Below are positions 1 through 64,000 of a stretch of 64,000 nt of DNA, piece by piece. Source of the DNA: an uncultured Verrucomicrobiota bacterium. GTDB lineage: Bacteria > Auribacterota > JABMQX01. Under the pieces are notes generated by a model. The model made no database searches. It worked only from the letters and a program-made list of their open reading frames with translations, and had not been told where the DNA came from. Every line of letters starts with the position of its first letter. Position 1 is the first letter of the stretch. The DNA lies in assembly GCA_964482435.1 (NCBI GenBank), contig CAYZXL010000010.1, positions 36,946-100,945 of the forward strand, given 5' to 3'. The translations under genes were made by a program, and so were the position numbers.

Positions 1-56
1 CGCTCCCTGCCCGAGTCCTTCGCAGCCGAACGAAACGGAAATGTTTTGAAGGACGG

Positions 57-989
57 CTACCGAGGTCTCATCGCTTTGACGAGTTCCTCGTTGAGTGCGC
101 GGGCGGGGTTGAACCCAGCGGATTTCAGCCTGTGGTTGAGGGCAGCCGTCTCGAGCATCAACACCATGTCTCTTCCAGAACGGACAGGAATGGTGAGGTG
201 AGGCACTGCCTTGCCGAGGATCCGGATGGCATCTTCTTCCACCCCCAGTCTCTCATAGTCTTTCCCGGGCGCCCAGCTTTCCAGCGTCACAGCGAGGTCA
301 ATCTGGCTCTCTTCGCGGAAGCAGACCGCCCCGAAGAGCTTTTGCACGTTGATGATGCCCAGCCCGCGAATCTCCATGTGGTGTCGGGTAAGCTCGCTGC
401 CGCTTCCGACGAGATACTTGCCCTCCCGGAGCTTTATCCGGACAACGTCGTCCGTGATCAAGCGGTGCCCTCTGGCGACTAAACCCAGGGCTGTCTCGCT
501 CTTGCCCACTCCGCTCTTTCCTTCGATGAAGACGCCAACGCCGAATACCTCGACAAGATTTCCTTTGAGGGAGACGGTCGGGGCAAAAAGGTCGTCGAGA
601 AAGACAGTCACACGGTCAATGAGGTCCACCGTTATCCTCGGTGACTTGAAGACAGGTACCTTGAAGCGGTCGGCTTCCTCCAGAAGTTCCTCTGGAACGC
701 GGTATCGGCGAGCGACTATGAAACACGGGACGTCTCTACGCAGGATTTCTGTGAGGCGCGGCCGGATTACATCGGGCGGCAAGCTGCGCAGGTAAGTAAT
801 CTCGACCTTCCCGAGAATCTGTACCCGCCGCCACGGGAAGAAATCGAAGTAGCCCGCAAGGGCCAGACCCGGGCGGTTGATCTCGGGCCACTTTATCATC
901 CGGTTGAGACCATCCTTCCCGGCGACGAGCGCCAACTGAAGCTCGTCTTTCATCCTATCGTAGAACTCCGCTATGGATATTCCTTTCAT
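57..989 (-). CDS. hprK: HPr kinase/phosphorylase
   Basis: The 310-aa ORF contains the Walker A motif GKSGVGKSE followed by LITDDVV, typical of HprK, and is full length with an N-terminal domain plus kinase domain. Confidence 0.8.
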   Translation of the reverse strand: MKGISIAEFYDRMKDELQLALVAGKDGLNRMIKWPEINRPGLALAGYFDFFPWRRVQILGKVEITYLRSLPPDVIRPRLTEILRRDVPCFIVARRYRVPEELLEEADRFKVPVFKSPRITVDLIDRVTVFLDDLFAPTVSLKGNLVEVFGVGVFIEGKSGVGKSETALGLVARGHRLITDDVVRIKLREGKYLVGSGSELTRHHMEIRGLGIINVQKLFGAVCFREESQIDLAVTLESWAPGKDYERLGVEEDAIRILGKAVPHLTIPVRSGRDMVLMLETAALNHRLKSAGFNPARALNEELVKAMRPR

Positions 990-1417
990 TTGTGAATGTC
1001 CCTGCTAAGGGGTGCCACGGGCTTGGCGAAGCCGGGCGAATCGTGCTCTCGCACCACCTTACTGCGTGATGCTCGCCGACCGTGAGGGAAGCAGGCCAAC
1101 CGCCTCACAAGTACGTGGGGACACAATCCCCCGTGACGGCAGCTATGTCGAATCGTGCTGGCCCTCCATCGGGAACAACCTTAGCCCTCTTCGAGAGGCG
1201 ATTAGGCCTGCCCCCTCTTCCCTCAATTTGCGAGAAACCAAACTTTTGTAGCAAAAAAGAGGGTCAGGAGTCAACGGGGTTTTGACGCCTTGGCTTGTCG
1301 AACGGGTGCGAACGGTTTGCGGCAGTGGAACGCCACTCAGAGGATTCGAGCCGGGCTTTGCCGAGCGAAGAGGTGTTCCGGGAGAGAGACATCGCGCGGC
1401 GGCAAGCGGGCAATGCT

Positions 1418-1912
1418 TCAGGGCTCGCGCTCGCCTTTTTCGCCGGGTGCGGAAGGAGGGACGGCGCTCCTGAGCTGCTCGGCGAGCTTTTCGACTTTTG
1501 AGTTGAGGGCCTGGAGGGTGTTTACGACCTGAAGGTTAAAGTCGCGCTGTTGGGTGAACATGCGGAAGGTGTAGAACTTCAGAAGAAACCAGATAGCCTT
1601 CTTGAGCCAGACGGCGGGCCGGCCCAACAGGCCGCCTTTGGAGGGAATCTCGAAGTCGCCAATGTCTATTTCCCAGGTCTTGCGGAGGGTCCGGAGGTGG
1701 TATCGAAGGAATTCTTCTTCGCTTCTCGCCTGGGAGACCTCGAGCTTTGTGATGCCGACGAGGTTGTATTTGTCATAGACGCCGGCGGCCTTTTTCTTTT
1801 CGACCCGCTCCTTGACGGCGTGGACGATCTCTCGAACATCAATCTTGTCGAGATTTATCGAGAAGACATCATCACTCGAGGTTGTCTTTTCCTGAGACAT
1901 AGAGGCGTCCAC
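1418..1912 (-). CDS. hypothetical protein with a C-terminal amphipathic helix
   Basis: The 164-aa ORF is co-oriented between rsmI and hprK and has no recognisable motif. Its start is uncertain, and a roughly 430-bp gap separates it from hprK. Confidence 0.4.
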   Translation of the reverse strand: MDASMSQEKTTSSDDVFSINLDKIDVREIVHAVKERVEKKKAAGVYDKYNLVGITKLEVSQARSEEEFLRYHLRTLRKTWEIDIGDFEIPSKGGLLGRPAVWLKKAIWFLLKFYTFRMFTQQRDFNLQVVNTLQALNSKVEKLAEQLRSAVPPSAPGEKGEREP

Positions 1913-2128
1913 AATGGCGGTTTAACCGGGATTTCCGCAGCGACCAAACTTCGGCGGTCTTCGTCGCTGGTCTCCTCCTTGTGCGAATGGCGCGGCTCGA
2001 CGTGCGTGAACCCGCGCGCGATTCCCGAGACGGTTGTCATCTTATTCCCGAACGACCTTTCGCTCAAGAGGAATGTTTGCGGCTCAGTCCGGCTACGTGG
2101 CTGGCTGTAGTCCGCGGTGGGTTCCAAA

Positions 2129-2980
2129 TCAGGCGTCCGCCTTCTTTCGCTTGAGGAGTTCCCGATAAACGTCCTGCTTCCTGATTCCTTTCTCGGCCGC
2201 GATGAGCTTCACGGCTTCGGAAGTCGAAATGCCCAACTGTTCAGCGAGGGACTGGACTCGTTCTTCGACGTTTTCCGGTGGGGCTGGCGGTTTTTCGCTG
2301 GCACCCTCGACGATGAGGACTATCTCACCCTTTACTGGTTTCTCCTGAAAGGCGGTTACAGCCTCCGACAAAGAAGTCCTGATAATTTCCTCGTGAATCT
2401 TCGTCAGCTCCCTGGCAATCTCGATTTTTCGCTCGCCGAAAGGCGCGAGCATGTCAGCAAGGGATTCGCGAAGCCGGTTGGCTGTCTCAAAAAAGACCAT
2501 GGTCCGAGGCTCATCCTTGAGCGCGATGAATCTCTTTTTTCGCGCAACGGAGCGCGAAGGGATGAAGCCAGAGAAGACGAACTCGTCTCTGGGAAGGCAC
2601 GAGATGGATAAGGCGGCAGTCATGGCGGAGGGACCCGGGACCACCTCAACCCTGACGCCGTTTTCCACAGCCGCCTGGACGAGCCTTTCGCCGGGGTCGG
2701 ACAGAGCGGGTGTCCCAGCGTTGGTGACGAGGGCGACGGATTTTCCCTGGCGAAAGACTTCGAGCAATTCTGCGGTTCGTCTGGCTTCGTTGAATTTGTG
2801 GTAGCTGATGAGCCGTGCCCCTGATATGCCGTGCCTGTCGAGGAGGATTTTCGTCTTGCGGGTGTCTTCGCAGGCGATTACGTCGGCCTCCTTGAGGGTC
2901 CTGAGAGCCCGGAGTGAAATGTCTTCGAGGTTTCCGATTGGCGTGCCGACCACGAAGAGGATGGGCTTTGGAAGGCTCAC
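2129..2980 (-). CDS. rsmI: 16S rRNA (cytidine1402-2'-O)-methyltransferase RsmI
   Basis: The N-terminus LFVVGTPIGNLEDISLRA has the tetrapyrrole-methylase fold signature of RsmI, and the 283-aa length fits. Confidence 0.8.
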   Translation of the reverse strand: MSLPKPILFVVGTPIGNLEDISLRALRTLKEADVIACEDTRKTKILLDRHGISGARLISYHKFNEARRTAELLEVFRQGKSVALVTNAGTPALSDPGERLVQAAVENGVRVEVVPGPSAMTAALSISCLPRDEFVFSGFIPSRSVARKKRFIALKDEPRTMVFFETANRLRESLADMLAPFGERKIEIARELTKIHEEIIRTSLSEAVTAFQEKPVKGEIVLIVEGASEKPPAPPENVEERVQSLAEQLGISTSEAVKLIAAEKGIRKQDVYRELLKRKKADA

Positions 2981-4122
2981 GTCGGCTCCTTTTTCTCGCC
3001 GAATGCTTTTGCTATTTCGATTCTTTCCCGCAGCGCTGGCGACCGGGAGATGAAGCGTACAATGCGGGGCGGGTCGGGGTCAATGAGGTTGATTTCGGCG
3101 AGTTTCTCGAGAGCGGTGGCGAAAGCCTCGGGCGTGCTGCTGAGCTTAAGAGCAAAAAGGTCGGCCCCTCTTTCCATTCGGCGGGAGATTGCGGCCAATA
3201 CGGGAGAAGCGACGACGGCAAAGAGCACCAGGAAGAAGACCAAGATGGGAAAGGCCGCGAGGTCGGCAGGTTCTCTGATGCTAAGCCGCGGGAAGAACGG
3301 CGAGGCGAAAATCAGCCCGAAATGGGCGACGAGCAGAGCGGTCGCGATGGTGACAAAGTTGAGGAAAGAAGCAAGCAAGGGATGAGAGTGGCGGTCGTGG
3401 CCAAGCTCGTGAGCGGCGATGGTTTCGACTTCCCCTTCGGAAAATGCGTCGAGGAGGGTGTCGGTGAAAAAGATTGCCCTCTCTCTGCCCAGTCCGCCAA
3501 CCATTGCGTTGGCAGCGGGCGTCTCGCGGCTGACTTTCATCTGGAGGAAGCTCTGGATTTGGGAGCCGGCGTTCCGGGCAAGGGTCCTGAGCTTTTCGGT
3601 GAGGGACGGATTAGCGACAGGGGCGAGCGGGTGGCGAAGGGAGACAAGACGGTGCAGAAGGAAGCGGCGAAGGAAGAGGTCAGCGCCTAATGAGATTAGA
3701 CCCGTGGCGAGCCACCACCATTTCCCTACCCCGAAGAGGGAGGCATAGACGACGTAGAAAAACCCGATGCCGAAGACCAACCCGACGGCGGATTCGACGA
3801 CGAGGTGCCGGAGCCACGCCGCGGGACCCTCGCGCGAAAGGCCATACCTCTTTTCTACTCGCCACTCGAGCCAGTCCACGGGCAAACAGACGGCGATGTA
3901 GCTGCACAGCAGCACTGCCAGGTAAACAGGGGCAGAGACGAAAATGCTTGTGGAGAGCTTTTTCTCAAGGAACGAACGGCAATGCGCGGAGAGGCCAGAG
4001 AAGAGCATCAGCCCGGACCATCCGAGAAGGATAAACAGGCGAAGAAAACTGAGACACAAAGACGCCCGTGCGCGGGATTTCGCCCTTTCCTGCCAAATGG
4101 TTTCGGCTCGTTGCGCGGGCAC
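2977..4122 (-). CDS. M48 family zinc metallopeptidase (Ste24/HtpX-like), membrane-bound
   Basis: The protein has a HELGH zinc-binding motif (AHELGHDRH) preceded by several hydrophobic TM segments. Its 4-nt overlap with rsmI suggests an operon. Confidence 0.7.
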   Translation of the reverse strand: MPAQRAETIWQERAKSRARASLCLSFLRLFILLGWSGLMLFSGLSAHCRSFLEKKLSTSIFVSAPVYLAVLLCSYIAVCLPVDWLEWRVEKRYGLSREGPAAWLRHLVVESAVGLVFGIGFFYVVYASLFGVGKWWWLATGLISLGADLFLRRFLLHRLVSLRHPLAPVANPSLTEKLRTLARNAGSQIQSFLQMKVSRETPAANAMVGGLGRERAIFFTDTLLDAFSEGEVETIAAHELGHDRHSHPLLASFLNFVTIATALLVAHFGLIFASPFFPRLSIREPADLAAFPILVFFLVLFAVVASPVLAAISRRMERGADLFALKLSSTPEAFATALEKLAEINLIDPDPPRIVRFISRSPALRERIEIAKAFGEKKEPT

Positions 4123-4161
4123 GTGTCCCCCTCCCCTGCTCGACGGGCGCCGGAGAGGCGC

Positions 4162-4791
4162 TCACCTGGCTTCCGCCTGGAAGACGACTTGTTTGATTCG
4201 CATGAGGCGGCTGATGTTAGCGCGCTCAAGCTCCGCAAGCTTCATCTCGATATACTTAACAGTCTCGGAGATGTTCGGGATAAACACGAATTCAAGAGCG
4301 TTCACCCGGCGGCGGGTTCTTTCAATTTCCTCGGAAAGAATGACGATTGTCTTCTCGACGTTGACAAGCTCAATCATGAGAGGAAGCGTCTCGACGAGAA
4401 TCTTGAGGGAGGCGTCCAGGTCGGACGGCGTATGGGCGAGACCGTAGGTGAATGGATTGGGCTGGGTCTCAAGCTCAAGACGGGGAATGCGGACGTTCAG
4501 GAGGCGGCTGACGTGTGCCTTGAGTTTCAATTGCCCTGCCGGGTAGGACAGCGCGGGGGTGAGGAATTTCTCGGAGACGACGGCTCGGCACAGGTCGAAT
4601 TTCCAGAGAGCTTCGTGGACTTTGTCCTGAACCACTCTTCTCAGATCCCTGGCGCGCCCGACGAACTGGAGGAAGTTCCTCATCAACTGCTCCTGTTTAT
4701 CCTGGAGGAGCTTGTGGCCTCGTCGAGCAAGGGCCAGCCTTTTCTTGAGCTTGAGCAGCTCCATGCGATTGGGATTGACGTCGAGCCTCAT
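4162..4791 (-). CDS. atpD: V/A-type ATPase subunit D
   Basis: The 209-aa coiled-coil protein is the last gene of the V-ATPase operon and starts [19 protein letters not shown], typical of subunit D. Confidence 0.85.
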
Positions 4792-6182
4792 GATTCAGCG
4801 CGGCTTCCCCAAGCGGAGTCGTAATACTTTTCAATAAACTGCCTGTGAACTCGTTTCAGTTCCTCTTTGGGGAGGAGTCTTAAGCATTTCCAGCCGATGT
4901 CGAGCGTTTCATTGATGGAGCGGCTAGTCGTTTCCGACTGGCGGACAAACTCGTCCTCGAATCGCTCGGCGAACTTGATGTAAAGGCGGTCCAGTTCCGA
5001 GAGAGCCGCCTCGCCGAGGATGACGGCGAGCTCCTTGGCTTCCCGCCCCTTCGCGTAACAGGCGAAGAGCTGATTGAGGACATCGGCGTGGTCTTCGCGA
5101 GTTTTGCCGGTCCCTATTCCCTTATCCTTCAGACGGGAGAGCGACGGGAGGACGTCAATGGGCGGATAGACCCCCTTTCGGTGCAGCTCGCGGCTGAGCA
5201 TGACCTGCCCTTCGGTTATATAACCGGTGAGATCAGGGACGGGGTGAGTCTTGTCGTCCTCCGGCATGGAGAGAACGGGCATGAGAGTAATGGAACCGAT
5301 TTTGCCCTTGATTCTTCCTGCTCGCTCGTAAACGGTCGCCAGGTCGGTGTACAGGTAGCCCGGGTAGCCGCGGCGGCCTGGAATTTCTTTTCGAGCAGCG
5401 GAGACCTCTCGGAGAGCCTCGCAATAGACAGTCATGTCCATCAGGATGACCAGGACGTGCATGTCGAGGTCGAAGGCGAGATATTCTGCGGCGGTCAGAG
5501 TCATGCGCGGTGTCGCGAGCCTCTCGACGGCAGGGTCGTCGGAAAGGTTAATGAAAAGGACCGCTCGTTCGATGGCGCCGGTTTTCTCAAAATCGGTGAC
5601 GAAGAAATTGGCTTCCTCGAAGGTGACGCCCATGGCGCCGAAGCACACTGCGAATCTTTCCTCCTTGCCCAGGACTCTCGCCTGGCGGGCGACCTGAGCG
5701 GCAATCTTCGGATGCGGAAGACCTGAGCCCGAAAAAATGGGGAGCTTCTGCCCGCGGACGAGGGTGTTCATCCCGTCAATGGCGGAGATGCCCGTCTCGA
5801 TAAACTCAACGGGATAATCCCTTGCGGTCGGGTTGAGAGGGTTGCCGTTGATGTCGAGCTTCTTTTCGGGGATGATGGGCGGTGCGCCATCCTTGGGGCG
5901 ACCCGCACCGTCGAATACCCGGCCGAGGATATCCAGGGAAACCGGCAGCTCGAGACCTCGACCGAGGAACTTGACTTTTGTGCTGCCTATGTCAATGCCT
6001 CTCGTTCCCTCGTACACCTGCACGAGGGCCATGGTTTCGGAGATTTCCAGGACACGCCCCCGTCGAACGCTTCGGTCGCCGAGCTGGACCTCGCAAAGCT
6101 CGTCGTATTTGATGCCAGTAATTTTCTCGACGATGAGGAGCGGTCCGCTGATTTGAGTTACGGTGCGATATTCCTTAAGCAC
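4788..6182 (-). CDS. atpB: V/A-type ATPase subunit B
   Basis: The 464-aa protein has the non-catalytic B-subunit fold and sits immediately downstream of subunit A. Confidence 0.9.
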
Positions 6183-6212
6183 CTTGCTGTGCCTCCCAGG
6201 GTTCTTTCAAGT

Positions 6213-8048
6213 TCAGGTGTTGGGTTTCTTCGCGGGCTGCGCCGTTTTTTCTTCTTCTGGAGTTTCTTTGCCTTTCTGTCTCGATGCGGCCAACTTTTCC
6301 ACCTCGTCCTTGATTTTTGCGCCAATGGCTTCAATTTCGCTGAGATTCTCCTCGTCAACAAACTTGGCACGGGCGATGTCCTGCCGAACGGGAAGCGAAG
6401 TGATGTCCTTGAGCTCGACCTCCTGCTCGACGAGGTCCTTTGAATAACGGTAGAAGTCAATGATGGTTCGCAGGAGATGATATTGCTTTGCGATGGAGGT
6501 GTAAGTGTCGGTGGCGTCGAAGGCGTTCTGATGGAGAAAATCCTCCCGGATGGACCTCGCCGCTTCAAGAACGAGCCGGTCCTGCGGGGAGAGGGACTCG
6601 ACTCCGACGAGACGGGCAATTTCGGCGAGCTCGCTTTCGAGCTGAAGGAGGCGCATCGCTTCGGTTCTCAACTGGTTGAAGTCTTCGTGGACCTTTTCGG
6701 CGAAGTAATCCGCCAGATGCTCGAGATACAGGGAATAACTCAAGAGCCAGTTGATCGCGGGGAAGTGACGCATGTAGGCGAGCCTGTCCTCAAGACCCCA
6801 AAAGACCTTTACCACGCGGAGGGTCGCCTGGACGACAGGGTCTGAGAGGTCCCCGCCCGGCGGTGAGACCGCACCAACGATGCTCAGGGTCGCTTCCCGC
6901 TGTGGCTTGCCGAGGCACTTCACTCTGCCGGCTCTCTCGTAGAAATCTGCAATGCGGTAGCCGAGATAAGCGGGATAGCCCTCCTCTCCGGGCATTTCTT
7001 CGAGCCTGCCGGAGATTTCGCGGAGAGCCTCCGCCCAGCGTGACGTGGAATCCGCCATGACGGCAACGTGATAACCCATGTCGCGGTAATATTCGGCGAG
7101 TGTCACGCCCGTATAGACGCTGGCTTCTCTCGCGGCGACGGGCATGTTGGAGGTGTTGGCGATGAGGATTGTTCGGTGCATGAGGGTCTCTTTAGTGCGC
7201 GGGTCCTTTAGCTGGGGAAATGAAAGCAGCACGTCGGCCATCTCGTTGCCTCGCTCACCGCAGCCGATATAAACGATGATGTCGGCATTGGACCACTTGG
7301 CGAGCTGGTGCTGAATGACGGTTTTGCCGCTGCCGAAAGGACCGGGGACACATGCAGTGCCGCCTTTCGCAACGGGGAACAGCGTGTCAATGACCCTCTG
7401 GCCGGTGACGAGGGGCTCGTTGGGTGCGAGGCGCCTCTCGACGGGGCGGCCGGTTCTGACGGGCCACCGCTGAATCAGGGAGAGTGAGACAACGCCGTCT
7501 CGGGTTTTGACACGGCAGACCGTTTCCTCGACGGTGAATTCCCCTTCACGAATTTCTTCGACGGCGCCTCCGATGCCTGGCGGGACTGTGACCCTGTGGA
7601 CGACAACGGGGCTTTCGGGGATTTCGCCGATGATGTCGCCCGGGCTGAGGGTGTCGCCTTTCTTCACGATGGGCTTGAACGCCCATTTCTTCTCACGGCT
7701 CAGCGCAGGGAGTTCCAGTCCCTTCTGGATGTAGTTCCCGACCCGGGAGCGGATGATCTCCAGGGGCCTCTGGATGCCGTCGAAGATTCCGCCGATAAGA
7801 CCCGGGCCGAGCTCTGCCGAGAGCGGTTCGCCGGTTGAGACGACTGGCTCGGGCGGGCCGATTCCCGCGGTCTCTTCGTAAACCTGGATGAAAGCCTGGT
7901 CGCCTTTCAGGCCGATGATTTCGCCTATAAGCCCTTTTTCACCGACTCGGACTACGTCGTACATTCTGGCGCCGCGCATTTCTCTGGCGACGACGAGAGG
8001 TCCTGAAACGCGCGATATTTTGCCCTCTATGACTTCCTCTTTCTGCAT
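6213..8048 (-). CDS. atpA: V/A-type ATPase catalytic subunit A
   Basis: The 611-aa protein has the Walker A motif GPFGSGKT and the non-homologous insert region typical of A subunits. Confidence 0.9.
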
Positions 8049-8380
8049 TAGATTTCAGCTCCCACAGCTTTAATTGTCGCTCGGCGGATTCTTTCCGCCG
8101 CGAGTCCGGTGCCGGGCTGTCTCTCCGGCAAAAGGATGACCGCCGGGAGAGGCTTGAGGTAGTAAGGCTCCAGGAGACTCCTCATTTCTCCGGCGAGGGT
8201 CTCCGATACGAAGATTGCCGCGTATCCGGCCGCGACGATTTTATCCCAAGCCTTCCTCGCCTGAGCGGCGTCCCTGACGCCGAAGGCATCAAAACCCATT
8301 GCCCGGAAAGCCAGTGCGGCACCCGGCGACCCGAGGAAGGCTACCGGAGAGGTTTTCGTTGTTTGCTTCTCATCAGGCAT
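8048..8380 (-). CDS. atpF: V/A-type ATPase subunit F
   Basis: The 110-aa protein lies between subunits C and A. Confidence 0.8.
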
Positions 8381-9395
8381 AGCTCGCCCTCAAAAGCTCT
8401 CGCACCGCGTCCTCGGGGAAGGACTTTTCCTTCCCGTAAACGATAGTGCGGAGGCGCATGACTTCGTTTTCCTTGGCGACGACATAGCCGACCAGAGGCT
8501 CAATCCCGAAGCAGTAGTGCTTTGCCTTGCGCAGGAAACCAATCAGAAAGTCATCGGCTAACCTATCGAGAGCCGAAAGCTCCTTCCGGGACTGGTAACC
8601 CGCGAGGGCTTCCCGAAGAATCTTGCGGTATGCGTCGTCCGTGACCTTAGCGATGAGGTCTGCGAGGGGCGTTTGGAAGTTCTCAGTGAAAAACGACCGC
8701 TCGATTCTTCCCCCGGGAAGGAGAGCCTCGTTGAGCTCCTCCTCGGGCCAACCCATCACCTGCACCCGGCAGAAGGTTCGGAGGTTAATGAGGTCAATTG
8801 TTCGGCGGGCGTATTCTTCGAGAAAAGGGTTGACGCATAGATTCTTCAGGAACAGCTCGTAGTAGAACTTGTCGAGAGTCGCGTCTATCCGCTCGAGGCT
8901 CAGGTTCTCACCAAGCCGCCTCAGTGCAGCAAGGATGGTCTCACCGACGAAGGGGTCAACGTCGCTGGCAAACGTTTTCTCGTCGCGAATGCGCGTGAGC
9001 TGCTCCTGCGAGAGGAATCCAACGCTTGAGAAGCCTTCCGGCTGAGTTCCGAGAAGTCTCGCCTTCAAAAGGAGCTTCAGATTCTGGAAATCGTACTTGA
9101 GCCGAAAGGTTCTGATGATTTTGCTTCCGAGGGAAAGCTCGCACACGGTCTCGTACGCCTGCCTCAGTTCCTCGTCGAGGATTTCTTCCGTTTCCGTGTC
9201 TCCCGCGGAGACGATGTCGGCGTAATCCGGGAACTCGCCCAGAGCCCGAAGGGCCTCGGCATGGGTCTCCTCCTCGAGCAGCCGCTCCATTTCCGCCAGA
9301 GAAATCAACCGCGCCTCGAGGGCTCTGATGCGCCCGACGGCGTAGGTGTAGCGCGTGTCGGAACCGGGGGTTCTCGCCTCTCTCCACTCCTTCAT
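8373..9395 (-). CDS. atpC: V/A-type ATPase subunit C (d)
   Basis: The 340-aa helical protein occupies the conserved operon position between E and F. Confidence 0.8.
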   Translation of the reverse strand: MKEWREARTPGSDTRYTYAVGRIRALEARLISLAEMERLLEEETHAEALRALGEFPDYADIVSAGDTETEEILDEELRQAYETVCELSLGSKIIRTFRLKYDFQNLKLLLKARLLGTQPEGFSSVGFLSQEQLTRIRDEKTFASDVDPFVGETILAALRRLGENLSLERIDATLDKFYYELFLKNLCVNPFLEEYARRTIDLINLRTFCRVQVMGWPEEELNEALLPGGRIERSFFTENFQTPLADLIAKVTDDAYRKILREALAGYQSRKELSALDRLADDFLIGFLRKAKHYCFGIEPLVGYVVAKENEVMRLRTIVYGKEKSFPEDAVRELLRASYA

Positions 9396-9997
9396 TTTTT
9401 ATCTCCGAACAGGATTGCTGCAACTTGCGACTGCGATTCCTCTCTGAGCTGACGGAGGAGCGTTCCGAACGAGCAGTCCACTTCCACGTCCTCGGTGCGC
9501 AAGATGAAACCGCCACGTACATCGGGGGATGTGCCGTCGAGCCTGAGGCGTCCGTGCCTGCCTGTTTTCTTCAACTCTTCGTTCACTTGCTCAATAAAGC
9601 TCTGGTCAATTTTCTTCTCATCCTGGGGCGAGACTAAGACGCGCTCGTCGCCGGTTGTGGCGAGATTCAGGAGCATCCTTCGGATGAGGGATTGATATTC
9701 CGCCGCAGGAAGACTGACAAGCTCCTCGAGCGCCGCCTGGAAACAATCTTCTAAGAGCTTCTGCTTTTCCGTGAGGATTTCCTTGCGATGCTCCAGCTCC
9801 GCAGAGACGGTGGACTGGCGTCTGTCAAGCTCGACTTTACGGGATGCCTCGTTGAGGATTCTTTCGCCGATTTCCTTAGCCTGGGACTCGGCTCTGGCGA
9901 CGATTTCCTGGCGCTTGAGGCGACCTTCCTCCTCAATCGCCCCTGTTTCCTCCCGGGCGTTCCTGTTGATTTTCTCGAGGATGCCTTCGAGCGCCAT
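9392..9997 (-). CDS. atpE: V/A-type ATPase subunit E
   Basis: The 201-aa protein has a charged coiled-coil N-terminus and sits in the E position of the operon. Confidence 0.8.
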   Translation of the reverse strand: MALEGILEKINRNAREETGAIEEEGRLKRQEIVARAESQAKEIGERILNEASRKVELDRRQSTVSAELEHRKEILTEKQKLLEDCFQAALEELVSLPAAEYQSLIRRMLLNLATTGDERVLVSPQDEKKIDQSFIEQVNEELKKTGRHGRLRLDGTSPDVRGGFILRTEDVEVDCSFGTLLRQLREESQSQVAAILFGDKK

Positions 9998-9999
9998 TT

Positions 10000-10464
<465 letters not shown>

Positions 10465-10475
10465 TCACCTCCTGT

Positions 10476-12425
10476 TTATTCCTCGATAACCGTGAATTTA
10501 TTCTCGATTGACAACGGCCGGAATGGCCTGCCCGAAGTGCTGAAAAACTTGGAAAAGAACTCAACAAATTGAAGCCTCATGGAATGAACGAAGGCACCCA
10601 GCACGTTAATTAGAAGGGTAAAAATATGCCCTGCGGCGAGAATGGTGACTGCCAGGACGACGCCCACCAGGGGCACGCTCTTGCGAACAGTCGAGGCGAT
10701 GAGGTTGACCGTCGAAGCCATAGCCCCGGTCACTAACCCCAAAGCCCAGAGTCGAGAATAGGAGAGGACGTCGCTTAAGTACCCCGACGCCGCCCAGTAA
10801 AAGCTGAGGACGCCGAAGCCCAACTTCCCGGCGAGGGAGCGCTGGCTTCTTCCATGCGCCGCAAGGATAACCAAAGCCCCCGCGCCTATCAGAGTGAGGC
10901 AGAGCTTGACGTTGGTTGGTTTTGCCGACAGGGTTTTCAGGAAGATAAGACCGGCGCCTGTCAATCCCGCCAGGAGAACGAATATGGGCAGCTGGTCCAA
11001 GAGAGCGTCCTTGTACTTTCTCAGGCGAAGGCTCCCGTAGGCAGCTACAGCGTACCCGGTCCATATCTGGACGATGCCCAGAACGAGAGCGATGTTGAGG
11101 AGACGCGTCGGTTCCTTTTGAGGATCGAGGAGGATCGCGGGGATACCGAGCAGATTGCCCATCCAACTGCCGGTCAGCGCCCCGACGACTATCGTTGATA
11201 GCCCGCAATAGCGCATGAGCCGGAAAAACCGCGTTCCCTGCCACCCCATCTTGAGCTTCTTGAGAGCGAACAGCGAAACCAGAACAAGCACCAAACCGTA
11301 CACAGCATCACCCAGGCAAAATCCAAAAAAGACAAAGAAAAATGGAGCAAGAAACGGCGTCGGGTCAACGCCCTGGTACCCCGGATAACCGTAAACGCGC
11401 GTCAGGAATTCAAACGGGCGGACAACGTTTTTGTTTTCAAGGACGGTTGGCGGAACATCGTCCGGTGAGGGGGCGGAAACGTAAACCTCGACGGAATCGA
11501 AGAGCTTTTCCATTCTTTTCTGGGCGGCGGGGGCGTCGCTTTGCCTTATCCAGCCCTCGAGGAAGAAGCTCTCCCGGCTGTAGAGGAGCCGCTCCTTCGT
11601 TCCCTCTTTCTTTTCCATGTTCGAGAAGTAGTCCAGGAGGGCAGCGACCTTCGTCTCCTCCGAAAGCATTGTGACCGCCTTATCGCGCAGCGCCTGCCGC
11701 TCGGATTCCAGTTTCCTGTCGTCGGCGGATATATGATTCAGGACTTCCTCGACGCGAGCCGGATGGCGCGGGAGATGGTGAAGCGAAACGTCGTGCTCCC
11801 TCAGAAGCTCGGCGACCTGCTCCTCAAAAGCCCTGAGGTACGTGATGGAAAAATAGACTGTGGCCTTGTCCTGGTCCACGACTTCCATGTGCACCTCCGG
11901 AAAGGAGGCGACCGACTCCTTGAGGGCGGGGAAAGCTTTCTGGCCGACCGAGCCTAAGACGCTATTTGTGAACCGGGTTTCGCCAAGCTGGTTGAGACGA
12001 ACATCCAGACGAATCCATGGGAGAAGTTCCTTTCTTCTGCCTTCGTGCTCGAGCTTTTTCTTTTCGATGTCCCTGAGTGCGGACTCGATTTTGCGGCTGT
12101 GGTTGTACAGAGTTGGGTAGTCAAAGCCGCTGACTATTTCAAGCACTTCCTTCCGACGGAATACGGGCTTGGCGGCGAGGCGAGACCTCTTTTTCCCGGA
12201 AAGGTTTTCAAGAAAGTTCATCAGCCAGGAAAGCTTCTCGACGGCTTCTTTGACCGGCTCATAACGGGCGATCTGTCGCCCAAACGAGAAGTCCTTGTAT
12301 TCATCGCTCTTGTCCTTGAGGTCAACGACCTCCACCTGCCCTTGATGTTGCAGGAACTCAAGAACGCGGTCGCGCTCGGAGTCATGCCCGAGGATTTGGA
12401 TTTTTTTGAGCCTTGCTACTGCCAT
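10476..12425 (-). CDS. atpI: V/A-type ATPase subunit I (a)
   Basis: The 649-aa protein has a soluble N-terminal half and a polytopic C-terminal membrane half. The start overlaps the G/H gene end, indicating an operon. Confidence 0.85.
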   Translation of the reverse strand: MAVARLKKIQILGHDSERDRVLEFLQHQGQVEVVDLKDKSDEYKDFSFGRQIARYEPVKEAVEKLSWLMNFLENLSGKKRSRLAAKPVFRRKEVLEIVSGFDYPTLYNHSRKIESALRDIEKKKLEHEGRRKELLPWIRLDVRLNQLGETRFTNSVLGSVGQKAFPALKESVASFPEVHMEVVDQDKATVYFSITYLRAFEEQVAELLREHDVSLHHLPRHPARVEEVLNHISADDRKLESERQALRDKAVTMLSEETKVAALLDYFSNMEKKEGTKERLLYSRESFFLEGWIRQSDAPAAQKRMEKLFDSVEVYVSAPSPDDVPPTVLENKNVVRPFEFLTRVYGYPGYQGVDPTPFLAPFFFVFFGFCLGDAVYGLVLVLVSLFALKKLKMGWQGTRFFRLMRYCGLSTIVVGALTGSWMGNLLGIPAILLDPQKEPTRLLNIALVLGIVQIWTGYAVAAYGSLRLRKYKDALLDQLPIFVLLAGLTGAGLIFLKTLSAKPTNVKLCLTLIGAGALVILAAHGRSQRSLAGKLGFGVLSFYWAASGYLSDVLSYSRLWALGLVTGAMASTVNLIASTVRKSVPLVGVVLAVTILAAGHIFTLLINVLGAFVHSMRLQFVEFFSKFFSTSGRPFRPLSIENKFTVIEE

Positions 12426-12736
12426 TGAGACGCGAATTTTTGCTTGATGGCCTGAACTGCCTTGGCCTTATTCTTCTCAGCCTTTGTTCGAAGGTTTTCC
12501 TTCTCTTTCCCGGTTTTTTCGCGGATTTCCTGGACGAGTTTCTCGTTTTCGTTGCGCGAGTCAGCAAGAAGGGCTTTGGCGCGCTCGCGGCCTTCCGCCT
12601 GCGCTTTTGTGACGATTTCTTCCACCTCCTTCCTGGCTCGGAGGAGGTCCGCGGCGACGGCTTTTCTCGCCTCCTCGACCATTGCGCGAGCGTTCTCTTC
12701 TGCCTGCTGAATTCTTCCTAACGCTTCTTTAACCAT
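12416..12736 (-). CDS. V/A-type ATPase subunit G/H (peripheral stalk)
   Basis: The 106-aa Ala/Glu/Lys-rich coiled coil is the first gene of the operon, matching the archaeal-type H-I-K-E-C-F-A-B-D order. Confidence 0.7.
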   Translation of the reverse strand: MVKEALGRIQQAEENARAMVEEARKAVAADLLRARKEVEEIVTKAQAEGRERAKALLADSRNENEKLVQEIREKTGKEKENLRTKAEKNKAKAVQAIKQKFASQWQ

Positions 12737-12953
12737 CCTTCACCCCGGCGGAAACGCCGGACGACATCGCTTCTGCGCGGCTCAGCCCGAAAAAAGCTCC
12801 GTATTATGGCACAGCCCCGCGAAAAATGGGAAGAGGTTTCAGGGTGATAGCCTGGCCGGACAGCAGGGCTTACCGTGCCACTCTCCATCCCGCTCAGGTG
12901 GATCGGCTCCCCGCCCTAAGGCCGACGAACGGTCATCCCCTGCTCGACGCCCA

Positions 12954-13812
12954 TTAACTCACAATCCGAATGTTGAGGAGGTCGAGGATTCTGTTGAAGT
13001 CCTGGTCGGAATAGAAATCTATCTCAATCCTGCCGGTTTTTCTCCCGCGGACTATCCTGACCTTGGTCCCGAGGAATTTCTGCATTTGCTCCTCGACGGC
13101 TCTGGTGTGTTCATCGCCCGCGAAGGTCGGCCGAGGACGCGGAGGAGCCTTTCTCCTGGCGATGGCTTTTTCGCATTGGCGGACGGACAAGCCTCTGGCG
13201 ACGACTTCTTTCGCGACGACCCGCTGCTCGGCGGTGTTTTCCAGAGCAAGAAGGGCGCGGGCATGACCGAAGCTCAGCTTCTCCTCGCGGATCAATTCCT
13301 TCACATCATCGGGTAAGGAAAGAATCCTGACGTAGTTGGCGACGCTGGCTCGGTCTTTGCCGATTCTGGTGGCGACCTCCTGCTGGCTGAAGGAGAACTC
13401 CTCCATCAGGCGGTTCAGCGCGGAGGCGCGGTCGAGGGGGTTGAGGTCGTCCCTCTGGATGTTCTCGATCAGGCCAATCTGGATTGCTTCCGCATCTCCC
13501 GCCTCGACGACTATCGCCGGGATGACACGCCGCCCGGCCATCTCTGCTGCGCGGAGGCGACGCTCGCCGGCGATGACCTCGTACCCTCCTTCGACAGCGC
13601 GAACAACGATGGGCTGGATGATTCCCCTCTGGGCGATAGACGCAGCGAGCTCCGAAAGCCTCTCGCGGTCAAATGTGGTGCGGGGCTGAAGCGGGCTTTT
13701 CTTTATCTCTGATATGCGAATGCTCACCAGGCCAGGGGGCGAAGGAGGCTTTGGCACGACATCTTCGGGAATCAGGGCGTCGAGACCTTTGCCCAGTGCC
13801 TGCTTTTTCATG
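12954..13812 (-). CDS. parB: chromosome-partitioning ParB/Spo0J family protein with no adjacent parA
   Basis: The protein has the ParB N-terminus KQALGKGLDALI and the GERRLRAA CTP-binding/ParB box followed by an HTH. I prefer the start at 13812 (MKKQALGKGL) over the upstream in-frame ATG at 13838. Confidence 0.8.
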
Positions 13813-13833
13813 TGCGACCTCCCTTTCCGGTGT

Positions 13834-13850
13834 TTCAACCGGATTGAAAA
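13834..13850. promoter_or_regulatory. 17-bp near-palindrome TTTCAACCGGATTGAAA in the parB promoter region
   Basis: The inverted repeat TTTCAA..TTGAAA lies 22 bp upstream of the preferred parB start. Its half-site resembles the parS half GTTTCA, but the spacing differs from canonical parS. Confidence 0.3.
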
Positions 13851-14041
13851 TATGAAAAAATGACCTGAGGGTCAACAGGAATAGTCGTCCAGCCTGGCGC
13901 GAAGAACGGCAGCGGACATAAGGGGACGGCGGTCATGGCAAACTTTTTACCTCAGGCGGACCTTGTAGTACAATCAGGCGAATTCGTTCGTAGAAAAGGT
14001 GGTCACGACGTTGATCGGTCCAACGGGGCCACAAAAAAAAG

Positions 14042-14476
14042 ATGGGAATGAAGGAGAGAAAGATGCGCAGGATTTTGTCACTCAGTATCTGCATCGGGAT
14101 TATCTGCCTCGTCTGCGGGTGCGCCCTCATACCGCTGGCGCTGGTTGGCGGAGGGGTGGTCGGAGGGCTGGCAATAAGCGAAGACACCGTCCAGACGGAG
14201 TTCGACCGGAGCTACGACGACGTCTGGAATGCGTGCGTGGAGGTTTTAGAGAGCGCCGGGGCAATCGAGATGAAGGACAAGGAAGTCGGAAAGATTCAGG
14301 CGTATGTTCCGAAATCGAAAGTGACCGTCACGGTCGAACAATTGACCCCAGCGGCGATGCGGATTCAGGTAAAGGCCCGGAAGGCCGCCCGACTGCTGCC
14401 CGACATCAATATGGCCCACAGGATTGCCTACCGAGTAGGCATGAGCTTGAAGGAATCTCCCAGCGCCAGGAAATAG
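14042..14476 (+). CDS. putative lipoprotein
   Basis: The signal peptide carries the lipobox LVCGCA. The 144-aa product has no other recognisable motif. Confidence 0.55.
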   Translation: MGMKERKMRRILSLSICIGIICLVCGCALIPLALVGGGVVGGLAISEDTVQTEFDRSYDDVWNACVEVLESAGAIEMKDKEVGKIQAYVPKSKVTVTVEQLTPAAMRIQVKARKAARLLPDINMAHRIAYRVGMSLKESPSARK

Positions 14477-14783
14477 CAAAGTGCCTCTCTGGTGGGGCAC
14501 CGCCTTCCTTTGTTACTCGGCGCGCCTCGAGGACTGATTCCATGTTTTCACAAGTGCGACGACGTATGGGAAACGGAGCAGTTGTCTCTTAGACCATCAG
14601 CCCCACTTCGGTGGCGAACAAGGTCTCTCGCAAAGCCGCCGAGACGCGAGGGGGCGCTAAGAATCAAAAAGAGAAGATGCGTGGCATCTTAGCGTCTTGG
14701 CGAGAAAACACTGCTGATTCTCTCCGACAATACGTCACGGAATTCATGAAGGAGAGCACCGAGTCGCGGAGATTGCGTACCCG

Positions 14784-15998
14784 TCAGACCGATTTCAGTT
14801 TTGCGACCAGGGAGCGAGCAGCAGCGACGGCAAACTCCTCATCATTGATGTGGTTGTCCATCTCGACGAGCTCGACGGGCGGCTTGAGAGCCAATTTCAG
14901 GGAGGAGAGGAAAGCTTCGTCTGCCTCCCGGTCGAAAAAGGGCTGGCCCTCCCGGTCAATGGCGGAGACGCCTTTCTTCGGGAAGAGGAAGGTCGTCGGC
15001 CCTTTGGCGGCGTTCAGTTTTTCGGCGATGATGCGGCCGAGTTGAGCGTTCTCTCCCTTCGTCGTTCGCATGAGGGTGACGGTGGGGTTGTGCTGATAAA
15101 ACTTTCGGCCTCGGAATTTCTCCGGAACGGTCTCCGGCGGGCCGAAGTTCACCATGTCGAGAGCGCCTGGCGCGACTACCTGCGGAATGCCTCTTTTTGC
15201 CGCCGCCTCGAGCCTGTGCGGGCCGGCGGAAAGGACGCCTCCAACGAGCTCGTCCGCCCATTCGGTAGTTGTGATGTCAAGAACGCCGGAGATGAAGCCG
15301 CTCTCGATGAGGTCCTCCATGGCACGTCCTCCGGTTCCGGTGGCATGAAAGACAAGGACTTCGAAGCCGTTGTTTTCGAGGATTTCGCGTGCTTTGGTCA
15401 CGCAGGGGGTCGTAACGCCGAACATCGTGGCGGCGATGAGGGGTCTCTCCTCGGCTGCGGCTGGGAGCTCGGCCCGAGCCATTGCGCACACCGCGGACGC
15501 AGCGTTCGCCAGAATCCGGCGAGAGAGACGGTTGAGGCCCGCAATGTCCACCACCGAATACATCATGGTGATGTCCTTTGTCCCGACGTAAGGGCGGGTG
15601 TCTCCAGAAGCGAGAGTGGAGACCATGACTTTCGGGAAGCCGACGGGAAGGGTCCGCATGGCGGAGGTGCCGATGGTCGTGCCGGCAGACCCGCCGATGG
15701 AGATTATGCCATGGATTTTTCCGGCGTCGAAAAGCCCCTGGACGACCTTTGCTGCGCCTTCTGCCATGGCGGTGACGCTTTTTCCGCGGTCTTTTTCGGA
15801 AAGAAGGCGAGGGAGGTTTGTTCCAGCAGCTTCTGCGACAGCCTCCCTCGGAACATCGGCCTGAAAGAACGGTTCACCAAGCACCCCTGCGTCAATCACG
15901 ATGGCTGAAAGCCCGGCTGCCTCAATTCGTTCCTTGACGAACTCCGCCTCGATTCCCTTTGTATCGAGAGTCGCCACAACTGCAATTGCCTTGCTCAT
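14784..15998 (-). CDS. UPF0261 (Tm-1-like) family protein
   Basis: The 404-aa protein has an N-terminus MSKAIAVVATLDTKG and overall Gly-rich nucleotide-binding-like signature typical of UPF0261. Confidence 0.65.
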   Translation of the reverse strand: MSKAIAVVATLDTKGIEAEFVKERIEAAGLSAIVIDAGVLGEPFFQADVPREAVAEAAGTNLPRLLSEKDRGKSVTAMAEGAAKVVQGLFDAGKIHGIISIGGSAGTTIGTSAMRTLPVGFPKVMVSTLASGDTRPYVGTKDITMMYSVVDIAGLNRLSRRILANAASAVCAMARAELPAAAEERPLIAATMFGVTTPCVTKAREILENNGFEVLVFHATGTGGRAMEDLIESGFISGVLDITTTEWADELVGGVLSAGPHRLEAAAKRGIPQVVAPGALDMVNFGPPETVPEKFRGRKFYQHNPTVTLMRTTKGENAQLGRIIAEKLNAAKGPTTFLFPKKGVSAIDREGQPFFDREADEAFLSSLKLALKPPVELVEMDNHINDEEFAVAAARSLVAKLKSV

Positions 15999-16121
15999 AA
16001 GAGTTCTCCTGAGAGCTTCGCTACTGTAGTTTTTTCCCGCTGACGGGCTTACCCATCAGAGTCCGACAGAGACAATGGGACGCCAGAAGCGCTTCCTCCA
16101 GAGCCACGCCAGAAAACTTAC

Positions 16122-16149
16122 TTGACAACCAGTTGTCCGGCGATATGAT
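16122..16149 (+). promoter_or_regulatory. candidate sigma70 promoter TTGACA-16-TATGAT with embedded palindrome GACAACcaGTTGTC
   Basis: The -35 TTGACA (16122-16127) and -10 TATGAT (16144-16149) sit about 90 bp upstream of corA. A perfect 6-bp-arm inverted repeat lies in the spacer. Confidence 0.4.
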
Positions 16150-16237
16150 AAGTTGTTAGTAGAATCCGCCGGCGCCGCATGCGTTTGACGGACATAATGC
16201 TCCATGCATCAACACGCAGTCAAGATAGGCTCAGCAC

Positions 16238-17167
16238 GTGCTTACCATATTGAAAACCTGCGGAGAAGCGCTCACTGTACTACCCGCGCCAGAGGCGGAT
16301 TGCTGGATCAACCTCGTCCAGCCGACGATGGACGAGGCAGCAAGCGTCAGCCGTGACTGCGGCGTTCCCCTGAGCTTCTTGACCGACCCCCTGGACGCCG
16401 ACGAGACGCCGCGCGTGGACGTTGACGACCCGCACATGCTGATCGTTATTCGGACTCCACGATTTGATTCAAGCTTCCAGGTTCAGCACACGACATCGCC
16501 TTTAGGGGTCATCCTTTCCCCGGACCGCGTCATCACGGTCTCGACGCAGAAGGAGAGCGTGCTTGAGCCTTTCGCCAGCGGCAAGGCCAGAAACTTCTCC
16601 ACATTGAGACGGACTCGCTTCATTCTGCACGTCTTTCGAATGACGTCCCTCCTTTACCTGAGTCACCTCAAGGAAATCAACAAGAAAACGACGAACCTTG
16701 AGGCCCAAGTGCGCAAATCCCTCCGGAACGAGGCGCTGATAGGCTTGCTCGACCTCGAGAAAGGGTTGGTCTATTTTACCACTGCGCTGCGTTCTAACGA
16801 CCTCGTCATGGAACGGGTTCAGAAGACGCAATTGCTCAAAATGTCGCCCGAGGACCAGGAGCTACTTGAGGACGTTATTATTGACAACAGACAAGCCATT
16901 CAGATGGCTGACATCTATAGCAACATTCTGAGCGGCATGATGGATGCCTTTGCCTCCGTCATCTCAAATAACCTCAGCACCGTGATTAAATTCCTGACAT
17001 CCGTCACCATTATTCTAATGCTTCCGACGCTGGTGGCGAGCTTTTACGGGATGAACGTCAAATTGCCGTTCCAAAGCTCGCCGTCCGCATTTCTTATCAC
17101 CATGCTCGCGTCCCTTATTCCCTCCGCTATTGCGGTCGTAATCTTCGTGCGGAAACGCTGGTTTTAG
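16238..17167 (+). CDS. corA: magnesium/cobalt transporter CorA
   Basis: The C-terminal membrane helices contain the YGMNV (GMN) signature motif, and the 309-aa length fits. Confidence 0.85.
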   Translation: MLTILKTCGEALTVLPAPEADCWINLVQPTMDEAASVSRDCGVPLSFLTDPLDADETPRVDVDDPHMLIVIRTPRFDSSFQVQHTTSPLGVILSPDRVITVSTQKESVLEPFASGKARNFSTLRRTRFILHVFRMTSLLYLSHLKEINKKTTNLEAQVRKSLRNEALIGLLDLEKGLVYFTTALRSNDLVMERVQKTQLLKMSPEDQELLEDVIIDNRQAIQMADIYSNILSGMMDAFASVISNNLSTVIKFLTSVTIILMLPTLVASFYGMNVKLPFQSSPSAFLITMLASLIPSAIAVVIFVRKRWF

Positions 17168-17302
17168 CTATGGACCAGACGAGCTTTTCTGCGGTTGAGA
17201 TATTGCCGCGCCGGCGGCGCGAACGCGATGCAGTTGGCTTCGTCTCGGAAGGGCGCGCTGTGGCGCTGTCGAGTTTAACCGACTAATTAAGGGGCTGAAA
17301 CA

Positions 17303-18568
17303 ATGGTGCCTAAAAGGTTGGTGCTTTCATTCGTGGCAATGGTCGTCGCTGCTATTCTGATGCCGCTCTCCGAAGCGGAGGAGGCAGAGGAGGGGTTCAC
17401 GCGCATCTTCAACGGCAAGGATTTGAGTGGCTGGGACGGCGACCCGAGGTTGTGGTCGGTCAGAGACGGAGTGATTCGCGGCGAGACGACGCCGGAGAAA
17501 CTGGCATTGCGCAACACGTTTCTCATCTGGCGGGGTGGGACACTGCGCGATTTTGAACTGCGGCTTTCGTTCCGAATCTCAAGCGGGAATTCCGGGGTTC
17601 AGGTAAGGAGCAAAGACCAGGGGGAGTGGCGCGTTACAGGGTATCAGGCGGAGGTCGTCCCGAGCAGAGCGCAGATGGGGCTTTTCTACGACGAGGGGGG
17701 ACGAGGGTTTCTGGCGAGACCCGGAGAGAGTGTGGCCATAAATGAGAAAGGTGAGATAAAGGCTGTCGGGTCGGTCGGAGACCTTGAGAAAATACAGAGT
17801 GTGTACAAGGAGAAAGATTGGAACGAGCTGGCTGTCGTTGCTCGCGGCAGCCACATGGCTCAGAAGATAAACGGAGTGGTGTTTTCGGAACTGACCGACG
17901 AGGATGAGAAGGGCCGCGCCCTTTCAGGGGTCCTTGCGTTGCAGATACACACCGGTCCGCCGATGCTCGTCGAGTTCAAGGACATTCGCATTAAGGCGCT
18001 CGACGAAAAGGTCGTCTCGCTGTTCAACGGGAAAGACCTGACGGGTTGGAGAATAGCGGAAACGTGGGATTTCGCAGGACACGGGAAGGTGCACGTCGAA
18101 GACGGGAAGATTGTGCTGCAAGAGGGACAGCCGATGACGGGGATCGCGTGGGCGGGGGATTTCCCGACGGAAAATTACGAGGTGAACCTCGAGGCAATGC
18201 GTGTGAGCGGCTACGACTTTTTCTGCGGGATGACTTTTCCCGTCGAGAAATGGTGGTGCACGCTGATCGTAGGCGGATGGGGCGGGATGGTGGTCGGGCT
18301 GTCAAATGTGGACGACCTGAATGCTTCGGAAAACAGCACGACGCGCGGGATGAGCTTTGAGACGAAAAAGTGGTATCAGATTCGGCTGCAAGTGACGAAA
18401 GAGAAGATCGAGGCCTGGATAGACGGGCAGAGGGTGATCAGTCAAGTGAGGAAAGGGCACACGTTCACTGTATGGGACGTGCAAAATCCTCTCAAGCCTT
18501 TTGGCGTGGCAACGTGGAACACGAGGGGCGCGCTCCGGAACTTCACCCTGCGGCGCCTTGGAGAATGA
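17303..18568 (+). CDS. secreted protein with two tandem DUF1080 (3-keto-disaccharide hydrolase-like, LamG fold) domains
   Basis: The signal peptide is followed by two copies of the FNGKDL(S/T)GW motif and downstream D-F-E-L-type beta-strands. Confidence 0.75.
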   Translation: MVPKRLVLSFVAMVVAAILMPLSEAEEAEEGFTRIFNGKDLSGWDGDPRLWSVRDGVIRGETTPEKLALRNTFLIWRGGTLRDFELRLSFRISSGNSGVQVRSKDQGEWRVTGYQAEVVPSRAQMGLFYDEGGRGFLARPGESVAINEKGEIKAVGSVGDLEKIQSVYKEKDWNELAVVARGSHMAQKINGVVFSELTDEDEKGRALSGVLALQIHTGPPMLVEFKDIRIKALDEKVVSLFNGKDLTGWRIAETWDFAGHGKVHVEDGKIVLQEGQPMTGIAWAGDFPTENYEVNLEAMRVSGYDFFCGMTFPVEKWWCTLIVGGWGGMVVGLSNVDDLNASENSTTRGMSFETKKWYQIRLQVTKEKIEAWIDGQRVISQVRKGHTFTVWDVQNPLKPFGVATWNTRGALRNFTLRRLGE

Positions 18569-18715
18569 GCCAGTTCCAGTTATGCAATTTCGTCCTCACG
18601 GCGCGCGGCGACGCTGAAAGGAAAGCCGACTCTTTTGTCATCGGCTTTGACCGATGGTCCGGAACGTGTAGGGCCGTGCGGCCACTCATCGCCCGACGAG
18701 GCCTCATCCCAATGG

Positions 18716-20023
18716 CTACAGTTTCCACCCCTCTCTGTATTGCCGCCGGATAAACTGATTCGCTTCGGGGCAGTTGGTCACTTTGAGGTTTTCTGCATCC
18801 CACTCGATTTTCTTTCCTGCGCGGATGGCGATGTTGCCGAGGAGAACCGCCTCGGTAATGGGGCCTGAATAAGAGAAGTCGGCCATGGCGGGCAGACCTC
18901 CCTTGCAGGCGAGAATCCACTCCTCGTGGTGGCCCGGCGAGCGAGGGATCGTCGGCTCCGGGCCTTTGAAGTTGCGGAAGTGCGATTCCGGCAGAAGCTT
19001 GAACTGGTCGGCGTGCCAATCTGGGGCGAGCATTTTGCCTTTTTCGCCGATGAGGAGGGCGCCATTGTCCGGGACGTCCTGACCGTTAGCAAGCTCCTTA
19101 GGAGGTTTCTTTCCCCCGTCGTACCATGTAAGTCTTACAGCCGGCAGACGACCGCGCGCGGGGAACTCAAAGCGGAGAATGGACCATTTGGGGGCGGTCT
19201 CAACATGAACGTCGGAGACCTCCGCCTCGACGCTGGTTGGCGCGCCGAGCTTCAGACCCCAGAACACGATATCCATGTTGTGGATGCCCATGTCACCGAT
19301 CGCCCCGGTGCCGAAATCCCACCAGCCGCGCCAATTGAAAGGGACATAGCACGGATGATAGGGCCGCGAGGGGGCTGGGCCGAGCCAGAGGTCCCAGTTG
19401 AGGTCCTTCGGCACGGGCGGGGTATCGGTCGGGCGGTCAATGCCCTGGGGCCAGATGGGCCTGTCAGACCAGGCGTGCACCTCGCGGACGGCTCCGATGG
19501 CTCCAGCATGGAGAAGCTCGACGGCGCGGCGATGACCATTGTACGAGTGGCCTTGAATGCCCATCTGCGTGGCGACCTTGCGTTCGGCCGCTGTCCTGGT
19601 CATGAGCCGGGCTTCGTAAACCGAGTGAGTCAGCGGCTTCTCGCAATAGACGTGCTTGCCGAGCTTCATGGCCATCATCGCAGCAGGCGCGTGGGTGTGA
19701 TCCGGAGTGGCGATGACAACGGCGTCTATCTCCTTTTCCTTCTCGAGCATTTTTCGGAAGTCAACGTGTCTTTTTGCCTTTGGAAAGCGCTTGACGGTCT
19801 GCGCGGCACGCTGCTCGTCAACGTCACAGAGAGCAACGACGTTTTCACTGCTGACACCAGCGATGTCGTCAGCTCCGCGTCCTCCGACGCCGATGCCGGC
19901 GATGTTGAGTTTCTCGTTAGGTGATTTCAGTTGTGTCCAGATGGTTCGCGGTGCCGCCCAAAACCCGGCGCCCGCAAGCGTTGTAGCCGCAAGGAACTCC
20001 CTACGCGTCATTCTGTGACTCAT
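18716..20023 (-). CDS. TAT-exported Gfo/Idh/MocA family oxidoreductase (glycoside 3-dehydrogenase-like)
   Basis: The twin-arginine signal is RREFLAATTLAGAG. It is followed by the Rossmann motif IAGIGVGGRG and the EKP motif of the Gfo/Idh/MocA family. Confidence 0.8.
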   Translation of the reverse strand: MSHRMTRREFLAATTLAGAGFWAAPRTIWTQLKSPNEKLNIAGIGVGGRGADDIAGVSSENVVALCDVDEQRAAQTVKRFPKAKRHVDFRKMLEKEKEIDAVVIATPDHTHAPAAMMAMKLGKHVYCEKPLTHSVYEARLMTRTAAERKVATQMGIQGHSYNGHRRAVELLHAGAIGAVREVHAWSDRPIWPQGIDRPTDTPPVPKDLNWDLWLGPAPSRPYHPCYVPFNWRGWWDFGTGAIGDMGIHNMDIVFWGLKLGAPTSVEAEVSDVHVETAPKWSILRFEFPARGRLPAVRLTWYDGGKKPPKELANGQDVPDNGALLIGEKGKMLAPDWHADQFKLLPESHFRNFKGPEPTIPRSPGHHEEWILACKGGLPAMADFSYSGPITEAVLLGNIAIRAGKKIEWDAENLKVTNCPEANQFIRRQYREGWKL

Positions 20024-20159
20024 ACGAATTCTCCTTCTGCGATTGTCCGACGGGCGACCTTCGCTCCGAACACTCGAGCCGCCCTCACCATTATTTGCCT
20101 GTCAGGATTCTACACGAGCGAATGGTACCCTTCAACCGGACCTTTTCGCGCCGGGCGAG

Positions 20160-20188
20160 GGGACATTGGAGCGGGCGTGTGATATAGT
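20160..20188 (+). promoter_or_regulatory. candidate promoter GGGACA-17-TGaTATAGT (extended -10) upstream of nqrA
   Basis: The extended -10 element TGATATAGT at 20180-20188 lies about 90 bp upstream of the nqrA ATG. Confidence 0.35.
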
Positions 20189-20276
20189 ACAGGAGCATGT
20201 GTGGAGCCGGGCCGCGGCAAGTCAAATTCTCGAAGAGGATGTTCAGTGACCTGGCGTCGTTGTCGAAGGACGACAG

Positions 20277-21725
20277 ATGAAGCTGAGAGGTGGGTACAAC
20301 ATTTTGCTGAAGGGAAAGCCAGGCAGGGAGATGGAGTCGCTTCCTGAACCGCGCATGCTTTACTTGCCACTCAGAAGCAAGCGGTTCAACTTCTCGGAAA
20401 ACTGCGTGAGAGACGGAGAATGGGTAATCGCCGGTCAGGTCCTTGCGAGGGACCCGGCGAACCACTTGCTGCCACTGCTGGCGCCGAGGGCGGGGACAGC
20501 TCGGCTCGGGGCTGTCGCAGAGCATCTCATCCTGGAAGACATCGGCATGGCGCCGGAGGAACCGCGCCCTTCGGACGCGGAAGCCCCGCATGTTTCAACG
20601 GAGGTGCGGTCTGCCGACGAGAAGCGAGGCCAACTCCTGGAGCTTGGGGCGTGGCAGTTCGTGTGCGATGCGCAGACCGGTGAGCTGCCCGACCCATTTG
20701 GGACGCCGCGCGCAGTTATTGTCTCAAGTGTTCGGCTTGAGCCTTTTGTCGCCAGAGGGGACGTGCAGCTCTATGAGCAACTCCCGATTTTCGTTAGGGG
20801 GCTGGAGCATCTGCAGTCTCTCCTGGAGTATCAGCCGATGTATCTCGTTATGCCGGACACTGAGTCGGCGTTTGCCAGGCACGTGCGGGAGATGCTTCGC
20901 GGGTATGCATGGATAAAGCTGGTGGAGGTCCCGCTGCGCTATCCTTACGACGATTTCACGATTCTGGCGCGGGGTCTGGGATTGATGAAGGAGTCCGCAC
21001 CCAAAAAGGACGCTCAAAGCTCGTCCCCCATGGAGCCTTCGGTCAGCGGACCGAACGGGCCGGTGTGGGCGCTGCGGACGGAAGGGGCTCTGGCGATAGA
21101 CCGTGCGCTGACGCATTCTCTGCCATGCACGAGCAGAGTTGTTTCAGTCGGCGGGCCAGCGGTTGAGTCACCAACCCACATTAAGGCAATCCCCGGCTAT
21201 CCTCTCAAGGCGATCCTTGGTTCGCGTTTGTCCACGGGACGAGTCAGGGTGGTCAACGGCGGAGCGCTCACGGGCGAGATCATCGGGGAAGAGCAGCTTG
21301 GGCTGGACGTCGAGTGCTCCGGGCTAACGGTTCTTCCGGACGAGACCGAGAGGGAATTTTTAGGATTCGCGCGCCCGGGGTGGAGTCGGCGGTCGTATAG
21401 CCGGTGCTTTCCCGGTTCGCTCCGGCGGCCATTCGCCGAGCGTCTCACGACGGGGCTGCGTGGTGAACGACGAGCATGCATCTCGTGCAATTTCTGCGAA
21501 GAAGTGTGCCCGGCTGGCATTATGCCCCACCTGATTCACAAGTACCTTTATCAGGGCGCGCTCGAGGAGGCAGAGAGGGCGCGCGTGGACCTGTGCGTCG
21601 AATGCGGGCTGTGTTCGCTTGTGTGCCCGTCGAAGATCGAGCTTGTCAAGCAATTCTCTGAGGCGAAGGAGAGGATTCGGCGAGAGCTGGAGGAGGTCGC
21701 GGCGGGCCGGGAGGCGGAGAGATGA
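20277..21725 (+). CDS. nqrA: NqrA/RnfC-family subunit with a C-terminal 2x[4Fe-4S] ferredoxin motif
   Basis: It is the first gene of the six-gene operon. The C-terminus contains CISCNFCEEVCP and CVECGLCSLVCP (two CxxCxxCxxxCP motifs). No RnfC-type GGAGFP NADH-binding motif was seen. Confidence 0.7.
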   Translation: MKLRGGYNILLKGKPGREMESLPEPRMLYLPLRSKRFNFSENCVRDGEWVIAGQVLARDPANHLLPLLAPRAGTARLGAVAEHLILEDIGMAPEEPRPSDAEAPHVSTEVRSADEKRGQLLELGAWQFVCDAQTGELPDPFGTPRAVIVSSVRLEPFVARGDVQLYEQLPIFVRGLEHLQSLLEYQPMYLVMPDTESAFARHVREMLRGYAWIKLVEVPLRYPYDDFTILARGLGLMKESAPKKDAQSSSPMEPSVSGPNGPVWALRTEGALAIDRALTHSLPCTSRVVSVGGPAVESPTHIKAIPGYPLKAILGSRLSTGRVRVVNGGALTGEIIGEEQLGLDVECSGLTVLPDETEREFLGFARPGWSRRSYSRCFPGSLRRPFAERLTTGLRGERRACISCNFCEEVCPAGIMPHLIHKYLYQGALEEAERARVDLCVECGLCSLVCPSKIELVKQFSEAKERIRRELEEVAAGREAER

Positions 21726-22810
21726 GGCGGCTGCTTCGTTTGTTTGAACGGGCGCGCCCCCAATTCGAAGAGGGCGGCAGATTTGGTGTTCTAAAGCCGC
21801 TTTTCAACGCAATCGAGAATTTCTTTTTCTCGTCGGGTGTCTCGACGGCGGATGCCCCCCACGTCCGTGATGCGCTCGACGTAAAGCGGTACATGGCCAC
21901 TGTAGTTGCCGCGCTTCTGCCATGCGCGTTTGCGGCAGTGTACTTTTTCAGCTGGCGGGTTATGGCGATGGCAGTCGTTTCTTACGTGGTCGGCGGGGCG
22001 ATCGAAGTGTTTTTTGCCATCGTGAGGAAGGAAGAGATTAACGAAGGATTTTTGGTAACGGGCCTGATTTTCCCGCTGATTTTGCCGCCGGGGCTTCCGT
22101 TGTGGATGGTGGCTGTCGGTATCGCGTTCGGCGTGATTGTGGGAAAGGAGATATTTGGCGGCACAGGACGGAATCTCTTCAACCCGGCGCTCGTTGGGCG
22201 GTGCTTTCTGGCAATCGGGTATCCGGCGGCGATGTCGTCGAACTGGATTGAGCCAGGGACGGGCCTCGTCGGGCGGTTGGGGCAGTACATCGGCGCTTCA
22301 AGCGTGGATGCCATCACGTCGGCAACGCCTTTAGCGTTAGCGAAGCAAGGGACGCTCGTTCCACTGAGCGACCTTTTCTGGGGGAACGTGCCGGGGAGCG
22401 CGGGAGAGACATCGGCCTTTGCGATTCTTCTTGGCGGGACGTTTCTCGTTCTGACGCGGGTGGCGAACTGGCGGACGGTGGTCGGGACGCTGGGGTCGTT
22501 TGCGTTGTCAGGAGAGGTGCTGCATCTTGTCGAGCCGGGTAAGTTTGGGCCGGTGGGATGGCATCTGTGCGCTGGCGGGCTGCTGTTCGGGGCGTTTTTC
22601 ATGGCGACGGACCCGGTGACCAGCCCAATCACGAACGGTGGGAAATGGGCCTGCGCCATTATCATCGGCGTGGCGACGCTCCTCATGCGAAACCTCACCG
22701 GCTACGTCGAGGGAGTGATGTTCGCGATACTCTTAGGGAACATCGCCGCGCCTGTGCTGGATGAGGTTGCTTTTCGGTTTCGGCTGCGGAGGTTAAAGGA
22801 TGAAAGGTAG
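21722..22810 (+). CDS. nqrB: Na+-NQR subunit B (NqrB/RnfD family)
   Basis: This polytopic membrane protein has a conserved S-x-D-A-x-T-S-A-T-P-L FMN-attachment-like motif (GASSVDAITSATPLALAK) and a 4-nt overlap with nqrA. Confidence 0.85.
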   Translation: MRRLLRLFERARPQFEEGGRFGVLKPLFNAIENFFFSSGVSTADAPHVRDALDVKRYMATVVAALLPCAFAAVYFFSWRVMAMAVVSYVVGGAIEVFFAIVRKEEINEGFLVTGLIFPLILPPGLPLWMVAVGIAFGVIVGKEIFGGTGRNLFNPALVGRCFLAIGYPAAMSSNWIEPGTGLVGRLGQYIGASSVDAITSATPLALAKQGTLVPLSDLFWGNVPGSAGETSAFAILLGGTFLVLTRVANWRTVVGTLGSFALSGEVLHLVEPGKFGPVGWHLCAGGLLFGAFFMATDPVTSPITNGGKWACAIIIGVATLLMRNLTGYVEGVMFAILLGNIAAPVLDEVAFRFRLRRLKDER

Positions 22811-23429
22811 CGCCTACACGGTTGTTTATTCTGCGATTCTGGGGGCGGTTTGCGCACTTCTGCTCACCGGAGCGAGCAGGCTCACGGCGCCGTACCAGGA
22901 AGCAAACGCCGAGGCCGAAGAGAAACGCAACATCCTCCGTGTCCTGGGAATTCCCTTTGAGGAGAAAGCGTCATCGCGAGACCTTCTGAGGGTCTTTGAA
23001 AAGAACGTTCGCATCGAGAAGCGCGGAAACGCGAATTTCTATCTGTACATTGACCCGGACGCCGAGCGACGGGTTCAGGCTCTGGCGGTGCCCTTTGATG
23101 GGCCGGGGGTTTGGGGGCCTATCAAAGGTTTTCTCTCCCTGAAGCCTGACTATGAGACGATTCGCGGAATCACTTTCTACAAGCACGAGGAAACGCCCGG
23201 ACTGGGCGGCGAAATCGAGTCAGAGTGGTTCAGGAATCAGTTCAAAGGGAAGTCCATAAAGGACGCACAGGGCAGACCAGGGATTCGGATTCTGCGGGGA
23301 GGCGGGGCAAAGGCGCTAAATGAGGTTGATGGAATTACCGGCGCCACCATGACTTCTCAGAAAGTCGAGGCGATTCTGAACTCGACCATCAAGAGGATTG
23401 TTCAAGAGCGCGGAACGAATGGCAAATAA
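22800..23429 (+). CDS. nqrC: Na+-NQR subunit C (FMN-binding, NqrC/RnfG family)
   Basis: The protein has a single N-terminal TM helix and the covalent-FMN threonine motif GITGATMTSQ. Confidence 0.85.
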   Translation: MKGSAYTVVYSAILGAVCALLLTGASRLTAPYQEANAEAEEKRNILRVLGIPFEEKASSRDLLRVFEKNVRIEKRGNANFYLYIDPDAERRVQALAVPFDGPGVWGPIKGFLSLKPDYETIRGITFYKHEETPGLGGEIESEWFRNQFKGKSIKDAQGRPGIRILRGGGAKALNEVDGITGATMTSQKVEAILNSTIKRIVQERGTNGK

Positions 23430-24084
23430 AGCACCAATCGAGTGTCAATCCTGCCTTGCCGGGACGCCGGGAGGAGGAAAGGGCGTGCGAACGCTCAAGG
23501 ATGGGCTATGGGCGAATAACCCCATCTCGGTACAGGTCCTCGGCATTTGCTCGACGCTGGCGGTAACAAGCCGATTGGAGAATTCGCTTGTGATGGGGGC
23601 AGCGCTCATTTTCGTCACCGCCGGGTCAAATCTTTTTGTTTCATTGCTTCGAAACGCCACCCCGCGTCGCATCCGGATGATCGCGGAAGTATGCATCATT
23701 GCGACGTTCGTCATTGTCTTCGACCAGTTCCTGAGAGCCTTTTACTGGGACATGTCGAAACAGCTCGGGCCATACGTCGGGCTGATCATCACGAACTGTA
23801 TTGTGATGGGGCGAGCGGAGGCCTTCGCTCTCCAGAACAGGCCCCTTCTTTCCGTGATAGACGGGGCAGCCAACGGGCTTGGGTACGCGATTGTGCTGGC
23901 AATCATCGGATTTTTCCGAGAGCTTTTGGGGAAGGGAGAGCTTTTCGGTCAGCCGGTTCTTTTATCGGAATGGTACACACCCAACCAGTTGGTCATCCTT
24001 GCGCCGGGGGCATTCTTTGCGCTCGGTTTCCTCATAGCGCTGTTCAATGCGGCCAAATCCGTCCGAAAGGAGCCAAAACCATGA
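23398..24084 (+). CDS. nqrD: Na+-NQR subunit D (NqrD/RnfE family)
   Basis: This polytopic membrane protein has the conserved Cys of the NqrD/E family (GICSTLAV). The start may be the internal MANKAPIE. Confidence 0.8.
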   Translation: MFKSAERMANKAPIECQSCLAGTPGGGKGVRTLKDGLWANNPISVQVLGICSTLAVTSRLENSLVMGAALIFVTAGSNLFVSLLRNATPRRIRMIAEVCIIATFVIVFDQFLRAFYWDMSKQLGPYVGLIITNCIVMGRAEAFALQNRPLLSVIDGAANGLGYAIVLAIIGFFRELLGKGELFGQPVLLSEWYTPNQLVILAPGAFFALGFLIALFNAAKSVRKEPKP

Positions 24085-24671
24085 ACGAGCCGTCGGCTTT
24101 GCTGATAGTCATCGCGGCCATTTTCACGAACAACATCTTGCTGTCGAATTTCTTGGGAATGTGCTCGTTTCTGGTGTGCTCGCGGCAGATGGACAGCGCA
24201 ATCGGACTCGGAATGGCGGTTGTCTTCGTCATGACCTGCACGACGCCGCTGAACTACGCCATCTATTACGATCTGCTGGTCCCTCTGGGGATTCAGCACA
24301 TGGCGCTGATTGTGTTCATTGCAGTGATTGCCGCGTTCGTGCAATTCGTGGAAATGTTCGTCGAGCGGTTCACCCCGAAACTCTATTACTCCCTTGGGAT
24401 TTTCCTTCCGCTGATAACGGTGAACTGCGCGATTCTCGGAGCATGCCTGTTCATGCTGGTCCGGAATTACAACTTCGCTCAGGCAACAGGCTATGGGTTT
24501 GGGGCGGGTGTGGGCTGGGCGCTGGCAATTGTACTTATGGCCGGGCTGAGACAGAAGATGGGGTACAGCAACGTTCCGCGGCCGTTGCAGGGCGTGGCGA
24601 TTGTGATGATTATCACGGGCGTGATGGCGATGGCGTTTTTAGGATTTGCCGGAATGGTGGCCATTCAATAG
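24081..24671 (+). CDS. nqrE: Na+-NQR subunit E (NqrE/RnfA family)
   Basis: An ATG at 24081 begins MNEPSALLIVIAAIFTNNILLSNFLGMCSF, a typical NqrE/RnfA N-terminus. The ORF-track 374-aa frame upstream of this ATG overlaps nqrD and is not coding. Confidence 0.8.
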   Translation: MNEPSALLIVIAAIFTNNILLSNFLGMCSFLVCSRQMDSAIGLGMAVVFVMTCTTPLNYAIYYDLLVPLGIQHMALIVFIAVIAAFVQFVEMFVERFTPKLYYSLGIFLPLITVNCAILGACLFMLVRNYNFAQATGYGFGAGVGWALAIVLMAGLRQKMGYSNVPRPLQGVAIVMIITGVMAMAFLGFAGMVAIQ

Positions 24672-24678
24672 GCGGCGT

Positions 24679-25767
24679 ATGGTCTTTTTGTCTCCGATAC
24701 TTGCGTTCGTGGGCATTCTGGTTGGGCTGGCTGTCGTGCTGGTCGTGGCGGAGCGCGTCCTGGTCAGATATGGTGTCTGCAAGATAGACATCAACGGAGG
24801 GCAGCGCGAGCTTGAGGTGCAGGGCGGCCAGACGGTCCTTTCAGCGCTGAATGCCGAGCAAATATTCATCCCATCAGCGTGCGGGGGAAGGGGTTCGTGC
24901 GGATACTGCAAGGTTACGGTCCTCGCGGGTGGCGGGACAGTTCTTCCGACGGAGACGCCACTCCTGACAAGGCAGGAAATCCGACGAGGTGTGAGGCTCG
25001 CCTGCCAGGTGAAATTGCGAGAAGACATCCGAATAGAGATTCCTGAAGAACTCCTGGAGGTGAGGCTTTTCACGGCGAAGGTGGAAGGCACGCGATACCT
25101 CACGCACGACATCAAGGAAATCAAGGTCGCCCTCATTGACCCGCCGGACATACCGCACCGCCCCGGGCAGTACGTTCAGGTTCAGGTTCCTTCCGTGGGC
25201 GAGCCAGTCTTCCGGGCGTACTCGATCAGCTCGCCGGCCTATGAGCCGAACGTTGTTGAGCTGGTGGTGCGGCTGGTGCCCGGTGGTCTCGGCTCAACGT
25301 ACCTGCATAACGTGCGAGTCGGCGACACGATAACGTTCACGGGGCCGTTTGGGGAATTCCGGCTGAGTGAGGATCCCGAGAAGGAGGTCGTCTGCGTCGG
25401 AGGCGGATGCGGACTGGCGCCGATGAAGAACATTGTCTATTCTTTGTACAGACGCTGGCCGGACCGGCCGTGCTGGCTGTTTTTCGGGTGCCGGACAACG
25501 GAGGACGTCTTCTACCTCGAGGAGTTTGAAGAGATGGCCCACCGACACCCGAGCTTTCGGGTTGTTTACGCCCTTTCCGAACCGAGGCCGGGAGAGGAAT
25601 GGCGCGGGGAGAGAGGATTTATCCATCTTTCCGTTGACAAGTATTTGAAGCCGGGGGTGAATCGTCAGGCGTTCTTATGCGGGCCTGCCCCGATGATTGA
25701 GGCGGTCACGGAGGTTCTGAAGGAGAAGGGCTTGCAGCCGCGAGACATCTATTACGATAAATTTTGA
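24679..25767 (+). CDS. nqrF: Na+-NQR subunit F (2Fe-2S ferredoxin plus FAD/NADH-binding domain)
   Basis: The protein has an N-terminal TM helix, a plant-type [2Fe-2S] motif CGGRGSCGYCKV and an FNR-like domain (RAYSISS, GGGCGLAPM). The start is taken at MVFLSPILAF. Confidence 0.85.
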   Translation: MVFLSPILAFVGILVGLAVVLVVAERVLVRYGVCKIDINGGQRELEVQGGQTVLSALNAEQIFIPSACGGRGSCGYCKVTVLAGGGTVLPTETPLLTRQEIRRGVRLACQVKLREDIRIEIPEELLEVRLFTAKVEGTRYLTHDIKEIKVALIDPPDIPHRPGQYVQVQVPSVGEPVFRAYSISSPAYEPNVVELVVRLVPGGLGSTYLHNVRVGDTITFTGPFGEFRLSEDPEKEVVCVGGGCGLAPMKNIVYSLYRRWPDRPCWLFFGCRTTEDVFYLEEFEEMAHRHPSFRVVYALSEPRPGEEWRGERGFIHLSVDKYLKPGVNRQAFLCGPAPMIEAVTEVLKEKGLQPRDIYYDKF

Positions 25768-25780
25768 GGAGGGCAGGAGA

Positions 25781-26233
25781 ATGGCGGTTGTTACAGTTGA
25801 GGACGTGCTCAGGCATGCAAGAGACTTCGAGCAAGCCATCGCGGACTTTTACTCGAGACTATCGCAGCAGACGAGTCTTGACGGTGTCCGATTGCTGGCG
25901 GATTACATGAGCCGACACCGGGCAAGGGTCGCGTGGGCCCTCGGCTGCCTTCCTTCGGAACACGTTCAGCGAATGTGTTCCGCGCCGCTGCGCTATGAGC
26001 CGCAGGGGGCGGACTGTCGGTGCTTCGAGCGGATAGAACTGCCTCCGGCCACGACGGCGGCAAGCGTCCTGGAAACCGCGGTGACGTTCAGCGAATGCCT
26101 GGTCAGGCTTTATCGGCAGGTTGTTCAGCAGCCACTGGACGAGGAGGTCAGGGAGTTCTTTGAGAGCTTCATCCGCCTCGAACATCGAGAAGAGATAGAG
26201 CTGAAGAAGATTCAGGCGATGGATTACTTTTAA
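25781..26233 (+). CDS. hypothetical protein immediately downstream of nqrF (possible NQR accessory factor)
   Basis: The 150-aa ORF starts 14 bp after the nqrF stop on the same strand. It contains five Cys, is predicted mainly helical and has no recognised motif. Confidence 0.45.
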   Translation: MAVVTVEDVLRHARDFEQAIADFYSRLSQQTSLDGVRLLADYMSRHRARVAWALGCLPSEHVQRMCSAPLRYEPQGADCRCFERIELPPATTAASVLETAVTFSECLVRLYRQVVQQPLDEEVREFFESFIRLEHREEIELKKIQAMDYF

Positions 26234-26487
26234 GACCTCGAGGTTTCCGGCGGGACGCTCGCGCGACTCCATCAGGCCCGGCGAGCACGGGAGTCGTCTG
26301 GCAGCGCGTGCCCACTTCCAGACCCCGCCAACACACCATAGCGATACCCCCCTGCACAGTGCCCTTGACAGCCGCTTTCATAGACGGAGTGCGGGAACTC
26401 TTCTCCTGCTTTGGAGGCTCACGCTTTGCCCGCCCCGCTGCGCGCCGACGGTGCAGGGTGAGGGCACTGCCCCCGACCTCGCACACG

Positions 26488-27753
26488 CTACTTCGCTTCG
26501 CGCTTCGTGATTTGCTTCATCTCCTCTTCGGTGAAGCGGCTGTTGGCGATTGGGCCAGGCTCCCAACACTGCTCGAGCTTACCAGGTTTCGGGGCCTCAA
26601 CAGAAATGACAAAGACTTCCTCGCCGCTCGCGTCCTTTTCAATTTTGCCGCCCGCTCGGTCAACTGCCTGGCGAACAAGCTTTTCGCAAACTTCAACCAG
26701 TCGCGGGAAGTTGTACGCCGTGTGGCTGAATACACCCTCGGGGTTCAACGCTGACTTGAATCGGTCGGGGAGCTTTGAGAAACCGATCGTCGTGAAAAGC
26801 ACTCCGCCGGCACTCGACGGGTTGCAGTCGGAATCCTGCCCGCACCGAGTGGAGATGATGATTGTCTGGTCGGGGTCGCGCTTCCCATAAAGCAACCCCA
26901 TGACGATGTACGCGCCGTTGAGTTTGGCGTCTATATTGAAATCGCCTTTCGGGCCGCTGCACGAGAATTTCCGGTAGTTGGGATTGAGGTGGTACTTCTT
27001 GTTGAGAAGGTCCCACGTCTTTTCCCAGTCGTCAGGATTTTCCTTATACCAGCGGAGGAGGTCGCGAATCGTCTCGGCGTACTGGCTTTTCTCAGGAATG
27101 CACTTGAGCGCCGCCTCGACGAGCTTCACCGGGTCGCTCTCGAAAAACGCCTCGGCATACATCCCTCCGACGAACTGCCCGCCATAAACTCCGTCGCCGT
27201 AATTCATGAGCCTTCCGAATTTCTCAGCGAGAGCGATTACCGTGTTCGGCAAGCCGGGCGCGATCAAGCCCGAGTAATCCGACTCAATCTGGTAGTCAAT
27301 GTCATCGGCGTGCTTGTTGAACTGAGGGTGACCGGAATCCGGTGGCGCGATGCCCTTTCGGAGATTGTCGCGGCCAGCCCTGTTCGCATGCCAGAGAGGA
27401 TAGCCGCTGTTCGCGAAATCAATCCCAGCCTGTCGAATAGGCACATCGAAACCGTACTGCTCGAGGGTGCGGACGAAGGTCATCTCGACGTAGATGTCGT
27501 CCTGCTGGAACTGGTTGACCATACCCGGCTCCCATTTCGGCATCTGCTCCTGTGGGAGGATTTTGTTTTGCGCTTTGAATTCCGTCGGGCCGCCCCATCC
27601 CACGCCAGCCATCTGCCCGAGCCAGCCAGCCTTCATTTTCTCCTGGTACTCGCGAACCGGAAGGCGACGGGATTTTTGCTCGCCCGCCGCATAACTCAGG
27701 CATACTCCCACGACAAGTCCGACCACTACGATGCTCGCGATGAACGTCCGCAT
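26488..27753 (-). CDS. secreted ADP-ribosylglycohydrolase-like family protein (divergent)
   Basis: The start at 27753 has a strong AGGAGG RBS, and a signal/TM peptide MRTFIASIVVVGLVVG follows. The N-terminal motif GVGWGGPTEF and C-terminal motif CGQDSDCNPSSAGGV resemble ARH signatures (GDALGxPxEF and GGDTDT), but the first Asp is replaced. Confidence 0.45.
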   Translation of the reverse strand: MRTFIASIVVVGLVVGVCLSYAAGEQKSRRLPVREYQEKMKAGWLGQMAGVGWGGPTEFKAQNKILPQEQMPKWEPGMVNQFQQDDIYVEMTFVRTLEQYGFDVPIRQAGIDFANSGYPLWHANRAGRDNLRKGIAPPDSGHPQFNKHADDIDYQIESDYSGLIAPGLPNTVIALAEKFGRLMNYGDGVYGGQFVGGMYAEAFFESDPVKLVEAALKCIPEKSQYAETIRDLLRWYKENPDDWEKTWDLLNKKYHLNPNYRKFSCSGPKGDFNIDAKLNGAYIVMGLLYGKRDPDQTIIISTRCGQDSDCNPSSAGGVLFTTIGFSKLPDRFKSALNPEGVFSHTAYNFPRLVEVCEKLVRQAVDRAGGKIEKDASGEEVFVISVEAPKPGKLEQCWEPGPIANSRFTEEEMKQITKREAK

Positions 27754-28026
27754 GGCAATTTCCTCCTGTGAGATATTAGGGTTTCCTTGAAGCCGCATCG
27801 CAACGGAAGACATCCTTGTCCAGTCGCTCGCGTAACGTTGCACGAGCCAAACTGCCGTAGCAGTATCTTAATACCCAGGTGCTGCGTCAAGGGCAAAACG
27901 AGCCTTGTTCCCGACGGGAAATGGCGAGACTCACGACGCCTTCGCCACTTCCACGACCGGCACGATGGCGGGAGAAGCGGTCTTTCCGATTGAGCGGCAT
28001 TGCGCAGTCATCCCGAGCGGGCGAGA

Positions 28027-29076
28027 TTACCCATCCGACTTTTCAGGGCCCACGGCCACAGCCGGGCTGTGTCCTCCGATGACCTCTTGCAAGAAGCCCA
28101 GTCCGTAAGCCACGTGAATGATGAGGAAGAGGACCGGCAGAATCGGAAAAAGCTTCCAGCCATGTTGGGCTGCAATCCTCCCGGAAGTGAAAAGCGAGAC
28201 TGCCCCGTAAAGCCCGAGAATTAACACGTATGGTATCCAGAGCCAGCCGACAAAGAGAGAAGCAATCAGACCAAGACTCGCGAAAAGGACAAACGCGGAC
28301 GGAACAAGGTGCTTGATGCTGAGACAATCGGGATGCTTCTTCACGGCCATGGCTCTGCCCCGTCCATATATGAAATACTGCTTGAAAAGCGCACGGATGG
28401 AATGCCGCGGATAGTAGGAGAACTTGATTTCAGGATTCATGTAGATTTTTCTGCCCGCCTTCACGATTCGCCAGTTCAGCTCATCGTCGTCGGCGAAAAT
28501 CATGTCTTCGTCGGCGAGACCGACCTCGTCGAAAATTCCTCGTCGGTAGGCGCCGAATTGCACCGTGTCGGTGAACTGTGGTTGCGTGGCGTAGCGATAG
28601 CGTGCAGTGCTGACGCCGAAACGTGACGAGAGGGCAAGCCCGATAGCTTTGCCGAGCAGCGTCTCGTGGCCCATTTGCACGACTCCCCCGACCACCGCCG
28701 CCTCCTTGACTTTCCGGAGGTTCTCGACGGAGGTTCTTATGAAGTCTCTGTCGAGCACGCCCCGGGTTCCGACGAAGATGATGACATCGCCCTTAGAGTC
28801 GCGAATCCCGACGTTGAGGGCGCAGCAGACGTAACGCTTCGGGTTGGAAAGGAGCCTGATGCGGGGGTTGTCCTTGACGAAGTTGCGAACAATTCCCGCC
28901 GAAGAGTCGCTTGACAGACCGTCCACAACGATGATTTCGACTCTGTCCGCAGGGTAATCCTGGGCGAGTATGGAATCAAGACAGCGCCCCACGTATGAGG
29001 CCGCATTGTACATCGGCACGATGACTGAAACGAATTCGTCGCTCATGCTAAACCTGCCCGGCTTAAGACCGCTCAC
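28027..29076 (-). CDS. family 2 glycosyltransferase with C-terminal TM helices
   Basis: The N-terminal GT-A fold motif VSVIVPMYNAASYVGRCLDSILAQ is followed by a DxD-like ADDDE motif and two C-terminal hydrophobic helices. Confidence 0.75.
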   Translation of the reverse strand: MSGLKPGRFSMSDEFVSVIVPMYNAASYVGRCLDSILAQDYPADRVEIIVVDGLSSDSSAGIVRNFVKDNPRIRLLSNPKRYVCCALNVGIRDSKGDVIIFVGTRGVLDRDFIRTSVENLRKVKEAAVVGGVVQMGHETLLGKAIGLALSSRFGVSTARYRYATQPQFTDTVQFGAYRRGIFDEVGLADEDMIFADDDELNWRIVKAGRKIYMNPEIKFSYYPRHSIRALFKQYFIYGRGRAMAVKKHPDCLSIKHLVPSAFVLFASLGLIASLFVGWLWIPYVLILGLYGAVSLFTSGRIAAQHGWKLFPILPVLFLIIHVAYGLGFLQEVIGGHSPAVAVGPEKSDG

Positions 29077-29927
29077 GATGACTTGTTTTCAGGAAGTAAC
29101 CCGCTCGAACGCGCCGGGCGAATGGAGCCCAGAAGGTGGCTTCGGAGAAACGGAATCTTCTCCAGAAAAAGGCCAAAAACCCAGCTCAGCGGCACGATTT
29201 GTCTCGCAAGCGGCGGAATAAGCGTGACGGGCCTCAACCTGACCGAACAGCCCGGAAAAAGCTGTTTGACTTCTTTCGTTTTCACGGGGCGAATCCCCGG
29301 GTTGCGTGGGTTATCCATGCGAAGGTCGTACCACAGGATCAACCCGCCCGGCTTGAGCACACGCAGCATCTCTGCGGCGACGGCTCGCCTCAGCTCACGC
29401 TTCAGCATCGTACTGAACGCCGTCATCTGTAAGACGATGTCGAAAGACCCGTCTTGCCACGGGAGTTTCGCTGCGTTTCCCACGCGGATGTCAGCCGCCG
29501 GCAGCCTCCTTGACGCGCGAGAAATCTCCACCTCGTCGAGGTCTATGCCGCTGAGTAAATGAGGCGAAGCGCCGCAAATCACGAGATAAAGAAGCCAATC
29601 GCCTGCGCCGCAGCCCACCTCCAGAATTCTCCGGTCGGCCAGGGGAATGGCGCCTTCCCTTCGCAGGACGGCGATGAGCGACCGCATCCGTTGAGTATAG
29701 ATGAAAAGGTTGGGCAGTCGCAGAAGCGAATAGAAGTCGCTTGCGATTTCTCTTCTTCGCCTCTCGTTGTGAGCAAGGATTTCCTGGATAGGGTGTGGCA
29801 AATCAGGCTGTTTCACGGGGTCGCCCATGCCCAATACTTGTTGCTCAGTCCCCGACTTCGCACGTCCGGTCAGGTATGCGAGACCGAGTGCCTCATTTTC
29901 AGACGATGAACGGGACGGACAGGACAT
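29073..29927 (-). CDS. class I SAM-dependent methyltransferase
   Basis: The protein has SAM-binding motif I ILEVGCGAGDW and motif II LKPGGLILWYD. The true start is possibly an internal Met. Confidence 0.7.
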   Translation of the reverse strand: MSCPSRSSSENEALGLAYLTGRAKSGTEQQVLGMGDPVKQPDLPHPIQEILAHNERRRREIASDFYSLLRLPNLFIYTQRMRSLIAVLRREGAIPLADRRILEVGCGAGDWLLYLVICGASPHLLSGIDLDEVEISRASRRLPAADIRVGNAAKLPWQDGSFDIVLQMTAFSTMLKRELRRAVAAEMLRVLKPGGLILWYDLRMDNPRNPGIRPVKTKEVKQLFPGCSVRLRPVTLIPPLARQIVPLSWVFGLFLEKIPFLRSHLLGSIRPARSSGLLPENKSS

Positions 29928-30538
29928 GCAAGCGAACGCGTCAGAACACCCCGGCGCCGCCGGAGACCGGGCAACGGACGCGACATCACCTCATCGCGTG
30001 ATTCCGTCCAGACAATGCGTTACCGGACTAACGAGTCATACTATTTGTTTCGTTGGCCTGAGTCTGACAACACATTACATTATGGCCGGTTGCCGGGCAA
30101 CGTGTTTCTCGCCGGTGGTGCGGCTACTTTTGAGTGGCGTGGTTCGTGGGTCCTGGGCCACTGGTCGCATGGCAGCTTGGAAGCGTAACGCCGCCGTCCC
30201 GGCGGCAGTCGTGAGGGCGTCCCGCCCTCGCACGGCAGCCAGCCCGACAATGTGTTTCACCTTGGCCGGGTTGAGCCGGGGGCAAGATGCCCCCGAGACA
30301 GCCGGCAAGATGCCGGCGGTACGCAGACCGACGCCACTCCCCACCAGTCCTTTGTTCCCTACGATTGCCGATCTGGTGCTTCGCCACTGAAAAAGAGCCA
30401 CACCCCTCGTCGGTAGCCGTTCGGGAATGGAGAAGGCAGAATTTGCGTGCGGTTGCTCCCCCGAATCTGTTTGTGGCACGGTCATTGGTGGAAACGCGGT
30501 GATGCAGTCCGCCATCACATTCCTTACAGTCTTTTCCG

Positions 30539-31687
30539 TTATCTTCGCAAGAGCGCACGGTATAAGCCAAGCAATTCCCTTTCCTCGCTCTGCCACGTGT
30601 AGCTTCTTTCGACCAGCTCCTTGCCTCTCTGTCCCATCTTTCTGGCCTCTTCGGGATGCTCGATGAGATAGACTATGGCATCCGCAACCTGTGGCACGTT
30701 CAGAGGGTCAACCAGCAGGCCGCATTCTCCCTCGCGGACAATCTTTCGGAAGAAGGGCAAGTCGGCCGCGATGACGGGAACGCCGCATGCCATCAGCTCG
30801 AAGAGCTTAATAGGCACAATCAGCTCGTGCATTGGCGCCGGATGATACAGCAACAATCCCGCTACTGCCCCGACGCAATAGGCAAAGACATCTTTGTGCG
30901 GAACCTGTCCGCGGTACTCGACGATGCCCTTTGCTTCACAGGAGGCAATCTCGGAGCGGAGCTCCTCATCCTCCACCGGCCCCAGAAGGCGAAGCCGCAC
31001 CGCAACCCTTTTGCCAGCGGCCTCTACCGACCTGAGCATCTCCCGTGCCCCGCGCGCGGAGTTGATTGTGCCGCAGTAAACGAGGAAGGGATAGGCAGAC
31101 AGAACGCTCGGCCTGGCTTTTGCGGCGGGATATATGTACTCAAGCATAGGATAATTATGGACGACCGTTCTAAACGGGATATGAGGTGAGTACTCTTGCG
31201 ATGGGACGATGACGCCCGACAGAAGGGGAGCTGCAAGACTTTCGAAAAGCCTGGCGAGTTTCGACAGGGCAACCTTGGCCCAATGCGGCAAATAGGGCTT
31301 CAGAAGAATGTCCTTGGGCAGGTCCTCGTGGGAATCGTAGATGACCTTCTTTCCAATCAGCCTCAGGAGCAACCCTGTGGGAATCAACTCAGGGTCGTGG
31401 AAGTGGAACAGGTCCCCGCCTTCCCGGAGAACCTTCCATATTACAGCGGTGGCGAGTAGGATCCTCCTGAACCTGGATGCTGGCCTGGCAAGCGATTTAA
31501 TGCGAACGCCGCTAATCGTCTCCTTCCGCGGATGGGATGCGAGAATTACTACGTTGTAGCCTGCCCGCGCGAGGCTCCGCGCCTCTTTGTGAAAAATGCG
31601 GTCGTCCGTCGCCTGATGCACGGTCGAGAAAATAACAACCTTGGGCCTGTCACCCTTTCGCTTCACGCGAGTCTCTCCAGAGAGCAA
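30539..31687 (-). CDS. family 4 (GT-B) glycosyltransferase
   Basis: The C-terminal GT4 region with an E-x7-E-like motif (PIKLFELMACGVPVIA) is preceded by a glycosyl-donor-binding domain. Confidence 0.75.
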   Translation of the reverse strand: MLSGETRVKRKGDRPKVVIFSTVHQATDDRIFHKEARSLARAGYNVVILASHPRKETISGVRIKSLARPASRFRRILLATAVIWKVLREGGDLFHFHDPELIPTGLLLRLIGKKVIYDSHEDLPKDILLKPYLPHWAKVALSKLARLFESLAAPLLSGVIVPSQEYSPHIPFRTVVHNYPMLEYIYPAAKARPSVLSAYPFLVYCGTINSARGAREMLRSVEAAGKRVAVRLRLLGPVEDEELRSEIASCEAKGIVEYRGQVPHKDVFAYCVGAVAGLLLYHPAPMHELIVPIKLFELMACGVPVIAADLPFFRKIVREGECGLLVDPLNVPQVADAIVYLIEHPEEARKMGQRGKELVERSYTWQSEERELLGLYRALLRR

Positions 31688-32609
31688 TTGCCTGTTTCAC
31701 CGGGACGATGCGCGCGCCATCAGCTTTTGCCTGAAGGATAATCTTCTCGTACAGGTCGCCCCAGTAGCGAGGAGCCGAGAAGCTGTGGGTGTGCCATAGG
31801 ACGGTGATTGCGCCGTGCCTTTCGCCCGCCTCGCGGATGAGTGCGGAAATTCTCCTCCACGCTTCAGAAGGGTCCATGTCCATCTTCGCCTGGTCGAGAA
31901 TTGGAGCGTCGTGAACGGGCAAAGGGAGAACGGTGAAAGGGTCACCGGCGAAGGGCCGGAAGGGGTCCTTCTTCCCTTCCGGCCACCCGATGATGTAGTT
32001 CGAGCCGAGGCTTGCGTCGTAGGCGTAGCCCGCCTGGCGAAGGATGCTCCATGAGTCCATTCCCTTGCTGTAGAACCAATGGGAGCGGTGGCCGATGTTC
32101 CTGTGGCCGAGGATTTCGGACATCATCCCGAATTCTCGGCGAGCCGCCTCGAGGTCCCGGTATGAATCAATTCCGTGGACTCCGATCTCCCACCCCTCCT
32201 CCTCGAGACGACAAAGCCTCTCTCGAAGACGCTCGATGAAGTAGTCCGCAGCCCTCCGCGTTGGGGCTTCTGCTCCGCGAGGTATCTTGCCCGGATTTCT
32301 CGCTTCGGGAATGAAAAAGATAGTCGAACGAACCCCGTGCCGTCTTTCGATGTCCAGCATCTTTCTGAAGGACTCTTCAATCGGGTCGGCCAGAATCCTT
32401 GCCTTGATTAACGGGACGCTCACGCCTGATAGGAGACCGTAGAGATACTGTCTGAGGGAAATTCGCCGCCGAAGGAGCCTCGCAACGTTTCCGAAGATGC
32501 ACCGGAAGACGTGCCCTCGCAGAGTCCGAGAATGCCAGGGAAGTTCCCGAACGGAAAGAAGGTCAACATCGTGCGTCAAGACGAGGATGTAGGGCGACTG
32601 ATTCGTCAT
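31650..32609 (-). CDS. polysaccharide deacetylase (NodB-like, CE4) family protein
   Basis: The protein has the motifs LTHDVD and His-rich IGVHG and WHTHSF, typical of carbohydrate esterase 4-like deacetylases. Confidence 0.65.
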   Translation of the reverse strand: MTNQSPYILVLTHDVDLLSVRELPWHSRTLRGHVFRCIFGNVARLLRRRISLRQYLYGLLSGVSVPLIKARILADPIEESFRKMLDIERRHGVRSTIFFIPEARNPGKIPRGAEAPTRRAADYFIERLRERLCRLEEEGWEIGVHGIDSYRDLEAARREFGMMSEILGHRNIGHRSHWFYSKGMDSWSILRQAGYAYDASLGSNYIIGWPEGKKDPFRPFAGDPFTVLPLPVHDAPILDQAKMDMDPSEAWRRISALIREAGERHGAITVLWHTHSFSAPRYWGDLYEKIILQAKADGARIVPVKQAIALWRDSREAKG

Positions 32610-33574
32610 AACTTCCCTAAGGCCGTCAGAACGACCCTCCCAAGAAGCGGAGCCTTGGTGATCAGACTATACGGCTGTTGCCTCGCACCGAACGCCCGGA
32701 AAAAGCGCTCCACCTGGGGGAGGCCCGACCCCTCAAAGTCGAAACCTTTAGTCCGGTCCCTTGCAAACCGGATCAGCCACCACAGCAGGAAAGCGTTTGC
32801 TCCGCTGTTGCGAAGTTCAGGGTCCCCCCCGGACACAAGGTCATAGGCATACTTCTTATCCCATGCGAGAAAGGCAGCAGCATGGCCGCGTCCATCCGGG
32901 TCTCTGGCGACGAAGCACTGTCCAGCGTTCCGCTCTTTGCATGCGCGAACGAGGGAAAAGAAAAGCTCTTGCGGGAAAGGCCGCTTCATCTTCTGGCGCT
33001 TGAAAGTCTTATCGCACAGGAGGAGGACTTCGGCCGGCTCAGCTCGTGAGACGGTCAATGGACGGCGCTCAGCCTTTCTTATGTCGGTGCGAACGTTCTC
33101 GCGCAGCCCGGCCCAAAGGGCGCCATCGTCCGAAATGTCGTCAAGAATGTACGTGAAAATGCTCGTCTGGCGGAAGCCCGCCCAGTAGAACGGAAGCCAA
33201 TTTGGGAGGCTGTGATGGAAACACTGAAAGAAGATTGGGATGTGGCGTAGATTGTCGGCGAGCGCTTTAAGGAGTTCCATCTCGCGCGAAAGGCGTGTCA
33301 CATATTTCCCCTCCATGGGCTCCAAAACCGGTCCCCATGACTGGCTCAACTTGGGCATCCGGCAGACCTTCACGAAGGCATACCGAGCAAAATGCAGCGG
33401 AATGCCCGCGACGAGCCGGCCGCCCCTGAAGCAGCCCAATATCCTGAAATTGTCGCCGCAGGAGGCTTTTATCCACCAGCTCTCGCAGAAAACACATCCC
33501 TGCGGAGAACGGTCCACGAGGCCGTCCCAATCCGCTATCTCATCGTCGGTTAAGAAGCGCACTTCCAGGCTCAC
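32606..33574 (-). CDS. FemAB-like/GNAT-fold acyl- or aminoacyl-transferase
   Basis: The 322-aa protein has an N-terminal DUF-like region and a C-terminal GNAT-like core. It overlaps both neighbours by 4 nt, indicating an operon. Confidence 0.55.
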   Translation of the reverse strand: MSLEVRFLTDDEIADWDGLVDRSPQGCVFCESWWIKASCGDNFRILGCFRGGRLVAGIPLHFARYAFVKVCRMPKLSQSWGPVLEPMEGKYVTRLSREMELLKALADNLRHIPIFFQCFHHSLPNWLPFYWAGFRQTSIFTYILDDISDDGALWAGLRENVRTDIRKAERRPLTVSRAEPAEVLLLCDKTFKRQKMKRPFPQELFFSLVRACKERNAGQCFVARDPDGRGHAAAFLAWDKKYAYDLVSGGDPELRNSGANAFLLWWLIRFARDRTKGFDFEGSGLPQVERFFRAFGARQQPYSLITKAPLLGRVVLTALGKL

Positions 33575-34584
33575 GGCTCACCCCGCCCTGCTGCGTTGAC
33601 TGGGTTCGGCTTTGCGGCAATGACTGCCAGCAAATGCGTCGCGAGGTCTTCGGGCAGAAAGCCTTTGAACCGGTCATTGACCCTCATGCGACGCAGCGCT
33701 CGCAGCGAGGGTTCGTCCACCCTGGGGTTCTTCCACAGAATGCGAAAGCCGGCCTGCGACATCATGTCAAGGAACTGCGAGGACCGCAGGCGGTTCTGGT
33801 ACTGAATCCTGTTTTGGCCGAGGATTCTCCACACGGCGTCAGAGTACTTCAGGAAATTGACCATGGAAATGGACTTGTCGAAGCCTGCGTAGTGATCCTG
33901 CAGGCCTATCCTGTGGTACATGAAGCCGGACGGCTTGAGAACCCGATGAGCTTCTCGAAGCAAGGCTTGCGCCACAGGTACGGGAACGTGCTCCAGCACC
34001 CCTCGTGTGAAAACAAGGTCCACGCTGCACGAACCCAGGCCCGTGCGAGTCGCATCCCCGGGGGCGATGTAGGCTATGCGTGCCGAGCGCATTAGCTCGC
34101 GCACACCGGCATGAAGCTTGAGCCCTCGCCGCCAATCCTCCAAACGGCTAACAGGAACGCCCGCCTTCCTGCTTATCTCATCGAACACTCGAACGAAGGC
34201 CCGCAGAGTAGTCAAAGCGAGTTGAGACGTTACGTGCTTTGTGATGTCGTAGGTAAGAACCTGGGCCGCACCGAGGGAGGAGAATAGAAGGGGCATCGTG
34301 GGATGCCAACCGGTGCCGACCTCAAGGACAATGCTCCCATCCACCCGGAAGCCTTGCTGCCGTAACGAAGCAATCATCTCGAGGCCCCACCTCGAAACGC
34401 CTGCGACCGACGTGTCTTTTCTGAAGCCGCCGACAGACCTCGACAGAAGAAAGTTGAGCTGCCGGCCTGCCGGCGCAACGGAGAGGATTGCCTGCAAGCC
34501 TGCTTTGAGTCTCCAGTCCATGACCAGGGTGATGATTCTCGCCTCGAGCGCCACACCCGAGCGATGTTGTCCGCCCTCCCACAC
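33571..34584 (-). CDS. class I SAM-dependent methyltransferase
   Basis: The protein has motif I VLEVGTGWH and motif II LKPSGFMYHR. The start is uncertain, possibly MDWRLKAG. Confidence 0.65.
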   Translation of the reverse strand: MWEGGQHRSGVALEARIITLVMDWRLKAGLQAILSVAPAGRQLNFLLSRSVGGFRKDTSVAGVSRWGLEMIASLRQQGFRVDGSIVLEVGTGWHPTMPLLFSSLGAAQVLTYDITKHVTSQLALTTLRAFVRVFDEISRKAGVPVSRLEDWRRGLKLHAGVRELMRSARIAYIAPGDATRTGLGSCSVDLVFTRGVLEHVPVPVAQALLREAHRVLKPSGFMYHRIGLQDHYAGFDKSISMVNFLKYSDAVWRILGQNRIQYQNRLRSSQFLDMMSQAGFRILWKNPRVDEPSLRALRRMRVNDRFKGFLPEDLATHLLAVIAAKPNPVNAAGRGEP

Positions 34585-34691
34585 AACTCACAGCCGAATG
34601 TAACACCCGCCCCGCCCGTCGTCAACTAAATAGCCTTCCGAGACTTGCGGTTTCTCCCCGGACCGTAGTTCGCCCTGGATCCACGCAGCGG

Positions 34692-35873
34692 CTACAGAAG
34701 CGAACGGTAAAGGCGCTGGGCCTGCGAAGCGTAATTCTCCCAGCGAAAAAGAGTCTCGATGCGTTTTCTCCCGGCTTTTCCCATGGAGAGGCGACGGTCT
34801 CGGTTCTCTGCAAGGGCGAGGGTTGCGGAGGCAAGTCCTTGCCAGTCCCCGACGGGAACGAGAAGTCCTGTCTCATTGTGAACGACCGCCTCCGGAATTC
34901 CCCCCACCGGCGTGGCTATGACCGGTAGCTCGCAAGCCATCGCCTCTAAGATGACGTTGGGCATGCCTTCGCTGTGCGACGGTAGAACGAGGACATCGCT
35001 TGCTTGCATCCAGCGGGCGACTTCGCTGCTCGGTCGTGCCCCGCACAAAAGCACCTTCGCCCCCATTGGGACAAACCTCCTCAGAAGCGGCCCTAATCCG
35101 ACGATGACGAGGAGAGAGCGGGGCAGAGCTTTTTCGACATGCGTCCATGCTCTTGCGAGCTCCTCAAGTCCCTTCTCCTGCGAAACTGTCCCGACGTACA
35201 GGGCTACAAAAGGTCTTTCCCGCATGCCGAACTCCTCCCGCAGGCTGCTCCTGCCGCTCGCGGGGGAAAATAGCTGCGTATCAACCCCTTTATAGAGAAC
35301 GGCTACTTCCCGCCGATTTCGCGACATGGAGGACATCTTCTCGGCGAGGTCTTCGCTGGTGGCGACAGGAGCGTCGCAGTTCTCGATGACGTGTCTGGTC
35401 AGGAGGAAATTCGCTCTCGATTCCCAGGGATAGACGTTCACGTCGCTTCCTCTCGCGTGACAGACGCACGGGAGACGGAACGCCCTCGAAAGCAGCACCG
35501 CGGCCATTCCGCACGGGAGCAATCCGTGGGCATGGATGAGGTCAAAAGGCTTTTGGCGCGACCACGACCGAAAAGAGACGTACAGGGAGGGGAACATCGC
35601 AAATGGGTCGCATTTGCGATAAAACGCTCCCGGGGGGCGAGGGTAACGCGGATAGCGTACCGGAATCCCGTCCCATTCATCTGACCGAGGCACCAGTCCT
35701 AAGTCCCTCCATTTTGACCTGTACCAGAGAAGGCGAGGGGAATATGGCAGAGGCGAAAGCACCCTCATGGCTATCCCCGACCGCTTCAAGGTCAGGCATT
35801 CGCGATGAACGAAAATGCCAGCGATTGGATCAGTCTTTCGGGGATACATGTCCGAAACAACCAGGATTCTCAC
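34692..35873 (-). CDS. family 4 (GT-B) glycosyltransferase
   Basis: The N-terminus MRILVVSDMYP is followed by a C-terminal GT4 signature (VLPSHSEGMPNVILEAMACELPVIAT). Confidence 0.8.
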   Translation of the reverse strand: MRILVVSDMYPRKTDPIAGIFVHRECLTLKRSGIAMRVLSPLPYSPRLLWYRSKWRDLGLVPRSDEWDGIPVRYPRYPRPPGAFYRKCDPFAMFPSLYVSFRSWSRQKPFDLIHAHGLLPCGMAAVLLSRAFRLPCVCHARGSDVNVYPWESRANFLLTRHVIENCDAPVATSEDLAEKMSSMSRNRREVAVLYKGVDTQLFSPASGRSSLREEFGMRERPFVALYVGTVSQEKGLEELARAWTHVEKALPRSLLVIVGLGPLLRRFVPMGAKVLLCGARPSSEVARWMQASDVLVLPSHSEGMPNVILEAMACELPVIATPVGGIPEAVVHNETGLLVPVGDWQGLASATLALAENRDRRLSMGKAGRKRIETLFRWENYASQAQRLYRSLL

Positions 35874-36228
35874 CGCTTCATCCTCTGTGGTTCCTGCAAT
35901 CCTACCGATTTATGGCACCGCGGCTTGCAGCCACACCCGTTCCGTTGGCGCGGCTGACAGCCCAAGCCAGGTCATCGTAACCGCCACGTGCGCGTCTCTC
36001 ACCGGGGCTAATTAGCCATCGGCTCGCTCTCGTTGGATGAGCCCAGATGCCACCGCGGCAGTACTTGACCGGTGATTCGCCAACGGCGAGCCCGTGCTGG
36101 ACCCGCGGAGAGTTTATCACGCTGCGAATTCCCCGTGAAAGTACAAAGGGGCACACCAGGGCGACCACGTTGTCGGGGGAACAGCGGGACCACACGGCAG
36201 AGCGCTCGCCCGGCGCTTAAGAGCGGGG

Positions 36229-37608
36229 TTAAACACGGCAGATGGCGAACCTCCTTTTGCCGGAGGCAGTGGGTGGGAAATCGGTAGTCTGTTCGAATGA
36301 GACTCTCGTGTCCTCACCGAGAACGGACTTCAGGACCCGTGTGAGCAATTCCCTGTTTTCCTCGGTGAGAGCGGGCGAGGGGGTGTGTCGAAGAGTAATA
36401 GCCCCGATCTGGTCCTGACAGAGTTGGAATTCATCTATAGGTATGCGGGTTCGCTGAAGGAGATACGTCGCCAGGACCCCGGAGACCCTGAAGCCGTCGG
36501 TTCGATAGAAAAACTCGTTCACCCGGCCATCGAGGCGAAGGATGCGACGAAACGGAAGCCCAAGGCTTGCATCTGGCTCTCCGATGCAGCCTGCGTCCCC
36601 GTTACGGTATCGGAGCAGAGGAAAAGCCCTGTTGTCTAAATCCGTTATCACAAATTCGCCGGTGCCGGTAGCAGAGATACGGCCGTCTTCGCCGAGGACT
36701 TCGATGACAACGTGGTCTTCGGGGATGCAGTGAGGCAGCCCGGGGCCGGGGCGGTGGCCAAGTGCCATGATTTCCCGACATCCATAGTAATCCATAACGT
36801 CTGCCCCCGTCACCTCCTTAATCTTGTCTGCCCAGTGCGGATGAAGCACTTCGGCCGTAGGATAGACTCCCGTCAGCGCCAAACTCACTCCGGCTTTCTG
36901 GAGGTAGTCGCAGAAAAGAAACCAGGCAGAGCAATACCCCATCCCGTACCGGATGCCTTTGCGTCGGCACATTTTCGCCACAGCGACTGCTGTTCGAGAG
37001 TCGAGTTCAAAGGCAGGGAATGGGTACACACGGTTGAGACGCCGAATCAAACGGTCCTTGAGGCCAGTCTTGCCTAACCCGAGGCTTCCCCCGTAGAACC
37101 CTAACGTCGGAAAACCTGTCTTGTACCCGGACCAGGAAAGACCGCGAAGGTGGCAAGCCTCCTGAACGAAGGTCGTCCACCTATCGCAGAGCACGGTGAC
37201 GGGCTGGCCGGTTGTTCCGCCGGTGGTGCGGGAGTCGGGCTGTAGAGAAGCCACCTCGTCGGAAAGAAGCTCTTTGTAACGATGCTGCACGATTTCTCTG
37301 GTCAGCAGGGGAATCGAAGAGAGGTCTTCCAGCCCACTGAAAGTCTGCGGCGACACACCTATTCGACGAAACAACTCGCGATAGTATGGAACGTGCTCAT
37401 AGCAGTACCTCGCAAGGCCAACAAGCTTGCGGTCGCGGTATGCCTTCAGCTCTTCTATGGACATTCGTTGCGCGGCATCAACCTCCAGGAGGAGGTGCTC
37501 GAGCCGAACTCGCCACTTGCGCGCAGCAAGTCGCGCTAGTAGTTCCGGGATTAGTCCCGAGTAATAGGCCTGTACAGGATTTCTCAGTCTGCGAGAGCTT
37601 TGTCTCAT
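36229..37608 (-). CDS. CapK/PaaK-like adenylate-forming enzyme (phenylacetate-CoA ligase / F390 synthetase family)
   Basis: The protein has the AMP-binding-like motif SRTTGGTTGQP and the family's C-terminal domain. The start is taken at MRQSSRRL with a GGGGAGGTG RBS. Confidence 0.7.
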   Translation of the reverse strand: MRQSSRRLRNPVQAYYSGLIPELLARLAARKWRVRLEHLLLEVDAAQRMSIEELKAYRDRKLVGLARYCYEHVPYYRELFRRIGVSPQTFSGLEDLSSIPLLTREIVQHRYKELLSDEVASLQPDSRTTGGTTGQPVTVLCDRWTTFVQEACHLRGLSWSGYKTGFPTLGFYGGSLGLGKTGLKDRLIRRLNRVYPFPAFELDSRTAVAVAKMCRRKGIRYGMGYCSAWFLFCDYLQKAGVSLALTGVYPTAEVLHPHWADKIKEVTGADVMDYYGCREIMALGHRPGPGLPHCIPEDHVVIEVLGEDGRISATGTGEFVITDLDNRAFPLLRYRNGDAGCIGEPDASLGLPFRRILRLDGRVNEFFYRTDGFRVSGVLATYLLQRTRIPIDEFQLCQDQIGAITLRHTPSPALTEENRELLTRVLKSVLGEDTRVSFEQTTDFPPTASGKRRFAICRV

Positions 37609-38262
37609 CTGCGGCACCTCCCCACCTCTGAGGTCAATGCCAGGGCACCTCAATGGGTTGGACATGTTCTTAACAGGCTTCCTGAGGCGATGTCAAGAAA
37701 TGTCGTCGGAAGGGGAAGCCTACGTTTGAGTGGTGCATCTTGTGTCTTTGAGGGCGCCAATGCGGCGACGGATTCGAACTGATGAATCAGAAATCGCCTG
37801 CCCCCGGGTGGGTCTGCGTTGAGCCGGTTCTTCATCCAGGGAGTGTCTGACCTTTGCGCGCCGAACTCTCTCGGGCAACAACGTCTTTCCCTCGGAGGAC
37901 CGTACTCCTAAGGGCGGCGGCTGCAAAAACAACGCCACGCTACTCGTGCCGGCGCCGAGCACGATTGCGGGTCTCGCGCGCGGACGGGCGGCGCGGGTCC
38001 GGCTTTTCCTGTAAAGCGATATGGGCCGTCGAACTGTTTCGACCGAGGGGTTCCCGCTGCGTCTTTCTGCGGCGCCTCGACCAAAACGGGGTTGACTTTT
38101 GTTCCCTGGGTGGCCGAATATGCCGCCGGAACCTATTCCGATGCCAGGGACGTTGGTTCAGCTGAGCGCGAGTTCCTCCGCGCGGTCGCCGGTTGGTGGC
38201 GAGCAAGCGTGGCTGGTTTTTCTGCTGAACCTGAAAAGAAGGGGGCAGACGAGAGCGATTCA

Positions 38263-38550
38263 ATGGCGACCTGTGATCGAAACAACTCAACACTCGGACG
38301 AATTCTCCTGAAAGCGCTAAGCTCAGTGAAGCTCGCCGTCAGTCTTCTATCGCTCATAGCTCTGGTTCTGATCGTCGCAACCTTAATCAGAAATCAGGAC
38401 CACGCCCGGCGGTACATCTACCACTCCTGGTGGTTCATTTCCCTGCTTGGCCTCTTGTGTCTCAAGCTTCTTGTGTGCGTAGCGGGGCGACGGTCTCTTA
38501 AACTGAAAAAGCTGGGGACAAGGGTGACCCGAGCCGCTGGCAGAGGTTAA
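38263..38550 (+). CDS. stand-alone ResB N-terminal fragment (first TM helix plus YHSWWF motif)
   Basis: The 96-aa ORF LGRILLKALSSVKLAVSLLSLIALVLIVATLIRNQ...YIYHSWWFISLLGLLCLKLLVC reproduces the canonical ResB/Ccs1 N-terminus. It ends 2 bp before the next gene, which contains a diverged second copy of the same segment. Confidence 0.5.
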   Translation: MATCDRNNSTLGRILLKALSSVKLAVSLLSLIALVLIVATLIRNQDHARRYIYHSWWFISLLGLLCLKLLVCVAGRRSLKLKKLGTRVTRAAGRG

Positions 38551-38551
38551 G

Positions 38552-41500
38552 ATGCCCGAGGAGCAACAAAAAGGACGGCAGAAACGCGCAGCTCAGAGGG
38601 AGGCATGGGGTATGGCGGCCCCAAGGTTTTCCAAAGGCGAGGCAGTTCGGTTCGGATGGAAGACGGCGAAGCGCAATGTGGGGTTTTTTGCGGGCCTCAC
38701 TATCTTAGTCGGGATCACCCACGTTACTCCCTGGCTTATCACGGCTGCGGCCCGACAGGATGCGGGGCTTCTCCCTCGTATTGTCAGCGTCGCTTCATGG
38801 CTACCACAAATCGTGGTGCAGATGGGGGTCATGAGAATCGCCTTAAGATTCTGCGACGGCGCGAGGGGCGCACTTAGCGATTTATTCTCCTGTTTTCCTC
38901 TGTACTTCAGATATGTACTTGGTTCGAATCTATACGCGCTGATATGTTTCGGGGTGCCGTTCTGGGCATATCTACTTAGTCCGATTCTACTCGTGGCGGC
39001 GCTTTTGTTATTTGCCATCCCCGGCATTATCTGGTCAATGAAATACCAGTTCTTTGGGTATTTCATCGTTGACAGGGGAGTCCCTGCCGTGAAAGCACTT
39101 CGCGCAAGCGCGAGGATCACCAGGGGCGCTAAGCGGGAGTTGTTCGAGTTCGCTATATTGCTCGTCCTTATCAACATTCTCGGGGCCCTGTGCCTGGGCA
39201 TCGGTCTCTTTGTGACGGTCCCGCTATCGCTGCTTGCTCATGCCTTCGTGTATCGAAAGTTGCTGGCGGCTACGGAAGGTGTTCGAACAGCAGAGACCCT
39301 TGAGGCCGTTCGACCCCGTGAATCAGTACTAAGAGTGCTCGGCTCGGTGCAGCTAACCGTCACGCTCTCGTTTCTCGTAGCCGTGGCGCTGATGGTTGCA
39401 ACCCTCATCGAGAATCAGGCTCAGGCTGGTCGCAATATTTACCATTCCTGGTGGTTTATTTCGCTGCTCGGGCTTTTCTGTCTCAATCTTCTTCTCTGCA
39501 CGGCAGGGCGATGGTCCTTCAGAGCGAAGAAGATCGGGATAACTGTTGCCCACGCAGGCGTCCTGGTCATGGTCGTCGGAGTGGTCATCGGCGCCATCTG
39601 GGGGCAGCGAGGCTCCGTTCAACTCTACATCGGCCAGGCGGACGATATTTGGTACCTCGAAAATAACAAGAAGATGAAGCTCCCCTTCGTCGTTTATCTC
39701 AAATACTTTAAGGTGCAACGCTATGTTCGTGAAAGGCTTGTGGTTTACGTGGTGGACCGCAACCTCGTCCGCTCTTTCCCGATGGAAGTCGGCAAGAGCT
39801 TCAGGGTTGCCGGGACGCCGTATTCCGTGACGACCCTGCGCTACGAGCCAGACTTCGTTGTTCTCGGCAAAGGGGGTTTCGGGAGCCGCTCCAGCGAGCC
39901 AAAAAATCCAGCAGTCCAGGTTCGCGTCGAGGACGGGTCAGACAACAAGACACTGTGGGTCTTCGCAAAAGCCCCCGGCATGCACCAGGACCCGGATTCC
40001 AACGTCCGCCTCCTTTATCAGCGGGTCGAAGAAAGGATCAAGAATTTCAAATCAAAGGTCCTGCTCCTGGGCGAGAAGGTCGTCCTTGTCGTGGATGACA
40101 GGCCCGTGGAGACGGGGTACTGGGGGCTCAGTCACCCTGTTTTCAGTCCGGATGGCAGGCACGTCGCATACAAGGGTTCGGGTACAGACGGCGCATGGGA
40201 GTGCGTAGTAGTGGACGGACAGCCCGGACCGAGATACGAAGCGCTTGGCCCCAGGCCTCCCGTGTTTCATGGGGACGGTACCCTGGAATATCTGGCCTTC
40301 GGAGACGGGGTGGTCTACCGCGTTAAACACATCCCGCAAGCTAAGAGCCCGCCGGAAAAGAGGTCTCCACCCGTCGGCAAGGAAACTGGCACCGGACGCC
40401 GCAGCATTTTTGAGGAACGTACTACTCCGCCCGTCACCTCCTCGCAAAGAACAGCGCCCCTCGCTAGCAAAACAACCCCTACCCGCCGGTCGAGCCTCTT
40501 CCATGACGAGCCCACTTCCGGCCGCACCGTTGCCGTCGCACAGGCCGCGTACCAGGTCGAGGAGGAGAAGGTCGGGACAATTGACCGCTCGGCATTTGAC
40601 CACGCCAAGTTCAGCGGGGATGGATTGCACATCGCCTACCGGGTGGACAAGGATGGTAGGTGGATGGTCGCATTGGATGGGAAGGCAGGCCCCGACTTCC
40701 AATGTGCCGGACTCTCGGGGGAGTATTTCTGTGAGCGGCTTTTAGCCCTCAGTTCGGACGCAAAGCGGTTGGCGTACGCCGCCGTGGAGGCTGGCAAGAC
40801 ATTCGTGGTTATGGACGGCAGGCCGGGACCCGCGTATGACGACGTTCAGGACGTCACCCTCAGCGCGGATGGAAGGCGTGTCGCATATGTCGCCAAGAGG
40901 GGCAACAAGTCGTTCGTGGTCGTTGATGAGCAAGCCGGCCCAGAGCTCGACGAGATTAGAGACCCGGCCTTCAGTCCCGACGGGGCGCGATTTGCCTACA
41001 AGGGCAGAGTGCTGGGCGAGCAGACATACGTACTCGCCGTGGACGGCAGACCAAGGCCTGAGCTGGGCGCTGTTTCTGATTTTGTCTTCAGCCCCGACGG
41101 AAAACGAATGGCGTATGTGGCCGAGAAAAATTCCAACCGGTTTGTGGTACTCGATGGACAAGGCGGTCCGGAGTTCAGCAACATCGAGGATTTGATGTTT
41201 AGCGCGGACGGCAAGCGCTTCGCGTACGTCGGTGAGCGTGTAAGTAAAGGTGCGAGAGAAACGATCCTGGTTGTGGATGGGACTTTGATACGGGGCGTCG
41301 GCGTTTACCCCCGGCAAACCTTCAGCGCGGATGGTAAGCGCCTGGCCTACGCAGCCCCCAGCGGCGACGGGTGTCGTGTCATGCTGGACGGCAAGCCGGG
41401 CCCTGTGTATTTTGACGTGCTGGACCTCACTTTCAGTCCTGACGGGAGGCGACTCGCGTACTGCGCCAGAGAGATCCTCGCCTCCAAGACGATTGAAGTC

Positions 41501-41737
41501 AACAAGCCCTTGAGATACCAGGGCTTTTCGATGTATCAATCAGCCTACGATGAGCAGCGCGAAATGTTTTCCGTTCTTGGCATAGTCAAAGACCCCGGCC
41601 TCCCTCTCGTCTATATCGGGTTCGCGGTGATTTCGGCAGGAGTCCTCTTCAACTTCTATCTGCGCCCCATCTTGACGGGGAAAGCACGGGGAACAGCGAC
41701 CCAGAAGGCGCACGCCAGCGGAAGAAACACTGACTGA
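38552..41737 (+). CDS. resB: ResB/CcsB-like cytochrome c biogenesis protein with an N-terminal DUF975-like membrane domain and a PD40-type beta-propeller periplasmic domain
   Basis: Residues 1 to about 265 form a four-TM domain with FGWKTAKRNVGFF. Around residues 280 to 330 is a ResB N-motif (IYHSWWFISLLGLFCLNLLLC). Residues from about 530 to 970 carry at least eight FSPDG[KR]R[FLMV]AY repeats, and the ResB C-terminal region reads MYQSAYDEQREMFSVLGIVKDPGLPLVYIGFAVISAGVLFNFYL. Confidence 0.65.
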   Translation: MPEEQQKGRQKRAAQREAWGMAAPRFSKGEAVRFGWKTAKRNVGFFAGLTILVGITHVTPWLITAAARQDAGLLPRIVSVASWLPQIVVQMGVMRIALRFCDGARGALSDLFSCFPLYFRYVLGSNLYALICFGVPFWAYLLSPILLVAALLLFAIPGIIWSMKYQFFGYFIVDRGVPAVKALRASARITRGAKRELFEFAILLVLINILGALCLGIGLFVTVPLSLLAHAFVYRKLLAATEGVRTAETLEAVRPRESVLRVLGSVQLTVTLSFLVAVALMVATLIENQAQAGRNIYHSWWFISLLGLFCLNLLLCTAGRWSFRAKKIGITVAHAGVLVMVVGVVIGAIWGQRGSVQLYIGQADDIWYLENNKKMKLPFVVYLKYFKVQRYVRERLVVYVVDRNLVRSFPMEVGKSFRVAGTPYSVTTLRYEPDFVVLGKGGFGSRSSEPKNPAVQVRVEDGSDNKTLWVFAKAPGMHQDPDSNVRLLYQRVEERIKNFKSKVLLLGEKVVLVVDDRPVETGYWGLSHPVFSPDGRHVAYKGSGTDGAWECVVVDGQPGPRYEALGPRPPVFHGDGTLEYLAFGDGVVYRVKHIPQAKSPPEKRSPPVGKETGTGRRSIFEERTTPPVTSSQRTAPLASKTTPTRRSSLFHDEPTSGRTVAVAQAAYQVEEEKVGTIDRSAFDHAKFSGDGLHIAYRVDKDGRWMVALDGKAGPDFQCAGLSGEYFCERLLALSSDAKRLAYAAVEAGKTFVVMDGRPGPAYDDVQDVTLSADGRRVAYVAKRGNKSFVVVDEQAGPELDEIRDPAFSPDGARFAYKGRVLGEQTYVLAVDGRPRPELGAVSDFVFSPDGKRMAYVAEKNSNRFVVLDGQGGPEFSNIEDLMFSADGKRFAYVGERVSKGARETILVVDGTLIRGVGVYPRQTFSADGKRLAYAAPSGDGCRVMLDGKPGPVYFDVLDLTFSPDGRRLAYCAREILASKTIEVNKPLRYQGFSMYQSAYDEQREMFSVLGIVKDPGLPLVYIGFAVISAGVLFNFYLRPILTGKARGTATQKAHASGRNTD

Positions 41738-41747
41738 AAAGGGAGCC

Positions 41748-42740
41748 ATGTCACCCACAAGATTATTCTTCACCTGTGCCGAAGTAGCCTATTTCTTAGC
41801 GGGTGTGACTTTCGTAATTTACTACCTGAGCCGCAAGAGTGGCTTTCGGGTCGTTGCGATTTCTCTTCTGGTCGTCGGCGCGCTGTCCCAGGCCCTTTTC
41901 GTCGCCTGGCGATGGGGGGAAGCAGGACGCCCCCCGTTCGCCAATACGTTTGAAACGCTCGTGTTCTTCAGCCTGGTCATCGCGGTAGTCTGCATTGTCC
42001 TGGAGCTGCTTTATTCACCGAAGATTGTCGGGGCGGGCGGCGCGCTCCTCGCCCTCTTAGCCGTCGGGTACGCGAACCTGTTTGAGTGGCAAATCGAGCC
42101 CCTTATGCCCGCCCTGCAAAACAACTTCTGGTTGACCCTCCACGTCGTCTTCTGCTTCATCAGCTACGGCTCTTTCGCGGTATCTTTCGTGGCGGCTCTC
42201 ATTTTCCTTGTGATGCACGGCGGCGTCTTGCGAAAGATTTCGGCGTTTCTGGTATCTCTTTGCGTCGTGGGGCTTGTCGGTGGCCTGTTCTACGGGTTGG
42301 CGCTGCTGGGAATGGGTATCGCAGCCGCCGTGGCCGGAGGAGTTGTCGTGGCGGGGTTGATCTCACTCGCCCTGACATCCATTCTGACAAAGAAAGGAGT
42401 CACGGCCGAAGGAAGAACCAGCGTTCTCTCGGACCTGGTATGGAAGATGGTCGCGTTCGGCTTTCCGTTTCTCACTCTCGGAATCATGACTGGCTCGGTC
42501 TGGGCGAGCGTCGCTTGGGGGAGGTACTGGGGATGGGACCCGAAGGAAACGTGGTCGCTGATTACCTGGCTCGTTTACGCATTTTTCCTTCACGTGCGAT
42601 TCTCCGGCGGGCTGTTCGGCCTGAAGGCAAAATCGCTCCCGCAACTCCAGGCGATTCTCTCGGCGATTGGTTTCCTCTTCGTCCTTTTCACCTACTTCGG
42701 GGTCAACTACCTCCTGTCCGGCCTCCACGCCTACACATAA
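41748..42740 (+). CDS. ccsA: cytochrome c-type biogenesis protein CcsA/ResC (heme-handling WWD protein)
   Basis: The protein has the Trp-rich WWD motif WGRYWGWDPKETWSLITW and eight predicted TM helices. Confidence 0.85.
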   Translation: MSPTRLFFTCAEVAYFLAGVTFVIYYLSRKSGFRVVAISLLVVGALSQALFVAWRWGEAGRPPFANTFETLVFFSLVIAVVCIVLELLYSPKIVGAGGALLALLAVGYANLFEWQIEPLMPALQNNFWLTLHVVFCFISYGSFAVSFVAALIFLVMHGGVLRKISAFLVSLCVVGLVGGLFYGLALLGMGIAAAVAGGVVVAGLISLALTSILTKKGVTAEGRTSVLSDLVWKMVAFGFPFLTLGIMTGSVWASVAWGRYWGWDPKETWSLITWLVYAFFLHVRFSGGLFGLKAKSLPQLQAILSAIGFLFVLFTYFGVNYLLSGLHAYT

Positions 42741-42809
42741 TACGCGCCACCCGGTCACGAGTGGAACCCCGTTGGTCGAGACGACAGCCGTCGCCCGGAA
42801 AAAATCCCC

Positions 42810-42838
42810 TTGACAGAAATCCGGGCTTGTGCTTTATT
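42810..42838 (+). promoter_or_regulatory. candidate promoter TTGACA-17-TTTATT upstream of tetR
   Basis: The -35 TTGACA at 42810-42815 is consensus and the -10 is AT-rich. Together with the operator this sits about 45 bp upstream of the tetR start. Confidence 0.4.
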
Positions 42839-42841
42839 TTA

Positions 42842-42857
42842 GACTGACTGGTCAGTC
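42842..42857. promoter_or_regulatory. perfect inverted repeat GACTGACtgGTCAGTC (TetR-type operator)
   Basis: Seven-bp arms with a 2-bp spacer lie immediately downstream of the candidate -10 and 26 bp upstream of the tetR start. This is the classic autoregulatory TetR operator position. Confidence 0.55.
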
Positions 42858-42883
42858 AGATTTCTGGCTGGAGGCGTGGTTCA

Positions 42884-43507
42884 TTGGCTATCACAGTTAG
42901 CAAAAGAGAGTTGCGAGCCGACCGAAACCGGAACAAGATTCTCAGCGCTGCCATGAAAGTGTTTTCCGGGAAGGGGTTCCACAAGGCGACCCTCGACGAG
43001 ATTTGCAGGCGAGCTGACCTGGGCAAGGGGACTATCTACCAGCATTTCAGCAACAAGAAAGACCTGTTTCTGGCGATTGTTGATTCGTTCGCGGCAGAGC
43101 TGGGAAAGCGCATTGAGGACGCCGTAAACGGGATTGAGGACGATTTCCTCCGGCTGCGAAAGGCGGTCTCGGCGTACATGGGCTTTCACGGCGGGCATCG
43201 CGCCTTTTACCGGCTCTTGATACACGAGGAAAGCTCCTTCACGAAGGAAATCCATGAGCGGTTTCGCACGAAGTACTTCTCCCATCTACAGATTCTCGAG
43301 GAAGTCCTCCGCAGGGGAATGAAGAACGGCAAAATGAAGAAAATGAATCCCAGAACCGCAACGTTCGCCCTCATTGGGATGTGCAATCTGACGATTTTCC
43401 GGTGGCTTTTATCAGAAAGGCCGTACCCGTTAGAGAGGGAGGCGGGCCCGATCCTGAAAATCTTTCTATGGGGGATTGCACAACAGCAAGAGGGTGGAGG
43501 GGCTTAG
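42884..43507 (+). CDS. TetR/AcrR family transcriptional regulator
   Basis: The N-terminal HTH has the signature ILSAAMKVFSGKGFHKATLDEICRRADLGKGTIYQHFSNKKDL. Confidence 0.85.
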   Translation: MAITVSKRELRADRNRNKILSAAMKVFSGKGFHKATLDEICRRADLGKGTIYQHFSNKKDLFLAIVDSFAAELGKRIEDAVNGIEDDFLRLRKAVSAYMGFHGGHRAFYRLLIHEESSFTKEIHERFRTKYFSHLQILEEVLRRGMKNGKMKKMNPRTATFALIGMCNLTIFRWLLSERPYPLEREAGPILKIFLWGIAQQQEGGGA

Positions 43508-43510
43508 AGG

Positions 43511-44857
43511 ATGACTTTTGACGGCGTTTCACGGAAATTCTGGAGTTTGTGTGCAGGCGCTTCTCTCCTGATGAGCGCCTGTGCGATGGCAGGCGAAGTC
43601 GAGTCTCGGAAGGGCGCCCCTTTGTCTCTCTCCATCCAGGATAGTGTCAAGATTGCCGTGCGGAACAATCCCGTCGTGCAGATTGCGAGGGAAGAGCAAA
43701 GCGTCGCCCGTGGGAAGCTAACCGAAGCCAGGTCAGCAACCCTGCCTCACTTGGCGGCTTCGGGAACATATACATGGCTGGAGAGAGTCCCCAGCGCCAC
43801 ATTCATGGAGAGAACTTTCACGCTGGGCGAACAGGGACAGTACCTCACGTCGCTCGACCTTTCCCAGACCCTGTTCAGCGGCGGGCGCATCTCCGCTGGC
43901 ATACGGGGTGCAAAGTTCTACCGCGCCCTTGCCGAAGAGCAGCTCCGCGGGACGCAGCAGACTATCGCCTTCAGTGCCGAGAAAGCCTACTACGATGTCC
44001 TGGTCAATGCGGAATTCTATGCCGTCAGCCAGCACGCCCTCGAGCTTGCAGAAGGGCACAAAGCCGATGTGGAGAAAAGGCACGCGCAGGGGACAGTTTC
44101 GGACTACGACCTCCTTCGGGCGACCATCGAAGTCTCCAACATGCGTGCCCAGATGATCAAAGCCCGAAATGCCCTGAATCTCACGCAGACGACCTTTCTG
44201 AAAGTGCTGGCCTTACCTCTGACGACGGAATTTCTTTTGACCGACAAGCTTTCATACGAGCGAGCGACGGCGAAAATGGAGGAGAGCCTGGCAGTGGCTT
44301 TGCTCCAGCGGTCGGACTTGAAACAGGCCGACATCAAAGTAGCCATGCAGAAGGAAACCATTCGCGCCACGGCGGGAGCATTGTATCCGACGCTGGCTGC
44401 CGTCGGAACCTGGGAAGGAGGCAACGCAAGCCGGTTCTCATTTGGCGGCACGGGGTGGAGTGAGGGCTGGTACGTCGGCGCCATGGTCTCTGTCCCGGTT
44501 TTTGAGGGGATGGAAACGAAGGGAAAGTTGGCTCAAGAAAGAGCAAGGCTTCGCCAAAACGAGCTTCAAAAACAGGATTCTCTTCAGTCGGTTGAGCTGG
44601 AAGTCAAACAAGCCATCCTGAACCTCGAGGACGCCACAGAGTTTGTGGAATCCCAGAAAGAAAATGTCAGGCAGGCGGAGGAAGGCCTGCGCCTGGCCAA
44701 TGTACGCTACGCCAATGACATGGCGACGGAACTGGACGTGCTGGATGCGAGGGTCGCGCTGACTCAGGCCCGGAACAACTACGCGCAGGCGGTTTACAGC
44801 CATATGCTTGCCCGGTTATCCCTGAAGAAAGCTATGGGAGTCATTCCCCTGCCGTAG
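43511..44857 (+). CDS. TolC-like outer membrane efflux protein (OMF)
   Basis: The 448-aa protein has a signal peptide and two repeated alpha/beta-barrel halves with a TolC-like coiled-coil pattern. It lies upstream of MFP and RND genes. Confidence 0.75.
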   Translation: MTFDGVSRKFWSLCAGASLLMSACAMAGEVESRKGAPLSLSIQDSVKIAVRNNPVVQIAREEQSVARGKLTEARSATLPHLAASGTYTWLERVPSATFMERTFTLGEQGQYLTSLDLSQTLFSGGRISAGIRGAKFYRALAEEQLRGTQQTIAFSAEKAYYDVLVNAEFYAVSQHALELAEGHKADVEKRHAQGTVSDYDLLRATIEVSNMRAQMIKARNALNLTQTTFLKVLALPLTTEFLLTDKLSYERATAKMEESLAVALLQRSDLKQADIKVAMQKETIRATAGALYPTLAAVGTWEGGNASRFSFGGTGWSEGWYVGAMVSVPVFEGMETKGKLAQERARLRQNELQKQDSLQSVELEVKQAILNLEDATEFVESQKENVRQAEEGLRLANVRYANDMATELDVLDARVALTQARNNYAQAVYSHMLARLSLKKAMGVIPLP

Positions 44858-44876
44858 GCAACGAAAGGACACAGGA

Positions 44877-46094
44877 GTGCGCAAGGGCAAAATCGTGATC
44901 CTGTTGATTGTGGCCGCCCTGGCAGCGGGAACAGGCTACCGTGTGTACCGCCTTATCACTGCGAAGGAGAAACAGCCCGAGTCCTCTGATTCCGCGGCGG
45001 TGGCCGTTAAGGTTACGCCCGTGGAGGTGGGCACGATTCGACGGGACATTCGACTGACGGGTGATGTTCAGGCGGAGACAAGCGTGCAGGTCTTCCCGAA
45101 ATGCCCTGGTCGTTTGCTGGAGCCAACGGAGAAGCACCTGGAAAAGGCCCGTGCTCTATACAAGGAGGGGGCGATCTCCGAGGAGCCTGTCGCCAAAATC
45201 GAAGAAGTGGATGAGGGATACGTCGTTGCGAAGGGCCAGGTCATTGCCGTTATTGACCACGAGAACCCGGAGGCGCAGGTTAACCAGGCGAGGGCAGCGC
45301 TGACCACCGCCGACGCTCAGCTCAATCAGGCGGATGTTGCGCTCACGCAGACGGAAAAGGACCTCGAAAGAACTCGCAACCTGGAAAAGGAGGGTGCGGC
45401 TTCGAAGCAGGCTCTCGAGAAAATTGAGGCGGAATATAAGAGTCTCGTCCAGCAGAAGAACGTTGCCGAAGCGAGGGTCACCCAAAGCCGCGCTGCCTTC
45501 AACCAGGCCCAGATTCTGTTGGCGGAGTGTTTCATCACGGCGCCCATTTCCGGGATCATCTCTCAGAGATTCCTCGAGACGGGAGATATGGCGATGGTAA
45601 CGCGCCCGATCTTCGCCATCGTAGATGTGGACAAGGTTGAGGTAACCGCCGACCTTCCTGAAAGGAACCTCAACGACGTTCGAGAAGGGGCAGAGGTTTC
45701 GATGGGGGTGGACGCCTTTCCCGGGCGTGTGTTCAAGGGCATTATCACCAAAATCAGCCCGACGTTAAACGTTGTGAACCGCACCGCGAAATTGGAGATC
45801 ACAGTTCCGAATTCGGACCATGCCCTCAAGCCCGGGATGTTTGCTCGGGTGACCATGAATATTGCAGAAAGAAAGGGAGTCCCGGTTATCCCCGAGGCGG
45901 CGGTTCTCGGAGACGAATCCGGCAGGTATGTTTTCGTCGTTGGGAGCGGTGTTGCCCACCGCCGCAATGTGACCCTTGGCCTGGAAGAAGGGCCCACGGT
46001 CGAGGTGGCCGAGGGACTCCAACCCGGAGAAATGCTGGTAACCGCAGGCCATCAGAAGCTATTAGAAGGACAGTCTGTGCAAGTGGAGAAATAA
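44877..46094 (+). CDS. efflux RND transporter periplasmic adaptor (membrane fusion protein)
   Basis: The protein has an N-terminal TM anchor, a coiled-coil hairpin and beta-barrel domains of the HlyD/AcrA family, with a GTG start. Confidence 0.8.
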   Translation: MRKGKIVILLIVAALAAGTGYRVYRLITAKEKQPESSDSAAVAVKVTPVEVGTIRRDIRLTGDVQAETSVQVFPKCPGRLLEPTEKHLEKARALYKEGAISEEPVAKIEEVDEGYVVAKGQVIAVIDHENPEAQVNQARAALTTADAQLNQADVALTQTEKDLERTRNLEKEGAASKQALEKIEAEYKSLVQQKNVAEARVTQSRAAFNQAQILLAECFITAPISGIISQRFLETGDMAMVTRPIFAIVDVDKVEVTADLPERNLNDVREGAEVSMGVDAFPGRVFKGIITKISPTLNVVNRTAKLEITVPNSDHALKPGMFARVTMNIAERKGVPVIPEAAVLGDESGRYVFVVGSGVAHRRNVTLGLEEGPTVEVAEGLQPGEMLVTAGHQKLLEGQSVQVEK

Positions 46095-46176
46095 GGGGTG
46101 AGACAAGGCGGCTCTCGCGCGAATGCCTGAGCGCTCAGTGCCCGTCGTTACCCGAAAATCGGGAGTGTAGTTTGCC

Positions 46177-49100
46177 ATGAGCCTTCCTCGTTTTTGCGTC
46201 GGGCATCCCGTAACAACCCTGATGATTTTCTTTGGGGTTATCCTCATAAGCATCATCTCACTCCTTCGCCTTCCCGTGGACATGTTTCCGGAGATGACCA
46301 TCCCGTCCCTCAGTGTGATTACCCAGTATCCGGGGGCCAGTGCGGAGGACGTCGAGACGCAGGTGACGGAGCCGCTCGAAGACCGTCTCACGACGATCCC
46401 CGACCTCAAGCACATCCTCTCCACGTCCAAACAGGACCTATCTGTGATTACACTGAGCTTTGAGTGGGGAACGGACCTCGACACGCGAGCTAACGACGTC
46501 AGGGATGCCATCGGTTTCGCGGAGGTGGTCTTGCCCGACGACGCGGAAAAGCCCCTCGTCCTCAAATTTGACGTGTCCAACTTCCCCGTCATGGGTTACG
46601 GCATTACCGCCAGGGAAAGCTACCCTGACCTGAAGGAGACCGTCGAGAATGAGGTTGCTGACCCCCTCAAGCGGATTCCGGGTGTCGGCGCGGTCATGAT
46701 TCGAGGAGCACCGCGTCGTCAGGTCAACATTGACCTCGACCGCCAGCTCCTCGCGACTCATCATCTTACCCCTCAGGATGTCGTCCGTGCCATCTACAGC
46801 GAAAACCAGACCAATCCGGCCGGCAATCTCAAAGTTGGGGTCAAGGACTACTCCATTCGCGTGCCCGGTGAGTTCAAACAAGTCGAGCCGATGAAGCGAA
46901 TCGTCGTCTCCAACCAGGGAGGAAAGATTGTCCGCCTGGAGGATGTCGCTACTACGGTAGAGTATGCCTTCGCAGAGGAATTACAGCCTGTCCGAATTGA
47001 TGGTCAAAAGGGTCTTGTCCTCATGGTCCTCAGGCAATCTGGCGCCAATACGGTCAAGGTTGCCAGAGCGGTCCAGAAACAGGTAAAGGTCCTCGCCAAG
47101 CGCCTCCCGGAGGACGCCAAAGTCATTAGCGTCTGGGACGGTTCCGAAGACATTACTCGGATGATTAACGACCTCGTGACGACATTGTGGCAAGGGGGGC
47201 TGTTGACCGTCCTCGTTATCCTCATCTTTCTGCGGCAAGTCCGTGCGACGTTCATCATCGCGCTGTCCATTCCGTTTTCTCTGATCTCGACTCTGATTCT
47301 CACGTACGTCCTCGGCTACACGATTAACATGATCTCTCTCTTTGGCCTCGTCGTCGCCGTCGGAATGGTCGTGGACAACTCCATTGTCATCCTCGAGAAC
47401 ATCTCTCGGCATCGGGAGGAGGGAGAGAGCAAGAAAGAAGGCGCGCTCTACGGGGCGGGGGAGGTGGCACTGGCCGTCGCAGCGTCCACGTACACCACCG
47501 TCGTGGTTTTCCTCCCCCTGATCTTCGTCAAAGGGGTCATCAAGATTCTGTTTACACAGTTTGGAGTCGTTTTCTGCGCGACCATTCTCAGTTCCCTCTT
47601 CATCGCCGTTACTCTTACTCCGATGCTCTCCTCGAAGATACTGCCAGGGGCCTGGGACGAGACTCGGTCCAAGGGGCTTTTCCGCAGGCTTTATCAATGG
47701 TCCGGGCGGCTTCTCGACCCTATCTTTGTCGGGTACGATAAAGCGCTCGCATGGGCCTTGAACCATCGCAAGACCGTGATTGCCTTAGCGGTCGCCATCT
47801 TCGGCGGGAGCCTCTTCCTGATGCCATTCATCGGCAGCGAATTCACCCCCGATCAGGACCAGGGCTCTCTCCAGGGAACCCTTTACCTCCCTGTCGGAAC
47901 GAGGGTCGAGGAAACCGATCGGATCATGGCGGAAATCGAGGAGATTATGAAACGGGAGGTTCCCCCGGAAGAATTGTTGGTCACTTATGTTCGCTGCGGT
48001 CAGAGCGAGGAGGGGATATCAAGCATCTTTGGAGACGAAGGTCCCCACATTGGCGAATTTGGGGTGAAGCTCGTTCCGAAGACCCAGCGCAAAGAGGGCT
48101 TCAAGGAGATCGCCGAAAGGCTTCGAAAGAGAATTGCCCAGATTCCGGAGATAGAGAAATTCCGTGTTGAGACCCAGGACCCAATGGCCGGACTTCTACT
48201 CGGACAGGAGCGGCCCGTTACCGTCAACGTCTTCGGCAGAGACATGGAAAAGACCGATGCTTTCGCCGCGGAAGTCGAGAAAATCTTTCAGTCCGTGCGC
48301 GGAACAACCGACGTGGAAATCTCCCGGGTCAAAGGAAAGCCGGAGCTATGGGTGCAGATTGACCGCGACAAGGCTTCCTCGATGGGGTTGAATGTCTCAA
48401 CGATTTCTGACACGGTTCGTGCCGCGTTCTACGGCCGCGAGGCATCCAAATACAGAATCGGCGGCAACCAATACGACATCTTCGTTCGCCTCGACGACAA
48501 AAACCGCCTGACGCCCGACGATGTCCGGGAAATGGACATTCGCCTGCCGACCGGCGAGACCACGCAAGTCGCCAACCTCGCCGAGGTTGTCCCCCACCTC
48601 GGCCCCGTGACCATCGAACGAAAGGACCGCGACCGCATTGTTAACGTTGGCTCCGGCGTTGGCAAGCGGTCCATGGGCGAGATTGTGACGGATGTCAAGA
48701 AAAAAGTCGAGCGTCTTCCGCGAACGCCAGGGGTGGAGTGGCAGATGGCGGGTCAAGCAGAGGAGCAGAAGGAATCCTTCTTCTGGCTGAGGATTGCCAT
48801 TCTCATTGGCGTCATTCTCGTTTACATGGTCATGGCGGCTCAGTTCGAGTCGTTACTCCATCCTTTCGTAGTCATGTTCTCGGTTCCGTTCGCTTTCACG
48901 GGAGTCATCTGGGCTATGTTCCTCGGCGGATTTCATCTTAGTATCGTCGTTTTCATAGGGGTGCTGCTGCTCATCGGCATCGTCGTGAACAATGCTATCG
49001 TCCTGGTTGACTATACGAACATTCTCCGGGCGCGCGGCCTTGGAATCAAGGAGGCCGCCTTCCGGGCGGGAAGGACCCGGCTGCGGCCCGTTCTCATGAC

Positions 49101-49284
49101 CGCGATCACCACGATCGTAGGGCTGCTCCCGATGACTTTCGCCAAGGGACAAGGCTCGGAGTTCTGGAACCCGCTCGGCGCGACGATCCTCAGCGGGCTT
49201 TTGGTCTCGACGTTAGTTACGCTTATCGTCGTCCCAACCTTCTACACGATTTTTGAACGGAAGGGACGCTTCCAGAGGAGGTAA
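46177..49284 (+). CDS. RND family efflux permease (AcrB/CzcA superfamily)
   Basis: The 1035-aa protein has twelve TM helices and two large periplasmic loops, plus conserved RND motifs in TM4 and TM10. Confidence 0.85.
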   Translation: MSLPRFCVGHPVTTLMIFFGVILISIISLLRLPVDMFPEMTIPSLSVITQYPGASAEDVETQVTEPLEDRLTTIPDLKHILSTSKQDLSVITLSFEWGTDLDTRANDVRDAIGFAEVVLPDDAEKPLVLKFDVSNFPVMGYGITARESYPDLKETVENEVADPLKRIPGVGAVMIRGAPRRQVNIDLDRQLLATHHLTPQDVVRAIYSENQTNPAGNLKVGVKDYSIRVPGEFKQVEPMKRIVVSNQGGKIVRLEDVATTVEYAFAEELQPVRIDGQKGLVLMVLRQSGANTVKVARAVQKQVKVLAKRLPEDAKVISVWDGSEDITRMINDLVTTLWQGGLLTVLVILIFLRQVRATFIIALSIPFSLISTLILTYVLGYTINMISLFGLVVAVGMVVDNSIVILENISRHREEGESKKEGALYGAGEVALAVAASTYTTVVVFLPLIFVKGVIKILFTQFGVVFCATILSSLFIAVTLTPMLSSKILPGAWDETRSKGLFRRLYQWSGRLLDPIFVGYDKALAWALNHRKTVIALAVAIFGGSLFLMPFIGSEFTPDQDQGSLQGTLYLPVGTRVEETDRIMAEIEEIMKREVPPEELLVTYVRCGQSEEGISSIFGDEGPHIGEFGVKLVPKTQRKEGFKEIAERLRKRIAQIPEIEKFRVETQDPMAGLLLGQERPVTVNVFGRDMEKTDAFAAEVEKIFQSVRGTTDVEISRVKGKPELWVQIDRDKASSMGLNVSTISDTVRAAFYGREASKYRIGGNQYDIFVRLDDKNRLTPDDVREMDIRLPTGETTQVANLAEVVPHLGPVTIERKDRDRIVNVGSGVGKRSMGEIVTDVKKKVERLPRTPGVEWQMAGQAEEQKESFFWLRIAILIGVILVYMVMAAQFESLLHPFVVMFSVPFAFTGVIWAMFLGGFHLSIVVFIGVLLLIGIVVNNAIVLVDYTNILRARGLGIKEAAFRAGRTRLRPVLMTAITTIVGLLPMTFAKGQGSEFWNPLGATILSGLLVSTLVTLIVVPTFYTIFERKGRFQRR

Positions 49285-49298
49285 AAGGCAATTCCAGC

Positions 49299-49592
49299 AT
49301 GAAAATGGTCCTGATCGTTTACAGTCAGGCCCTCGATGACGAGGTGTTGACGGCAGTGAAGGATTGCGGCTTGCAGAACTACACAAAGTGGACGGGGGTC
49401 CTCGGAAAAGGGACCGCAAGCGGGCCGCACCTCGCCACGACGGTTTGGCCGAGGTCCAATAACGTTCTTGCACTGGTTACTGATGATAGTTTCGTCGAGC
49501 CGCTTCTCGAACGGATAACAAAGCTGAGAGCCGAGCTTCGCGGCGAAGGCGTTAAGGCTTTCGTCCTGCCGGTTGAGAGCTTCACGGAATAG
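49299..49592 (+). CDS. small PII-like fold protein trailing the RND pump (DUF3240-like)
   Basis: The 97-aa ORF starts 15 bp after the RND gene stop. Its beta-alpha-beta-beta-alpha-beta pattern resembles PII-like proteins often linked to cation-efflux pumps. Confidence 0.35.
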   Translation: MKMVLIVYSQALDDEVLTAVKDCGLQNYTKWTGVLGKGTASGPHLATTVWPRSNNVLALVTDDSFVEPLLERITKLRAELRGEGVKAFVLPVESFTE

Positions 49593-49764
49593 CGCCGCCC
49601 GGAATCTTCTCCCCATCGCACGTCGCTTCCCGTCACAGACACGCACAGGGGGCGCAGGTGAATTGTCTATTGAAGGGGGAACCTCCGCCTCGTATGATGC
49701 TGTTTACGACGCAAGAGAGATTGCCCGAGCTGTTCGCTGAGCATTTCTATACGAAAGGGTTGCT

Positions 49765-50748
49765 ATGAAGACACGCAAACTCGGTAGCTCGGACATCGAG
49801 GTTTCCGTCATTGGGCTTGGTTGCTGGGCCATGGGCGGATGGATGTGGGGCGGGACAGACGACGAGAAAGCTATCGCCGCCATTCACAAAGCTCTTGACA
49901 TCGGAATGACTCTGCTCGATACCGCGCCCGTGTACGGATTCGGCTATTCGGAAGAAATTGTCGGCAAGGCCATCCAGGGGCGTCGAAGCGAGGTCATTCT
50001 GGCGACGAAATGCGGGTTGGTCTGGGACCACCCCACAGGACAGCTTTCCATGGTTGATAAAGAAGGGCGAAAGATTTACAGAGACCTTACGAAGAAAAGT
50101 GTTCTACGGGAGGCCGAGGACAGTCTTCGCCGCCTGAAAACTGACTGGATTGATATTTACCAGTGCCATCGCCCCGACGACCTGACACCAGCCGAGGAGA
50201 CGATGGAAGCCCTGAACCTCCTCTTGAAGCAGGGAAAGATTCGAGCGATTGGCGTGAGCAACTTCTCCGTCGAGCAGATGGAGGATTTTCGACGATACGG
50301 CCCCGTCCACTCCGACCAGCCGAGGTACAGCATGCTCGACCGAGAAATCGAGCGGGAGATTCTCCCGTTCTGCCGAAAGAACAATATCGGAATCCTCGCT
50401 TACAGCCCGCTGGAGCAGGGCATCCTCACCGGCAAGGTCACGCCTGACCGCAAATTCCCGCCGAACGACTACAGAGGCGACAGGCCGTGGTTTCAGGAGA
50501 ACAATCTGAGGCGAGCGCTCGATTTCTTAGATAAGCTCAAGCCCATCGCCGCTAACCACGGTAAGAGCCTCGCGCAGCTCGGCATCAATTGGGTCATCTG
50601 CCAGGATGAGTTGATGGTGCCGCTCGTCGGCGCGCGAACGCCGGAGCAGGTCCTGGAAAACGCGGGCGCCGCCGATTGGCGGCTGAGGAACGATGAACTG
50701 AAGCTCATTGAACAGTACGTCGAGGACTTAGGGCCACCGGAGGAGTAG
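49765..50748 (+). CDS. cytoplasmic aldo/keto reductase
   Basis: The N-terminus MKTRKLGSSDIEVSVIGLGCWAMGG has no signal peptide. The AKR catalytic residues are in typical positions (D..Y..K..H). Confidence 0.8.
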   Translation: MKTRKLGSSDIEVSVIGLGCWAMGGWMWGGTDDEKAIAAIHKALDIGMTLLDTAPVYGFGYSEEIVGKAIQGRRSEVILATKCGLVWDHPTGQLSMVDKEGRKIYRDLTKKSVLREAEDSLRRLKTDWIDIYQCHRPDDLTPAEETMEALNLLLKQGKIRAIGVSNFSVEQMEDFRRYGPVHSDQPRYSMLDREIEREILPFCRKNNIGILAYSPLEQGILTGKVTPDRKFPPNDYRGDRPWFQENNLRRALDFLDKLKPIAANHGKSLAQLGINWVICQDELMVPLVGARTPEQVLENAGAADWRLRNDELKLIEQYVEDLGPPEE

Positions 50749-50784
50749 CAGCGCCGCTGAGGCGAAACTATATCCCGCAGTGCA

Positions 50785-51480
50785 CTACGCCCAGCCTTCC
50801 GCGATCAGCGTCTCATGCAATTCATCGGGATGATGCCGGCAGCGGTATTCAAGGCGGCTGGATTCTGCGTGGGCCGTGCTGTAAGGCGAGCCGGCAGCCA
50901 TGCAGTTGCGCTCGTGCAGCTCGTGCAAAAGGACGTAGGGACGCTCCTCCTCTTCAATAGCATCGTCAATCCAGACCTCGTTTTCAGGGACGAACTCGTA
51001 CACATGGTCGTGACCGCCAGCCGTGAAATCAATGTCAAAGACGCTCCGCACAAGCCGTCCGTTCACAATCCACACGCTCAGGCCGTTCTCCAGCTTTTTC
51101 CACAGGCGCTCGTGCACTGCAACGCCGTCCGGCAGTTTCCTTCCATCACGGGTCAAGCGTCTCAGGTCTCCGGCCCGGCGGCGCTCCTTACGCTCCGCGC
51201 GGTCGGCTTCGATCAGAGCCGTTTCATACGGCACGCCCCTCGCCATGAGCCGATGCTCCACCAGCAGGTGCTCGATGAAAAACTGGCGTTCATCCTCCCC
51301 GGCCTGTTGGTCTATCCACAGCTCGTTCGAGGGGATGTACGGATAACGGTAGTGCTGTCCAAAGTTGGTGAATTCTTCGTCCATGTGACCGCGGACATAG
51401 GCGCCGTCAACGATCCACACCTCCAGATTCCCTCTCTTCTCGTCCCGGCGAAGGTACGGCAGTCTGATTTGCGTGACCAT
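50785..51480 (-). CDS. hypothetical protein made of two internal ~100-aa repeats
   Basis: Residues 20-110 and 125-215 align to each other: both share a VWIV(D/N)G...(Y/F)(I/V)P.NE(L/V)WID...E...P(Y/F) core. Each repeat has a His/Glu cluster (HLLVEH / LLHELHE). Confidence 0.45.
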   Translation of the reverse strand: MVTQIRLPYLRRDEKRGNLEVWIVDGAYVRGHMDEEFTNFGQHYRYPYIPSNELWIDQQAGEDERQFFIEHLLVEHRLMARGVPYETALIEADRAERKERRRAGDLRRLTRDGRKLPDGVAVHERLWKKLENGLSVWIVNGRLVRSVFDIDFTAGGHDHVYEFVPENEVWIDDAIEEEERPYVLLHELHERNCMAAGSPYSTAHAESSRLEYRCRHHPDELHETLIAEGWA

Positions 51481-51816
51481 GGGTCCGCCCTCTATGCTAA
51501 GCAGACATATGCAACCGCCCGAGCGAATTTGCCTCTTCTTGTGCTCGGTTCAGCGACCATGCTTAGCCGTTCAGATGCCTGACAACACTGCCCAGGGTAT
51601 GCTGCGCCCGGCGCTCTACGCCAGGGGCCGTGGCAGAAGAAGCAATGGTCCCTTCAGACAGCGTCTCCTGTATAGTCCAGACAACCCTGCCCGGACCCTA
51701 TACAGGACGACCGCTGTCGCACCCTCCACAGAGGGACGTGCCACTTTGAGATACCGCACTCGTGCTTGCTGCACCGTTCTGCTTTGCCCGCAACCTGCGG
51801 GCAATCAGCATCATGG

Positions 51817-52632
51817 TCAGGAACGCCGAGCGGGAGTTGTTGGCGGGGTTTGGGCTTTCTGGGCGGGGGCGCGACCGGCAGCCCAGCCAATCGCGTTGGA
51901 GAGGAGCTTTCGGTAATTCGCGTCCTTGAAAGCGCTCGCGCCGTGACCAAACTGAATGTACACAACGGGCGCCTTCCCGCAGAGTTGCGTCCAGGCGATG
52001 ACCTTTTCGCTAAGCGGATGCTCCACCGTGAGGAGAGGCTTGACTTCGGGGCGAACGGTAAACTTATTGTAAACCTCGTCAACAATTTCAAACTCTGAAA
52101 TCCTCAGCCCTTGCGCGATCGGGTGGCTCTTGTCGGCAACCTGCACCTTGAGTTTCTCGTCGTGCTTATAGCCCGACGTCGGGTGCTTCACGCCGTCTTC
52201 TTCCCGGGCGGCTGTATAGAATTTCCCTCCGATGATTTTCTGGAAATCCGGCCAGTCCTGGTACGAGCCGAGGCAATGGTGCAGACCCACCAACCCTTTT
52301 CCGGAGCTGAGGTACATGACAAGTTTCTGCTTCTGGGCATCCGTGATTTTCTGCACCATGTCGTACAGGACAATCACGTCGTACTTCGCCAGGTCTCTAT
52401 CGTACGCTTCGCTGGTCTCCTTTTGCTCGGCGGTCTCGACCACAATTCCGTCGAGAGCCTTGAACATCGCAAAGAACGGCTCCTGCTCGAAATCATGCCC
52501 GCCAGTCACGACGAGAACCTTGATTTTCTCCGCGGGAGCGCTCGGCGCCGCGCATTGAACCGCAGCTGCAAGAATTGCGGCAAGCCCGAATACACAGATT
52601 AACGTCACCAACCCAACCCAATTTCGCTTCAC
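51817..52632 (-). CDS. secreted ThuA-like (trehalose-utilisation ThuA family) protein
   Basis: The signal peptide is followed by ThuA hallmarks KVLVVTGGHDFE, LAKYDVIVLYD, GKGLVGLHH, GGKF and HPIAQGL. Confidence 0.7.
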   Translation of the reverse strand: MKRNWVGLVTLICVFGLAAILAAAVQCAAPSAPAEKIKVLVVTGGHDFEQEPFFAMFKALDGIVVETAEQKETSEAYDRDLAKYDVIVLYDMVQKITDAQKQKLVMYLSSGKGLVGLHHCLGSYQDWPDFQKIIGGKFYTAAREEDGVKHPTSGYKHDEKLKVQVADKSHPIAQGLRISEFEIVDEVYNKFTVRPEVKPLLTVEHPLSEKVIAWTQLCGKAPVVYIQFGHGASAFKDANYRKLLSNAIGWAAGRAPAQKAQTPPTTPARRS

Positions 52633-52851
52633 TTTTTCTCCTCCTTACGCTTCGTGCGACAGGGGCCGTTGCTCGCTGTTCTACCGGGAACGCGCGCAAC
52701 TTTCCTTTGATTTTTTTTAGGATAACCCGTTTATCCTCTCGTTTCAAACATTTTGTTTCCCGGGGCGTAATGCCTCATCTGTGACGGGTTACGCTCGACG
52801 AAGGCGCTCGCTCGACGTTCTTGCCGCTTCGCAGGATGGGAGAATGGGCGT

Positions 52852-55575
52852 TCAGTCCTGGCAGACGCGGTAGAAGCGGCATTTGACGGCGGCAGCGGGA
52901 GGGGAGGTTGGATTATTTTTCTCGTCGGGAGAGTCGAGCCATTGGATGATGCTGCCGTCTCCGAGGAAAGCCGGGCCGCAGGGTTTCCAGTCGGTGGTTT
53001 CATTGAGACCGTCGTCGGTGTACTCAATCTGGTAGCGGACACCTTGAATCGTTGGTCCGAAGGCGACGGCGATTGAGGAGGTGCTGACGGTGATGGTGAG
53101 TTGCAGTGGCGGAAACGGCTCCTCCTCGCGGAGCAGAAGCGTGAGGTCATCCCAGGCGGCGTTCGCGGGAGAGCTGAACACGTCGCGGGCGAGCATCCAG
53201 AACCGGACGGATTTTGTGCCAGCAGGGACGCGATTGCTGGAGGACAATTTCATCCACTCGCCGATTACCCCGGAGTAAAGTTGCCGTCGTTCGAGAACGG
53301 TGTTGCTGGCATCGAGAAATTCAATTGCTATCAAAGGGACAACGGACTCCGTCTGGCCTGTTCGGATGACATGGCCTCCCCAATCGGCGACAATCTTTTT
53401 TTGCGGCGAATCAATCGCTTCTGAAAAAGCCGAAACGTCCACGTCCTGATAAGCTCCGAGGAGGTAGGTCTCGTTCACCAGGTTGTTTGTTTCGCGGTCG
53501 AATCTCCCCGAGGTCTGGTCTGCCCAGAAAGCCCACTTCCCCTGGACGCTCCAGCCGTCAGCGACGGCAATGAACAGGTCGTTGTCGAAGGAGTAGCGGT
53601 TGGCGGGGTCGGGTGGGAAAGTAGTGCTGGCGTTGGTCCAGTGGCAGAGGGATTGTTCTTCGGCATCGGAGTTGAGGAGAAGGTTGCGTGTTTGATCGCC
53701 CGCAGCGCCGGCGACGGTTTCGGACGGCAGCCCTTCGAGATCGGCGTCCACTGCTGTTACGTAATACGAACAACTGGTCCCTTCGACCAGGTTGAGGTCG
53801 AGGTAACGTGGTTGTGGCACCCGAGAAGGGGTGATTTTGACGAAGGGTGCATCGCCTACCTTCCTGTAAATCAAATAGCCGAGGACATCGGCTTCGGGAT
53901 TGGGTTCCCAGGCGAGGGCGATTCCTCCGAGGGTCGGCTCGGCGGAAAGACCGAAGACCTTTTTCGGGGGGATGCCGGCAGGGGCGGTGGTCTGGACTTC
54001 GGGCGACGGGTCGCTCTCTACGGGACCATATCCAGGAGCGAAGGAGCGGACCATGTAGGTGTACGTCTTGCCTTCTGCGGTGGATTCGTCAGTCCAAGAG
54101 GTCGCGGCGACGTCGGCGACTTTCTCGAAAGGCTCGGAGCCGGTTCGGCGGTAGATGTTGTAGCCGGCTGGCAAGACTCCTCCGGACGGGGGATCCCAGG
54201 AGAGCGCGATGCTTTGCTCGCCGGGAGAAACGGAAGCTGAGAGATTCGACGGCGGGTCCGGCTTGGGGACGAAATTCCATTGATATACGACAACCTCCCC
54301 GGACTTCAGAGAGATGTAGAAGCGGTTGCGGTAGCCCTTGATTGACTGAATTTGCTCTCCGTCTCCGATGCTCACGCTAAAGAGCACCTGCGGTTCGCTC
54401 GTCTTATCGGCGAGGTCGAGCACGAGAAGCTCGTCTCCCCCTACCTCGGCAGTGACGAGGTGCGTCTCATCGTGGGTCAAAACGGACGGAAGGAGCGGAT
54501 TGGACGAGATGCGGCTTCCCGGCTCATCGCCGTTCCCGTTCCAGTTGATGGGCGAGCCGAGGAACTCAGGAGCCGCACCGTCGGTGGGCATGTCGGCATT
54601 CCAGAGTAAATAGGAGCCGTCAGCGGCCACGACTTGCCGGATGCGAACAAACCAGTGGTCCGCTGGATGCATGGACGCGACCCGCTCGATCAACCACTTC
54701 CCATCGCCGGTTATGATGTCGGGCGAGACTCGCGAACGCCAGTCGCCCGAGCAGCGCGACCAGTACCGAAACGCCTCAATGGGGTCTCGCGAAAAATCCA
54801 GCATCGCTTCCGCTCCGTCCTGCCCTCCGCACCAGAGCAAATCGCGGCTCGGGTCGTAAACCTGCCCGTAAATCGTCGAGAACCCCCCGATGCCTTCCTT
54901 CACGACGGACATCTTCCGGGTGACGGAGTTGATCGAAAGCAAGTAGATTCCCTCGCCGAAAAAGACTTTGTGGCCGCCAGAGGGGTCATCGGCGTGCCCG
55001 CCGGTTCTCATGGCAGCGGCGATCATTGAGCCGCCCTTGACGAAAATGGGAGGGGATGTGGTCAAGGGATTCTCAAATTGAGCACCCGGAAATTGAAGAT
55101 TCGGGGGATAGGCAGAGTCGAGCAATTGGAATTGGTCACCGCTGACGTCAATCAGGAATATCTTTGTTCCGCAGCCGCCTCCGACGACAACTCTCTCAAA
55201 ACACGGGTCGAAAGAGATTCCGAAGGCGCCATCCTCGCCGTAAGGCATCCCTTCAAATTCCTGCTGGGCGAGGGAGCGGATTTGGGAGGGGTCTGTGACG
55301 TCGAGGATGTCGAGGCAGGCTGCCCCGCCAGGGGAGGACTCGCTCACAACGTAGAGGCGAGTGCCGTCGGCGTTGAGGGCGAGATTGTACGCACCTCCGG
55401 GCCCGGGGTCAAACTCGCCGCAGAAATCGAAACGCTCGACATTCAATCCTCCCGACGGAGTGTCAGATATGCCGGAGCTGGTGCGGGAGCGCGATTCTCC
55501 GGCAACGCGCCAAGCGCACGGGAACACGAGGAGACAACAAAGACACACAGCAAAACTGGATAGCCGTGGACGCAT
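52852..55575 (-). CDS. large secreted protein with a beta-propeller-like N-terminal region, two fibronectin type III domains and a C-terminal domain of unknown function
   Basis: The start at 55575 is followed by signal peptide MRPRLSSFAVCLCCLLVFPCAWRVAG. The two FN3 units are ...PPSNLSASVSPGEQSIALSWDPP...YTYMV... and ...PPKKVFGLSAEPTLGGIALAWEP...YYVTAVD... Confidence 0.5.
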   Translation of the reverse strand: MRPRLSSFAVCLCCLLVFPCAWRVAGESRSRTSSGISDTPSGGLNVERFDFCGEFDPGPGGAYNLALNADGTRLYVVSESSPGGAACLDILDVTDPSQIRSLAQQEFEGMPYGEDGAFGISFDPCFERVVVGGGCGTKIFLIDVSGDQFQLLDSAYPPNLQFPGAQFENPLTTSPPIFVKGGSMIAAAMRTGGHADDPSGGHKVFFGEGIYLLSINSVTRKMSVVKEGIGGFSTIYGQVYDPSRDLLWCGGQDGAEAMLDFSRDPIEAFRYWSRCSGDWRSRVSPDIITGDGKWLIERVASMHPADHWFVRIRQVVAADGSYLLWNADMPTDGAAPEFLGSPINWNGNGDEPGSRISSNPLLPSVLTHDETHLVTAEVGGDELLVLDLADKTSEPQVLFSVSIGDGEQIQSIKGYRNRFYISLKSGEVVVYQWNFVPKPDPPSNLSASVSPGEQSIALSWDPPSGGVLPAGYNIYRRTGSEPFEKVADVAATSWTDESTAEGKTYTYMVRSFAPGYGPVESDPSPEVQTTAPAGIPPKKVFGLSAEPTLGGIALAWEPNPEADVLGYLIYRKVGDAPFVKITPSRVPQPRYLDLNLVEGTSCSYYVTAVDADLEGLPSETVAGAAGDQTRNLLLNSDAEEQSLCHWTNASTTFPPDPANRYSFDNDLFIAVADGWSVQGKWAFWADQTSGRFDRETNNLVNETYLLGAYQDVDVSAFSEAIDSPQKKIVADWGGHVIRTGQTESVVPLIAIEFLDASNTVLERRQLYSGVIGEWMKLSSSNRVPAGTKSVRFWMLARDVFSSPANAAWDDLTLLLREEEPFPPLQLTITVSTSSIAVAFGPTIQGVRYQIEYTDDGLNETTDWKPCGPAFLGDGSIIQWLDSPDEKNNPTSPPAAAVKCRFYRVCQD

Positions 55576-55973
55576 GACACCCCCCCGGTGAGACTTCCAA
55601 GCCGCGACATTTCTCGAGTTATCGTATAGCAAATCGGAAAAAGCAAGTCAACAAACCCCGAAAGTTTTCAGGTAGTGCGTTAGTCCTCCGCGGCTATGGT
55701 CGTGTCGCCCGCGAGGAACAAAGCCTCTACCTCCGTAGTGCCTGTCCAATGCCGCTCGTCAAATCACGACAAGGCGATAATTCACCCCGGGCGCGCCCCC
55801 GAAATGCAGTCACGGCCCTTCAGCGTGAGTCATTGGTTCACGAAGAACCGACATCGGGGCGTACAGACGCTCATTGCCCTCACGGCCGCCACGCAATCCA
55901 GACAAAGCGCCGTTGGCACCTTATGAACCGAATTGCCGACGGGAAGGCTCAGCCCTGTCGGAGTCGCGCCTCC

Positions 55974-57296
55974 TCACAACGGCCGTATCTGGATGTTGCG
56001 GTAGATGGCTTTTGCCTTTATACCTTCCGCTTGGCCGCCGCCGTGAACCTGGACGGCGATGCCACCTTTTTCGGGGATGCGAACCTCCTTGTCCTCGTAA
56101 TCAATCATGTGGACGCCGTTCATAAAGACGGTGATTTTGGGCGGCTGGCCGGAAATCTTGATGCGGAAAATGTTCCAGTCGTCCTTCTTCCACGCGGCAG
56201 GATATTGCTCTGACCGCGCTCCGAAGCCGCCAATCCCCTCGCCGTAGATTCCGCCGACGTTGCCCCCTTCGTGATAATCCACCATGACCTGATAGGCTTT
56301 CCCGGTCTCTGTCGAGCGAAGGAATATTCCGCTGTCAATTCCCCACTCCGGTTTCGCCTCGATGACTAACTCGAAATCACCATACTCCTTGTCGGTGATG
56401 AGAATGCCGCCCTGACGAGGCGGATTCTGCTGGCCGACGATGGTACCGTTCTCGACCACCCATTTCCCGCCAGTGCCGTGTCCTGTGGTGCGGCTGACAT
56501 GCCAACCGTTGAGGGTTTTTCCGTCGAAAATCGGGGTGAAGCCCGCAACGTAATCGGGAACGGGCTTGCCCGCGGCCCAGAGCGTTGCACGGATGAGGAA
56601 AGTCTTGAAGATGTCCTGCTGGCAGGCTTTGGGGTCGTGCCCAAATCCCATGTAGAAGACTCGTCCCTTCCCAGACGATTTCGTCCAGGCGATGGGGAGG
56701 TCCTTCCCCTCGTGCGCGGCGGTCGCGAGGATGTGAATCTCAGGGTCGTCCTGCTGGAGGATGTACTGCTCGTCCGTGATGTTGAAGTCAATCAGCCCTC
56801 TCGTTAGAGGGTTTTCCTTGTCCACAACCTTCACGGCGAATTCCCGGTAAGCCGGGTGCGTGAGGAAATGCCCGCCGACGAACTTCCGATATTCTTCGTC
56901 CTCGCGGAACGAATCGCCGGCCGAATGGAAGCCAACGTAGCCCTTGCCGCTGGCGACGAAATCGAAAAGCCCTTTCTTCTGTTCAGGAGTAATCGTTCCG
57001 ACGGTGTAGTAAAAGACAATCACGTCGTAGGGGTCGAGCTTGGGGGAGATGAGAGCGTTGAGGTCCTCCTCGATTTTTGTAACCTCGAACTGCCCGAACT
57101 CCTTCAGCGTCTTCTCGACCTCATTCCCGATCCCCTTGTAGTCGTGGATGGTCCCACCGGCGAAGACGAGGACTTTCGTCTTCGAACTCGGCGCTTGCGC
57201 AGCGGTTGGCGTCAAAAAGTCCACACAGAAAGCCACAGTCGTTACGGTCAGCAAAAGTGCTCCCAAACAAGCGCACGTGAGAAAACGGTTCTTCAT
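55974..57296 (-). CDS. secreted ThuA-like domain fused to a DUF1080 (3-keto-disaccharide hydrolase-like) domain
   Basis: The N-terminal ThuA half has KVLVFAGGTIHDY, DPYDVIVFYY and GKGYVGFHSA. The C-terminal half has the DUF1080 motifs FDGKTLNGWH, YGDFELVIE and IAVQVHGG. Confidence 0.7.
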   Translation of the reverse strand: MKNRFLTCACLGALLLTVTTVAFCVDFLTPTAAQAPSSKTKVLVFAGGTIHDYKGIGNEVEKTLKEFGQFEVTKIEEDLNALISPKLDPYDVIVFYYTVGTITPEQKKGLFDFVASGKGYVGFHSAGDSFREDEEYRKFVGGHFLTHPAYREFAVKVVDKENPLTRGLIDFNITDEQYILQQDDPEIHILATAAHEGKDLPIAWTKSSGKGRVFYMGFGHDPKACQQDIFKTFLIRATLWAAGKPVPDYVAGFTPIFDGKTLNGWHVSRTTGHGTGGKWVVENGTIVGQQNPPRQGGILITDKEYGDFELVIEAKPEWGIDSGIFLRSTETGKAYQVMVDYHEGGNVGGIYGEGIGGFGARSEQYPAAWKKDDWNIFRIKISGQPPKITVFMNGVHMIDYEDKEVRIPEKGGIAVQVHGGGQAEGIKAKAIYRNIQIRPL

Positions 57297-57458
57297 GGTT
57301 GCCTCCTTGTTTTGGCTGCCTATCGCATCATCCTTCGCGGAAACGACTTGAAGGAACGCGGCTGCGTTCCCTCAGTTCTGCGAGCCATTCCGTCGAGGGC
57401 AAATAACAGTGATTCCGCGATTGCTCCGGCGTTGCCCGCCACTCCCTGGTGGAAAACC

Positions 57459-58424
57459 TCATGCCTTTTGCTCGGCGATAACCTTGTTGAGGTGCTTGAG
57501 ACTCCTCTCAGCCTGCTCGACCGTCCCGCACTCGACGGAAAGGACGCCGTTAAAGCCCGCTTTCTTCAGAATCTTGACGATGCGCGTCCAGTCAATGACC
57601 CCGTCGCCGCAGGCGCAGCCGACGGCGGTCCCGGTCACCTTCCCTCTCTCGTCCTTGCTCTGCTGTAGCTCGATGTCCTTAGCATGCATGTGGAATGTGC
57701 GGCCGGCAATTGCCTCCAGCATCTCGTAAGGGTCGCTCACTCCGCCGAGGTAGGCGTTCCCGGAATCGAAATTGAACCCGACGTTGGGGGATGGCACGAG
57801 GTTGGCGATTTTGATTATCTTATCGGTGTAAACGCTGAATTTCTGATGCGGCTCAATCCCGATTTTGACATTGTGTCGCTCGGCAACCGGAACGATGCAC
57901 TTCAGGGTGTAGTGCATAATCTTGAAGGCTGTGTCCTCATCCATCCATTCGGGAATCATCCCCTCGTCGGTGTTGCAGACGGGCGCGCCAAGTTCCGCCG
58001 CGAAGCGAATCGCCTGCTTGATATACTCTACGGAGATTTCCGGTCTTGCTAAAGGACTGTGGCAGGACAAGCCGCTCGCCTGAATGCGATGTTTCTGGAG
58101 AATGTCTCGAATCTCAAGGGGGTCTTCGCTCATCGAGATGGTGTGGTAATAGCCCGCCTCGCTCATAAGCTCGCGGCCCCAGTGCACCATCGGCTCGCAG
58201 AACTTGTATCCGATCTCGGCGGCCTTTGCGACTCCCCACTTGAAAGGCTTCTCAGCCCTTCGTATGAACTCCATATTGATGCCCGGTTTCATGCCCATGG
58301 CAACCCCTCCTTTCTCAGAATCCTCTGCGTTCGCGGTCTCGGTACGGGCGGCGAGAAGCGCCGCCGCGCCGATCAAAGAACTGTCTTTCAGGAATTCTCT
58401 TCTGGTGATGTCCTTTTGTGCCAT
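57459..58424 (-). CDS. TAT-exported sugar phosphate isomerase/epimerase (xylose isomerase-like TIM barrel) family protein
   Basis: The start at 58424 has a GAGGAGG RBS and a twin-arginine signal MAQKDITRREFLKDSSLIGAAALLAA. A TIM-barrel metal-binding His/Asp/Glu pattern follows (EPH, HAKD). Confidence 0.6.
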   Translation of the reverse strand: MAQKDITRREFLKDSSLIGAAALLAARTETANAEDSEKGGVAMGMKPGINMEFIRRAEKPFKWGVAKAAEIGYKFCEPMVHWGRELMSEAGYYHTISMSEDPLEIRDILQKHRIQASGLSCHSPLARPEISVEYIKQAIRFAAELGAPVCNTDEGMIPEWMDEDTAFKIMHYTLKCIVPVAERHNVKIGIEPHQKFSVYTDKIIKIANLVPSPNVGFNFDSGNAYLGGVSDPYEMLEAIAGRTFHMHAKDIELQQSKDERGKVTGTAVGCACGDGVIDWTRIVKILKKAGFNGVLSVECGTVEQAERSLKHLNKVIAEQKA

Positions 58425-58863
58425 ACCTTGCCTCCTCTTCTCCAGGGCGGTCGTTGTCCTGGAGAATTGCAGTTTGCGCTGGCGTGCCAGGGGGGCCTCG
58501 TGCGCCAACCCCACAGCCGCTCCGCAGGGAGCTTCTCCCGAATAGCTCGGAGCAGCGACAATAGAATCAATACCCTTCGACGAACCCATTGTCAAATGTT
58601 TTGAACCGCGCAGAGAACCCGTCCGCTGCCGCCAAGCAGATTTTCCCACCCTGCCGAGTCGCCCTTGAGGACAAACCTCGTCCGGCACATCATGGTGGTT
58701 GCCTCGGCAGAGGGGCTCTGTTAGTATTGGGAGCGTGGCGGGAGTCCTCTTTTCCAATTTGTCCGACGCAGACAAGGGTTCGCCTCATGGCCGTCGGCTG
58801 TCGCAGATATTTTGAGCGGGCATTGCGTCTGCGCCAAAAATCAAAAGGAAAGGAGAGTTCGCT

Positions 58864-59598
58864 GTGTTTAGCTTCATAGTGCGGTGTTTTCGTTGGCCTT
58901 TTTTCGTGGCCTGGGTCGCGCTGGTCCCGATGATGACGGAGTTGACATGTATAGGGGCAGAGGTCAAAGCCGAGAACAGAACCGCAGTTGAGCATGAACA
59001 GAAGCGCGGCGCCTGGGTGAAGACGAGCACCCTGGGCACAAAGAAATACGCTCCGAGCAAGAAGGAATCCGAGTTCTTTGACCGGCTGGCCTCGGATGAA
59101 AATGTCACAGGCGGTATTTTCGGAGACTATTCAATTACCGGGAAGGTCGGGAAGTACATTGGATGGTATGGAATCGTCCGACGGATCAAAGAGTCAAAGG
59201 AGAAGGGCACGACGGAGCTCCTTGTCGAAATGAAGTATTTCGACGGACTGACCGACCTGCACATCATGGCGGTGTCGTTCAACGGGGCGGGCGACTTCGA
59301 GGCGATTCTCTTGGGGACGGGGCACGACATCAAGCCCCTGAGCTTCGTCAAGGTTTACGGGCAAGTGGAAAAAGAAGTGGAGTCGGTGCCTTATGTGTCA
59401 GCGTGTTATGTCCGTGAATGGGATTGGGGGACGTTCACGTTCCTGATGGCGTATGGCGAGCAAAAGGGGAACACTGCGTGGCAAAAACTGAACAAGGTTC
59501 CCCTGGATGACATATACGACGCATGGCCCAACGGGGCGTATTATGAGAAGCGGCTCGGCGAGCGGCCGAAAGCGCCGCCCCCGGAGCCCTCGAAATAA
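58864..59598 (+). CDS. hypothetical exported protein
   Basis: The 244-aa protein has a hydrophobic N-terminus and no recognisable motif. It lies between the TIM-barrel gene and the first TAT-AKR. Confidence 0.4.
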   Translation: MFSFIVRCFRWPFFVAWVALVPMMTELTCIGAEVKAENRTAVEHEQKRGAWVKTSTLGTKKYAPSKKESEFFDRLASDENVTGGIFGDYSITGKVGKYIGWYGIVRRIKESKEKGTTELLVEMKYFDGLTDLHIMAVSFNGAGDFEAILLGTGHDIKPLSFVKVYGQVEKEVESVPYVSACYVREWDWGTFTFLMAYGEQKGNTAWQKLNKVPLDDIYDAWPNGAYYEKRLGERPKAPPPEPSK

Positions 59599-59658
59599 AC
59601 GGATGATGCGCCTCCTCCGCAGGAGGCGCGAGGCAGTGGCCAGTACCGACAAGGGAGG

Positions 59659-60804
59659 ATGAGCATGACGAAGGACACAGTGAGCAGAAGGCAATTCCTG
59701 AAGGACAGTTCGATGATCGGAGCGGCGATGGTTCTTGCGGCAGCCGGCGCTAAGCCGAGCGACGCGAAGGAACCGAAAGTGGACACGTCGAAAATCGTCA
59801 ACTACAACCCGAAGATGGGATACCGGCGCCTCGGAAAAACGAATTTGATGCTTTCGGAAGTGAGCCTCGGCGGGCACTGGAAAAATCGCGGCGGCGGACG
59901 ATACTGGGACAGGTTCGACCAGGATGAGTGCCCGGAGGACGTCGCAAGAAACCGGTCTGACATCGTCAGCAAGTGCATCGAGTGCGGCATCAACTATCTC
60001 GACATCACAACACGCGCGGAGTGCATCGCTTACGGGATGGCCCTGAGAGGGCGAAGAGACAAAATGATTGTCGGGGCGGACGACCATGTCCTGGGCCCGC
60101 GAAATCCTGCCAACCGCACGGTTGAGAAGCTTATTCTCGACGTCGAGGAATGCCTGAAAGCGTTCAAGACGGACTATTTTGACATCTGGCGAGTACAGGC
60201 GCAGATGAATCCCCCTCTTAACACTGACGCGGAAGTCGAGAACATGGTCGAAGCCTTCGAGCAACTCCACAAGCAGGGGAAAGCGAAGTGGTTTGGCGTT
60301 TCGTCCCACACGCGCTCATGGCATCAGCACATCATCGAAAAATATCCGCAAATCTCGATGATTATTTTCCCGTACACCGCCCAGTCAAAGGCCATTGACG
60401 GCAAGGAAACGATTGTCGAGCAGGGCGCCGACGAAGCCGACCCGGCGGTCAGGAGCATCTTCGAGGCGGTGAAGAAGCACGACGTCGGGGTCTGCACGAT
60501 CAAGCCGTTTGCGGGCGGCTCAGTCTTCAGCCCGCAGAAGTTCCCGGCTCCGGAGCAAGGGTCGGAGGAAGAGCACAAGCTAGCGCGATTGACTTTGCAG
60601 TACATCACCGCCAACGACGCAATCACCGCGACGCTGCCCGGCATGACGACGATGCGCGAAGTCGAGAACAACGTTCGGGCATCCTACGAGCGCGGCAAGG
60701 GCGTTTCCTGGGAGGATGTTCAGTGGCTCAAGCGAAGGACGGATGCGGCGTGGGCGAACCTTCCCGAGGAGTACGCATGGCTGCGCGAGTGGGAGTGGGT
60801 CTGA
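59659..60804 (+). CDS. TAT-exported (periplasmic) aldo/keto reductase family protein
   Basis: The twin-arginine signal is VSRRQFLKDSSMIGAAMVLAAAGA. The AKR core is paralogous to the 62015-63106 gene, with shared motifs LGKT.LM.S.V.LGGHWK and F.GFSSH.R. Confidence 0.7.
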   Translation: MSMTKDTVSRRQFLKDSSMIGAAMVLAAAGAKPSDAKEPKVDTSKIVNYNPKMGYRRLGKTNLMLSEVSLGGHWKNRGGGRYWDRFDQDECPEDVARNRSDIVSKCIECGINYLDITTRAECIAYGMALRGRRDKMIVGADDHVLGPRNPANRTVEKLILDVEECLKAFKTDYFDIWRVQAQMNPPLNTDAEVENMVEAFEQLHKQGKAKWFGVSSHTRSWHQHIIEKYPQISMIIFPYTAQSKAIDGKETIVEQGADEADPAVRSIFEAVKKHDVGVCTIKPFAGGSVFSPQKFPAPEQGSEEEHKLARLTLQYITANDAITATLPGMTTMREVENNVRASYERGKGVSWEDVQWLKRRTDAAWANLPEEYAWLREWEWV

Positions 60805-60832
60805 GGCGCTCTCCGAACGGGAATGACGCGAA

Positions 60833-61888
60833 ATGAAATGCGTGCGCCTGACTCGGGTCCCAGTTCCAGCAGCGGCGATCGTGCTCGCGGCGGCGTTCCT
60901 CGTGGCTGGGAGCGAAGATGACCAGAGGAGAAAGGAGGGCGAAGACGCGGTCCTGAAAAGCAATTCCGCGTGCATGGTGTGCCACATAGATTTTGCGGAT
61001 GAAGAACTGACCGTCCAGCATCGCAAGGCGCGGGTGACGTGCGCCGCGTGCCACGGGCCGTGCCTCGAGCACATGGACGACGAGATGGCTGCGACGAGGC
61101 CGGACCGGCTCTTCGGCCGTGCGGAAGTCAACAAGATGTGCGGCGAATGCCACGGCGAGCACAAAAACAAAGACGCAGTGGACGCGTTTCTGAAGGAATG
61201 GTACGGCAGGCGACGACCCAACGGCCAGCTCATCACGAAAGACGCTGTCTGCACCGATTGCCATGGCAGGCACGTCCGGCTTCTCGCGCCCATGCCGCAG
61301 GCTAAGCCGGAGGCTGAGAACTGGAGGCAGCTTTTCAACGGCAAAGACCTCACCGGCTGGAAGCCTGTCGGCGACGCAAAGTGGACGGTTGAGAACGGCG
61401 TTTTGGTCGGTCAGCAGAACAACGGCCAGCACGGCGACATTCTCACGGAGGAAAGCTACGACGATTTCGAGCTTGTGGTGACGTTCAAGGTTCGCCGGCC
61501 TGCCAACAGCGGCATTTGGTTTCGCGCGCTCGACAAGCTTCCCGGTTATCAGATGGACATAGTCAGTCCCGGCAACTCGTTTCACGAAAATGCCACCGGA
61601 AGTCTTCTGTCCTGGGGAGAAGTAGGCAAAGTGTCCGACGCAGCGGCTGATTGCCTGAGCAGGGTCACCGACGACAGCATCCTCAACCGCGACGGATGGA
61701 ACACCGCTGACATCATCGCCGTCGGCGACCACATCAAGGTCACCCTGAACGCGGCCGTAGCAGCCGATTTGCATGACGCCAGGCACCGCAGGGGCAAAAT
61801 TGGCTTCCAGGTTCATCCCGGAGAACGGTTCAAAGACATGAAAATCATGGTCAGGGAGGCGAAGGTTCGGACGCTGGGCGGCTCGTGA
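60833..61888 (+). CDS. tetraheme cytochrome c domain fused to a DUF1080 (3-keto-disaccharide hydrolase-like) domain, exported
   Basis: The signal peptide is followed by four CxxCH motifs (CMVCH, CAACH, CGECH, CTDCH) within about 120 aa. DUF1080 motifs follow: FNGKDLTGWK, YDDFELVVTF, NSGIWFR and IGFQVH. Confidence 0.75.
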   Translation: MKCVRLTRVPVPAAAIVLAAAFLVAGSEDDQRRKEGEDAVLKSNSACMVCHIDFADEELTVQHRKARVTCAACHGPCLEHMDDEMAATRPDRLFGRAEVNKMCGECHGEHKNKDAVDAFLKEWYGRRRPNGQLITKDAVCTDCHGRHVRLLAPMPQAKPEAENWRQLFNGKDLTGWKPVGDAKWTVENGVLVGQQNNGQHGDILTEESYDDFELVVTFKVRRPANSGIWFRALDKLPGYQMDIVSPGNSFHENATGSLLSWGEVGKVSDAAADCLSRVTDDSILNRDGWNTADIIAVGDHIKVTLNAAVAADLHDARHRRGKIGFQVHPGERFKDMKIMVREAKVRTLGGS

Positions 61889-62014
61889 GGCGCGTGAGAA
61901 ACGCGCCGCTGGAGGACTCTTCGAGTCATGGGCAGTCAGATATTGTCGCCAGATGTTCATACATGGTAAGCTATAGCTCAAGTGGTTTGACAATCAAACA
62001 GGGAGGTTTTCGGT

Positions 62015-63106
62015 ATGGCTGAAAAGAAAATAACAAGACGAGAGTTTGTTCGAGACGGCGCGATGGCGGCGGTCGGCATTGCGGCGGGCTTAGCAACCGG
62101 AGCACCCGCCCTCGGCGCCAAAGAGACGAAGATTCTCAACTACAACGAGAACATGGAGTATCGCGCTCTCGGAAAGACCGGGCTGATGGCTTCCGCGGTC
62201 TGCCTCGGCGGACACTGGAAGCGCATCAACCTCATGGCGCCCAGCGCTTTCAAGGGCGATGACTGGCTTGGTGCGAATCTCAACGACTCTGACTTCGTGA
62301 AGAATCGCGGCGAGGTTGTCAGCCGCTGCATCGAGCTTGGCATGAACTATATTGACTCGTGCACCATCGAGGAGGTGAAGACTTACAGCAGAGCCTTGAA
62401 AGGCCGTCGCGAGAAGATGTACCTCGGCTGCTCGTGGTATCAAAAGGAGATGCGAAACGATAATTTCCGCACGAAAGAGGCGCTTCTCAAGACGCTGGAC
62501 GAGGGCTTGAAGGATGCCGGTCTCGATTACGTGGACCTCTGGCGAATCACCATGCACGAGCAGAGCGGCAATCACACAAAGGCCGAGGTCGAGCAAATGA
62601 TGAAGGCGCTCGAGGCGGCCAAGAAGCAGGGAAAGGCGCGCTTCACCGGCTTCTCCTCGCACGATCGCCCGCACATCAAATGGATGATTGAGACCTACCC
62701 GGAGATCGTTGACGTGGTTGTGACGCCCTACACCGCCAACACCAAAGAGCTCCCCAAAGATAGCCTCTTCGAGACGGTGAGGAAGCACAAGGTCGGCGTA
62801 TTCGGAATCAAGCCCTTTGCCAGCAATTCGCTCTTCAAGGGCGATAGCTCGCCGACGAGCTCGACGGCGGAAGAAGATGACAAGCGGGCCCGGTGGGCCA
62901 TTCGCTGCATCCTCTCGAATGATGCAGTCACCGCGCCCATTCCGGGGTTGATCAACATTCACCAGGTGGACAACGTCACAAAAGCCGTCGGAGAGCGACG
63001 CCAGCTTGACGCCGCAGAACTTAGGCAGTTCGACGAGGCCGTCGCCGAGATGTGGGCGAAGCTGCCGGAAGAATATCAGTGGCTGCACGACTGGAAGTAC
63101 GTGTAA
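62015..63106 (+). CDS. TAT-exported (periplasmic) aldo/keto reductase family protein
   Basis: The twin-arginine signal is ITRREFVRDGAMAAVGIAAGLATGAPALGA. The protein is a paralog of the 59659-60804 gene. Confidence 0.7.
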   Translation: MAEKKITRREFVRDGAMAAVGIAAGLATGAPALGAKETKILNYNENMEYRALGKTGLMASAVCLGGHWKRINLMAPSAFKGDDWLGANLNDSDFVKNRGEVVSRCIELGMNYIDSCTIEEVKTYSRALKGRREKMYLGCSWYQKEMRNDNFRTKEALLKTLDEGLKDAGLDYVDLWRITMHEQSGNHTKAEVEQMMKALEAAKKQGKARFTGFSSHDRPHIKWMIETYPEIVDVVVTPYTANTKELPKDSLFETVRKHKVGVFGIKPFASNSLFKGDSSPTSSTAEEDDKRARWAIRCILSNDAVTAPIPGLINIHQVDNVTKAVGERRQLDAAELRQFDEAVAEMWAKLPEEYQWLHDWKYV

Positions 63107-63222
63107 GCGAGGATTGAGGTTGGCGCATAGCGCTTCACGCGGGTGGCGCGGGCAGATGTCCCGCCCATCCGCGTGATTCTATCTGATTCAAGACGGTCGC
63201 GGTTGTCTGCAAAGGAAATCGC

Positions 63223-63723
63223 ATGAGGAATGGCGCGCTCGCAGTACTCTCGGCATCGGTGGTCCTGTCGCTCTTCTCATGCGTCCACAATCCGTCTCTC
63301 GACGAGAAACGTGCAGGGGCGCTCGCCACTCCCGGCGAAAAGCATGATGCTCCAGCACCGCCCAGGCAAACTACCGCCGACAATAGTTGGTGCCATGTGT
63401 GCCACATCAATTACGCCGAGGAGGAGCTTGCCGTAACACATGCGCGCGCCAACGTCGGCTGCGCGACATGCCACGGTGAGTCTTATGCCCACCGAGGCGA
63501 CGAGGCAAACGTTACCCCACCCGACATCATGTACCCCAAGGAGAAGATTAACCCATCGTGCTTAAAGTGCCACGCTGCCGAGAAGCTCAGCGACGTTCAC
63601 AAACCGTTCCTCGCGGGCACCGCCGAGGAAAAGTATTGCACCGATTGCCACGGCGATCACCGCCTCGCCTATCGCACGCAGCGCTGGGACAAGGCGACCG
63701 GCAAGCGCCTGAAGCAAGAATAG
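63223..63723 (+). CDS. tetraheme cytochrome c lipoprotein
   Basis: The lipobox is LFSCV. Four CxxCH motifs (CHVCH, CATCH, CLKCH, CTDCH) are spaced as in the cytochrome domain of the 60833 protein. Confidence 0.75.
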   Translation: MRNGALAVLSASVVLSLFSCVHNPSLDEKRAGALATPGEKHDAPAPPRQTTADNSWCHVCHINYAEEELAVTHARANVGCATCHGESYAHRGDEANVTPPDIMYPKEKINPSCLKCHAAEKLSDVHKPFLAGTAEEKYCTDCHGDHRLAYRTQRWDKATGKRLKQE

Positions 63724-64000
63724 GCCGGCTCGTCCCGGATGAGACAAGCACCTCGGCCATTGCTCGAACGCCGTGCTCGTTCAACCGATTTTGGGATGCC
63801 TTTCTGCGCAAGAAAGTGAGCCGCACAGTTCGCCGAGAGCGCAGCGGAGCCCCATCATCGTCCTGTTCATTCTCTGCGTCTTCTGCGTTCTCTGCGGTGA
63901 GTTCCCCATGCGACTGAGGGGTTTCACAGAGGACATTTTGTGAATCGCACCGGAGCCGCCTACGTGATATGATTATTGAGTTCTCAGATTCGTTCAGGCG

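Follow-up and report, generated by a model that had tools for sequence, protein, structure and literature searches.

Secreted sugar-oxidation enzymes and a conserved AKR-like/tetrahaem cytochrome gene pair in a 64-kb genomic window

Does this 64,000-nucleotide stretch of DNA (the window) encode a single, dispersed pathway that cleaves glycosides in the periplasm after oxidation at C3, with direct coupling to a cytochrome, as originally predicted? A profile-HMM check recovered all the ORFs named in the original prediction in place and with the Pfam domains assigned to them. The cytochrome c-DUF1080 fusion, which had been named without coordinates, was located at 60833-61888 on the + strand, past position 58424, where the predicted gene set ended. 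Every named protein carried an export signal, and the work on 3-keto glycoside cleavage that had been invoked is indeed published. The window really does encode secreted enzymes of the kind that breaks glycosides by oxidising the sugar first. These genes lay in two places, at 17.3-20.0 kb (locus A) and at 49.8-63.7 kb (locus B), and no linkage between the two was found within the 64-kb window. The gap of about 30-32 kb contained an Rnf/Nqr-like cluster, a glycosyltransferase/methyltransferase cluster, a TetR-RND efflux system and ResB/CcsA genes. The last of these is a system II cytochrome c maturation system, which we count as accessory and not specific because any c-type cytochrome needs such maturation. 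Our best explanation, held as a whole with middling confidence, is that the sugar-chemistry genes form two independent loci for periplasmic sugar or keto-sugar chemistry and not a single dispersed pathway, with AL3-type oxidation at locus A and an aldo/keto reductase (AKR)-like/cytochrome redox module acting on sugars or keto-sugars at locus B. The features of locus A and the maturation genes were as follows.

17303-18568, + strand: Sec-exported tandem DUF1080 protein (two PF06439 domains, 165 bits)
18716-20023, - strand: TAT-exported Gfo/Idh/MocA oxidoreductase (PF01408 and PF19051; twin-arginine motif TRREFL)
38552-42740, + strand: ResB, fused to a PD40 beta-propeller, and CcsA (Pfam ResB and PD40; Cytochrom_C_asm, 129 bits)

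Over its full length the Gfo/Idh/MocA protein was homologous to AL3, a glycoside 3-dehydrogenase of solved structure, with 384 residues aligned at 46.6% identity (PDB matches 8tdf, E = 1.7e-108, and 8tdh, E = 3.2e-107). Five of the six AL3 sugar-binding residues were retained (Gln161, Arg192, Trp195, Asp248 and His252), and the sixth, Tyr349, was replaced by Trp. The NCBIfam model BT_2158_fam scored 482 bits, under its cut-off of 750. Judged by sequence, this protein is a candidate AL3/BT_2158-type glycoside 3-dehydrogenase, and the homology supports its proposed place as the C3-oxidising component. Its convergent neighbour, the tandem DUF1080 protein, has known orthologues at 57-74% identity. 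In a domain alignment the N-terminal DUF1080 possessed the full motif set, and the C-terminal copy was degenerate, lacking the NSG, YQxE/D and QxH motifs. The two genes were adjacent in only one of five more distant orthologue contexts; the pair recurs in contig L170.

DUF1080 proteins had been proposed as the 3-keto hydrolases. The PF06439 domains were there, but they belonged to a sequence subtype other than BT2157/AL2, with which they aligned over the N-terminal third only. For the DUF1080 model of the cytochrome fusion (60833-61888) the closest structure was BT3469 (4jqt), while BT2157, AL2 and CBM66 scored equally (E about 1e-10) and L-type lectins also matched. The definitions of DUF1080 and CBM66 overlap. 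A fold no nearer to BT2/AL2 than to the non-catalytic CBM66 counts against keto-sugar conversion by these domains. Three DUF1080 genes per 64 kb gave Poisson P values of 3e-4 to 0.03 at assumed densities of 2-10 per Mb, which were picked with Planctomycete counts in mind (9 DUF1080 genes in T. terrifontis and 17 in L. roseus, the latter with 33 PF01408 genes) and not from the host's own density. Since the host-genome density is not fixed and the windows were pre-selected, crowding of DUF1080 beyond chance is only suggestive.

Locus B contained the following genes.

49765-50748, + strand: cytoplasmic canonical aldo/keto reductase (PF00248, 256 bits; no signal peptide)
51817-52632, - strand: Sec-exported ThuA-domain protein (PF06283, 115 bits)
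52852-55632, - strand: 926-aa secreted protein with fn3 as the only domain detected
55974-57296, - strand: Sec-exported ThuA-DUF1080 fusion (Pfam ThuA, 151 bits; DUF1080, 114 bits)
57459-58424, - strand: TAT-exported xylose-isomerase-like TIM barrel (PF01261, 115 bits)
59659-60804, + strand: AKRtat1, TAT-exported AKR-fold protein (PF00248, 52 bits; TAT signal, 26.1 bits)
60833-61888, + strand: Sec-exported tetrahaem cytochrome c fused to DUF1080 (four CxxCH; DUF1080, 116 bits)
62015-63106, + strand: AKRtat2, second TAT-exported AKR-fold protein (PF00248, 77 bits)
63223-63723, + strand: small tetrahaem cytochrome c of 166 aa, partner of AKRtat2 (four CxxCH; Pfam Cytochrome_C7 and Paired_CXXCH_1)

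AKRtat1, AKRtat2, the small cytochrome, the cytoplasmic AKR and ResB/CcsA had been overlooked in the original prediction. The locus B block was conserved in two related metagenome contigs, L004 (68% identity, with a different left flank) and L090. Both retained the ThuA protein and, on the corresponding border, an orthologue of the cytoplasmic AKR, possibly a keto-sugar reductase. The ThuA-DUF1080 fusion had an orthologue in L004 (phmmer, 2e-241). At the position of the fn3 protein no homologue was detected in L090 and an unrelated 466-aa gene was found in L004; from this comparison we read 52852-55632 as a lineage-specific insertion, probably outside the sugar-oxidation system. The barrel gene precedes the ThuA-DUF1080 gene by 162 bp, and its TAT signal passed the TIGR01409 cut-off (21.2 against 16.7 bits). 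Its best PDB sequence matches were MJ1311 and 3tva and not the characterised lyases AL1/BT1, to which it is not close by sequence; the domain and export signal of the predicted xylose-isomerase-like lyase stood, but not its nearness to those enzymes. Similarly, the proposed link to ThuAB was upheld by two PF06283 domains, but no ThuB-type partner was found beside either ThuA gene. To our knowledge, ThuA has no biochemically defined role, a point that weighs against our best explanation.

The two AKR-like/tetrahaem cytochrome pairs are encoded on the + strand, opposite ThuA, ThuA-DUF1080 and the barrel, and the fused cytochrome gene begins 28 bp after AKRtat1. The AlphaFold2 model of AKRtat1 (pLDDT 79.5) had AKR11C1, L-galactose dehydrogenase and AKR14A1 as its top folds. 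AKRtat1 has more than 4000 homologues and is 40% identical to AKRtat2. Only Asp of the D-Y-K-H catalytic tetrad was retained in AKRtat1; in place of the lost Tyr, Lys and His the family has invariant His73, Asp141, Arg178, His217 and Arg219. With these residues lost, the AKR-like protein may be no oxidoreductase at all. It retained GK and PG...E..N motifs, which we take to be those of the AKR cofactor (nucleotide-binding) region; no flavin or Fe-S motif was visible in it. In the cytochrome-DUF1080 family the four CxxCH motifs and four further His were invariant across 32 homologues, and the cytochromes of both pairs resembled c3/c7 and NrfB/DmsE-type electron carriers.

The AKR-like gene was directly upstream in eight of nine genome loci with this cytochrome and in none of 74 cytochrome-free loci, nearly all of them DUF1080-only (Fisher P = 2e-10). 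With the AKR-like gene as anchor, the cytochrome was directly downstream in 56 of 67 metagenome loci, fused to DUF1080 in at least 45 of them; collapsed to 90%-identity clusters, the counts were 39 with and 12 without the cytochrome. No other conserved neighbour of the AKR-like gene was found in the metagenome loci. Pairing followed the paralogue, AKRtat1-type proteins going with cytochrome-DUF1080 and AKRtat2-type proteins with a short cytochrome, as in L010, L068 and L074, where a short tetrahaem cytochrome came after each of the close AKRtat2 orthologues. The predicted cytochrome coupling is therefore real as a conserved gene pairing, but the partner is the AKR-like protein and not Gfo or ThuA. 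The modules were mostly solitary: Gfo made up 3 of 115 neighbouring ORFs, and neither ThuA nor the xylose-isomerase-like barrel was among the 25 commonest neighbour families. This solitariness counts against our best explanation, as do the rare adjacency of the locus A pair and the distance of the barrel from AL1/BT1.

A tie between the module and the 3-keto families is supported by block conservation and by findings elsewhere. In the Verrucomicrobia MAG L074 a single same-strand array encodes a xylose-isomerase-like barrel, AKR-like protein, tetrahaem cytochrome, ThuA, a second such barrel, AL3-like Gfo and an MFS sugar transporter. An AL3-like TAT Gfo adjoins the AKR-like gene in L156, and in L162 that gene is followed by a cytochrome-free DUF1080 protein of 657 aa. 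Fusions join the barrel to DUF1080 (P0359) and DUF1080 to ThuA (P0301). The barrel also sits next to the AKR-like gene in L004 and L090, and a close orthologue lies about 9 kb from it in L032. The 3-keto pathway reading is partly supported, by the AL3 homology, the fusions, the conserved block and the array, but in the window its genes are split between two unlinked loci.

The families might instead be paralogues that happen to share 64 kb, DUF1080, Gfo/Idh/MocA, ThuA and xylose-isomerase-like proteins being greatly expanded in PVC-type genomes and serving unrelated polysaccharide tasks, for example with DUF1080 proteins acting as xanthanase/lichenase-like endo-glycanases. The over-representation of DUF1080 in Planctomycetes, the citation of the DUF1080 protein THTE_1561 as an endo-xanthanase/lichenase, the roughly 30 kb of unrelated genes between the loci, the locus A adjacency found in one of five contexts and ThuA-DUF1080 fusions that elsewhere adjoin DUF4185 and not the barrel all agree with this. 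We nevertheless find it somewhat unlikely, given the intact block behind a different flank in L004, the L074 array of the same families and a transporter in another phylum, the fusions linking barrel, DUF1080 and ThuA, and an AKR-like/cytochrome pairing far beyond chance.

That pairing could also belong to a redox system apart from glycoside cleavage, in aldehyde or quinone detoxification in the periplasm or in extracellular electron transfer, with DUF1080 as a lectin-like anchor of the cytochrome to glycans or polysaccharides. The fit of DUF1080 to CBM66 and lectins, modules mostly without other sugar genes, short cytochrome partners entirely without DUF1080 and the carrier-like cytochromes favour such a system. 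It is unlikely, since the cytochrome-fused DUF1080 retained NSG, YQxD and QxH, which correspond to BT2 Asn134, Gln166 and Gln273/His275 by motif-level reading and not residue-level alignment, and since AKR-like genes occur near AL3-like Gfo, the barrel and cytochrome-free DUF1080. Lastly, the AKR-like protein may have no redox role and instead be a TIM-barrel isomerase, epimerase or lyase that depends on a metal or on acid/base catalysis and takes the TAT route for the sake of cofactor loading, while the cytochrome serves another dehydrogenase whose gene lies elsewhere, for instance an AL3-type Gfo. The replaced tetrad fits this, and there is precedent for an exported, metal-loaded TIM barrel in the AL cluster, whose members have export signals and in which AL1/BT1 bind Co2+. 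Without direct functional contact, however, it would be difficult to account for so tight, paralogue-specific and exclusive a pairing with the cytochrome, and the nucleotide-binding motifs, as we take them to be, are kept, so that we consider this improbable.

Sulfate reducers pair TAT-exported periplasmic hydrogenase or formate dehydrogenase with a small Sec-exported tetrahaem bis-His cytochrome c3 that acts as their dedicated electron carrier, an architecture like that of the module, but their enzymes have metal and Fe-S centres for one-electron transfer, and none is evident in the AKR-like protein. We know of no enzyme that hands electrons straight from bound nicotinamide to haem; this gap and the lack of a visible flavin or Fe-S motif count against electron transfer between AKR-like protein and cytochrome. 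In Alistipes and Bacteroides thetaiotaomicron, glycosides are processed by an oxidise-eliminate-hydrate pathway (AL/BT, BT2156-BT2160; Nasseri et al., bioRxiv 10.1101/2024.03.25.586180; Liu et al., PMC8121099), which shares with the window a periplasmic site, a TAT Gfo/Idh/MocA 3-dehydrogenase, a DUF1080 partner and a xylose-isomerase-like barrel. Unlike that system, the window has its genes outside one operon, another DUF1080 subtype, a barrel not near AL1/BT1 and no SusR-type regulator, and has ThuA, AKR-like proteins and tetrahaem cytochromes in addition; the BT pathway is redox-neutral via bound NAD, without a cytochrome. A similar logic is seen in Caulobacter (CCNA_01705; Price et al., PMC9007349), where the LacABC-type glycoside 3-dehydrogenase is periplasmic, is described as cytochrome c-dependent and has a DUF1080 gene beside it. 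In the window, however, an AKR-fold protein replaces LacA, the cytochrome is soluble, tetrahaem and fused to DUF1080, and we saw no small subunit of the LacC type. In PMC8121099, ThuAB is cited as the trehalose 3-dehydrogenase of rhizobia; the window shares its ThuA domain, but has secreted ThuA proteins, one fused to DUF1080, and neither adjoins a Gfo/ThuB gene. The glucose-fructose oxidoreductase (GFOR) of Zymomonas, as described in PMC8121099, sets the precedent for sending a folded sugar oxidoreductase through TAT with its nicotinamide cofactor tightly bound, but GFOR has a Rossmann fold and not an AKR fold, works by ping-pong between two sugars and has no cytochrome partner.

Under our best explanation, the locus A dehydrogenase would oxidise a glycoside at C3, probably leaving the cytoplasm with NAD bound, and its secreted DUF1080 neighbour would eliminate or hydrate the 3-keto product. 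The barrel, ThuA-DUF1080 and ThuA of locus B may perform further lyase- or isomerase-type steps. The AKR-fold protein would be exported folded via TAT, and its tetrahaem, bis-His-type cytochrome c via Sec. We infer the substrates, the AKR-like cofactor, the direction of electron flow and physical contact of the partners: in the periplasm, the AKR-like protein may oxidise or reduce a sugar or keto-sugar, exchanging electrons with its dedicated cytochrome, which would tie the reaction to a periplasmic electron-transfer chain, while the tethered DUF1080 may bind or convert the keto-sugar at the complex. Cytochromes have been suggested as possible re-oxidants of such periplasmic dehydrogenases (Nasseri et al., bioRxiv 10.1101/2024.03.25.586180). 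The AKR-like/tetrahaem cytochrome gene pair is a widespread, conserved unit of locus B and the most robust part of the window, and it is apparently undescribed.

The original prediction had described one dispersed periplasmic gene set for 3-keto glycoside cleavage at 17303-58424, with direct cytochrome coupling. ORF listing and Pfam scans confirmed each of the ORFs it had named, at the positions listed below. The cytochrome c-DUF1080 fusion also exists, but it had been named without coordinates and lies beyond 58424. Two AKR-like genes, a second cytochrome, a cytoplasmic AKR and the ResB/CcsA genes had been overlooked.

Genes of the two loci and associated genes (coordinates, strand where assigned, description and basis)
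17303-18568, plus strand, tandem DUF1080 protein (ORF listing and Pfam PF06439)
18716-20023, minus strand, Gfo/Idh/MocA oxidoreductase with C2-type C-terminal domain (Pfam; N-terminus MSHRMTRREFL)
38552-42740, ResB/CcsA cytochrome c maturation genes
49765-50748, canonical cytoplasmic AKR
51817-52632, minus strand, ThuA (Pfam)
55974-57296, minus strand, ThuA-DUF1080 fusion (Pfam)
57459-58424, minus strand, xylose-isomerase-like barrel (Pfam; TAT signal above the TIGR01409 cut-off)
59659-60804, plus strand, TAT-exported AKR-like protein AKRtat1 (Pfam PF00248, 52 bits)
60833-61888, plus strand, cytochrome c-DUF1080 fusion (Pfam; four CxxCH motifs)
62015-63106, plus strand, TAT-exported AKR-like protein AKRtat2 (Pfam PF00248, 77 bits)
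63223-63723, plus strand, second tetrahaem cytochrome (four CxxCH motifs)

These genes did not form a single dispersed set. They fell into two loci, with unrelated genes between 20 kb and 49.7 kb. In locus A (17.3-20.0 kb) the DUF1080 and Gfo genes were convergent. Locus B (49.8-63.7 kb) carried the xylose-isomerase-like barrel, the ThuA-DUF1080 fusion, a 926-aa fn3 protein and ThuA on the minus strand, and a 244-aa ORF, AKRtat1, the cytochrome-DUF1080 fusion (separated from AKRtat1 by 28 bp), AKRtat2 and the small cytochrome on the plus strand. All of the originally named proteins and the cytochrome-DUF1080 fusion had Sec or TAT signals and are thus predicted to be periplasmic. Scanning both loci for promoters and terminators yielded about as many hits as shuffled sequence did, which was uninformative on operons. 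No NCBIfam model matched the DUF1080, ThuA, fn3 or 244-aa proteins. The closest named homologues were from Ca. Sumerlaeota/Sumerlaeia and Planctomycetota.

The region between the loci included an Rnf/Nqr-like cluster, an ADP-ribosylglycohydrolase, a glycosyltransferase/methyltransferase cluster, ResB/CcsA and a TetR-TolC-MFP-AcrB efflux system. The Rnf/Nqr-like cluster (20277-25767), divergent from the Gfo gene, was a hybrid: its first subunit had NqrA-like domains and an RnfC-like 4Fe-4S dicluster domain, and its last was NqrF-like (2Fe-2S, FAD and NAD domains). The ADP-ribosylglycohydrolase-family protein (26488-27843) had an N-terminal hydrophobic segment, suggesting export, which is unusual for the family. 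A ResB-like protein (38552-41737, 1061 aa), followed by CcsA, was fused to PD40/WD40-like beta-propeller repeats, an unusual arrangement for a system II maturation protein. Directly after the AcrB gene, at about 49300-49600, identical Logan contigs carried a called gene (97 aa) of the P-II family. A nitrogen-signalling gene is unexpected at such a place. Elsewhere in the window, a long minus-strand gene run (4162-12736) resembled a V/A-type ATPase operon; this call rests on subunit A (6213-8048), through the name of a near-identical cluster member. A ParB-like gene, read from its translation, followed.

The locus A dehydrogenase matched PDB entries 8tdf (E 1.7e-108) and 8tdh (E 3.2e-107), crystal structures deposited with the study of Nasseri et al. 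(bioRxiv 10.1101/2024.03.25.586180). It was 46.6% identical to the solved AL3-type enzyme over 384 aligned residues, spanning positions 34-421 of 435. When the AL3 sugar-binding residues listed by Nasseri et al. were located in the HMMER alignment, with the numbering offset deduced from that alignment, five of six were identical (Gln161, Arg192, Trp195, Asp248 and His252); the sixth, Tyr349, which contacts OH-2, was replaced by Trp. The NCBIfam model BT_2158_fam "glycoside 3-dehydrogenase" (NF058561) matched end to end with 482 bits. Since its equivalog cut-off is 750 bits, the protein is a homologue and not a curated equivalog. The N-terminus, MSHRMTRREFLAATTLAGAGFWAAP, contained a twin-arginine signal peptide, and the BT_2158 profile matched from position 1. 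Judged from sequence, the Gfo protein is clearly homologous to AL3/BT_2158, and its substrate range is probably altered. The convergent pairing with a tandem-DUF1080 orthologue was found again in one of five contexts (L170, 60% identity, different surroundings) and was absent from the other four (L171, L172, L175 and L176). Among about 74 DUF1080-anchored genome loci of the control set, roughly a third had a Gfo gene within 10 kb, in agreement with the published DUF1080-Gfo association. By its sequence matches, locus A is recognisable as an AL3-type unit.

DUF1080 domains (PF06439) were detected in three proteins of the window, with 114-165 bits, and alignment separated two sequence subtypes. 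The three intact domains of the window had the motifs NSG ... YQx(E/D) ... QxH; the C-terminal domain of the tandem protein was degenerate, without NSG, YQ or QxH. The other subtype, EYQ(L)ID ... LQDHG, was that of orthologues from Bacteroidales loci and appears to include BT2157/AL2. Against 3osd, 8tda and 8v31 (BT2157, AL2 and BT2), only about 75-80 residues of the N-terminal third could be aligned, and both single-sequence and profile alignments ended past the NSG motif. The BT2 active-site set compared was Glu103, Asn134, Glu164, Gln166, Tyr190, Lys245, Gln273 and His275. At the level of motifs, NSG, YQ and QxH were there, but Glu164 was replaced, and an acidic residue stood two positions after the Gln instead. 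Foldseek placed the DUF1080 model equally near BT2157, AL2 and BT2 (E about 1e-10) and the non-catalytic CBM66, the best match being the uncharacterised BT3469. Given the N-terminal-only alignment and this equal likeness, the DUF1080 domains may plausibly be catalytically competent.

Two further links of the original prediction found no support. The xylose-isomerase-like barrel had been linked to xylose-isomerase-like 3-keto-glycoside lyases, but no close sequence relationship to the lyases AL1/BT1 was seen. A PDB sequence search gave only five matches at E <= 1e-3, led by MJ1311 (3.6e-13) and 3tva; none of the five was named as a lyase or as AL1/BT1, a result that presupposes that AL1/BT1 has been deposited. 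The best NCBIfam match was IolE (48 bits, far below cut-off). A ThuAB-type pairing was likewise not found, as neither ThuA gene adjoined Gfo/ThuB; the sole Gfo gene among the scanned ORFs of the window lay about 32 kb from them. A literature search on ThuA biochemistry returned nothing relevant. ThuA-DUF1080 fusions also occurred at L173:1756-2847 and L174:2588-3658, each followed by a DUF4185 protein, a second recurrent ThuA-DUF1080 pairing. The fn3 protein (52852-55632), secreted and with a single fn3 domain, occupied the slot between the two ThuA genes. This slot is variable, as the related contig L090 had no detected homologue there and L004 had an unrelated 466-aa gene. Neither the fn3 protein nor the 244-aa ORF (58864-59598) was conserved, and both were rejected as components of the system.

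The most consistent association in locus B was between the AKR-like genes and the cytochromes. The cytochrome-DUF1080 fusion had about 60 full-length homologues (33-84% identity). An AKR-like gene lay directly upstream in eight of nine genome loci: L004, L008, L010, L011 (Pirellulales), L012 (Sedimentisphaerales), L032, L068 (Planctomycetaceae) and L074 (Verrucomicrobia), with L006 as the sole exception. None of 74 loci without the cytochrome, mostly plain DUF1080 loci from a genome-contig scan with the cytochrome-DUF1080 profile, had such a gene (Fisher P = 2e-10). In the reverse test, metagenome contigs were anchored on the AKR-like family, and 67 loci had enough sequence. A cytochrome followed the AKR-like gene directly in 56 of them, at least 45 being DUF1080 fusions; counted as 90%-identity clusters, it was present in 39 and absent in 12. 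The AKR-like gene had no other conserved neighbour in the metagenome loci. When 115 distinct ORFs from the neighbourhoods were classified by Pfam, Gfo was found in three, and ThuA and the xylose-isomerase-like barrel were outside the 25 commonest families. Pairing was specific to the paralogue: AKRtat1-type genes preceded the cytochrome-DUF1080 fusion, and AKRtat2-type genes preceded the short cytochrome. Some lineages had a stand-alone DUF1080 gene (about 215-245 aa) directly after the fusion (L099:2498-3142, L116:8349-9089, L140:2973-3704). In others a small tetrahaem cytochrome followed the fusion (L008:4461-4919, L104:8531-8968 and L123:3275-3610), giving an AKR-like gene with two cytochromes. 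Among the papers searched there was no description of a system combining AKR, TAT and cytochrome, nor of DUF1080 with a cytochrome, and the AKR-like/tetrahaem cytochrome(-DUF1080) module is apparently undescribed.

Clustering at 90% identity split the AKR-like family into more than 4000 groups, but at 50% identity (E <= 1e-30) there were only about 124, so the family is strongly conserved; members were typically 52-60% identical to AKRtat1. The twin-arginine motif was invariant, and a C-terminal tail, LPxEYxWLRDWExV, was near-invariant in the alignment of the family of both window proteins. Canonical AKRs lack this aromatic tail, which sits at the extreme C-terminus and might serve for docking. 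An AlphaFold2 model (pLDDT 79.5) was an AKR (beta/alpha)8 barrel, which Foldseek matched to AKR11C1, L-galactose dehydrogenase and AKR14A1 with probability 1.0 (TM 0.52-0.72). In an hhalign comparison with the canonical AKR of the window, the catalytic tetrad D-Y-K-H was not kept: Asp115 remained, the Tyr fell in a deleted loop, and the Lys and His were replaced by Asp141 and Gln180, as family conservation likewise showed. The GK and PG...E..N segments, which we take to be parts of the AKR nucleotide-binding (cofactor) region, were retained. From the alignment and the model, we consider the protein to have the AKR fold without being a canonical AKR. The possibility of an Fe-S or flavin site was rejected, as there were no conserved Cys or flavin motifs. 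Direct reduction of haem by a bound nicotinamide is not known, and the cofactor is thus the main gap of any electron-transfer model. A database protein (P0493, 775 aa) has two AKR-type domains and a C-terminal 4Fe-4S dicluster domain; from its domain content, it would be a precedent only for related barrels joined to electron-transfer modules. Across an alignment of 32 homologues of the cytochrome-DUF1080 fusion, all four CxxCH motifs were invariant, as were four other His, a pattern that points to a tetrahaem cytochrome of the bis-His type. The Pfam matches of the cytochromes (Cytochrome_C7, Cytochrom_c3_2 and Paired_CXXCH_1) were near or above cut-off.

Evidence on whether all these families form one system was divided. 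L004 (cytochrome 68% identical) and L090 (AKR-like protein 92% identical) kept the cytoplasmic AKR, ThuA, ThuA-DUF1080 and the xylose-isomerase-like barrel, followed on the other strand by AKRtat1, cytochrome-DUF1080 and AKRtat2; their blocks differed from the window in the left flank and in the gene between the ThuA genes. A Verrucomicrobia MAG (L074:6638-15139) had a xylose-isomerase-like barrel, an AKR-like gene, a tetrahaem cytochrome c, ThuA, a second barrel, a Gfo gene (AL3-like at 5e-90) and an MFS sugar transporter, all arranged head to tail on one strand; here the dispersed families of the window are condensed into an operon-like unit. In L156 an AKR-like gene lay beside an AL3-like TAT Gfo gene, and in L162 one was followed by a DUF1080 protein of 657 aa, with no cytochrome. 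Fusions joined the xylose-isomerase-like barrel to DUF1080 (P0359) and DUF1080 to ThuA (P0301). Against a single system, most AKR-like/cytochrome modules stood alone, ThuA-DUF1080 fusions elsewhere neighboured DUF4185, and these families are abundant in Planctomycetes.

The pathway originally proposed is supported in part: its families are present and exported, but in two independent loci. The window is best read as two independent periplasmic loci for putative keto-sugar chemistry, with locus B built around the AKR-like/tetrahaem cytochrome(-DUF1080) module. This module is a variant of the dehydrogenase, cytochrome and DUF1080 logic of LacABC systems (PMC9007349) and of the AL/BT pathway (bioRxiv 10.1101/2024.03.25.586180). 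We tentatively suggest, as a possibility that we regard as rather unlikely, that a TAT-exported, folded AKR-fold protein that has lost its tetrad would constitute, with its dedicated tetrahaem cytochrome c, a novel type of carbohydrate oxidoreductase in the periplasm. The cytochrome-fused DUF1080 lyase/hydratase domain would channel the keto-sugar intermediate, giving respiration-coupled cleavage in PVC-type and related bacteria.

Oxidative, non-Koshland glycoside cleavage was established only recently, in gut Bacteroidota. Nasseri et al. suggested that cytochromes might re-oxidise the periplasmic dehydrogenase (bioRxiv 10.1101/2024.03.25.586180). The AKR-like/tetrahaem cytochrome-DUF1080 module, with thousands of metagenome sequences, is a concrete and clonable candidate for such coupling. 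Even if the model is wrong, the label "aldo/keto reductase" on thousands of entries is misleading, as the catalytic tetrad is absent. If it is right, the module would provide the first case of an AKR-fold enzyme connected to electron transfer through haem, and the fold would have a new catalytic role. Oxidative glycan breakdown would then reach uncultured members of the Planctomycetota, Verrucomicrobiota and related groups, with sugar oxidation tied to periplasmic electron transport, and in PVC-type bacteria and their relatives, which seem to be common in sediments, oxidative glycoside cleavage would be coupled to respiration and not redox-neutral.

What the first reader, a model, noticed from the sequence alone, without database searches (positions are those of the whole stretch)
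20277..21725. NQR-type operon whose A subunit retains an RnfC-like 2x[4Fe-4S] ferredoxin tail
The six-gene operon ends with a bona fide NqrF ([2Fe-2S] CGGRGSCGYCKV plus FAD/NADH domain). NqrB and NqrC carry the covalent-FMN threonine motifs, so it is NQR-type rather than RNF-type. Characterised NqrA has no cofactor, whereas its evolutionary relative RnfC carries two [4Fe-4S] clusters. This A subunit ends with CISCNFCEEVCP...CVECGLCSLVCP (about 21478-21636), a textbook di-cluster ferredoxin motif, but lacks an obvious RnfC NADH/FMN-binding GGAGFP motif. That looks like an evolutionary intermediate between RNF and NQR, or an NQR with an extra electron input or output route.
Basis: partly seen in the sequence, partly recalled or inferred. 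Interest (0 to 1): 0.65.

Follow-up and report, generated by a model that had tools for sequence, protein, structure and literature searches.

The report
NQR sodium pump with iron-sulfur NqrA
This is a six-gene sodium-pumping NADH:quinone reductase (NQR) operon whose A subunit still carries the two iron-sulfur cluster sites of its RNF ancestor; textbooks call this subunit cofactor-free, yet a large uncultured branch of the family has these sites.

Summary
Window 20277-25767 (+) is an nqrABCDEF-type operon ending in a true NqrF. Its A subunit (482 aa) has NqrA-type N-terminal domains, has lost the RnfC FMN/NADH loop, and keeps a complete 2x[4Fe-4S] motif (C401/404/407/411 and C440/443/446/450).

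This is not a one-off. At least 853 database clusters resemble it. All eight Cys are essentially invariant in 121 close homologs, and 116 of 118 full-length 50%-identity representatives have all eight. Related loci, mostly Planctomycetota MAGs, keep the same A-F operon.

A second Fe-S NqrA clade (Marinamargulisbacteria, Desulfobacterales) groups with cofactor-free NqrA (100/100 bootstraps). Cofactor-free NqrA forms one derived subclade within that group (97-100/100). Some members keep exactly one cluster's ligand set. Fe-S NqrA is therefore the ancestral state of NQR.

The NqrB quinone and riboflavin residues are conserved, and polyprenyl and heme synthesis genes sit beside related operons. 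I therefore read the complex as a Na+-NADH:(mena)quinone reductase. By homology with RNF, a two-cluster side branch would lie about 12 Å from riboflavin. Whether that branch is a structural dead end or a port to another partner is unresolved.

Papers searched, including a 2025 review, describe NqrA as cofactor-free. I call this a new variant of a known kind, with moderately high interest.

The parts
20277..21725 (+). nqrA-like gene (482 aa): NqrA-type N-terminal and middle domains plus a C-terminal 2x[4Fe-4S] ferredoxin domain
   Evidence: Best PDB sequence match is V. cholerae NqrA (E=8e-25), ahead of RnfC (2e-15). The AF2 model (pLDDT 77) matches 7xk3_A best (E=3e-24), then RnfC 8ahx_C (8e-21).
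20640..20675 (+). Degenerate remnant of the RnfC/NuoF FMN-binding glycine loop (aa 122-133, ELGAWQFVCDAQ)
   Evidence: Alignment: RnfC has GxGGAxFP, V. cholerae NqrA has SGLWTAFRTRPF. None of 44 clade members hits Pfam Complex1_51K.
21477..21512 (+). First CxxCxxCxxxCP motif (C401, C404, C407, C411, P412)
   Evidence: Invariant in 120-121 of 121 homologs.
21594..21629 (+). Second CxxCxxCxxxCP motif (C440, C443, C446, C450, P451)
   Evidence: Invariant in 121/121 homologs. V. cholerae NqrA keeps only the last two Cys.
21722..22810 (+). nqrB (362 aa): FMN attachment motif DAITSAT (aa 196-202); NqrB-specific N-terminal helices and quinone/riboflavin-site residues conserved
   Evidence: V. cholerae NqrB 4e-72, RnfD 3e-43. 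Residues mapped from PMC10643135..
22800..23429 (+). nqrC (209 aa): FMN_bind domain, flavinylation motif DGITGAT (aa 177-183)
   Evidence: (TIGR01938 151 bits, above cut-off 144).
23398..24084 (+). nqrD (start codon uncertain; homology begins near nt 23488): the two Cys expected for the intramembrane [2Fe-2S]
   Evidence: (NF006777 260 bits, above cut-off 235).
24081..24671 (+). nqrE (196 aa): the two Cys expected for the intramembrane [2Fe-2S]
   Evidence: (TIGR01940 232 bits; rnfA 213).
24646..25767 (+). nqrF (373 aa, TTG start): TM helix, plant-type [2Fe-2S] (CGGRGSCGYC...C), FAD and NADH domains
   Evidence: V. cholerae NqrF 2e-66 in two stretches.
25781..26233 (+). 150-aa ORF directly after nqrF with no family match; conserved at the same position in four related loci
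   Evidence: L001, L002, L007, L008; 53-63% identity.

Best explanation
This is an early-branching member of the Na+-NQR family, not an RNF. NADH is oxidised at NqrF. Electrons then pass through the conserved membrane core: the NqrD/E [2Fe-2S], FMN on NqrC, FMN on NqrB, then riboflavin in NqrB. They leave to a quinone, probably menaquinone, at the conserved NqrB rim site, and this flow drives Na+ export. Unlike every characterised NQR, the A subunit has kept the two [4Fe-4S] clusters of its RnfC ancestor while losing the FMN/NAD+ site those clusters used to feed. By homology with RNF, the proximal cluster should lie about 12 Å from riboflavin. That is about the same distance as the quinone, so riboflavin has a second, two-cluster side branch pointing into the cytoplasm. 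I think this branch is most likely a retained ancestral element that is assembled, redox-connected and needed for stability or electron buffering in anaerobes. It was lost cluster by cluster in the lineage leading to the canonical enzyme. Shown here: gene content, motifs, conservation, phylogenetic position and NqrB site conservation. Inferred: cluster binding, geometry, quinone as acceptor, and the role of the clusters.
For: Identity as NQR: the order is ABCDEF with a full NqrF and no RnfB. Subunits B-F score higher on Nqr than on Rnf models. A lies in the NqrA-type clade at 100/100, also with the 361 non-Fe-S columns alone.

Cluster binding: a complete dicluster motif. The Cys are invariant in 121 homologs, and 116 of 118 full-length 50%-identity representatives down to about 25% identity have 8/8. 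Partial-loss forms keep exactly C1-C3 of motif 1 plus the last Cys of motif 2, which is one whole cluster's ligand set. One such form checked sits in a normal nqrABCDEF-apbE operon.

Quinone acceptor: the V. cholerae NqrB quinone-site residues are conserved (L26, A29, L33 to F, G140/G141, N156, F159), as are the riboflavin residues D346, F338 and F342 and the NqrB-only N-terminal helices (PMC10643135). A polyprenyl synthetase lies next to the operon in 10 related loci, and heme-synthesis genes in 5-11.

Geometry: riboflavin to [4Fe-4S]RnfC-2 is 11.7 Å in RNF (PMC9588780). Riboflavin to ubiquinone is 11.6 Å in NQR (PMC10643135).

Ancestral state: RnfC, G4, G2 and G1 all have eight Cys, and canonical NqrA is one monophyletic subclade inside G1 (97-100/100).
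Against: There is no biochemical evidence that the clusters are present or what their potentials are. Strict conservation of eight Cys over such divergence is more than I would expect for a purely structural remnant and could indicate catalytic use. A, B, E and F fall below the NCBIfam equivalog cut-offs, so functional equivalence to V. cholerae NQR is not guaranteed. The trees are neighbour-joining on a modest sample. The clade's own monophyly is weak (51-56/100). The neighbour-gene evidence for quinone use comes from related loci and not from this window.
Confidence: 0.55

Rival explanations
1. The two clusters are a working port. They pass electrons from riboflavin to a soluble or peripheral cytoplasmic acceptor. 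Alternatively they accept electrons from a low-potential donor such as ferredoxin and feed them to riboflavin and quinone, or they reduce a quinone bound in the former FMN pocket of NqrA. The enzyme would then have a second input or output route that canonical NQR lacks.
For: All eight Cys are conserved across deep divergence, and losses occur in whole-cluster units. The homologous clusters in RnfC are an on-pathway wire from riboflavin (PMC9588780). The RNF/NQR core is combined with different peripheral modules in related loci (L036/L037). The function of NqrA is acknowledged as unknown (PMC12174285).
Against: No conserved candidate partner gene was found in the operon across the 37 loci. ORF150 is limited to 5 loci, and the other neighbours are biosynthetic or regulatory. 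The FMN/NAD pocket is degenerate. The NqrB quinone site is intact, so no second route is required. By the polarity of the pump, an acceptor must be more positive than NADH, which excludes ferredoxin reduction (inference).
Confidence: 0.27
2. The Cys motifs are relics that no longer bind clusters (a pseudo-ferredoxin domain), so this NqrA is functionally the same as canonical cofactor-free NqrA.
For: Canonical NqrA works without them (PMC12174285). The AF2 confidence in the domain is only moderate (pLDDT 54-81).
Against: The Cys are invariant in 120-121 of 121 homologs, and 116 of 118 distant representatives have 8/8. Where constraint was lifted, the Cys were replaced quickly (patterns MIYMLLCC, IVYLLLAC). 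Both CP dipeptides and the spacing are canonical.
Confidence: 0.08
3. The gene is simply RnfC and the operon is an RNF-like ferredoxin:NAD+ oxidoreductase with an odd sixth gene.
For: The C-terminal 85 aa match rnfC models well (TIGR01945 113 bits overall). RnfC_N hits 30 of 44 clade members.
Against: There is no RnfB. The sixth gene is a full NqrF. There is no FMN loop and no Complex1_51K hit. The RnfC score is far below its cut-off (113 against 246). The protein clusters with NqrA and not RnfC at 100/100. NqrB-specific N-terminal helices are present.
Confidence: 0.03
4. A ferredoxin domain was secondarily fused onto a canonical, cofactor-free NqrA.
For: Domain fusions with Fer4 modules are common in general.
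Against: V. cholerae NqrA aligns through the whole domain with the same length and keeps the vestigial C-x3-CP. The RnfC domain is collinear. All outgroups carry the domain. There is no linker or length increase.
Confidence: 0.02

Closest known systems
Na+-translocating NADH:quinone oxidoreductase of Vibrio cholerae (NqrABCDEF; PDB 7XK3, 8A1U)
   Same: Six genes in the same order. NqrF has the TM helix, [2Fe-2S], FAD and NADH domains. Flavinylation motifs are present in B and C, and the Cys pairs in D and E. The NqrB N-terminal amphipathic helices and the quinone and riboflavin residues are conserved. The fold and domain order of A match, and A shows the same degeneration of the FMN loop (G-x-W-x-x-F).
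   Different: A keeps eight Cys for two [4Fe-4S] clusters where V. cholerae has M, I, Y, M, L, L, C, C. NqrB lacks the roughly 50-residue insert (V. cholerae 84-133). NqrC and NqrF are shorter. There is no apbE or nqrM in or next to the operon. A is only about 21% identical and far below the NCBIfam NqrA cut-offs.
RnfC of the RNF complex (PDB 7ZC6, 8AHX, 9ERI)
   Same: A C-terminal ferredoxin domain with the same two CxxCxxCxxxCP motifs and spacing. The same overall fold (Foldseek E=8e-21). It presumably docks in the same way on the B/D subunit next to riboflavin.
   Different: There is no FMN or NAD+ site (glycine loop lost, no Complex1_51K hit). There is no partner RnfB; an NqrF is present instead. 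By phylogeny it lies on the NqrA side of the RnfC/NqrA split.
Uncharacterised Fe-S NqrA of Marinamargulisbacteria and Desulfobacterales NQR operons (group G1 here; that NQR is described only as nqrABCDEF in PMC6349859)
   Same: NqrA-type protein with all eight Cys in an nqrABCDEF operon. This is the same combination of a lost FMN site and retained clusters.
   Different: G1 is the closest Fe-S relative of canonical NqrA: full-length E=9e-62 to V. cholerae NqrA, and up to 401 bits on NF003761. Its operon carries apbE. The window protein belongs to a separate, deeper group (G2, mostly Planctomycetota) that is about 25-30% identical to G1.
NuoF/Nqo1-type NADH dehydrogenase modules (complex I, HydB)
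   Same: Distant fold relatives of the middle domains of RnfC and NqrA (Foldseek E about 1e-7).
   Different: No FMN site, no NuoF-type cluster N3 motif, and a different domain order at the C terminus.

Membership tests
Na+-NQR (NqrABCDEF) | Six-gene operon in the order A-B-C-D-E-F | tested here: met
   The same order holds in all related loci long enough to show it.
Na+-NQR (NqrABCDEF) | NqrF electron-input subunit: TM helix, plant-type [2Fe-2S], FAD and NADH domains; no RnfB polyferredoxin | tested here: met
   (V. cholerae NqrF E=2e-66; four cluster Cys aligned). No RnfB-like ORF lies in or beside the operon.
Na+-NQR (NqrABCDEF) | NqrB-specific N-terminal amphipathic helices and quinone-site residues (V. 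cholerae L26, A29, L33, G141, N156, F159) plus riboflavin D346 | tested here: met
   The alignment gives L27, A30, F34, G92, N107, F110 and D297. RnfD matches begin only at aa 38-42. Residue roles are taken from PMC10643135.
Na+-NQR (NqrABCDEF) | Covalent-FMN motifs in B and C, and Cys pairs in D and E for the membrane [2Fe-2S] (these are shared with RNF, so they do not discriminate) | tested here: met
   B DAITSAT, C DGITGAT, D C21/C104, E C28/C116.
Na+-NQR (NqrABCDEF) | NqrA without redox cofactors | tested here: not met
   A complete, invariant 2x[4Fe-4S] motif. This is the feature that sets the locus apart. Cluster occupancy itself was not measured.
Na+-NQR (NqrABCDEF) | NCBIfam equivalog cut-offs for each subunit | tested here: inconclusive
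   C (151 against 144) and D (260 against 235) pass. B (351 against 414; 339 against 350), E (232 against 248) and F (267 against 295) fall just below. A is far below (178 against 450).
Na+-NQR (NqrABCDEF) | Na+-dependent NADH:quinone oxidoreductase activity | not testable with these tools
   Requires biochemistry.
RNF complex (RnfABCDGE) | RnfB polyferredoxin input subunit | tested here: not met
   No such gene is present; NqrF sits in its place.
RNF complex (RnfABCDGE) | RnfC FMN/NAD+ site (GxGGAxFP loop, Complex1_51K domain) | tested here: not met
   (0 of 44 clade members hit Complex1_51K). TIGR01945 scores 113 bits against a cut-off of 246.
RNF complex (RnfABCDGE) | RnfC C-terminal 2x[4Fe-4S] ferredoxin domain | tested here: met

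The most novel reading that the evidence does not exclude
In this large, uncultured branch of the NQR family the A subunit is not inert. It is a two-cluster wire that gives riboflavin a second exit or entrance. These pumps would then couple NADH oxidation, and possibly ferredoxin oxidation, to an acceptor or donor other than the NqrB-bound quinone. On this reading canonical NqrA is the burnt-out stub of that port.
Probability: 0.27. Interest if true: 0.85.

Novelty: new variant of a known kind. Interest (0 to 1): 0.66.

Why it matters
NqrA is the one NQR subunit with no assigned function. [quoted passage not shown] This analysis shows that the NqrF-containing NQR lineage began with an Fe-S NqrA and that many extant lineages still have one. 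These include Planctomycetota, Marinamargulisbacteria and Desulfobacterales. Natural two-cluster, one-cluster and no-cluster forms exist.

This turns the published loss scenario for the RNF-to-NQR transition into something testable. It questions the proposed Chlorobi/Bacteroidetes origin. It also supplies natural variants for asking what NqrA does and whether some NQRs have a second electron route.

There is a practical point for annotation. These proteins are currently named only '4Fe-4S dicluster domain-containing protein' and fail the NqrA equivalog models, so NQR is probably under-called in anaerobic MAGs.

Tried and rejected
(1) 'Simply RnfC' was rejected. There is no FMN loop and no Complex1_51K hit, an NqrF is present, and the protein clusters with NqrA.

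(2) Secondary ferredoxin fusion was rejected, because V. cholerae NqrA aligns through the whole domain and keeps a vestigial CxxxCP.

(3) My first tree suggested that V. cholerae NqrA nests deep inside the Fe-S group G1. With 12 canonical sequences added, the canonical forms are a monophyletic subclade within a G1-plus-canonical clade supported at 100/100. Whether they are sister to the Fe-S G1 sequences or nested among them is unresolved (36/100 and 2/100).

(4) My first N-terminal-only NJ tree was a saturated ladder caused by undefined distances. I redid it with capped distances.

(5) I had hoped the one-cluster forms would sit on the stem leading to canonical NqrA. Instead they nest inside the Fe-S G1 sequences, so they are independent partial losses.

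(6) I looked for apbE in the window and in the flanks of related G2 loci and found none. I did not search for nqrM.

(7) I looked for a conserved partner gene next to the operon. I found only biosynthetic or regulatory neighbours, plus a 150-aa ORF restricted to 5 loci.

(8) Seven full-text literature searches for an Fe-S-bearing NqrA found no description. The library lacks most subscription journals, so absence is not proof.

(9) Which RnfC cluster (proximal or distal) corresponds to which Cys motif could not be taken from the papers. No model or PDB coordinates were inspected.

(10) No cultured organism with this NqrA type was identified. All 37 genome loci are MAGs or SAGs.
Full report
OBSERVATION. 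The ORF at 20277-21725 (+) encodes a 482-aa protein ending in RACISCNFCEEVCPAGIMPH...DLCVECGLCSLVCPSKIEL. Pfam places six 4Fe-4S dicluster families above their gathering scores at aa 398-454. It also finds NQRA_2nd (aa 116-196) and NQRA_SLBB (aa 288-335).

The five genes that follow are tightly packed or overlapping. They are an NqrB/RnfD-family protein (21722-22810), an FMN_bind protein (22800-23429), two Rnf-Nqr membrane proteins (23398-24084 and 24081-24671), and a Fer2+FAD_binding_6+NAD_binding_1 protein (24646-25767). The last of these matches V. cholerae NqrF at E=2e-66, including the N-terminal TM helix and the four [2Fe-2S] Cys. There is no RnfB.

NQR OR RNF. On NCBIfam, every subunit scores higher on the Nqr model than on the Rnf counterpart:
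- B: 351 against 246
- C: 151 against 59
- D: 260 against 210
- E: 232 against 213
- F: 267 on nqrF
- A: 178 on NqrA NF003761 against 113 on rnfC

Only C and D clear the equivalog cut-offs. B, E and F miss narrowly, and A misses by far. NqrB carries the N-terminal stretch that RnfD lacks: aa 6-86 align to V. cholerae NqrB 5-83, while RnfD matches start at aa 38-42.

This is not valid, because RnfD and RnfG are flavinylated too (PMC12174285, PMC9588780). The conclusion still holds on the other evidence.

THE A SUBUNIT IS A MOSAIC OF CHARACTER STATES. RnfC has the FMN loop GxGGAxFP (C. tetanomorphum GMGGATFPT). At that position the window protein has ELGAWQFVCDA and V. cholerae NqrA has SGLWTAFRTRPF. 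None of 44 clade members hits Complex1_51K, while 42 hit NQRA_2nd and all 44 hit Fer4 dicluster families.

The C-terminal domain is collinear with the same region of V. cholerae NqrA. There the eight Cys positions read M, I, Y, M, L, L, C, C, and only LCTFVCP survives. The Fe-S tail is therefore retained ancestry and not a fusion.

An AlphaFold2 model (mean pLDDT 77, pTM 0.76) matches V. cholerae NqrA best (7xk3_A, E=3e-24). RnfC follows closely (8ahx_C, 8e-21).

HOW COMMON IT IS. A search of 5.8 billion proteins returned at least 853 clusters. The best 120 are 57-96% identical and all have Fer4 domains. Where named, they are called '4Fe-4S dicluster domain-containing protein' from Planctomycetota, Phycisphaerales or Sedimentisphaerales MAGs. 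Seven Cys are invariant in 121/121 sequences and C404 in 120/121.

A scan of GTDB species genomes gave 37 loci. Almost all are MAGs of Planctomycetota. Every locus long enough keeps A-B-C-D-E-F with a full-length NqrF, except the two divergent variant loci L036 and L037.

An exhaustive HMMER search of 50%-identity representatives gave 3804 hits (158 at E<1e-30). Of the 118 full-length representatives among the best 150, 116 have 8/8 Cys. The two exceptions lack or have diverged in the C-terminal region. None has the FMN loop at the aligned site.

These representatives fall into three main groups:
- G2 is the window's group. It has 48 representatives.
- G1 has 22 representatives. These are full-length orthologs of V. 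cholerae NqrA (E=9e-62) and score up to 401 bits on NF003761. They come from Marinamargulisbacteria and Desulfobacterales.
- G4 has 45 representatives. The N terminus is RnfC-like but the FMN loop is degenerate (ALGEAGIPT). One comes from an anammox bacterium.

PHYLOGENY. I harvested reference sequences from PDB alignments and took canonical NqrA sequences. Neighbour-joining trees with 100 bootstraps (68 taxa) gave the following:
- The split of (RnfC + G4) from (G1 + canonical + G2): 100/100.
- G1 + one-cluster forms + canonical NqrA as a clade: 100/100.
- Canonical cofactor-free NqrA monophyletic: 97-100/100.
- G2 monophyletic: only 51-56/100.

Results are the same when the Fe-S domain columns are removed and only the 361 N-terminal columns are used. 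RnfC, G4, G2 and G1 all carry eight Cys, and both G1 and G2 sit in NqrF-containing operons. The simplest reading is that NQR arose with an Fe-S NqrA and that the cofactor-free state is derived.

Four G1-type sequences have the pattern CCCC-xxx-C. This is exactly the ligand set of one complete cluster in a dicluster ferredoxin: Cys 1-3 of motif 1 plus Cys 4 of motif 2, from established ferredoxin chemistry. One of them sits in a normal nqrABCDEF-apbE operon. They nest inside the Fe-S G1 sequences. Loss in whole-cluster units argues that the clusters are really assembled.

WHAT THE COMPLEX PROBABLY DOES. The V. cholerae NqrB residues that form the ubiquinone site are conserved in the window protein (residue roles from PMC10643135; alignment):

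| V. cholerae NqrB | Window NqrB |
|---|---|
| L26 | L27 |
| A29 | A30 |
| L33 | F34 (the P. aeruginosa state) |
| G140/G141 | G91/G92 |
| N156 | N107 |
| F159 | F110 |
| F160 | L111 |

The riboflavin residues are conserved as well: D346 to D297, F338 to F289 and F342 to F293.

In related G2 loci the operon has respiratory neighbours within 3.5 kb. A trans-polyprenyl synthetase occurs in 10 loci, 8 of them downstream within 3.5 kb of nqrF. Heme-synthesis genes are also present: AhbA/B-like in 11 loci, a HemD/CobA fusion in 9 and HemA in 5. This points to a respiratory, quinone-using context. The G1-type NQR of Marinamargulisbacteria has likewise been placed upstream of menaquinone and a terminal oxidase (PMC6349859). 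I therefore read the window operon as a Na+-translocating NADH:(mena)quinone oxidoreductase.

THE CLUSTERS. In C. tetanomorphum RNF, riboflavin in RnfD passes electrons 11.7 Å to [4Fe-4S]RnfC-2, then to RnfC-1 and on to FMN (PMC9588780). In V. cholerae NQR, riboflavin is 11.6 Å from the quinone (PMC10643135). By homology, the window complex has both: a quinone site and a two-cluster wire at similar distance from riboflavin. The wire now ends where the FMN pocket used to be.

Because the core pump has a fixed polarity, any acceptor on that wire must be more oxidising than NADH (my inference). This excludes NADH-driven ferredoxin reduction. It leaves three possibilities: a structural or buffering dead end, an exit to a higher-potential cytoplasmic partner, or an entry for low-potential electrons that bypasses the pump.

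I favour the first, at about 0.55 including the identity claims. The reasons are that no conserved partner gene accompanies the operon and the quinone site is intact. The strict conservation of eight Cys keeps the port hypothesis alive at about 0.27. Nothing here measures cluster occupancy or potential.

COMPARISON WITH WHAT IS KNOWN. Papers in the searchable library state that NqrA has no cofactor and no assigned function (PMC12174285, 2025; PMC9588780). The evolutionary model of Reyes-Prieto et al. (PMC4014512) postulated loss of the RnfC cysteines after RnfB loss, with an origin in Chlorobi/Bacteroidetes. It did not report extant Fe-S NqrA.

Seven full-text searches found no description of one. 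The library omits most subscription journals. Annotation pipelines see the Fer4 domain but name the protein generically.

The locus is thus a new variant of a known kind. It passes every NQR test except 'NqrA without cofactors' and the stricter equivalog cut-offs. It fails the defining RNF tests (RnfB and the FMN/NAD site).

VERDICT. Interest is moderately high (0.66). The locus gives a concrete handle on the one NQR subunit whose role is unknown, and on the RNF-to-NQR transition. The mechanism of the retained clusters remains inference.

Noticed in passing
window 4162-12425 (-): A complete V/A-type ATPase operon lies 8 kb upstream of the nqr operon: subunits I 10476-12425, K 10000-10461, E 9392-9997, C 8373-9395, A 6213-8048, B 4788-6182 and D 4162-4791. 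The 153-aa K (c-ring) subunit has PGTQG, HQG and VEIY. As far as I recall, this resembles the T/Q/Q/E Na+-binding signature of Enterococcus hirae NtpK, and it would fit a Na+-based energy economy.
   Followed up: partly
window 25781-26233 (+): A 150-aa ORF lies 14 nt after nqrF. It has no Pfam or NCBIfam match and several Cys. It is conserved at the same position in only four related loci (L001, L002, L007, L008; 53-63% identity). It could be a clade-specific accessory protein.
   Followed up: partly
L037 7983-15836 and L036 3079-10677: This is a further modular variant of the RNF/NQR core. Fe-S A, then B, C, D and E, are followed by a truncated NqrF (TM helix plus [2Fe-2S] only). In L036 this is fused to a NuoE-like domain. 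NuoE-like and NuoF-like genes (Complex1_51K + NADH_4Fe-4S + Fer4) follow, and in L037 a NuoG/HydA-N-terminal-like gene. L036 is preceded by a Rex-like repressor. The NqrF FAD/NADH domain appears to be replaced by a NuoEF-type module.
   Followed up: partly
L038 8001-9356 (P0328); also P0324, P0329, P0346: These NqrA proteins keep exactly one [4Fe-4S] ligand set (CCCC-xxx-C). L038 (P0328), the only one checked, sits in a normal nqrABCDEF-apbE operon. They are natural one-cluster intermediates and nest among the two-cluster G1 forms.
   Followed up: yes
proteins P0185-P0268 (group G4); L039 887-2440: About 45 representative clusters of A subunits have an RnfC-like N terminus (TIGR01945 200-230 bits, just below cut-off) but a degenerate FMN loop (ALGEAGIPT). 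All keep eight Cys. One is from Candidatus Anammoxibacter. These may be RnfC-like subunits that have also lost FMN.
   Followed up: partly
related loci L002-L035, within 3.5 kb of the operon: Polyprenyl synthetase occurs in 10 loci. Alternative heme-synthesis genes also recur: AhbA/B-like in 11, a HemD/CobA fusion in 9, HemA in 5 and a radical SAM gene in 8. A response-regulator/histidine-kinase pair occurs in 8. None of these neighbours is found next to the operon in the window itself.
   Followed up: partly
window 23398-23490 and 24646-24671: The mechanical nqrD ORF starts at a TTG that overlaps nqrC by 32 nt. Its first roughly 30 residues have no counterpart in homologs, so the true start is probably further downstream. 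nqrF starts at a TTG overlapping nqrE by 26 nt.
   Followed up: no
window 20277-25767 and flanks; G2 loci: No apbE (flavin transferase) gene was detected in the 64-kb window or beside the G2 operons. The G1 and one-cluster operons have apbE directly after nqrF.
   Followed up: partly

Follow-up and report, generated by a model that had tools for sequence, protein, structure and literature searches.

The window (the whole 64-kb stretch of DNA analysed) was found to contain eight ORFs between positions 28027 and 37608, all on the minus strand, in the co-oriented arrangement and at the positions reported by the earlier note (Table 1). The transcription order was CapK/PaaK-like, GT4b, MT2, FemX-like, CE4-like, GT4a, MT1 and GT2; the gene listing in the earlier note is the reverse of this order. 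Its eight family assignments were all reproduced in domain, PDB and fold searches, and neither the CapK-like nor the FemAB-like gene was reassigned to an unrelated family in the domain searches. Stops and starts had been described as mostly overlapping, and overlaps were present at four of the seven junctions (4 bp each at MT2/Fem, Fem/CE4 and MT1/GT2, and 17-38 bp at CE4/GT4a); the other three contained spacers of 355, 107 and 611 bp, and the 355-bp spacer had gone unmentioned.

Table 1. Positions, strand and supporting evidence of the genes and non-coding features of the cluster.
Feature	Position	Strand	Evidence
CapK/PaaK-like adenylate-forming enzyme	36229..37608	-	459 aa; full-length PaaK 2y4o alignment and motifs; PF27533
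355-bp non-coding spacer	35874..36228		Wzy_C position in relatives
GT4 glycosyltransferase GT4b, TuaC-like	34692..35873	-	Pfam Glycos_transf_1 (1.1e-34) and Glyco_trans_4_4
Class I SAM methyltransferase MT2	33571..34584	-	Pfam Methyltransf_11/23/25
FemX-like tandem-GNAT transferase (Acetyltransf_6)	32606..33574	-	PF13480; AF2/Foldseek
Divergent CE4-fold (NodB-type) hydrolase, putative cytoplasmic de-N-acetylase	31650..32609	-	AF2/Foldseek; sub-threshold Pfam
GT4 glycosyltransferase GT4a	30539..31687	-	Pfam Glycos_transf_1 (3.1e-17) and Glyco_transf_4
Target-site duplication, right copy CTCGTCGGT	30406..30414		8/9 match to left copy
MITE, 289 bp, within the 611-bp gap	30117..30405		Absent from L026; TIRs, TSD, other copies
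Target-site duplication, left copy CTCGCCGGT	30108..30116		8/9 match to right copy
AT-richer patch of native spacer, upstream of MT1	30000..30090		GC; ~97% conserved in L026
Class I SAM methyltransferase MT1	29073..29927	-	Pfam Methyltransf_25 (5.6e-17)
GT2 glycosyltransferase, C-terminal membrane segments	28027..29076	-	Pfam Glycos_transf_2 (2.4e-23)

The best NCBIfam match of GT4b was TuaC, which aligned over the full length at 193 bits, under the 550-bit cut-off. The true start of GT4a is probably at 31666, giving 375 aa, the length at which the gene was called on Logan contigs. The true start of MT1 is probably Met34 at 29828; its orthologues align only from residue 35-38 onwards, and MT1 of the sister strain L026 was called at 251 aa. 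Among the eight proteins, membrane segments were found in GT2 alone (hydrophobic segments at residues ~254-334). The 96%-identical L026 served as the reference for dN/dS and for the empty-site comparison. The eight genes are intact and under purifying selection, with dN/dS of 0.11-0.35 (0.11 for FemX-like and for CE4-like, 0.19 for CapK-like), compared with 0.09-0.27 in three of the four flanking genes tested (ADP-ribosylglycohydrolase, NqrF and CcsA); the value of 1.2 for the fourth, a 150-aa ORF, comes from only five substitutions and is uninformative.

The FemX-like protein matched PF13480 at 6.9e-14, over the cut-off, and its AF2 model had a pLDDT of 94.9. The best Foldseek matches in the PDB were Sbb17/Sba18, FemX, FemA and MprF (E 1e-16 to 1e-12, TM ~0.7), and FemX 6snr was also matched by profile at 2.5e-5. 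These closest solved folds belong to aminoacyl-tRNA-dependent enzymes, some acting on an amino sugar; the matched Sbb17/Sba18 structures are peptide synthases with bound streptothrisamine. The best structural match was the streptothricin-type (BD-12) Orf11/Sba18/Sbb17 group, with TM of 0.72/0.80 and E of ~1e-16. Orf11, a tandem-GNAT enzyme, uses Gly-tRNA to glycylate the free amine of the streptothrisamine amino sugar (PMC12945691). That group differs in belonging to an actinomycete secondary-metabolite pathway with a soluble small-molecule acceptor, in its sequence identity of only ~20%, and in the Lys of its RFK motif, which aligns to Phe in the Fem-like family found here. Members of this family lack the Lys that is canonical in the Fem 'FK' motif; Phe292 aligns there instead, followed by a near-invariant Arg293, and this weakens the case for aminoacyl-tRNA as donor.

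The CE4-like protein remained under the Pfam cut-offs (DUF2334 at 23.5 bits against 26, Polysacc_deac_1 at 16.5 against 23.1) as well as those of NCBIfam. Its AF2 model (pLDDT 93.5) matched polysaccharide deacetylases, PuuE, HP0310 and ArnD in Foldseek (E 3.5e-9 to 1e-7, TM ~0.6), and the residues H13, D14, H145, H177 and H273 were invariant. No TM segment was found in either protein of the pair, and the CE4-like N-terminus, MTNQSPYILVLTHDVD, contained no hydrophobic signal-like segment. In the window their genes share a 4-bp overlap, and they were also adjacent in L008, L022, L023 and L009, the adjacency being found in five of the seven independent contexts examined.

A comparable pair is known from the Caulobacter crescentus holdfast, where Wzy-type polysaccharide precursors are the substrates of a cytoplasmic polysaccharide deacetylase, HfsH, and a Fem-like N-acyltransferase, HfsK; HfsK is proposed to acylate the amines that HfsH exposes (PMC5362036). 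This likeness is drawn from the published description, and the role of HfsK is itself a proposal. HfsK differs in binding c-di-GMP, and its gene is not adjacent to hfsH, unlike the overlapping pair described here. The family combination is also that of PEP-CTERM/XrtA EPS loci (TIGR03019 FemAB, TIGR03006 deacetylase and the stp1-3 GT4s), whose NCBIfam models were matched, although far under their cut-offs (25.8 against 260 and 17.6 against 276), and the window contained neither an exosortase nor a PEP-CTERM protein.

The ORF of the CapK-like gene is open to 37665; a start at 37608 is favoured by the database version and by a GGAGG Shine-Dalgarno sequence. The protein aligned over its full length with PaaK 2y4o (E 1.2e-16) and was found to contain the adenylation motifs TTGGTTGQP, YGCRE and RYRNGD, together with the C-terminal catalytic Lys in SGKRR; the precomputed Pfam assignment was PF27533 CapK_C. 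It thus shares these features with PaaK phenylacetate-CoA ligase of the ANL superfamily, from which it differs in an identity of ~25%, in scores far under all PaaK-type equivalog cut-offs (70 against 700 bits and 60 against 646) and in a context of glycan genes instead of phenylacetate catabolism. GT::CapK fusions were found. One is P0013, which carries a GT4 domain; another is a Roseobacter plasmid protein of 738 aa, named as a 'glycosyltransferase', whose gene belongs to an XrtD EPS locus that also encodes a nucleotide-sugar dehydrogenase and a WecB/TagA-family transferase. PaaK-like proteins owe the name CapK to the type-1 capsule locus, and Cap5K/Cap8K is a flippase; the comparison with cap5/cap8 'capK' that had been suggested is probably off target.

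VpsH of V. cholerae, the only CapK-like protein studied genetically, is required for the addition of glycine to lipid-linked GulNAcA, that is, for glycine amidation of the uronic-acid carboxyl (PMC13463779). VpsH is likewise PaaK-like and annotated as CapK; its gene lies in a glycan locus of the Wzx/Wzy type that also encodes GT4 enzymes, and its substrate is a lipid-linked intermediate on the cytoplasmic side (PMC13463779). The likeness is drawn by family and by the published genetics of the glycine amide (PMC13463779), and the window differs in containing no uronic-acid synthesis gene.

Pfam scans of essentially all plausible genes in the window revealed no Wzx, Wzy or ABC exporter, and none of the ORFs without a Pfam match was a multi-pass membrane protein, in agreement with the earlier note. 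No priming/initiating phosphoglycosyl transferase, sugar-nucleotide gene, UDP-sugar dehydrogenase or aminotransferase was found in the 64 kb either. The 355-bp spacer contained an ORF (35902-36195) with a non-coding-like GC2 of 0.61, gave no Wzy remnant by tblastn and was conserved without gaps in the sister strain.

In related loci this position was occupied by Wzy_C. The locus L001, from a Verrucomicrobiota MAG, was found to contain Wzx, then CapK, Wzy_C, GT4b, a methyltransferase and GT4a, followed further on by MT1 and GT2 (75% identical to the GT2 of the window), without Fem or CE4. L008 contained Wzy_C directly upstream of GT4b (68%), followed by Fem (71%), CE4 (64%), GT4a, GT4a' and MT1::GNAT. 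L023 contained the same Wzy_C-GT4b start, followed by two Fem genes, GNAT::CE4 and GT4a, together with a second trio of DegT, Polysacc_deac_1 and Fem. The distant L022 contained the recurring order of methyltransferase, Fem (39%) and CE4 (40%), and L009 a UDP-sugar dehydrogenase and Fem (48%) followed by a 498-aa protein with a CE4-like domain. GT4b orthologues of 62-68% identity were present in L001, L008 and L023, GT4a orthologues lay directly downstream of CE4 in L008 and L023, MT2 was missing from L001 and L008, and the MT1-GT2 pair was kept in L001. The block is modular, composed of [CapK], [GT4b], [MT2-Fem-CE4-GT4a] and [MT1-GT2].

On balance, the block probably represents the cytoplasmic assembly-and-tailoring part of a Wzx/Wzy-type surface glycan (O-antigen-, EPS- or capsule-like) in which the CapK-like enzyme acts independently and the gap consists of a spacer and a MITE. 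The host is an uncultured, Verrucomicrobia-like bacterium, its nearest named relative being a Verrucomicrobiota MAG. GT4b, GT4a and the membrane-anchored GT2 would extend a lipid-linked oligosaccharide whose priming and export would depend on genes located outside the window. In the cytoplasm, the CE4-fold enzyme would strip an amino sugar of its N-acyl group (probably acetyl) while the sugar is part of a lipid- or nucleotide-linked intermediate, and the translationally coupled FemX-like enzyme would re-acylate the exposed amine, most likely with an amino acid from aminoacyl-tRNA and less probably with an acyl group from acyl-CoA. Either the glycan or the new substituent may be methylated by the two SAM methyltransferases. 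For the CapK/PaaK-like enzyme the predicted reaction is adenylation of a carboxylate, which is most plausibly the carboxyl of a sugar acid in the intermediate, followed by amidation with an amino acid or an amine, in line with the proposal for VpsH. Because priming, export, polymerase and uronate genes are absent from the window, we infer the lipid-linked polysaccharide and the uronic-acid substrate from the relatives only. One CapK orthologue also counts against this reading: that of L006, 68% identical, has a TylF-type methyltransferase and an MFS transporter as neighbours and lies outside any glycan locus.

The earlier note had coupled all three enzymes in one pathway, in which the CE4-like enzyme de-N-acetylates, the CapK-like enzyme makes an acyl-AMP or acyl-CoA, and the Fem-like enzyme transfers the acyl group to the amine. 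The three genes do share one co-oriented block, PaaK-family enzymes yield acyl-CoA thioesters, the typical GNAT donors, and the missing Fem Lys leaves room for an acyl-CoA donor. However, CapK orthologues (35-69% identity) were found in L001, L006 and L007 at loci with neither a Fem-like nor a CE4-like gene. Conversely, the Fem/CE4 pair occurred in L008, L022 and L023 with no CapK within 7-9 kb. In the window itself the 355-bp spacer, GT4b and MT2 lie between CapK and the pair, the closest solved folds of the Fem-like protein are all aminoacyl-tRNA users, and VpsH is needed for another reaction, the amidation of a sugar carboxyl (PMC13463779). The coupled pathway was therefore judged unlikely. 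Deacetylation followed by re-acylation, possibly with an amino acid, stands as reasonable for the overlapping and recurrently adjacent CE4-like/Fem-like pair; the part given to the adenylating enzyme was not supported.

Distinctly unlikely, too, is an acceptor other than a Wzy-type polysaccharide, such as an LPS core, a glycolipid, a protein O-glycan or peptidoglycan precursors. With peptidoglycan precursors as acceptor, a bridge amino acid would come from the Fem-like enzyme, and the CE4-like enzyme would be a peptidoglycan deacetylase. Such an acceptor would fit the absence of Wzx, Wzy and a priming transferase from 64 kb, with Wzy_C missing exactly where the relatives carry it; the Wzy_C Pfam family also takes in WaaL ligases and O-oligosaccharyltransferases, and lipid II is the substrate of characterised Fem proteins. 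Against it, the orthologous blocks of three relatives are located in Wzy_C loci, one of which (L001) has Wzx as well, and the CE4-like protein is cytoplasmic, its gene lying between GT4 genes with no mur or pbp genes near the cluster.

A larger glycan locus in decay, which lost Wzx/Wzy, was hit by a MITE and left a remnant that now makes no product, is a very unlikely reading of the block. The loss of Wzy_C from its ancestral position, the MITE between GT4a and MT1 and an in-frame TAG at codon 251 of the CE4-like gene in the sister strain would agree with decay, but the eight ORFs are intact with dN/dS similar to that of neighbouring housekeeping genes, and the intergenic MITE interrupts no ORF.

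The surface-glycan reading also takes account of the 611-bp gap (29928-30538), which had been called non-coding with a local AT-richer patch. Both points were confirmed: the longest ORF had GC1/2/3 of 0.63/0.57/0.63 against ~0.61/0.42/0.70 in real genes, no Pfam or NCBIfam match was found in the gap, and GC was 0.43-0.47 at 30000-30089, compared with 0.70-0.77 at 30150-30330. Consensus scans of 27700-38200 gave promoter and terminator sites no commoner than in shuffled sequence. No consensus promoter was called in the AT-richer patch, and in the gap neither a sigma-70-like site nor a terminator-like site on the sense strand was found, the sole match there being an antisense terminator-like site at 30089-30101.

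The gap was found to consist of ~313 bp of native spacer, the 289-bp element and a 9-bp duplication. L026 is shorter here by exactly 298 nt (289 plus the 9-bp duplication) and carries a single copy of the 9-bp target. The element contained terminal inverted repeats of ~21 bp (17/21 matching) beginning with GGTG, as well as four perfect hairpins, each 7 bp or longer, within a stretch of 130 bp; a match of at least 8/9 between the target-site copies CTCGCCGGT and CTCGTCGGT has a chance of ~1e-4. Homologues were found in unrelated contexts (L006/L014 and L019), including a pair that brackets hicAB with matching outer 9-bp flanks, and three independent assemblies of the same organism break off inside the element. 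Neither a parent IS nor a transposase turned up in the sequences examined. The element resembles IS-derived MITEs (e.g. IS1-family derivatives) in being short, non-coding and multi-copy, with terminal inverted repeats and a 9-bp duplication, and in its empty-site/filled-site polymorphism and composite arrangement around cargo genes; its ends may resemble those of IS1. Since about half of the gap is a mobile-element insertion without a counterpart in the sister strain, it is no 5' UTR or regulatory region dedicated to the cluster; the gap is native spacer plus a strain-specific MITE, not a designed regulatory leader. Its densely packed hairpins and the closed multi-hairpin fold predicted by RNAalifold, with some compensatory changes on both strands, would fit a functional structured RNA (a cis-regulatory leader or sRNA of the glycan operon) instead. 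This is highly improbable: the two strands fold about equally well, as expected for a DNA palindrome, shuffled sequences fold as well as the gap does (z = -0.92), no Rfam match was found, and the empty site, duplication and scattered copies stand against it.

The cluster is one of surface-glycan assembly and decoration, as the earlier note had proposed, and is ordinary in kind. If the TAG codon in the sister strain is real, the CE4-like gene would be dispensable there.

Eight head-to-tail ORFs were found on the minus strand at 28027-37608, in a window of ~58% G+C, and they contained the codon composition of the real genes of this DNA (GC of ~0.61, 0.42 and 0.70 at codon positions 1, 2 and 3, respectively). 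Four of the junctions were found to overlap, by 4 bp each at MT2/Fem-like, Fem-like/CE4-like and MT1/GT2 and by 17-38 bp at CE4-like/GT4a, and the other three contained spacers of 355 bp (CapK-like to GT4b), 107 bp (GT4b to MT2) and 611 bp (GT4a to MT1). The families named for all eight genes in the earlier note were each reproduced by domain, PDB and fold searches. GT2 was found to contain a Glycos_transf_2 domain (2.4e-23) followed towards the C-terminus by hydrophobic segments (about residues 254-334). GT4a and GT4b were both clear GT4/GT-B enzymes, the best NCBIfam match of GT4b being the teichuronic-acid protein TuaC (193 bits, well under the cut-off), and MT1 and MT2 were both class I SAM methyltransferases by Pfam. 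Among the sigma-70-like matches in the cluster, the best one (TTGACG-17-TACATT, extended TG) was found in the 107-bp spacer before MT2; it is compatible with an MT2-Fem-CE4-GT4a sub-operon, and the regional count of such matches equals the chance expectation.

Positions of the cluster genes and of other features in the window
Feature	Position	Strand	Remark
CapK-like (CapK/PaaK-like adenylating enzyme)	36229-37608	-	first in transcription order
GT4b (glycosyltransferase)	34692-35873	-	second
MT2 (SAM methyltransferase)	33571-34584	-	third
Fem-like (FemX-like tandem-GNAT protein)	32606-33574	-	fourth
CE4-like (CE4-fold deacetylase-like protein)	31650-32609	-	fifth
GT4a (glycosyltransferase)	30539-31687	-	sixth; start at 31666 by gene callers
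MT1 (SAM methyltransferase)	29073-29927	-	seventh; Met34 start (29828) suggested by orthologues
GT2 (glycosyltransferase)	28027-29076	-	eighth, last
CapK-like/GT4b spacer	35874-36228		355 bp, non-coding
GT4a/MT1 gap	29928-30538		611 bp, non-coding
MITE	30117-30405		289 bp; ends, empty site, other copies
Target duplications	30108-30116 and 30406-30414		flank the MITE
Sigma-70-like match	34597-34625		before MT2
NQR operon	20277-26233		flank of the cluster
ResB-like protein	38092-41737		1061 aa
ORF artefacts	59398-61993	-	303 and 421 aa

The genes on both flanks were found to have no relation to glycan synthesis. One flank contained the NQR operon and an ADP-ribosylglycohydrolase gene, and the other contained ResB/CcsA cytochrome c biogenesis genes and a TetR-RND efflux set; the remaining window genes were those of HPr kinase, a V-type ATPase operon, ParB, CorA and proteins of the sugar-oxidoreductase type. 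The ResB-like protein was found to contain inserted PD40/WD40-like beta-propeller repeats, and its gene call in the sister strain covers 374 aa only. Ahead of its gene lies a 152-aa ORF, the C-terminal part of which shares 65% identity over 48 aa (tblastn) with a segment inside the large protein, which suggests a partial duplication. The two minus-strand ORFs at 59398-61993, with no Pfam match and with odd codon-position GC, were rejected as antisense artefacts; the real genes there lie on the plus strand and encode a 244-aa protein, a TAT-signal aldo/keto-reductase-like protein and a multihaem cytochrome fusion, the putative fusion partner of which resembles by eye a 3-keto-disaccharide-hydrolase-like domain.

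The absence of Wzx, Wzy and an ABC exporter from the window, as the earlier note had it, was borne out by Pfam scans of the 64 kb, in which no priming transferase was found either. A full Wzx/Wzy-dependent locus (priming transferase, Wzx and Wzy) was thus not present within the 64-kb window. A cryptic Wzy among the Pfam-less window ORFs was rejected, as none of them is a multi-pass membrane protein. Wzx and Wzy_C were seen in the orthologous locus L001, and Wzy_C in L008 and L023, so the pathway type of this genome is deduced from relatives.

The CapK-like protein was found to align end to end with the PaaK structure 2y4o (E 1.2e-16, residues 45-457). It contained the P-loop TTGGTTGQP, aligned with SSGTTGKP (expected pattern (T/S)(S/G)G(T/S)TGxP), followed by the presence of YGCRE, aligned with YGLSE (the YGxxE motif), RYRNGD and the C-terminal Lys of the A10 motif SGK (TASGKRR against TATGKAR in PaaK). 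Full-length homology, P-loop, YGxxE and C-terminal Lys are the features of PaaK/CapK members of the ANL superfamily. The scores were far under all PaaK equivalog cut-offs (59.7 against 646 bits for TIGR02155 and 70.5 against 700 for NF041878), and the protein is therefore a PaaK-like enzyme and not PaaK proper. The domain PF27533 (CapK_C) was present in the precomputed annotation only, with the mark 'weak' on the window protein and no mark (E<=1e-5) on either the orthologue of the sister strain L026, which is 97% identical, or the homologous protein P0008; this model is newer than the local Pfam copy, which does not hold it and whose scan gave no match for the CapK-like protein. The best NCBIfam matches of the CapK-like protein and MT1 were the DVU_1553 family AMP-dependent ligase (77 bits) and the DVU_1556 family methyltransferase (55 bits), two families from a single gene neighbourhood of Desulfovibrio; neither score comes near its cut-off, and the agreement may be a coincidence.

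Glycosyltransferase::CapK fusions were found in P0013, which contains a GT4 domain, and in a 738-aa protein of Roseobacter litoralis plasmid pROLI127 (L024 8146-10362), the gene of which lies within an XrtD EPS locus together with a nucleotide-sugar dehydrogenase and a WecB/TagA-family transferase. These fusions link CapK-like enzymes to the glycan-building step, and capsule and EPS loci often contain CapK-like genes. Cap5K is probably a flippase, and type-1 CapK probably adds taurine. The sole genetic evidence on a CapK-like protein is that VpsH is required for glycine addition to lipid-linked GulNAcA (PMC13463779). The link between VpsH and the window protein is a shared annotation, and no UDP-sugar dehydrogenase or other uronic-acid synthesis gene was found in the window.

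The CE4-like protein was found to score below the Pfam cut-offs (16.5 against 23.1 bits for Polysacc_deac_1 and 23.5 against 26 for DUF2334) and below those of NCBIfam. Its model (pLDDT 93.5) contained the deformed (beta/alpha) barrel of the NodB fold, and the Foldseek matches were 3rxz, 3cl6 (PuuE), 3qbu, 1z7a and 8t0j (ArnD), with E values of 3.5e-9 to 1e-7; these span polysaccharide deacetylases, PuuE, HP0310 and the lipid-linked-sugar deformylase ArnD. The residues H13, D14, H145, H177 and H273 were found to be invariant, and D16 near-invariant, among 39 sequences, and are candidates for the Asp-His-His metal site and the catalytic Asp/His of CE4 enzymes. No transmembrane segment and no hydrophobic signal-like N-terminus were found in the protein, which is therefore expected to act in the cytoplasm on a precursor and not on exported polymer. 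A search for literature on the NCBIfam 'VimE' deacetylase returned vimentin and HDAC papers only. The orthologue in the sister strain (L026 10960-11919) was found to contain an in-frame TAG at codon 251, a Trp codon in the window, which would cut the protein short ahead of the invariant Trp272-His273 and may reflect either a recent loss of the gene's function or an error in sequencing.

The Fem-like protein was found to pass Pfam PF13480 (Acetyltransf_6; 52.7 bits against a cut-off of 22), and PF02388 (FemAB) was also found on many homologues of 45-54% identity. Its AlphaFold model (pLDDT 94.9) contained the tandem-GNAT fold, with Sbb17/Sba18, FemX, FemA and MprF as the best Foldseek matches (TM ~0.7). 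All of these are aminoacyl-tRNA-dependent enzymes, the structures of Sbb17 and Sba18 having been solved with the amino-sugar substrate streptothrisamine, and Orf11 transfers glycine from Gly-tRNA onto an amino sugar (PMC12945691). By the structural neighbours of the model and by analogy with Orf11, an aminoacyl-tRNA would be the favoured donor. The C-terminal (R)FK..FG motif lacks its conserved Lys (Lys305 in W. viridescens FemX) in the Fem-like protein: the profile reads ieRFfRaFG against INRFKLGFG in Sba18, with Phe292 at the Lys position followed by the near-invariant Arg293, so that an acyl-CoA may instead be the donor.

The gene content of related loci was found to divide these proteins into two groups (table below). 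The Verrucomicrobiota MAG locus L001 was the closest named relative, with CapK-like and GT2 proteins 69% and 75% identical to those of the window. The CE4-like and Fem-like genes were adjacent in five of seven independent contexts (the window, L008, L022, L023 and L009), and the CapK-like gene, judged from gene content, assorts independently of them, so that the two appear as separable modules. The earlier note had placed the adenylating enzyme, the FemAB-like protein and the deacetylase in one pathway; the recurrent pairing makes this reasonable for the latter two, and the independent assortment speaks against it for the adenylating enzyme.

Gene content of loci related to the cluster (percentages are identities to the window proteins)
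Locus	Genes	CapK-like	Fem-like/CE4-like
L001	LPG_synthase_TM, three GT4s, Wzx, MT, GT4, CapK, Wzy_C, GT4b, MT, GT4a, GT4-like, GT4a', MT1, GT2	yes	none
L008	Wzy_C, GT4b (68%), Fem (71%), CE4 (64%), GT4a, GT4a', MT1::GNAT	none within 9 kb	yes
L023	Wzy_C, GT4b, Fem, Fem, GNAT::CE4, GT4a; separate DegT, Polysacc_deac_1, Fem trio	none	yes
L022	MT, Fem (39%), CE4 (40%)	none	yes
L009	UDP-sugar dehydrogenase, Fem (48%), 498-aa protein with CE4-like domain	none	yes
L021	lone CE4-like gene adjoining Wzy_C and GT4 genes	none	CE4-like only
L010	lone Fem-like gene	none	Fem-like only
L007	nonulosonic-acid/Wzm-Wzt/Wzy_C locus	35%	none
L006	TylF-type methyltransferase and MFS transporter adjoining CapK	68%	none

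Wzy_C was found directly upstream of GT4b in all three close relatives (L001, L008 and L023), the L001 copy having the CapK-like gene on its other side. The window contained at this position the 355-bp spacer, which is conserved in the sister strain, and no Wzy/Wzx pseudogene remnants were found at E<=0.01 in this or in the 611-bp spacer. By this synteny, Wzy_C appears to have been lost from its ancestral position in the window.

Fusions were also found of GNAT (Acetyltransf_1) with the CE4-like domain (P0149; L023 9034-10854) and of MT1 with GNAT (L008 13584-15008). Together with the glycosyltransferase::CapK proteins, the fusions hint at coupled steps, notably for the deacetylase-like domain and an acetyl- or acyltransferase. 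L001 was found to contain at 15216-19407 tandem GT4a copies, 63% and 61% identical to the window GT4a, separated by a 32-aa piece of N-terminal MT1 sequence and a further GT4-like gene.

The sister strain (L026, a JGI contig) was ~96% identical over the whole region, with unchanged gene order. In comparison with it, dN/dS of the eight genes was 0.11-0.35, which indicates purifying selection on all of them; the values for the flanking ADP-ribosylglycohydrolase, NqrF and CcsA genes were 0.09-0.27, and a flanking 150-aa ORF contained only five substitutions, for which dN/dS is uninformative.

The 611-bp gap was found to be non-coding by codon-position GC and to contain an AT-richer patch in the G+C profile, as the earlier note had described. 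Its ORFs were rejected as protein-coding, since they had neither the codon-position GC of real genes nor any domain match. No known RNA family was found by Rfam, either in the whole window at gathering thresholds or in 29800-30700 at E<=1, and no tRNA or tmRNA by ARAGORN. The analysis of 5' UTR structure and promoters proposed for the gap in the earlier note gave negative results: a structured 5' UTR was rejected, as the 611 nt were no more stably folded than shuffles (z = -0.92), and consensus scans gave promoter and terminator counts at chance level, with no promoter-like or sense-strand terminator-like site in the gap. The G+C-rich core of the gap contained four perfect 7-8 bp hairpins in 130 bp, against ~0.25/kb elsewhere in the window, and three Logan assemblies of the same organism end within it. 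A CsrA-type (GGA-loop) or riboswitch-like hairpin array was considered for this core and dropped, because the empty site of the sister strain shows an insertion.

The sister strain was found to lack exactly 298 nt here and to contain a single ACCGGCGAG, whereas the element in the window is flanked by CTCGCCGGT and CTCGTCGGT, 8/9 matching; the two strains thus show the site empty and filled, with a 9-bp target duplication. The element contained terminal inverted repeats of ~21 bp (17/21 matching) and no coding capacity. Four further copies were found at three other loci in unrelated intergenic contexts, of which L006/L014 comprise a complete copy and one with an internal deletion, and L019 matches at 79% over 294 nt, with 9-nt flanks 7/9 matching. 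With its inverted ends, target duplication, empty site and other copies, the 289-bp element is assigned on sequence features as a MITE. The consensus folds were about equal on both strands, as expected of a DNA palindrome. No transposase of a parent IS was found in the window or adjoining the other copies, and no match to the MITE was found in plasmids, phages or viral contigs. Ten pattern matches were obtained in metagenomes, eight of which are the end of an unrelated gene. The native GT4a-MT1 spacer would be ~313 bp, or ~412 bp if MT1 starts at Met34. The insertion may be polar on MT1-GT2, or these two genes may be served by a promoter of their own in the AT-richer patch. At L006 2246-3543 (ENA ERZ27247683 k141_3676346; the same as L014), two directly oriented copies were found to bracket an 85-aa ORF (orf85) and hicA-hicB; the outer 9-nt flanks match at 8/9 (TTTCTGACG and TTTGTGACG) and the inner ones at 1/9, which suggests a composite transposon with orf85 and the toxin-antitoxin pair hicA-hicB as cargo.

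Every component of the cluster is of a described family, and the cluster is no new kind of system. For Caulobacter HfsH/HfsK, deacetylation followed by acylation had been suggested but not settled (PMC5362036), and both PEP-CTERM EPS loci and the holdfast system already combine a deacetylase, a Fem-like protein and GT4s, as the cluster does. In the search for PEP-CTERM/XrtA families, the cluster proteins scored 25.8 against 260 bits for the TIGR03019 FemAB family and 17.6 against 276 for the TIGR03006 deacetylase; with such scores far below the cut-offs and no exosortase in any Pfam scan of the window, it is not a PEP-CTERM system.

Apart from family assignments and synteny, we infer all steps of the following mechanism. 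GT4b, GT4a and the membrane-anchored GT2 would lengthen a lipid-linked oligosaccharide, and the genes for priming, flipping, polymerisation or ligation would be located elsewhere. The cytoplasmic CE4-fold enzyme would free the amine of an amino sugar, and the translationally coupled Fem-like protein would re-acylate it from an aminoacyl-tRNA or acyl-CoA. The CapK-like enzyme, by analogy, would most plausibly adenylate a sugar carboxylate followed by its amidation, and MT1 and MT2 would add methyl groups. In a more specific version, the CE4/Fem pair, seen again in Wzy-type loci of several uncultured lineages, would use aminoacyl-tRNA to aminoacylate a de-N-acetylated amino sugar of a lipid-linked glycan intermediate, with CapK-type carboxyl amidation and two methylations in this cluster; this version is considered rather unlikely.

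The useful points of the cluster are the tight recurrent CE4/Fem pairing, the separable CapK-like gene, the loss of Wzy_C and the MITE insertion. The MITE breaks short-read assemblies of this lineage, and large intergenic gaps within operons should be checked for mobile-element insertion ahead of any regulatory reading. The cluster bears on the roles of FemAB-like proteins in EPS loci (PEP-CTERM and HfsK) and of CapK-like ligases beyond the VpsH genetics. A compact, coupled CE4/Fem pair under purifying selection, together with the separability of CapK, sharpens a testable hypothesis: de-N-acetylation precedes a re-acylation that depends on tRNA or CoA, and carboxyl amidation is independent of both steps. 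To our knowledge, aminoacylation of an amino sugar in a tRNA-dependent manner has been shown only for a small-molecule antibiotic and for no bacterial polysaccharide, and its occurrence on a polysaccharide would be noteworthy if true; the surface glycan of this organism would then be doubly decorated with amino acids and possibly zwitterionic.
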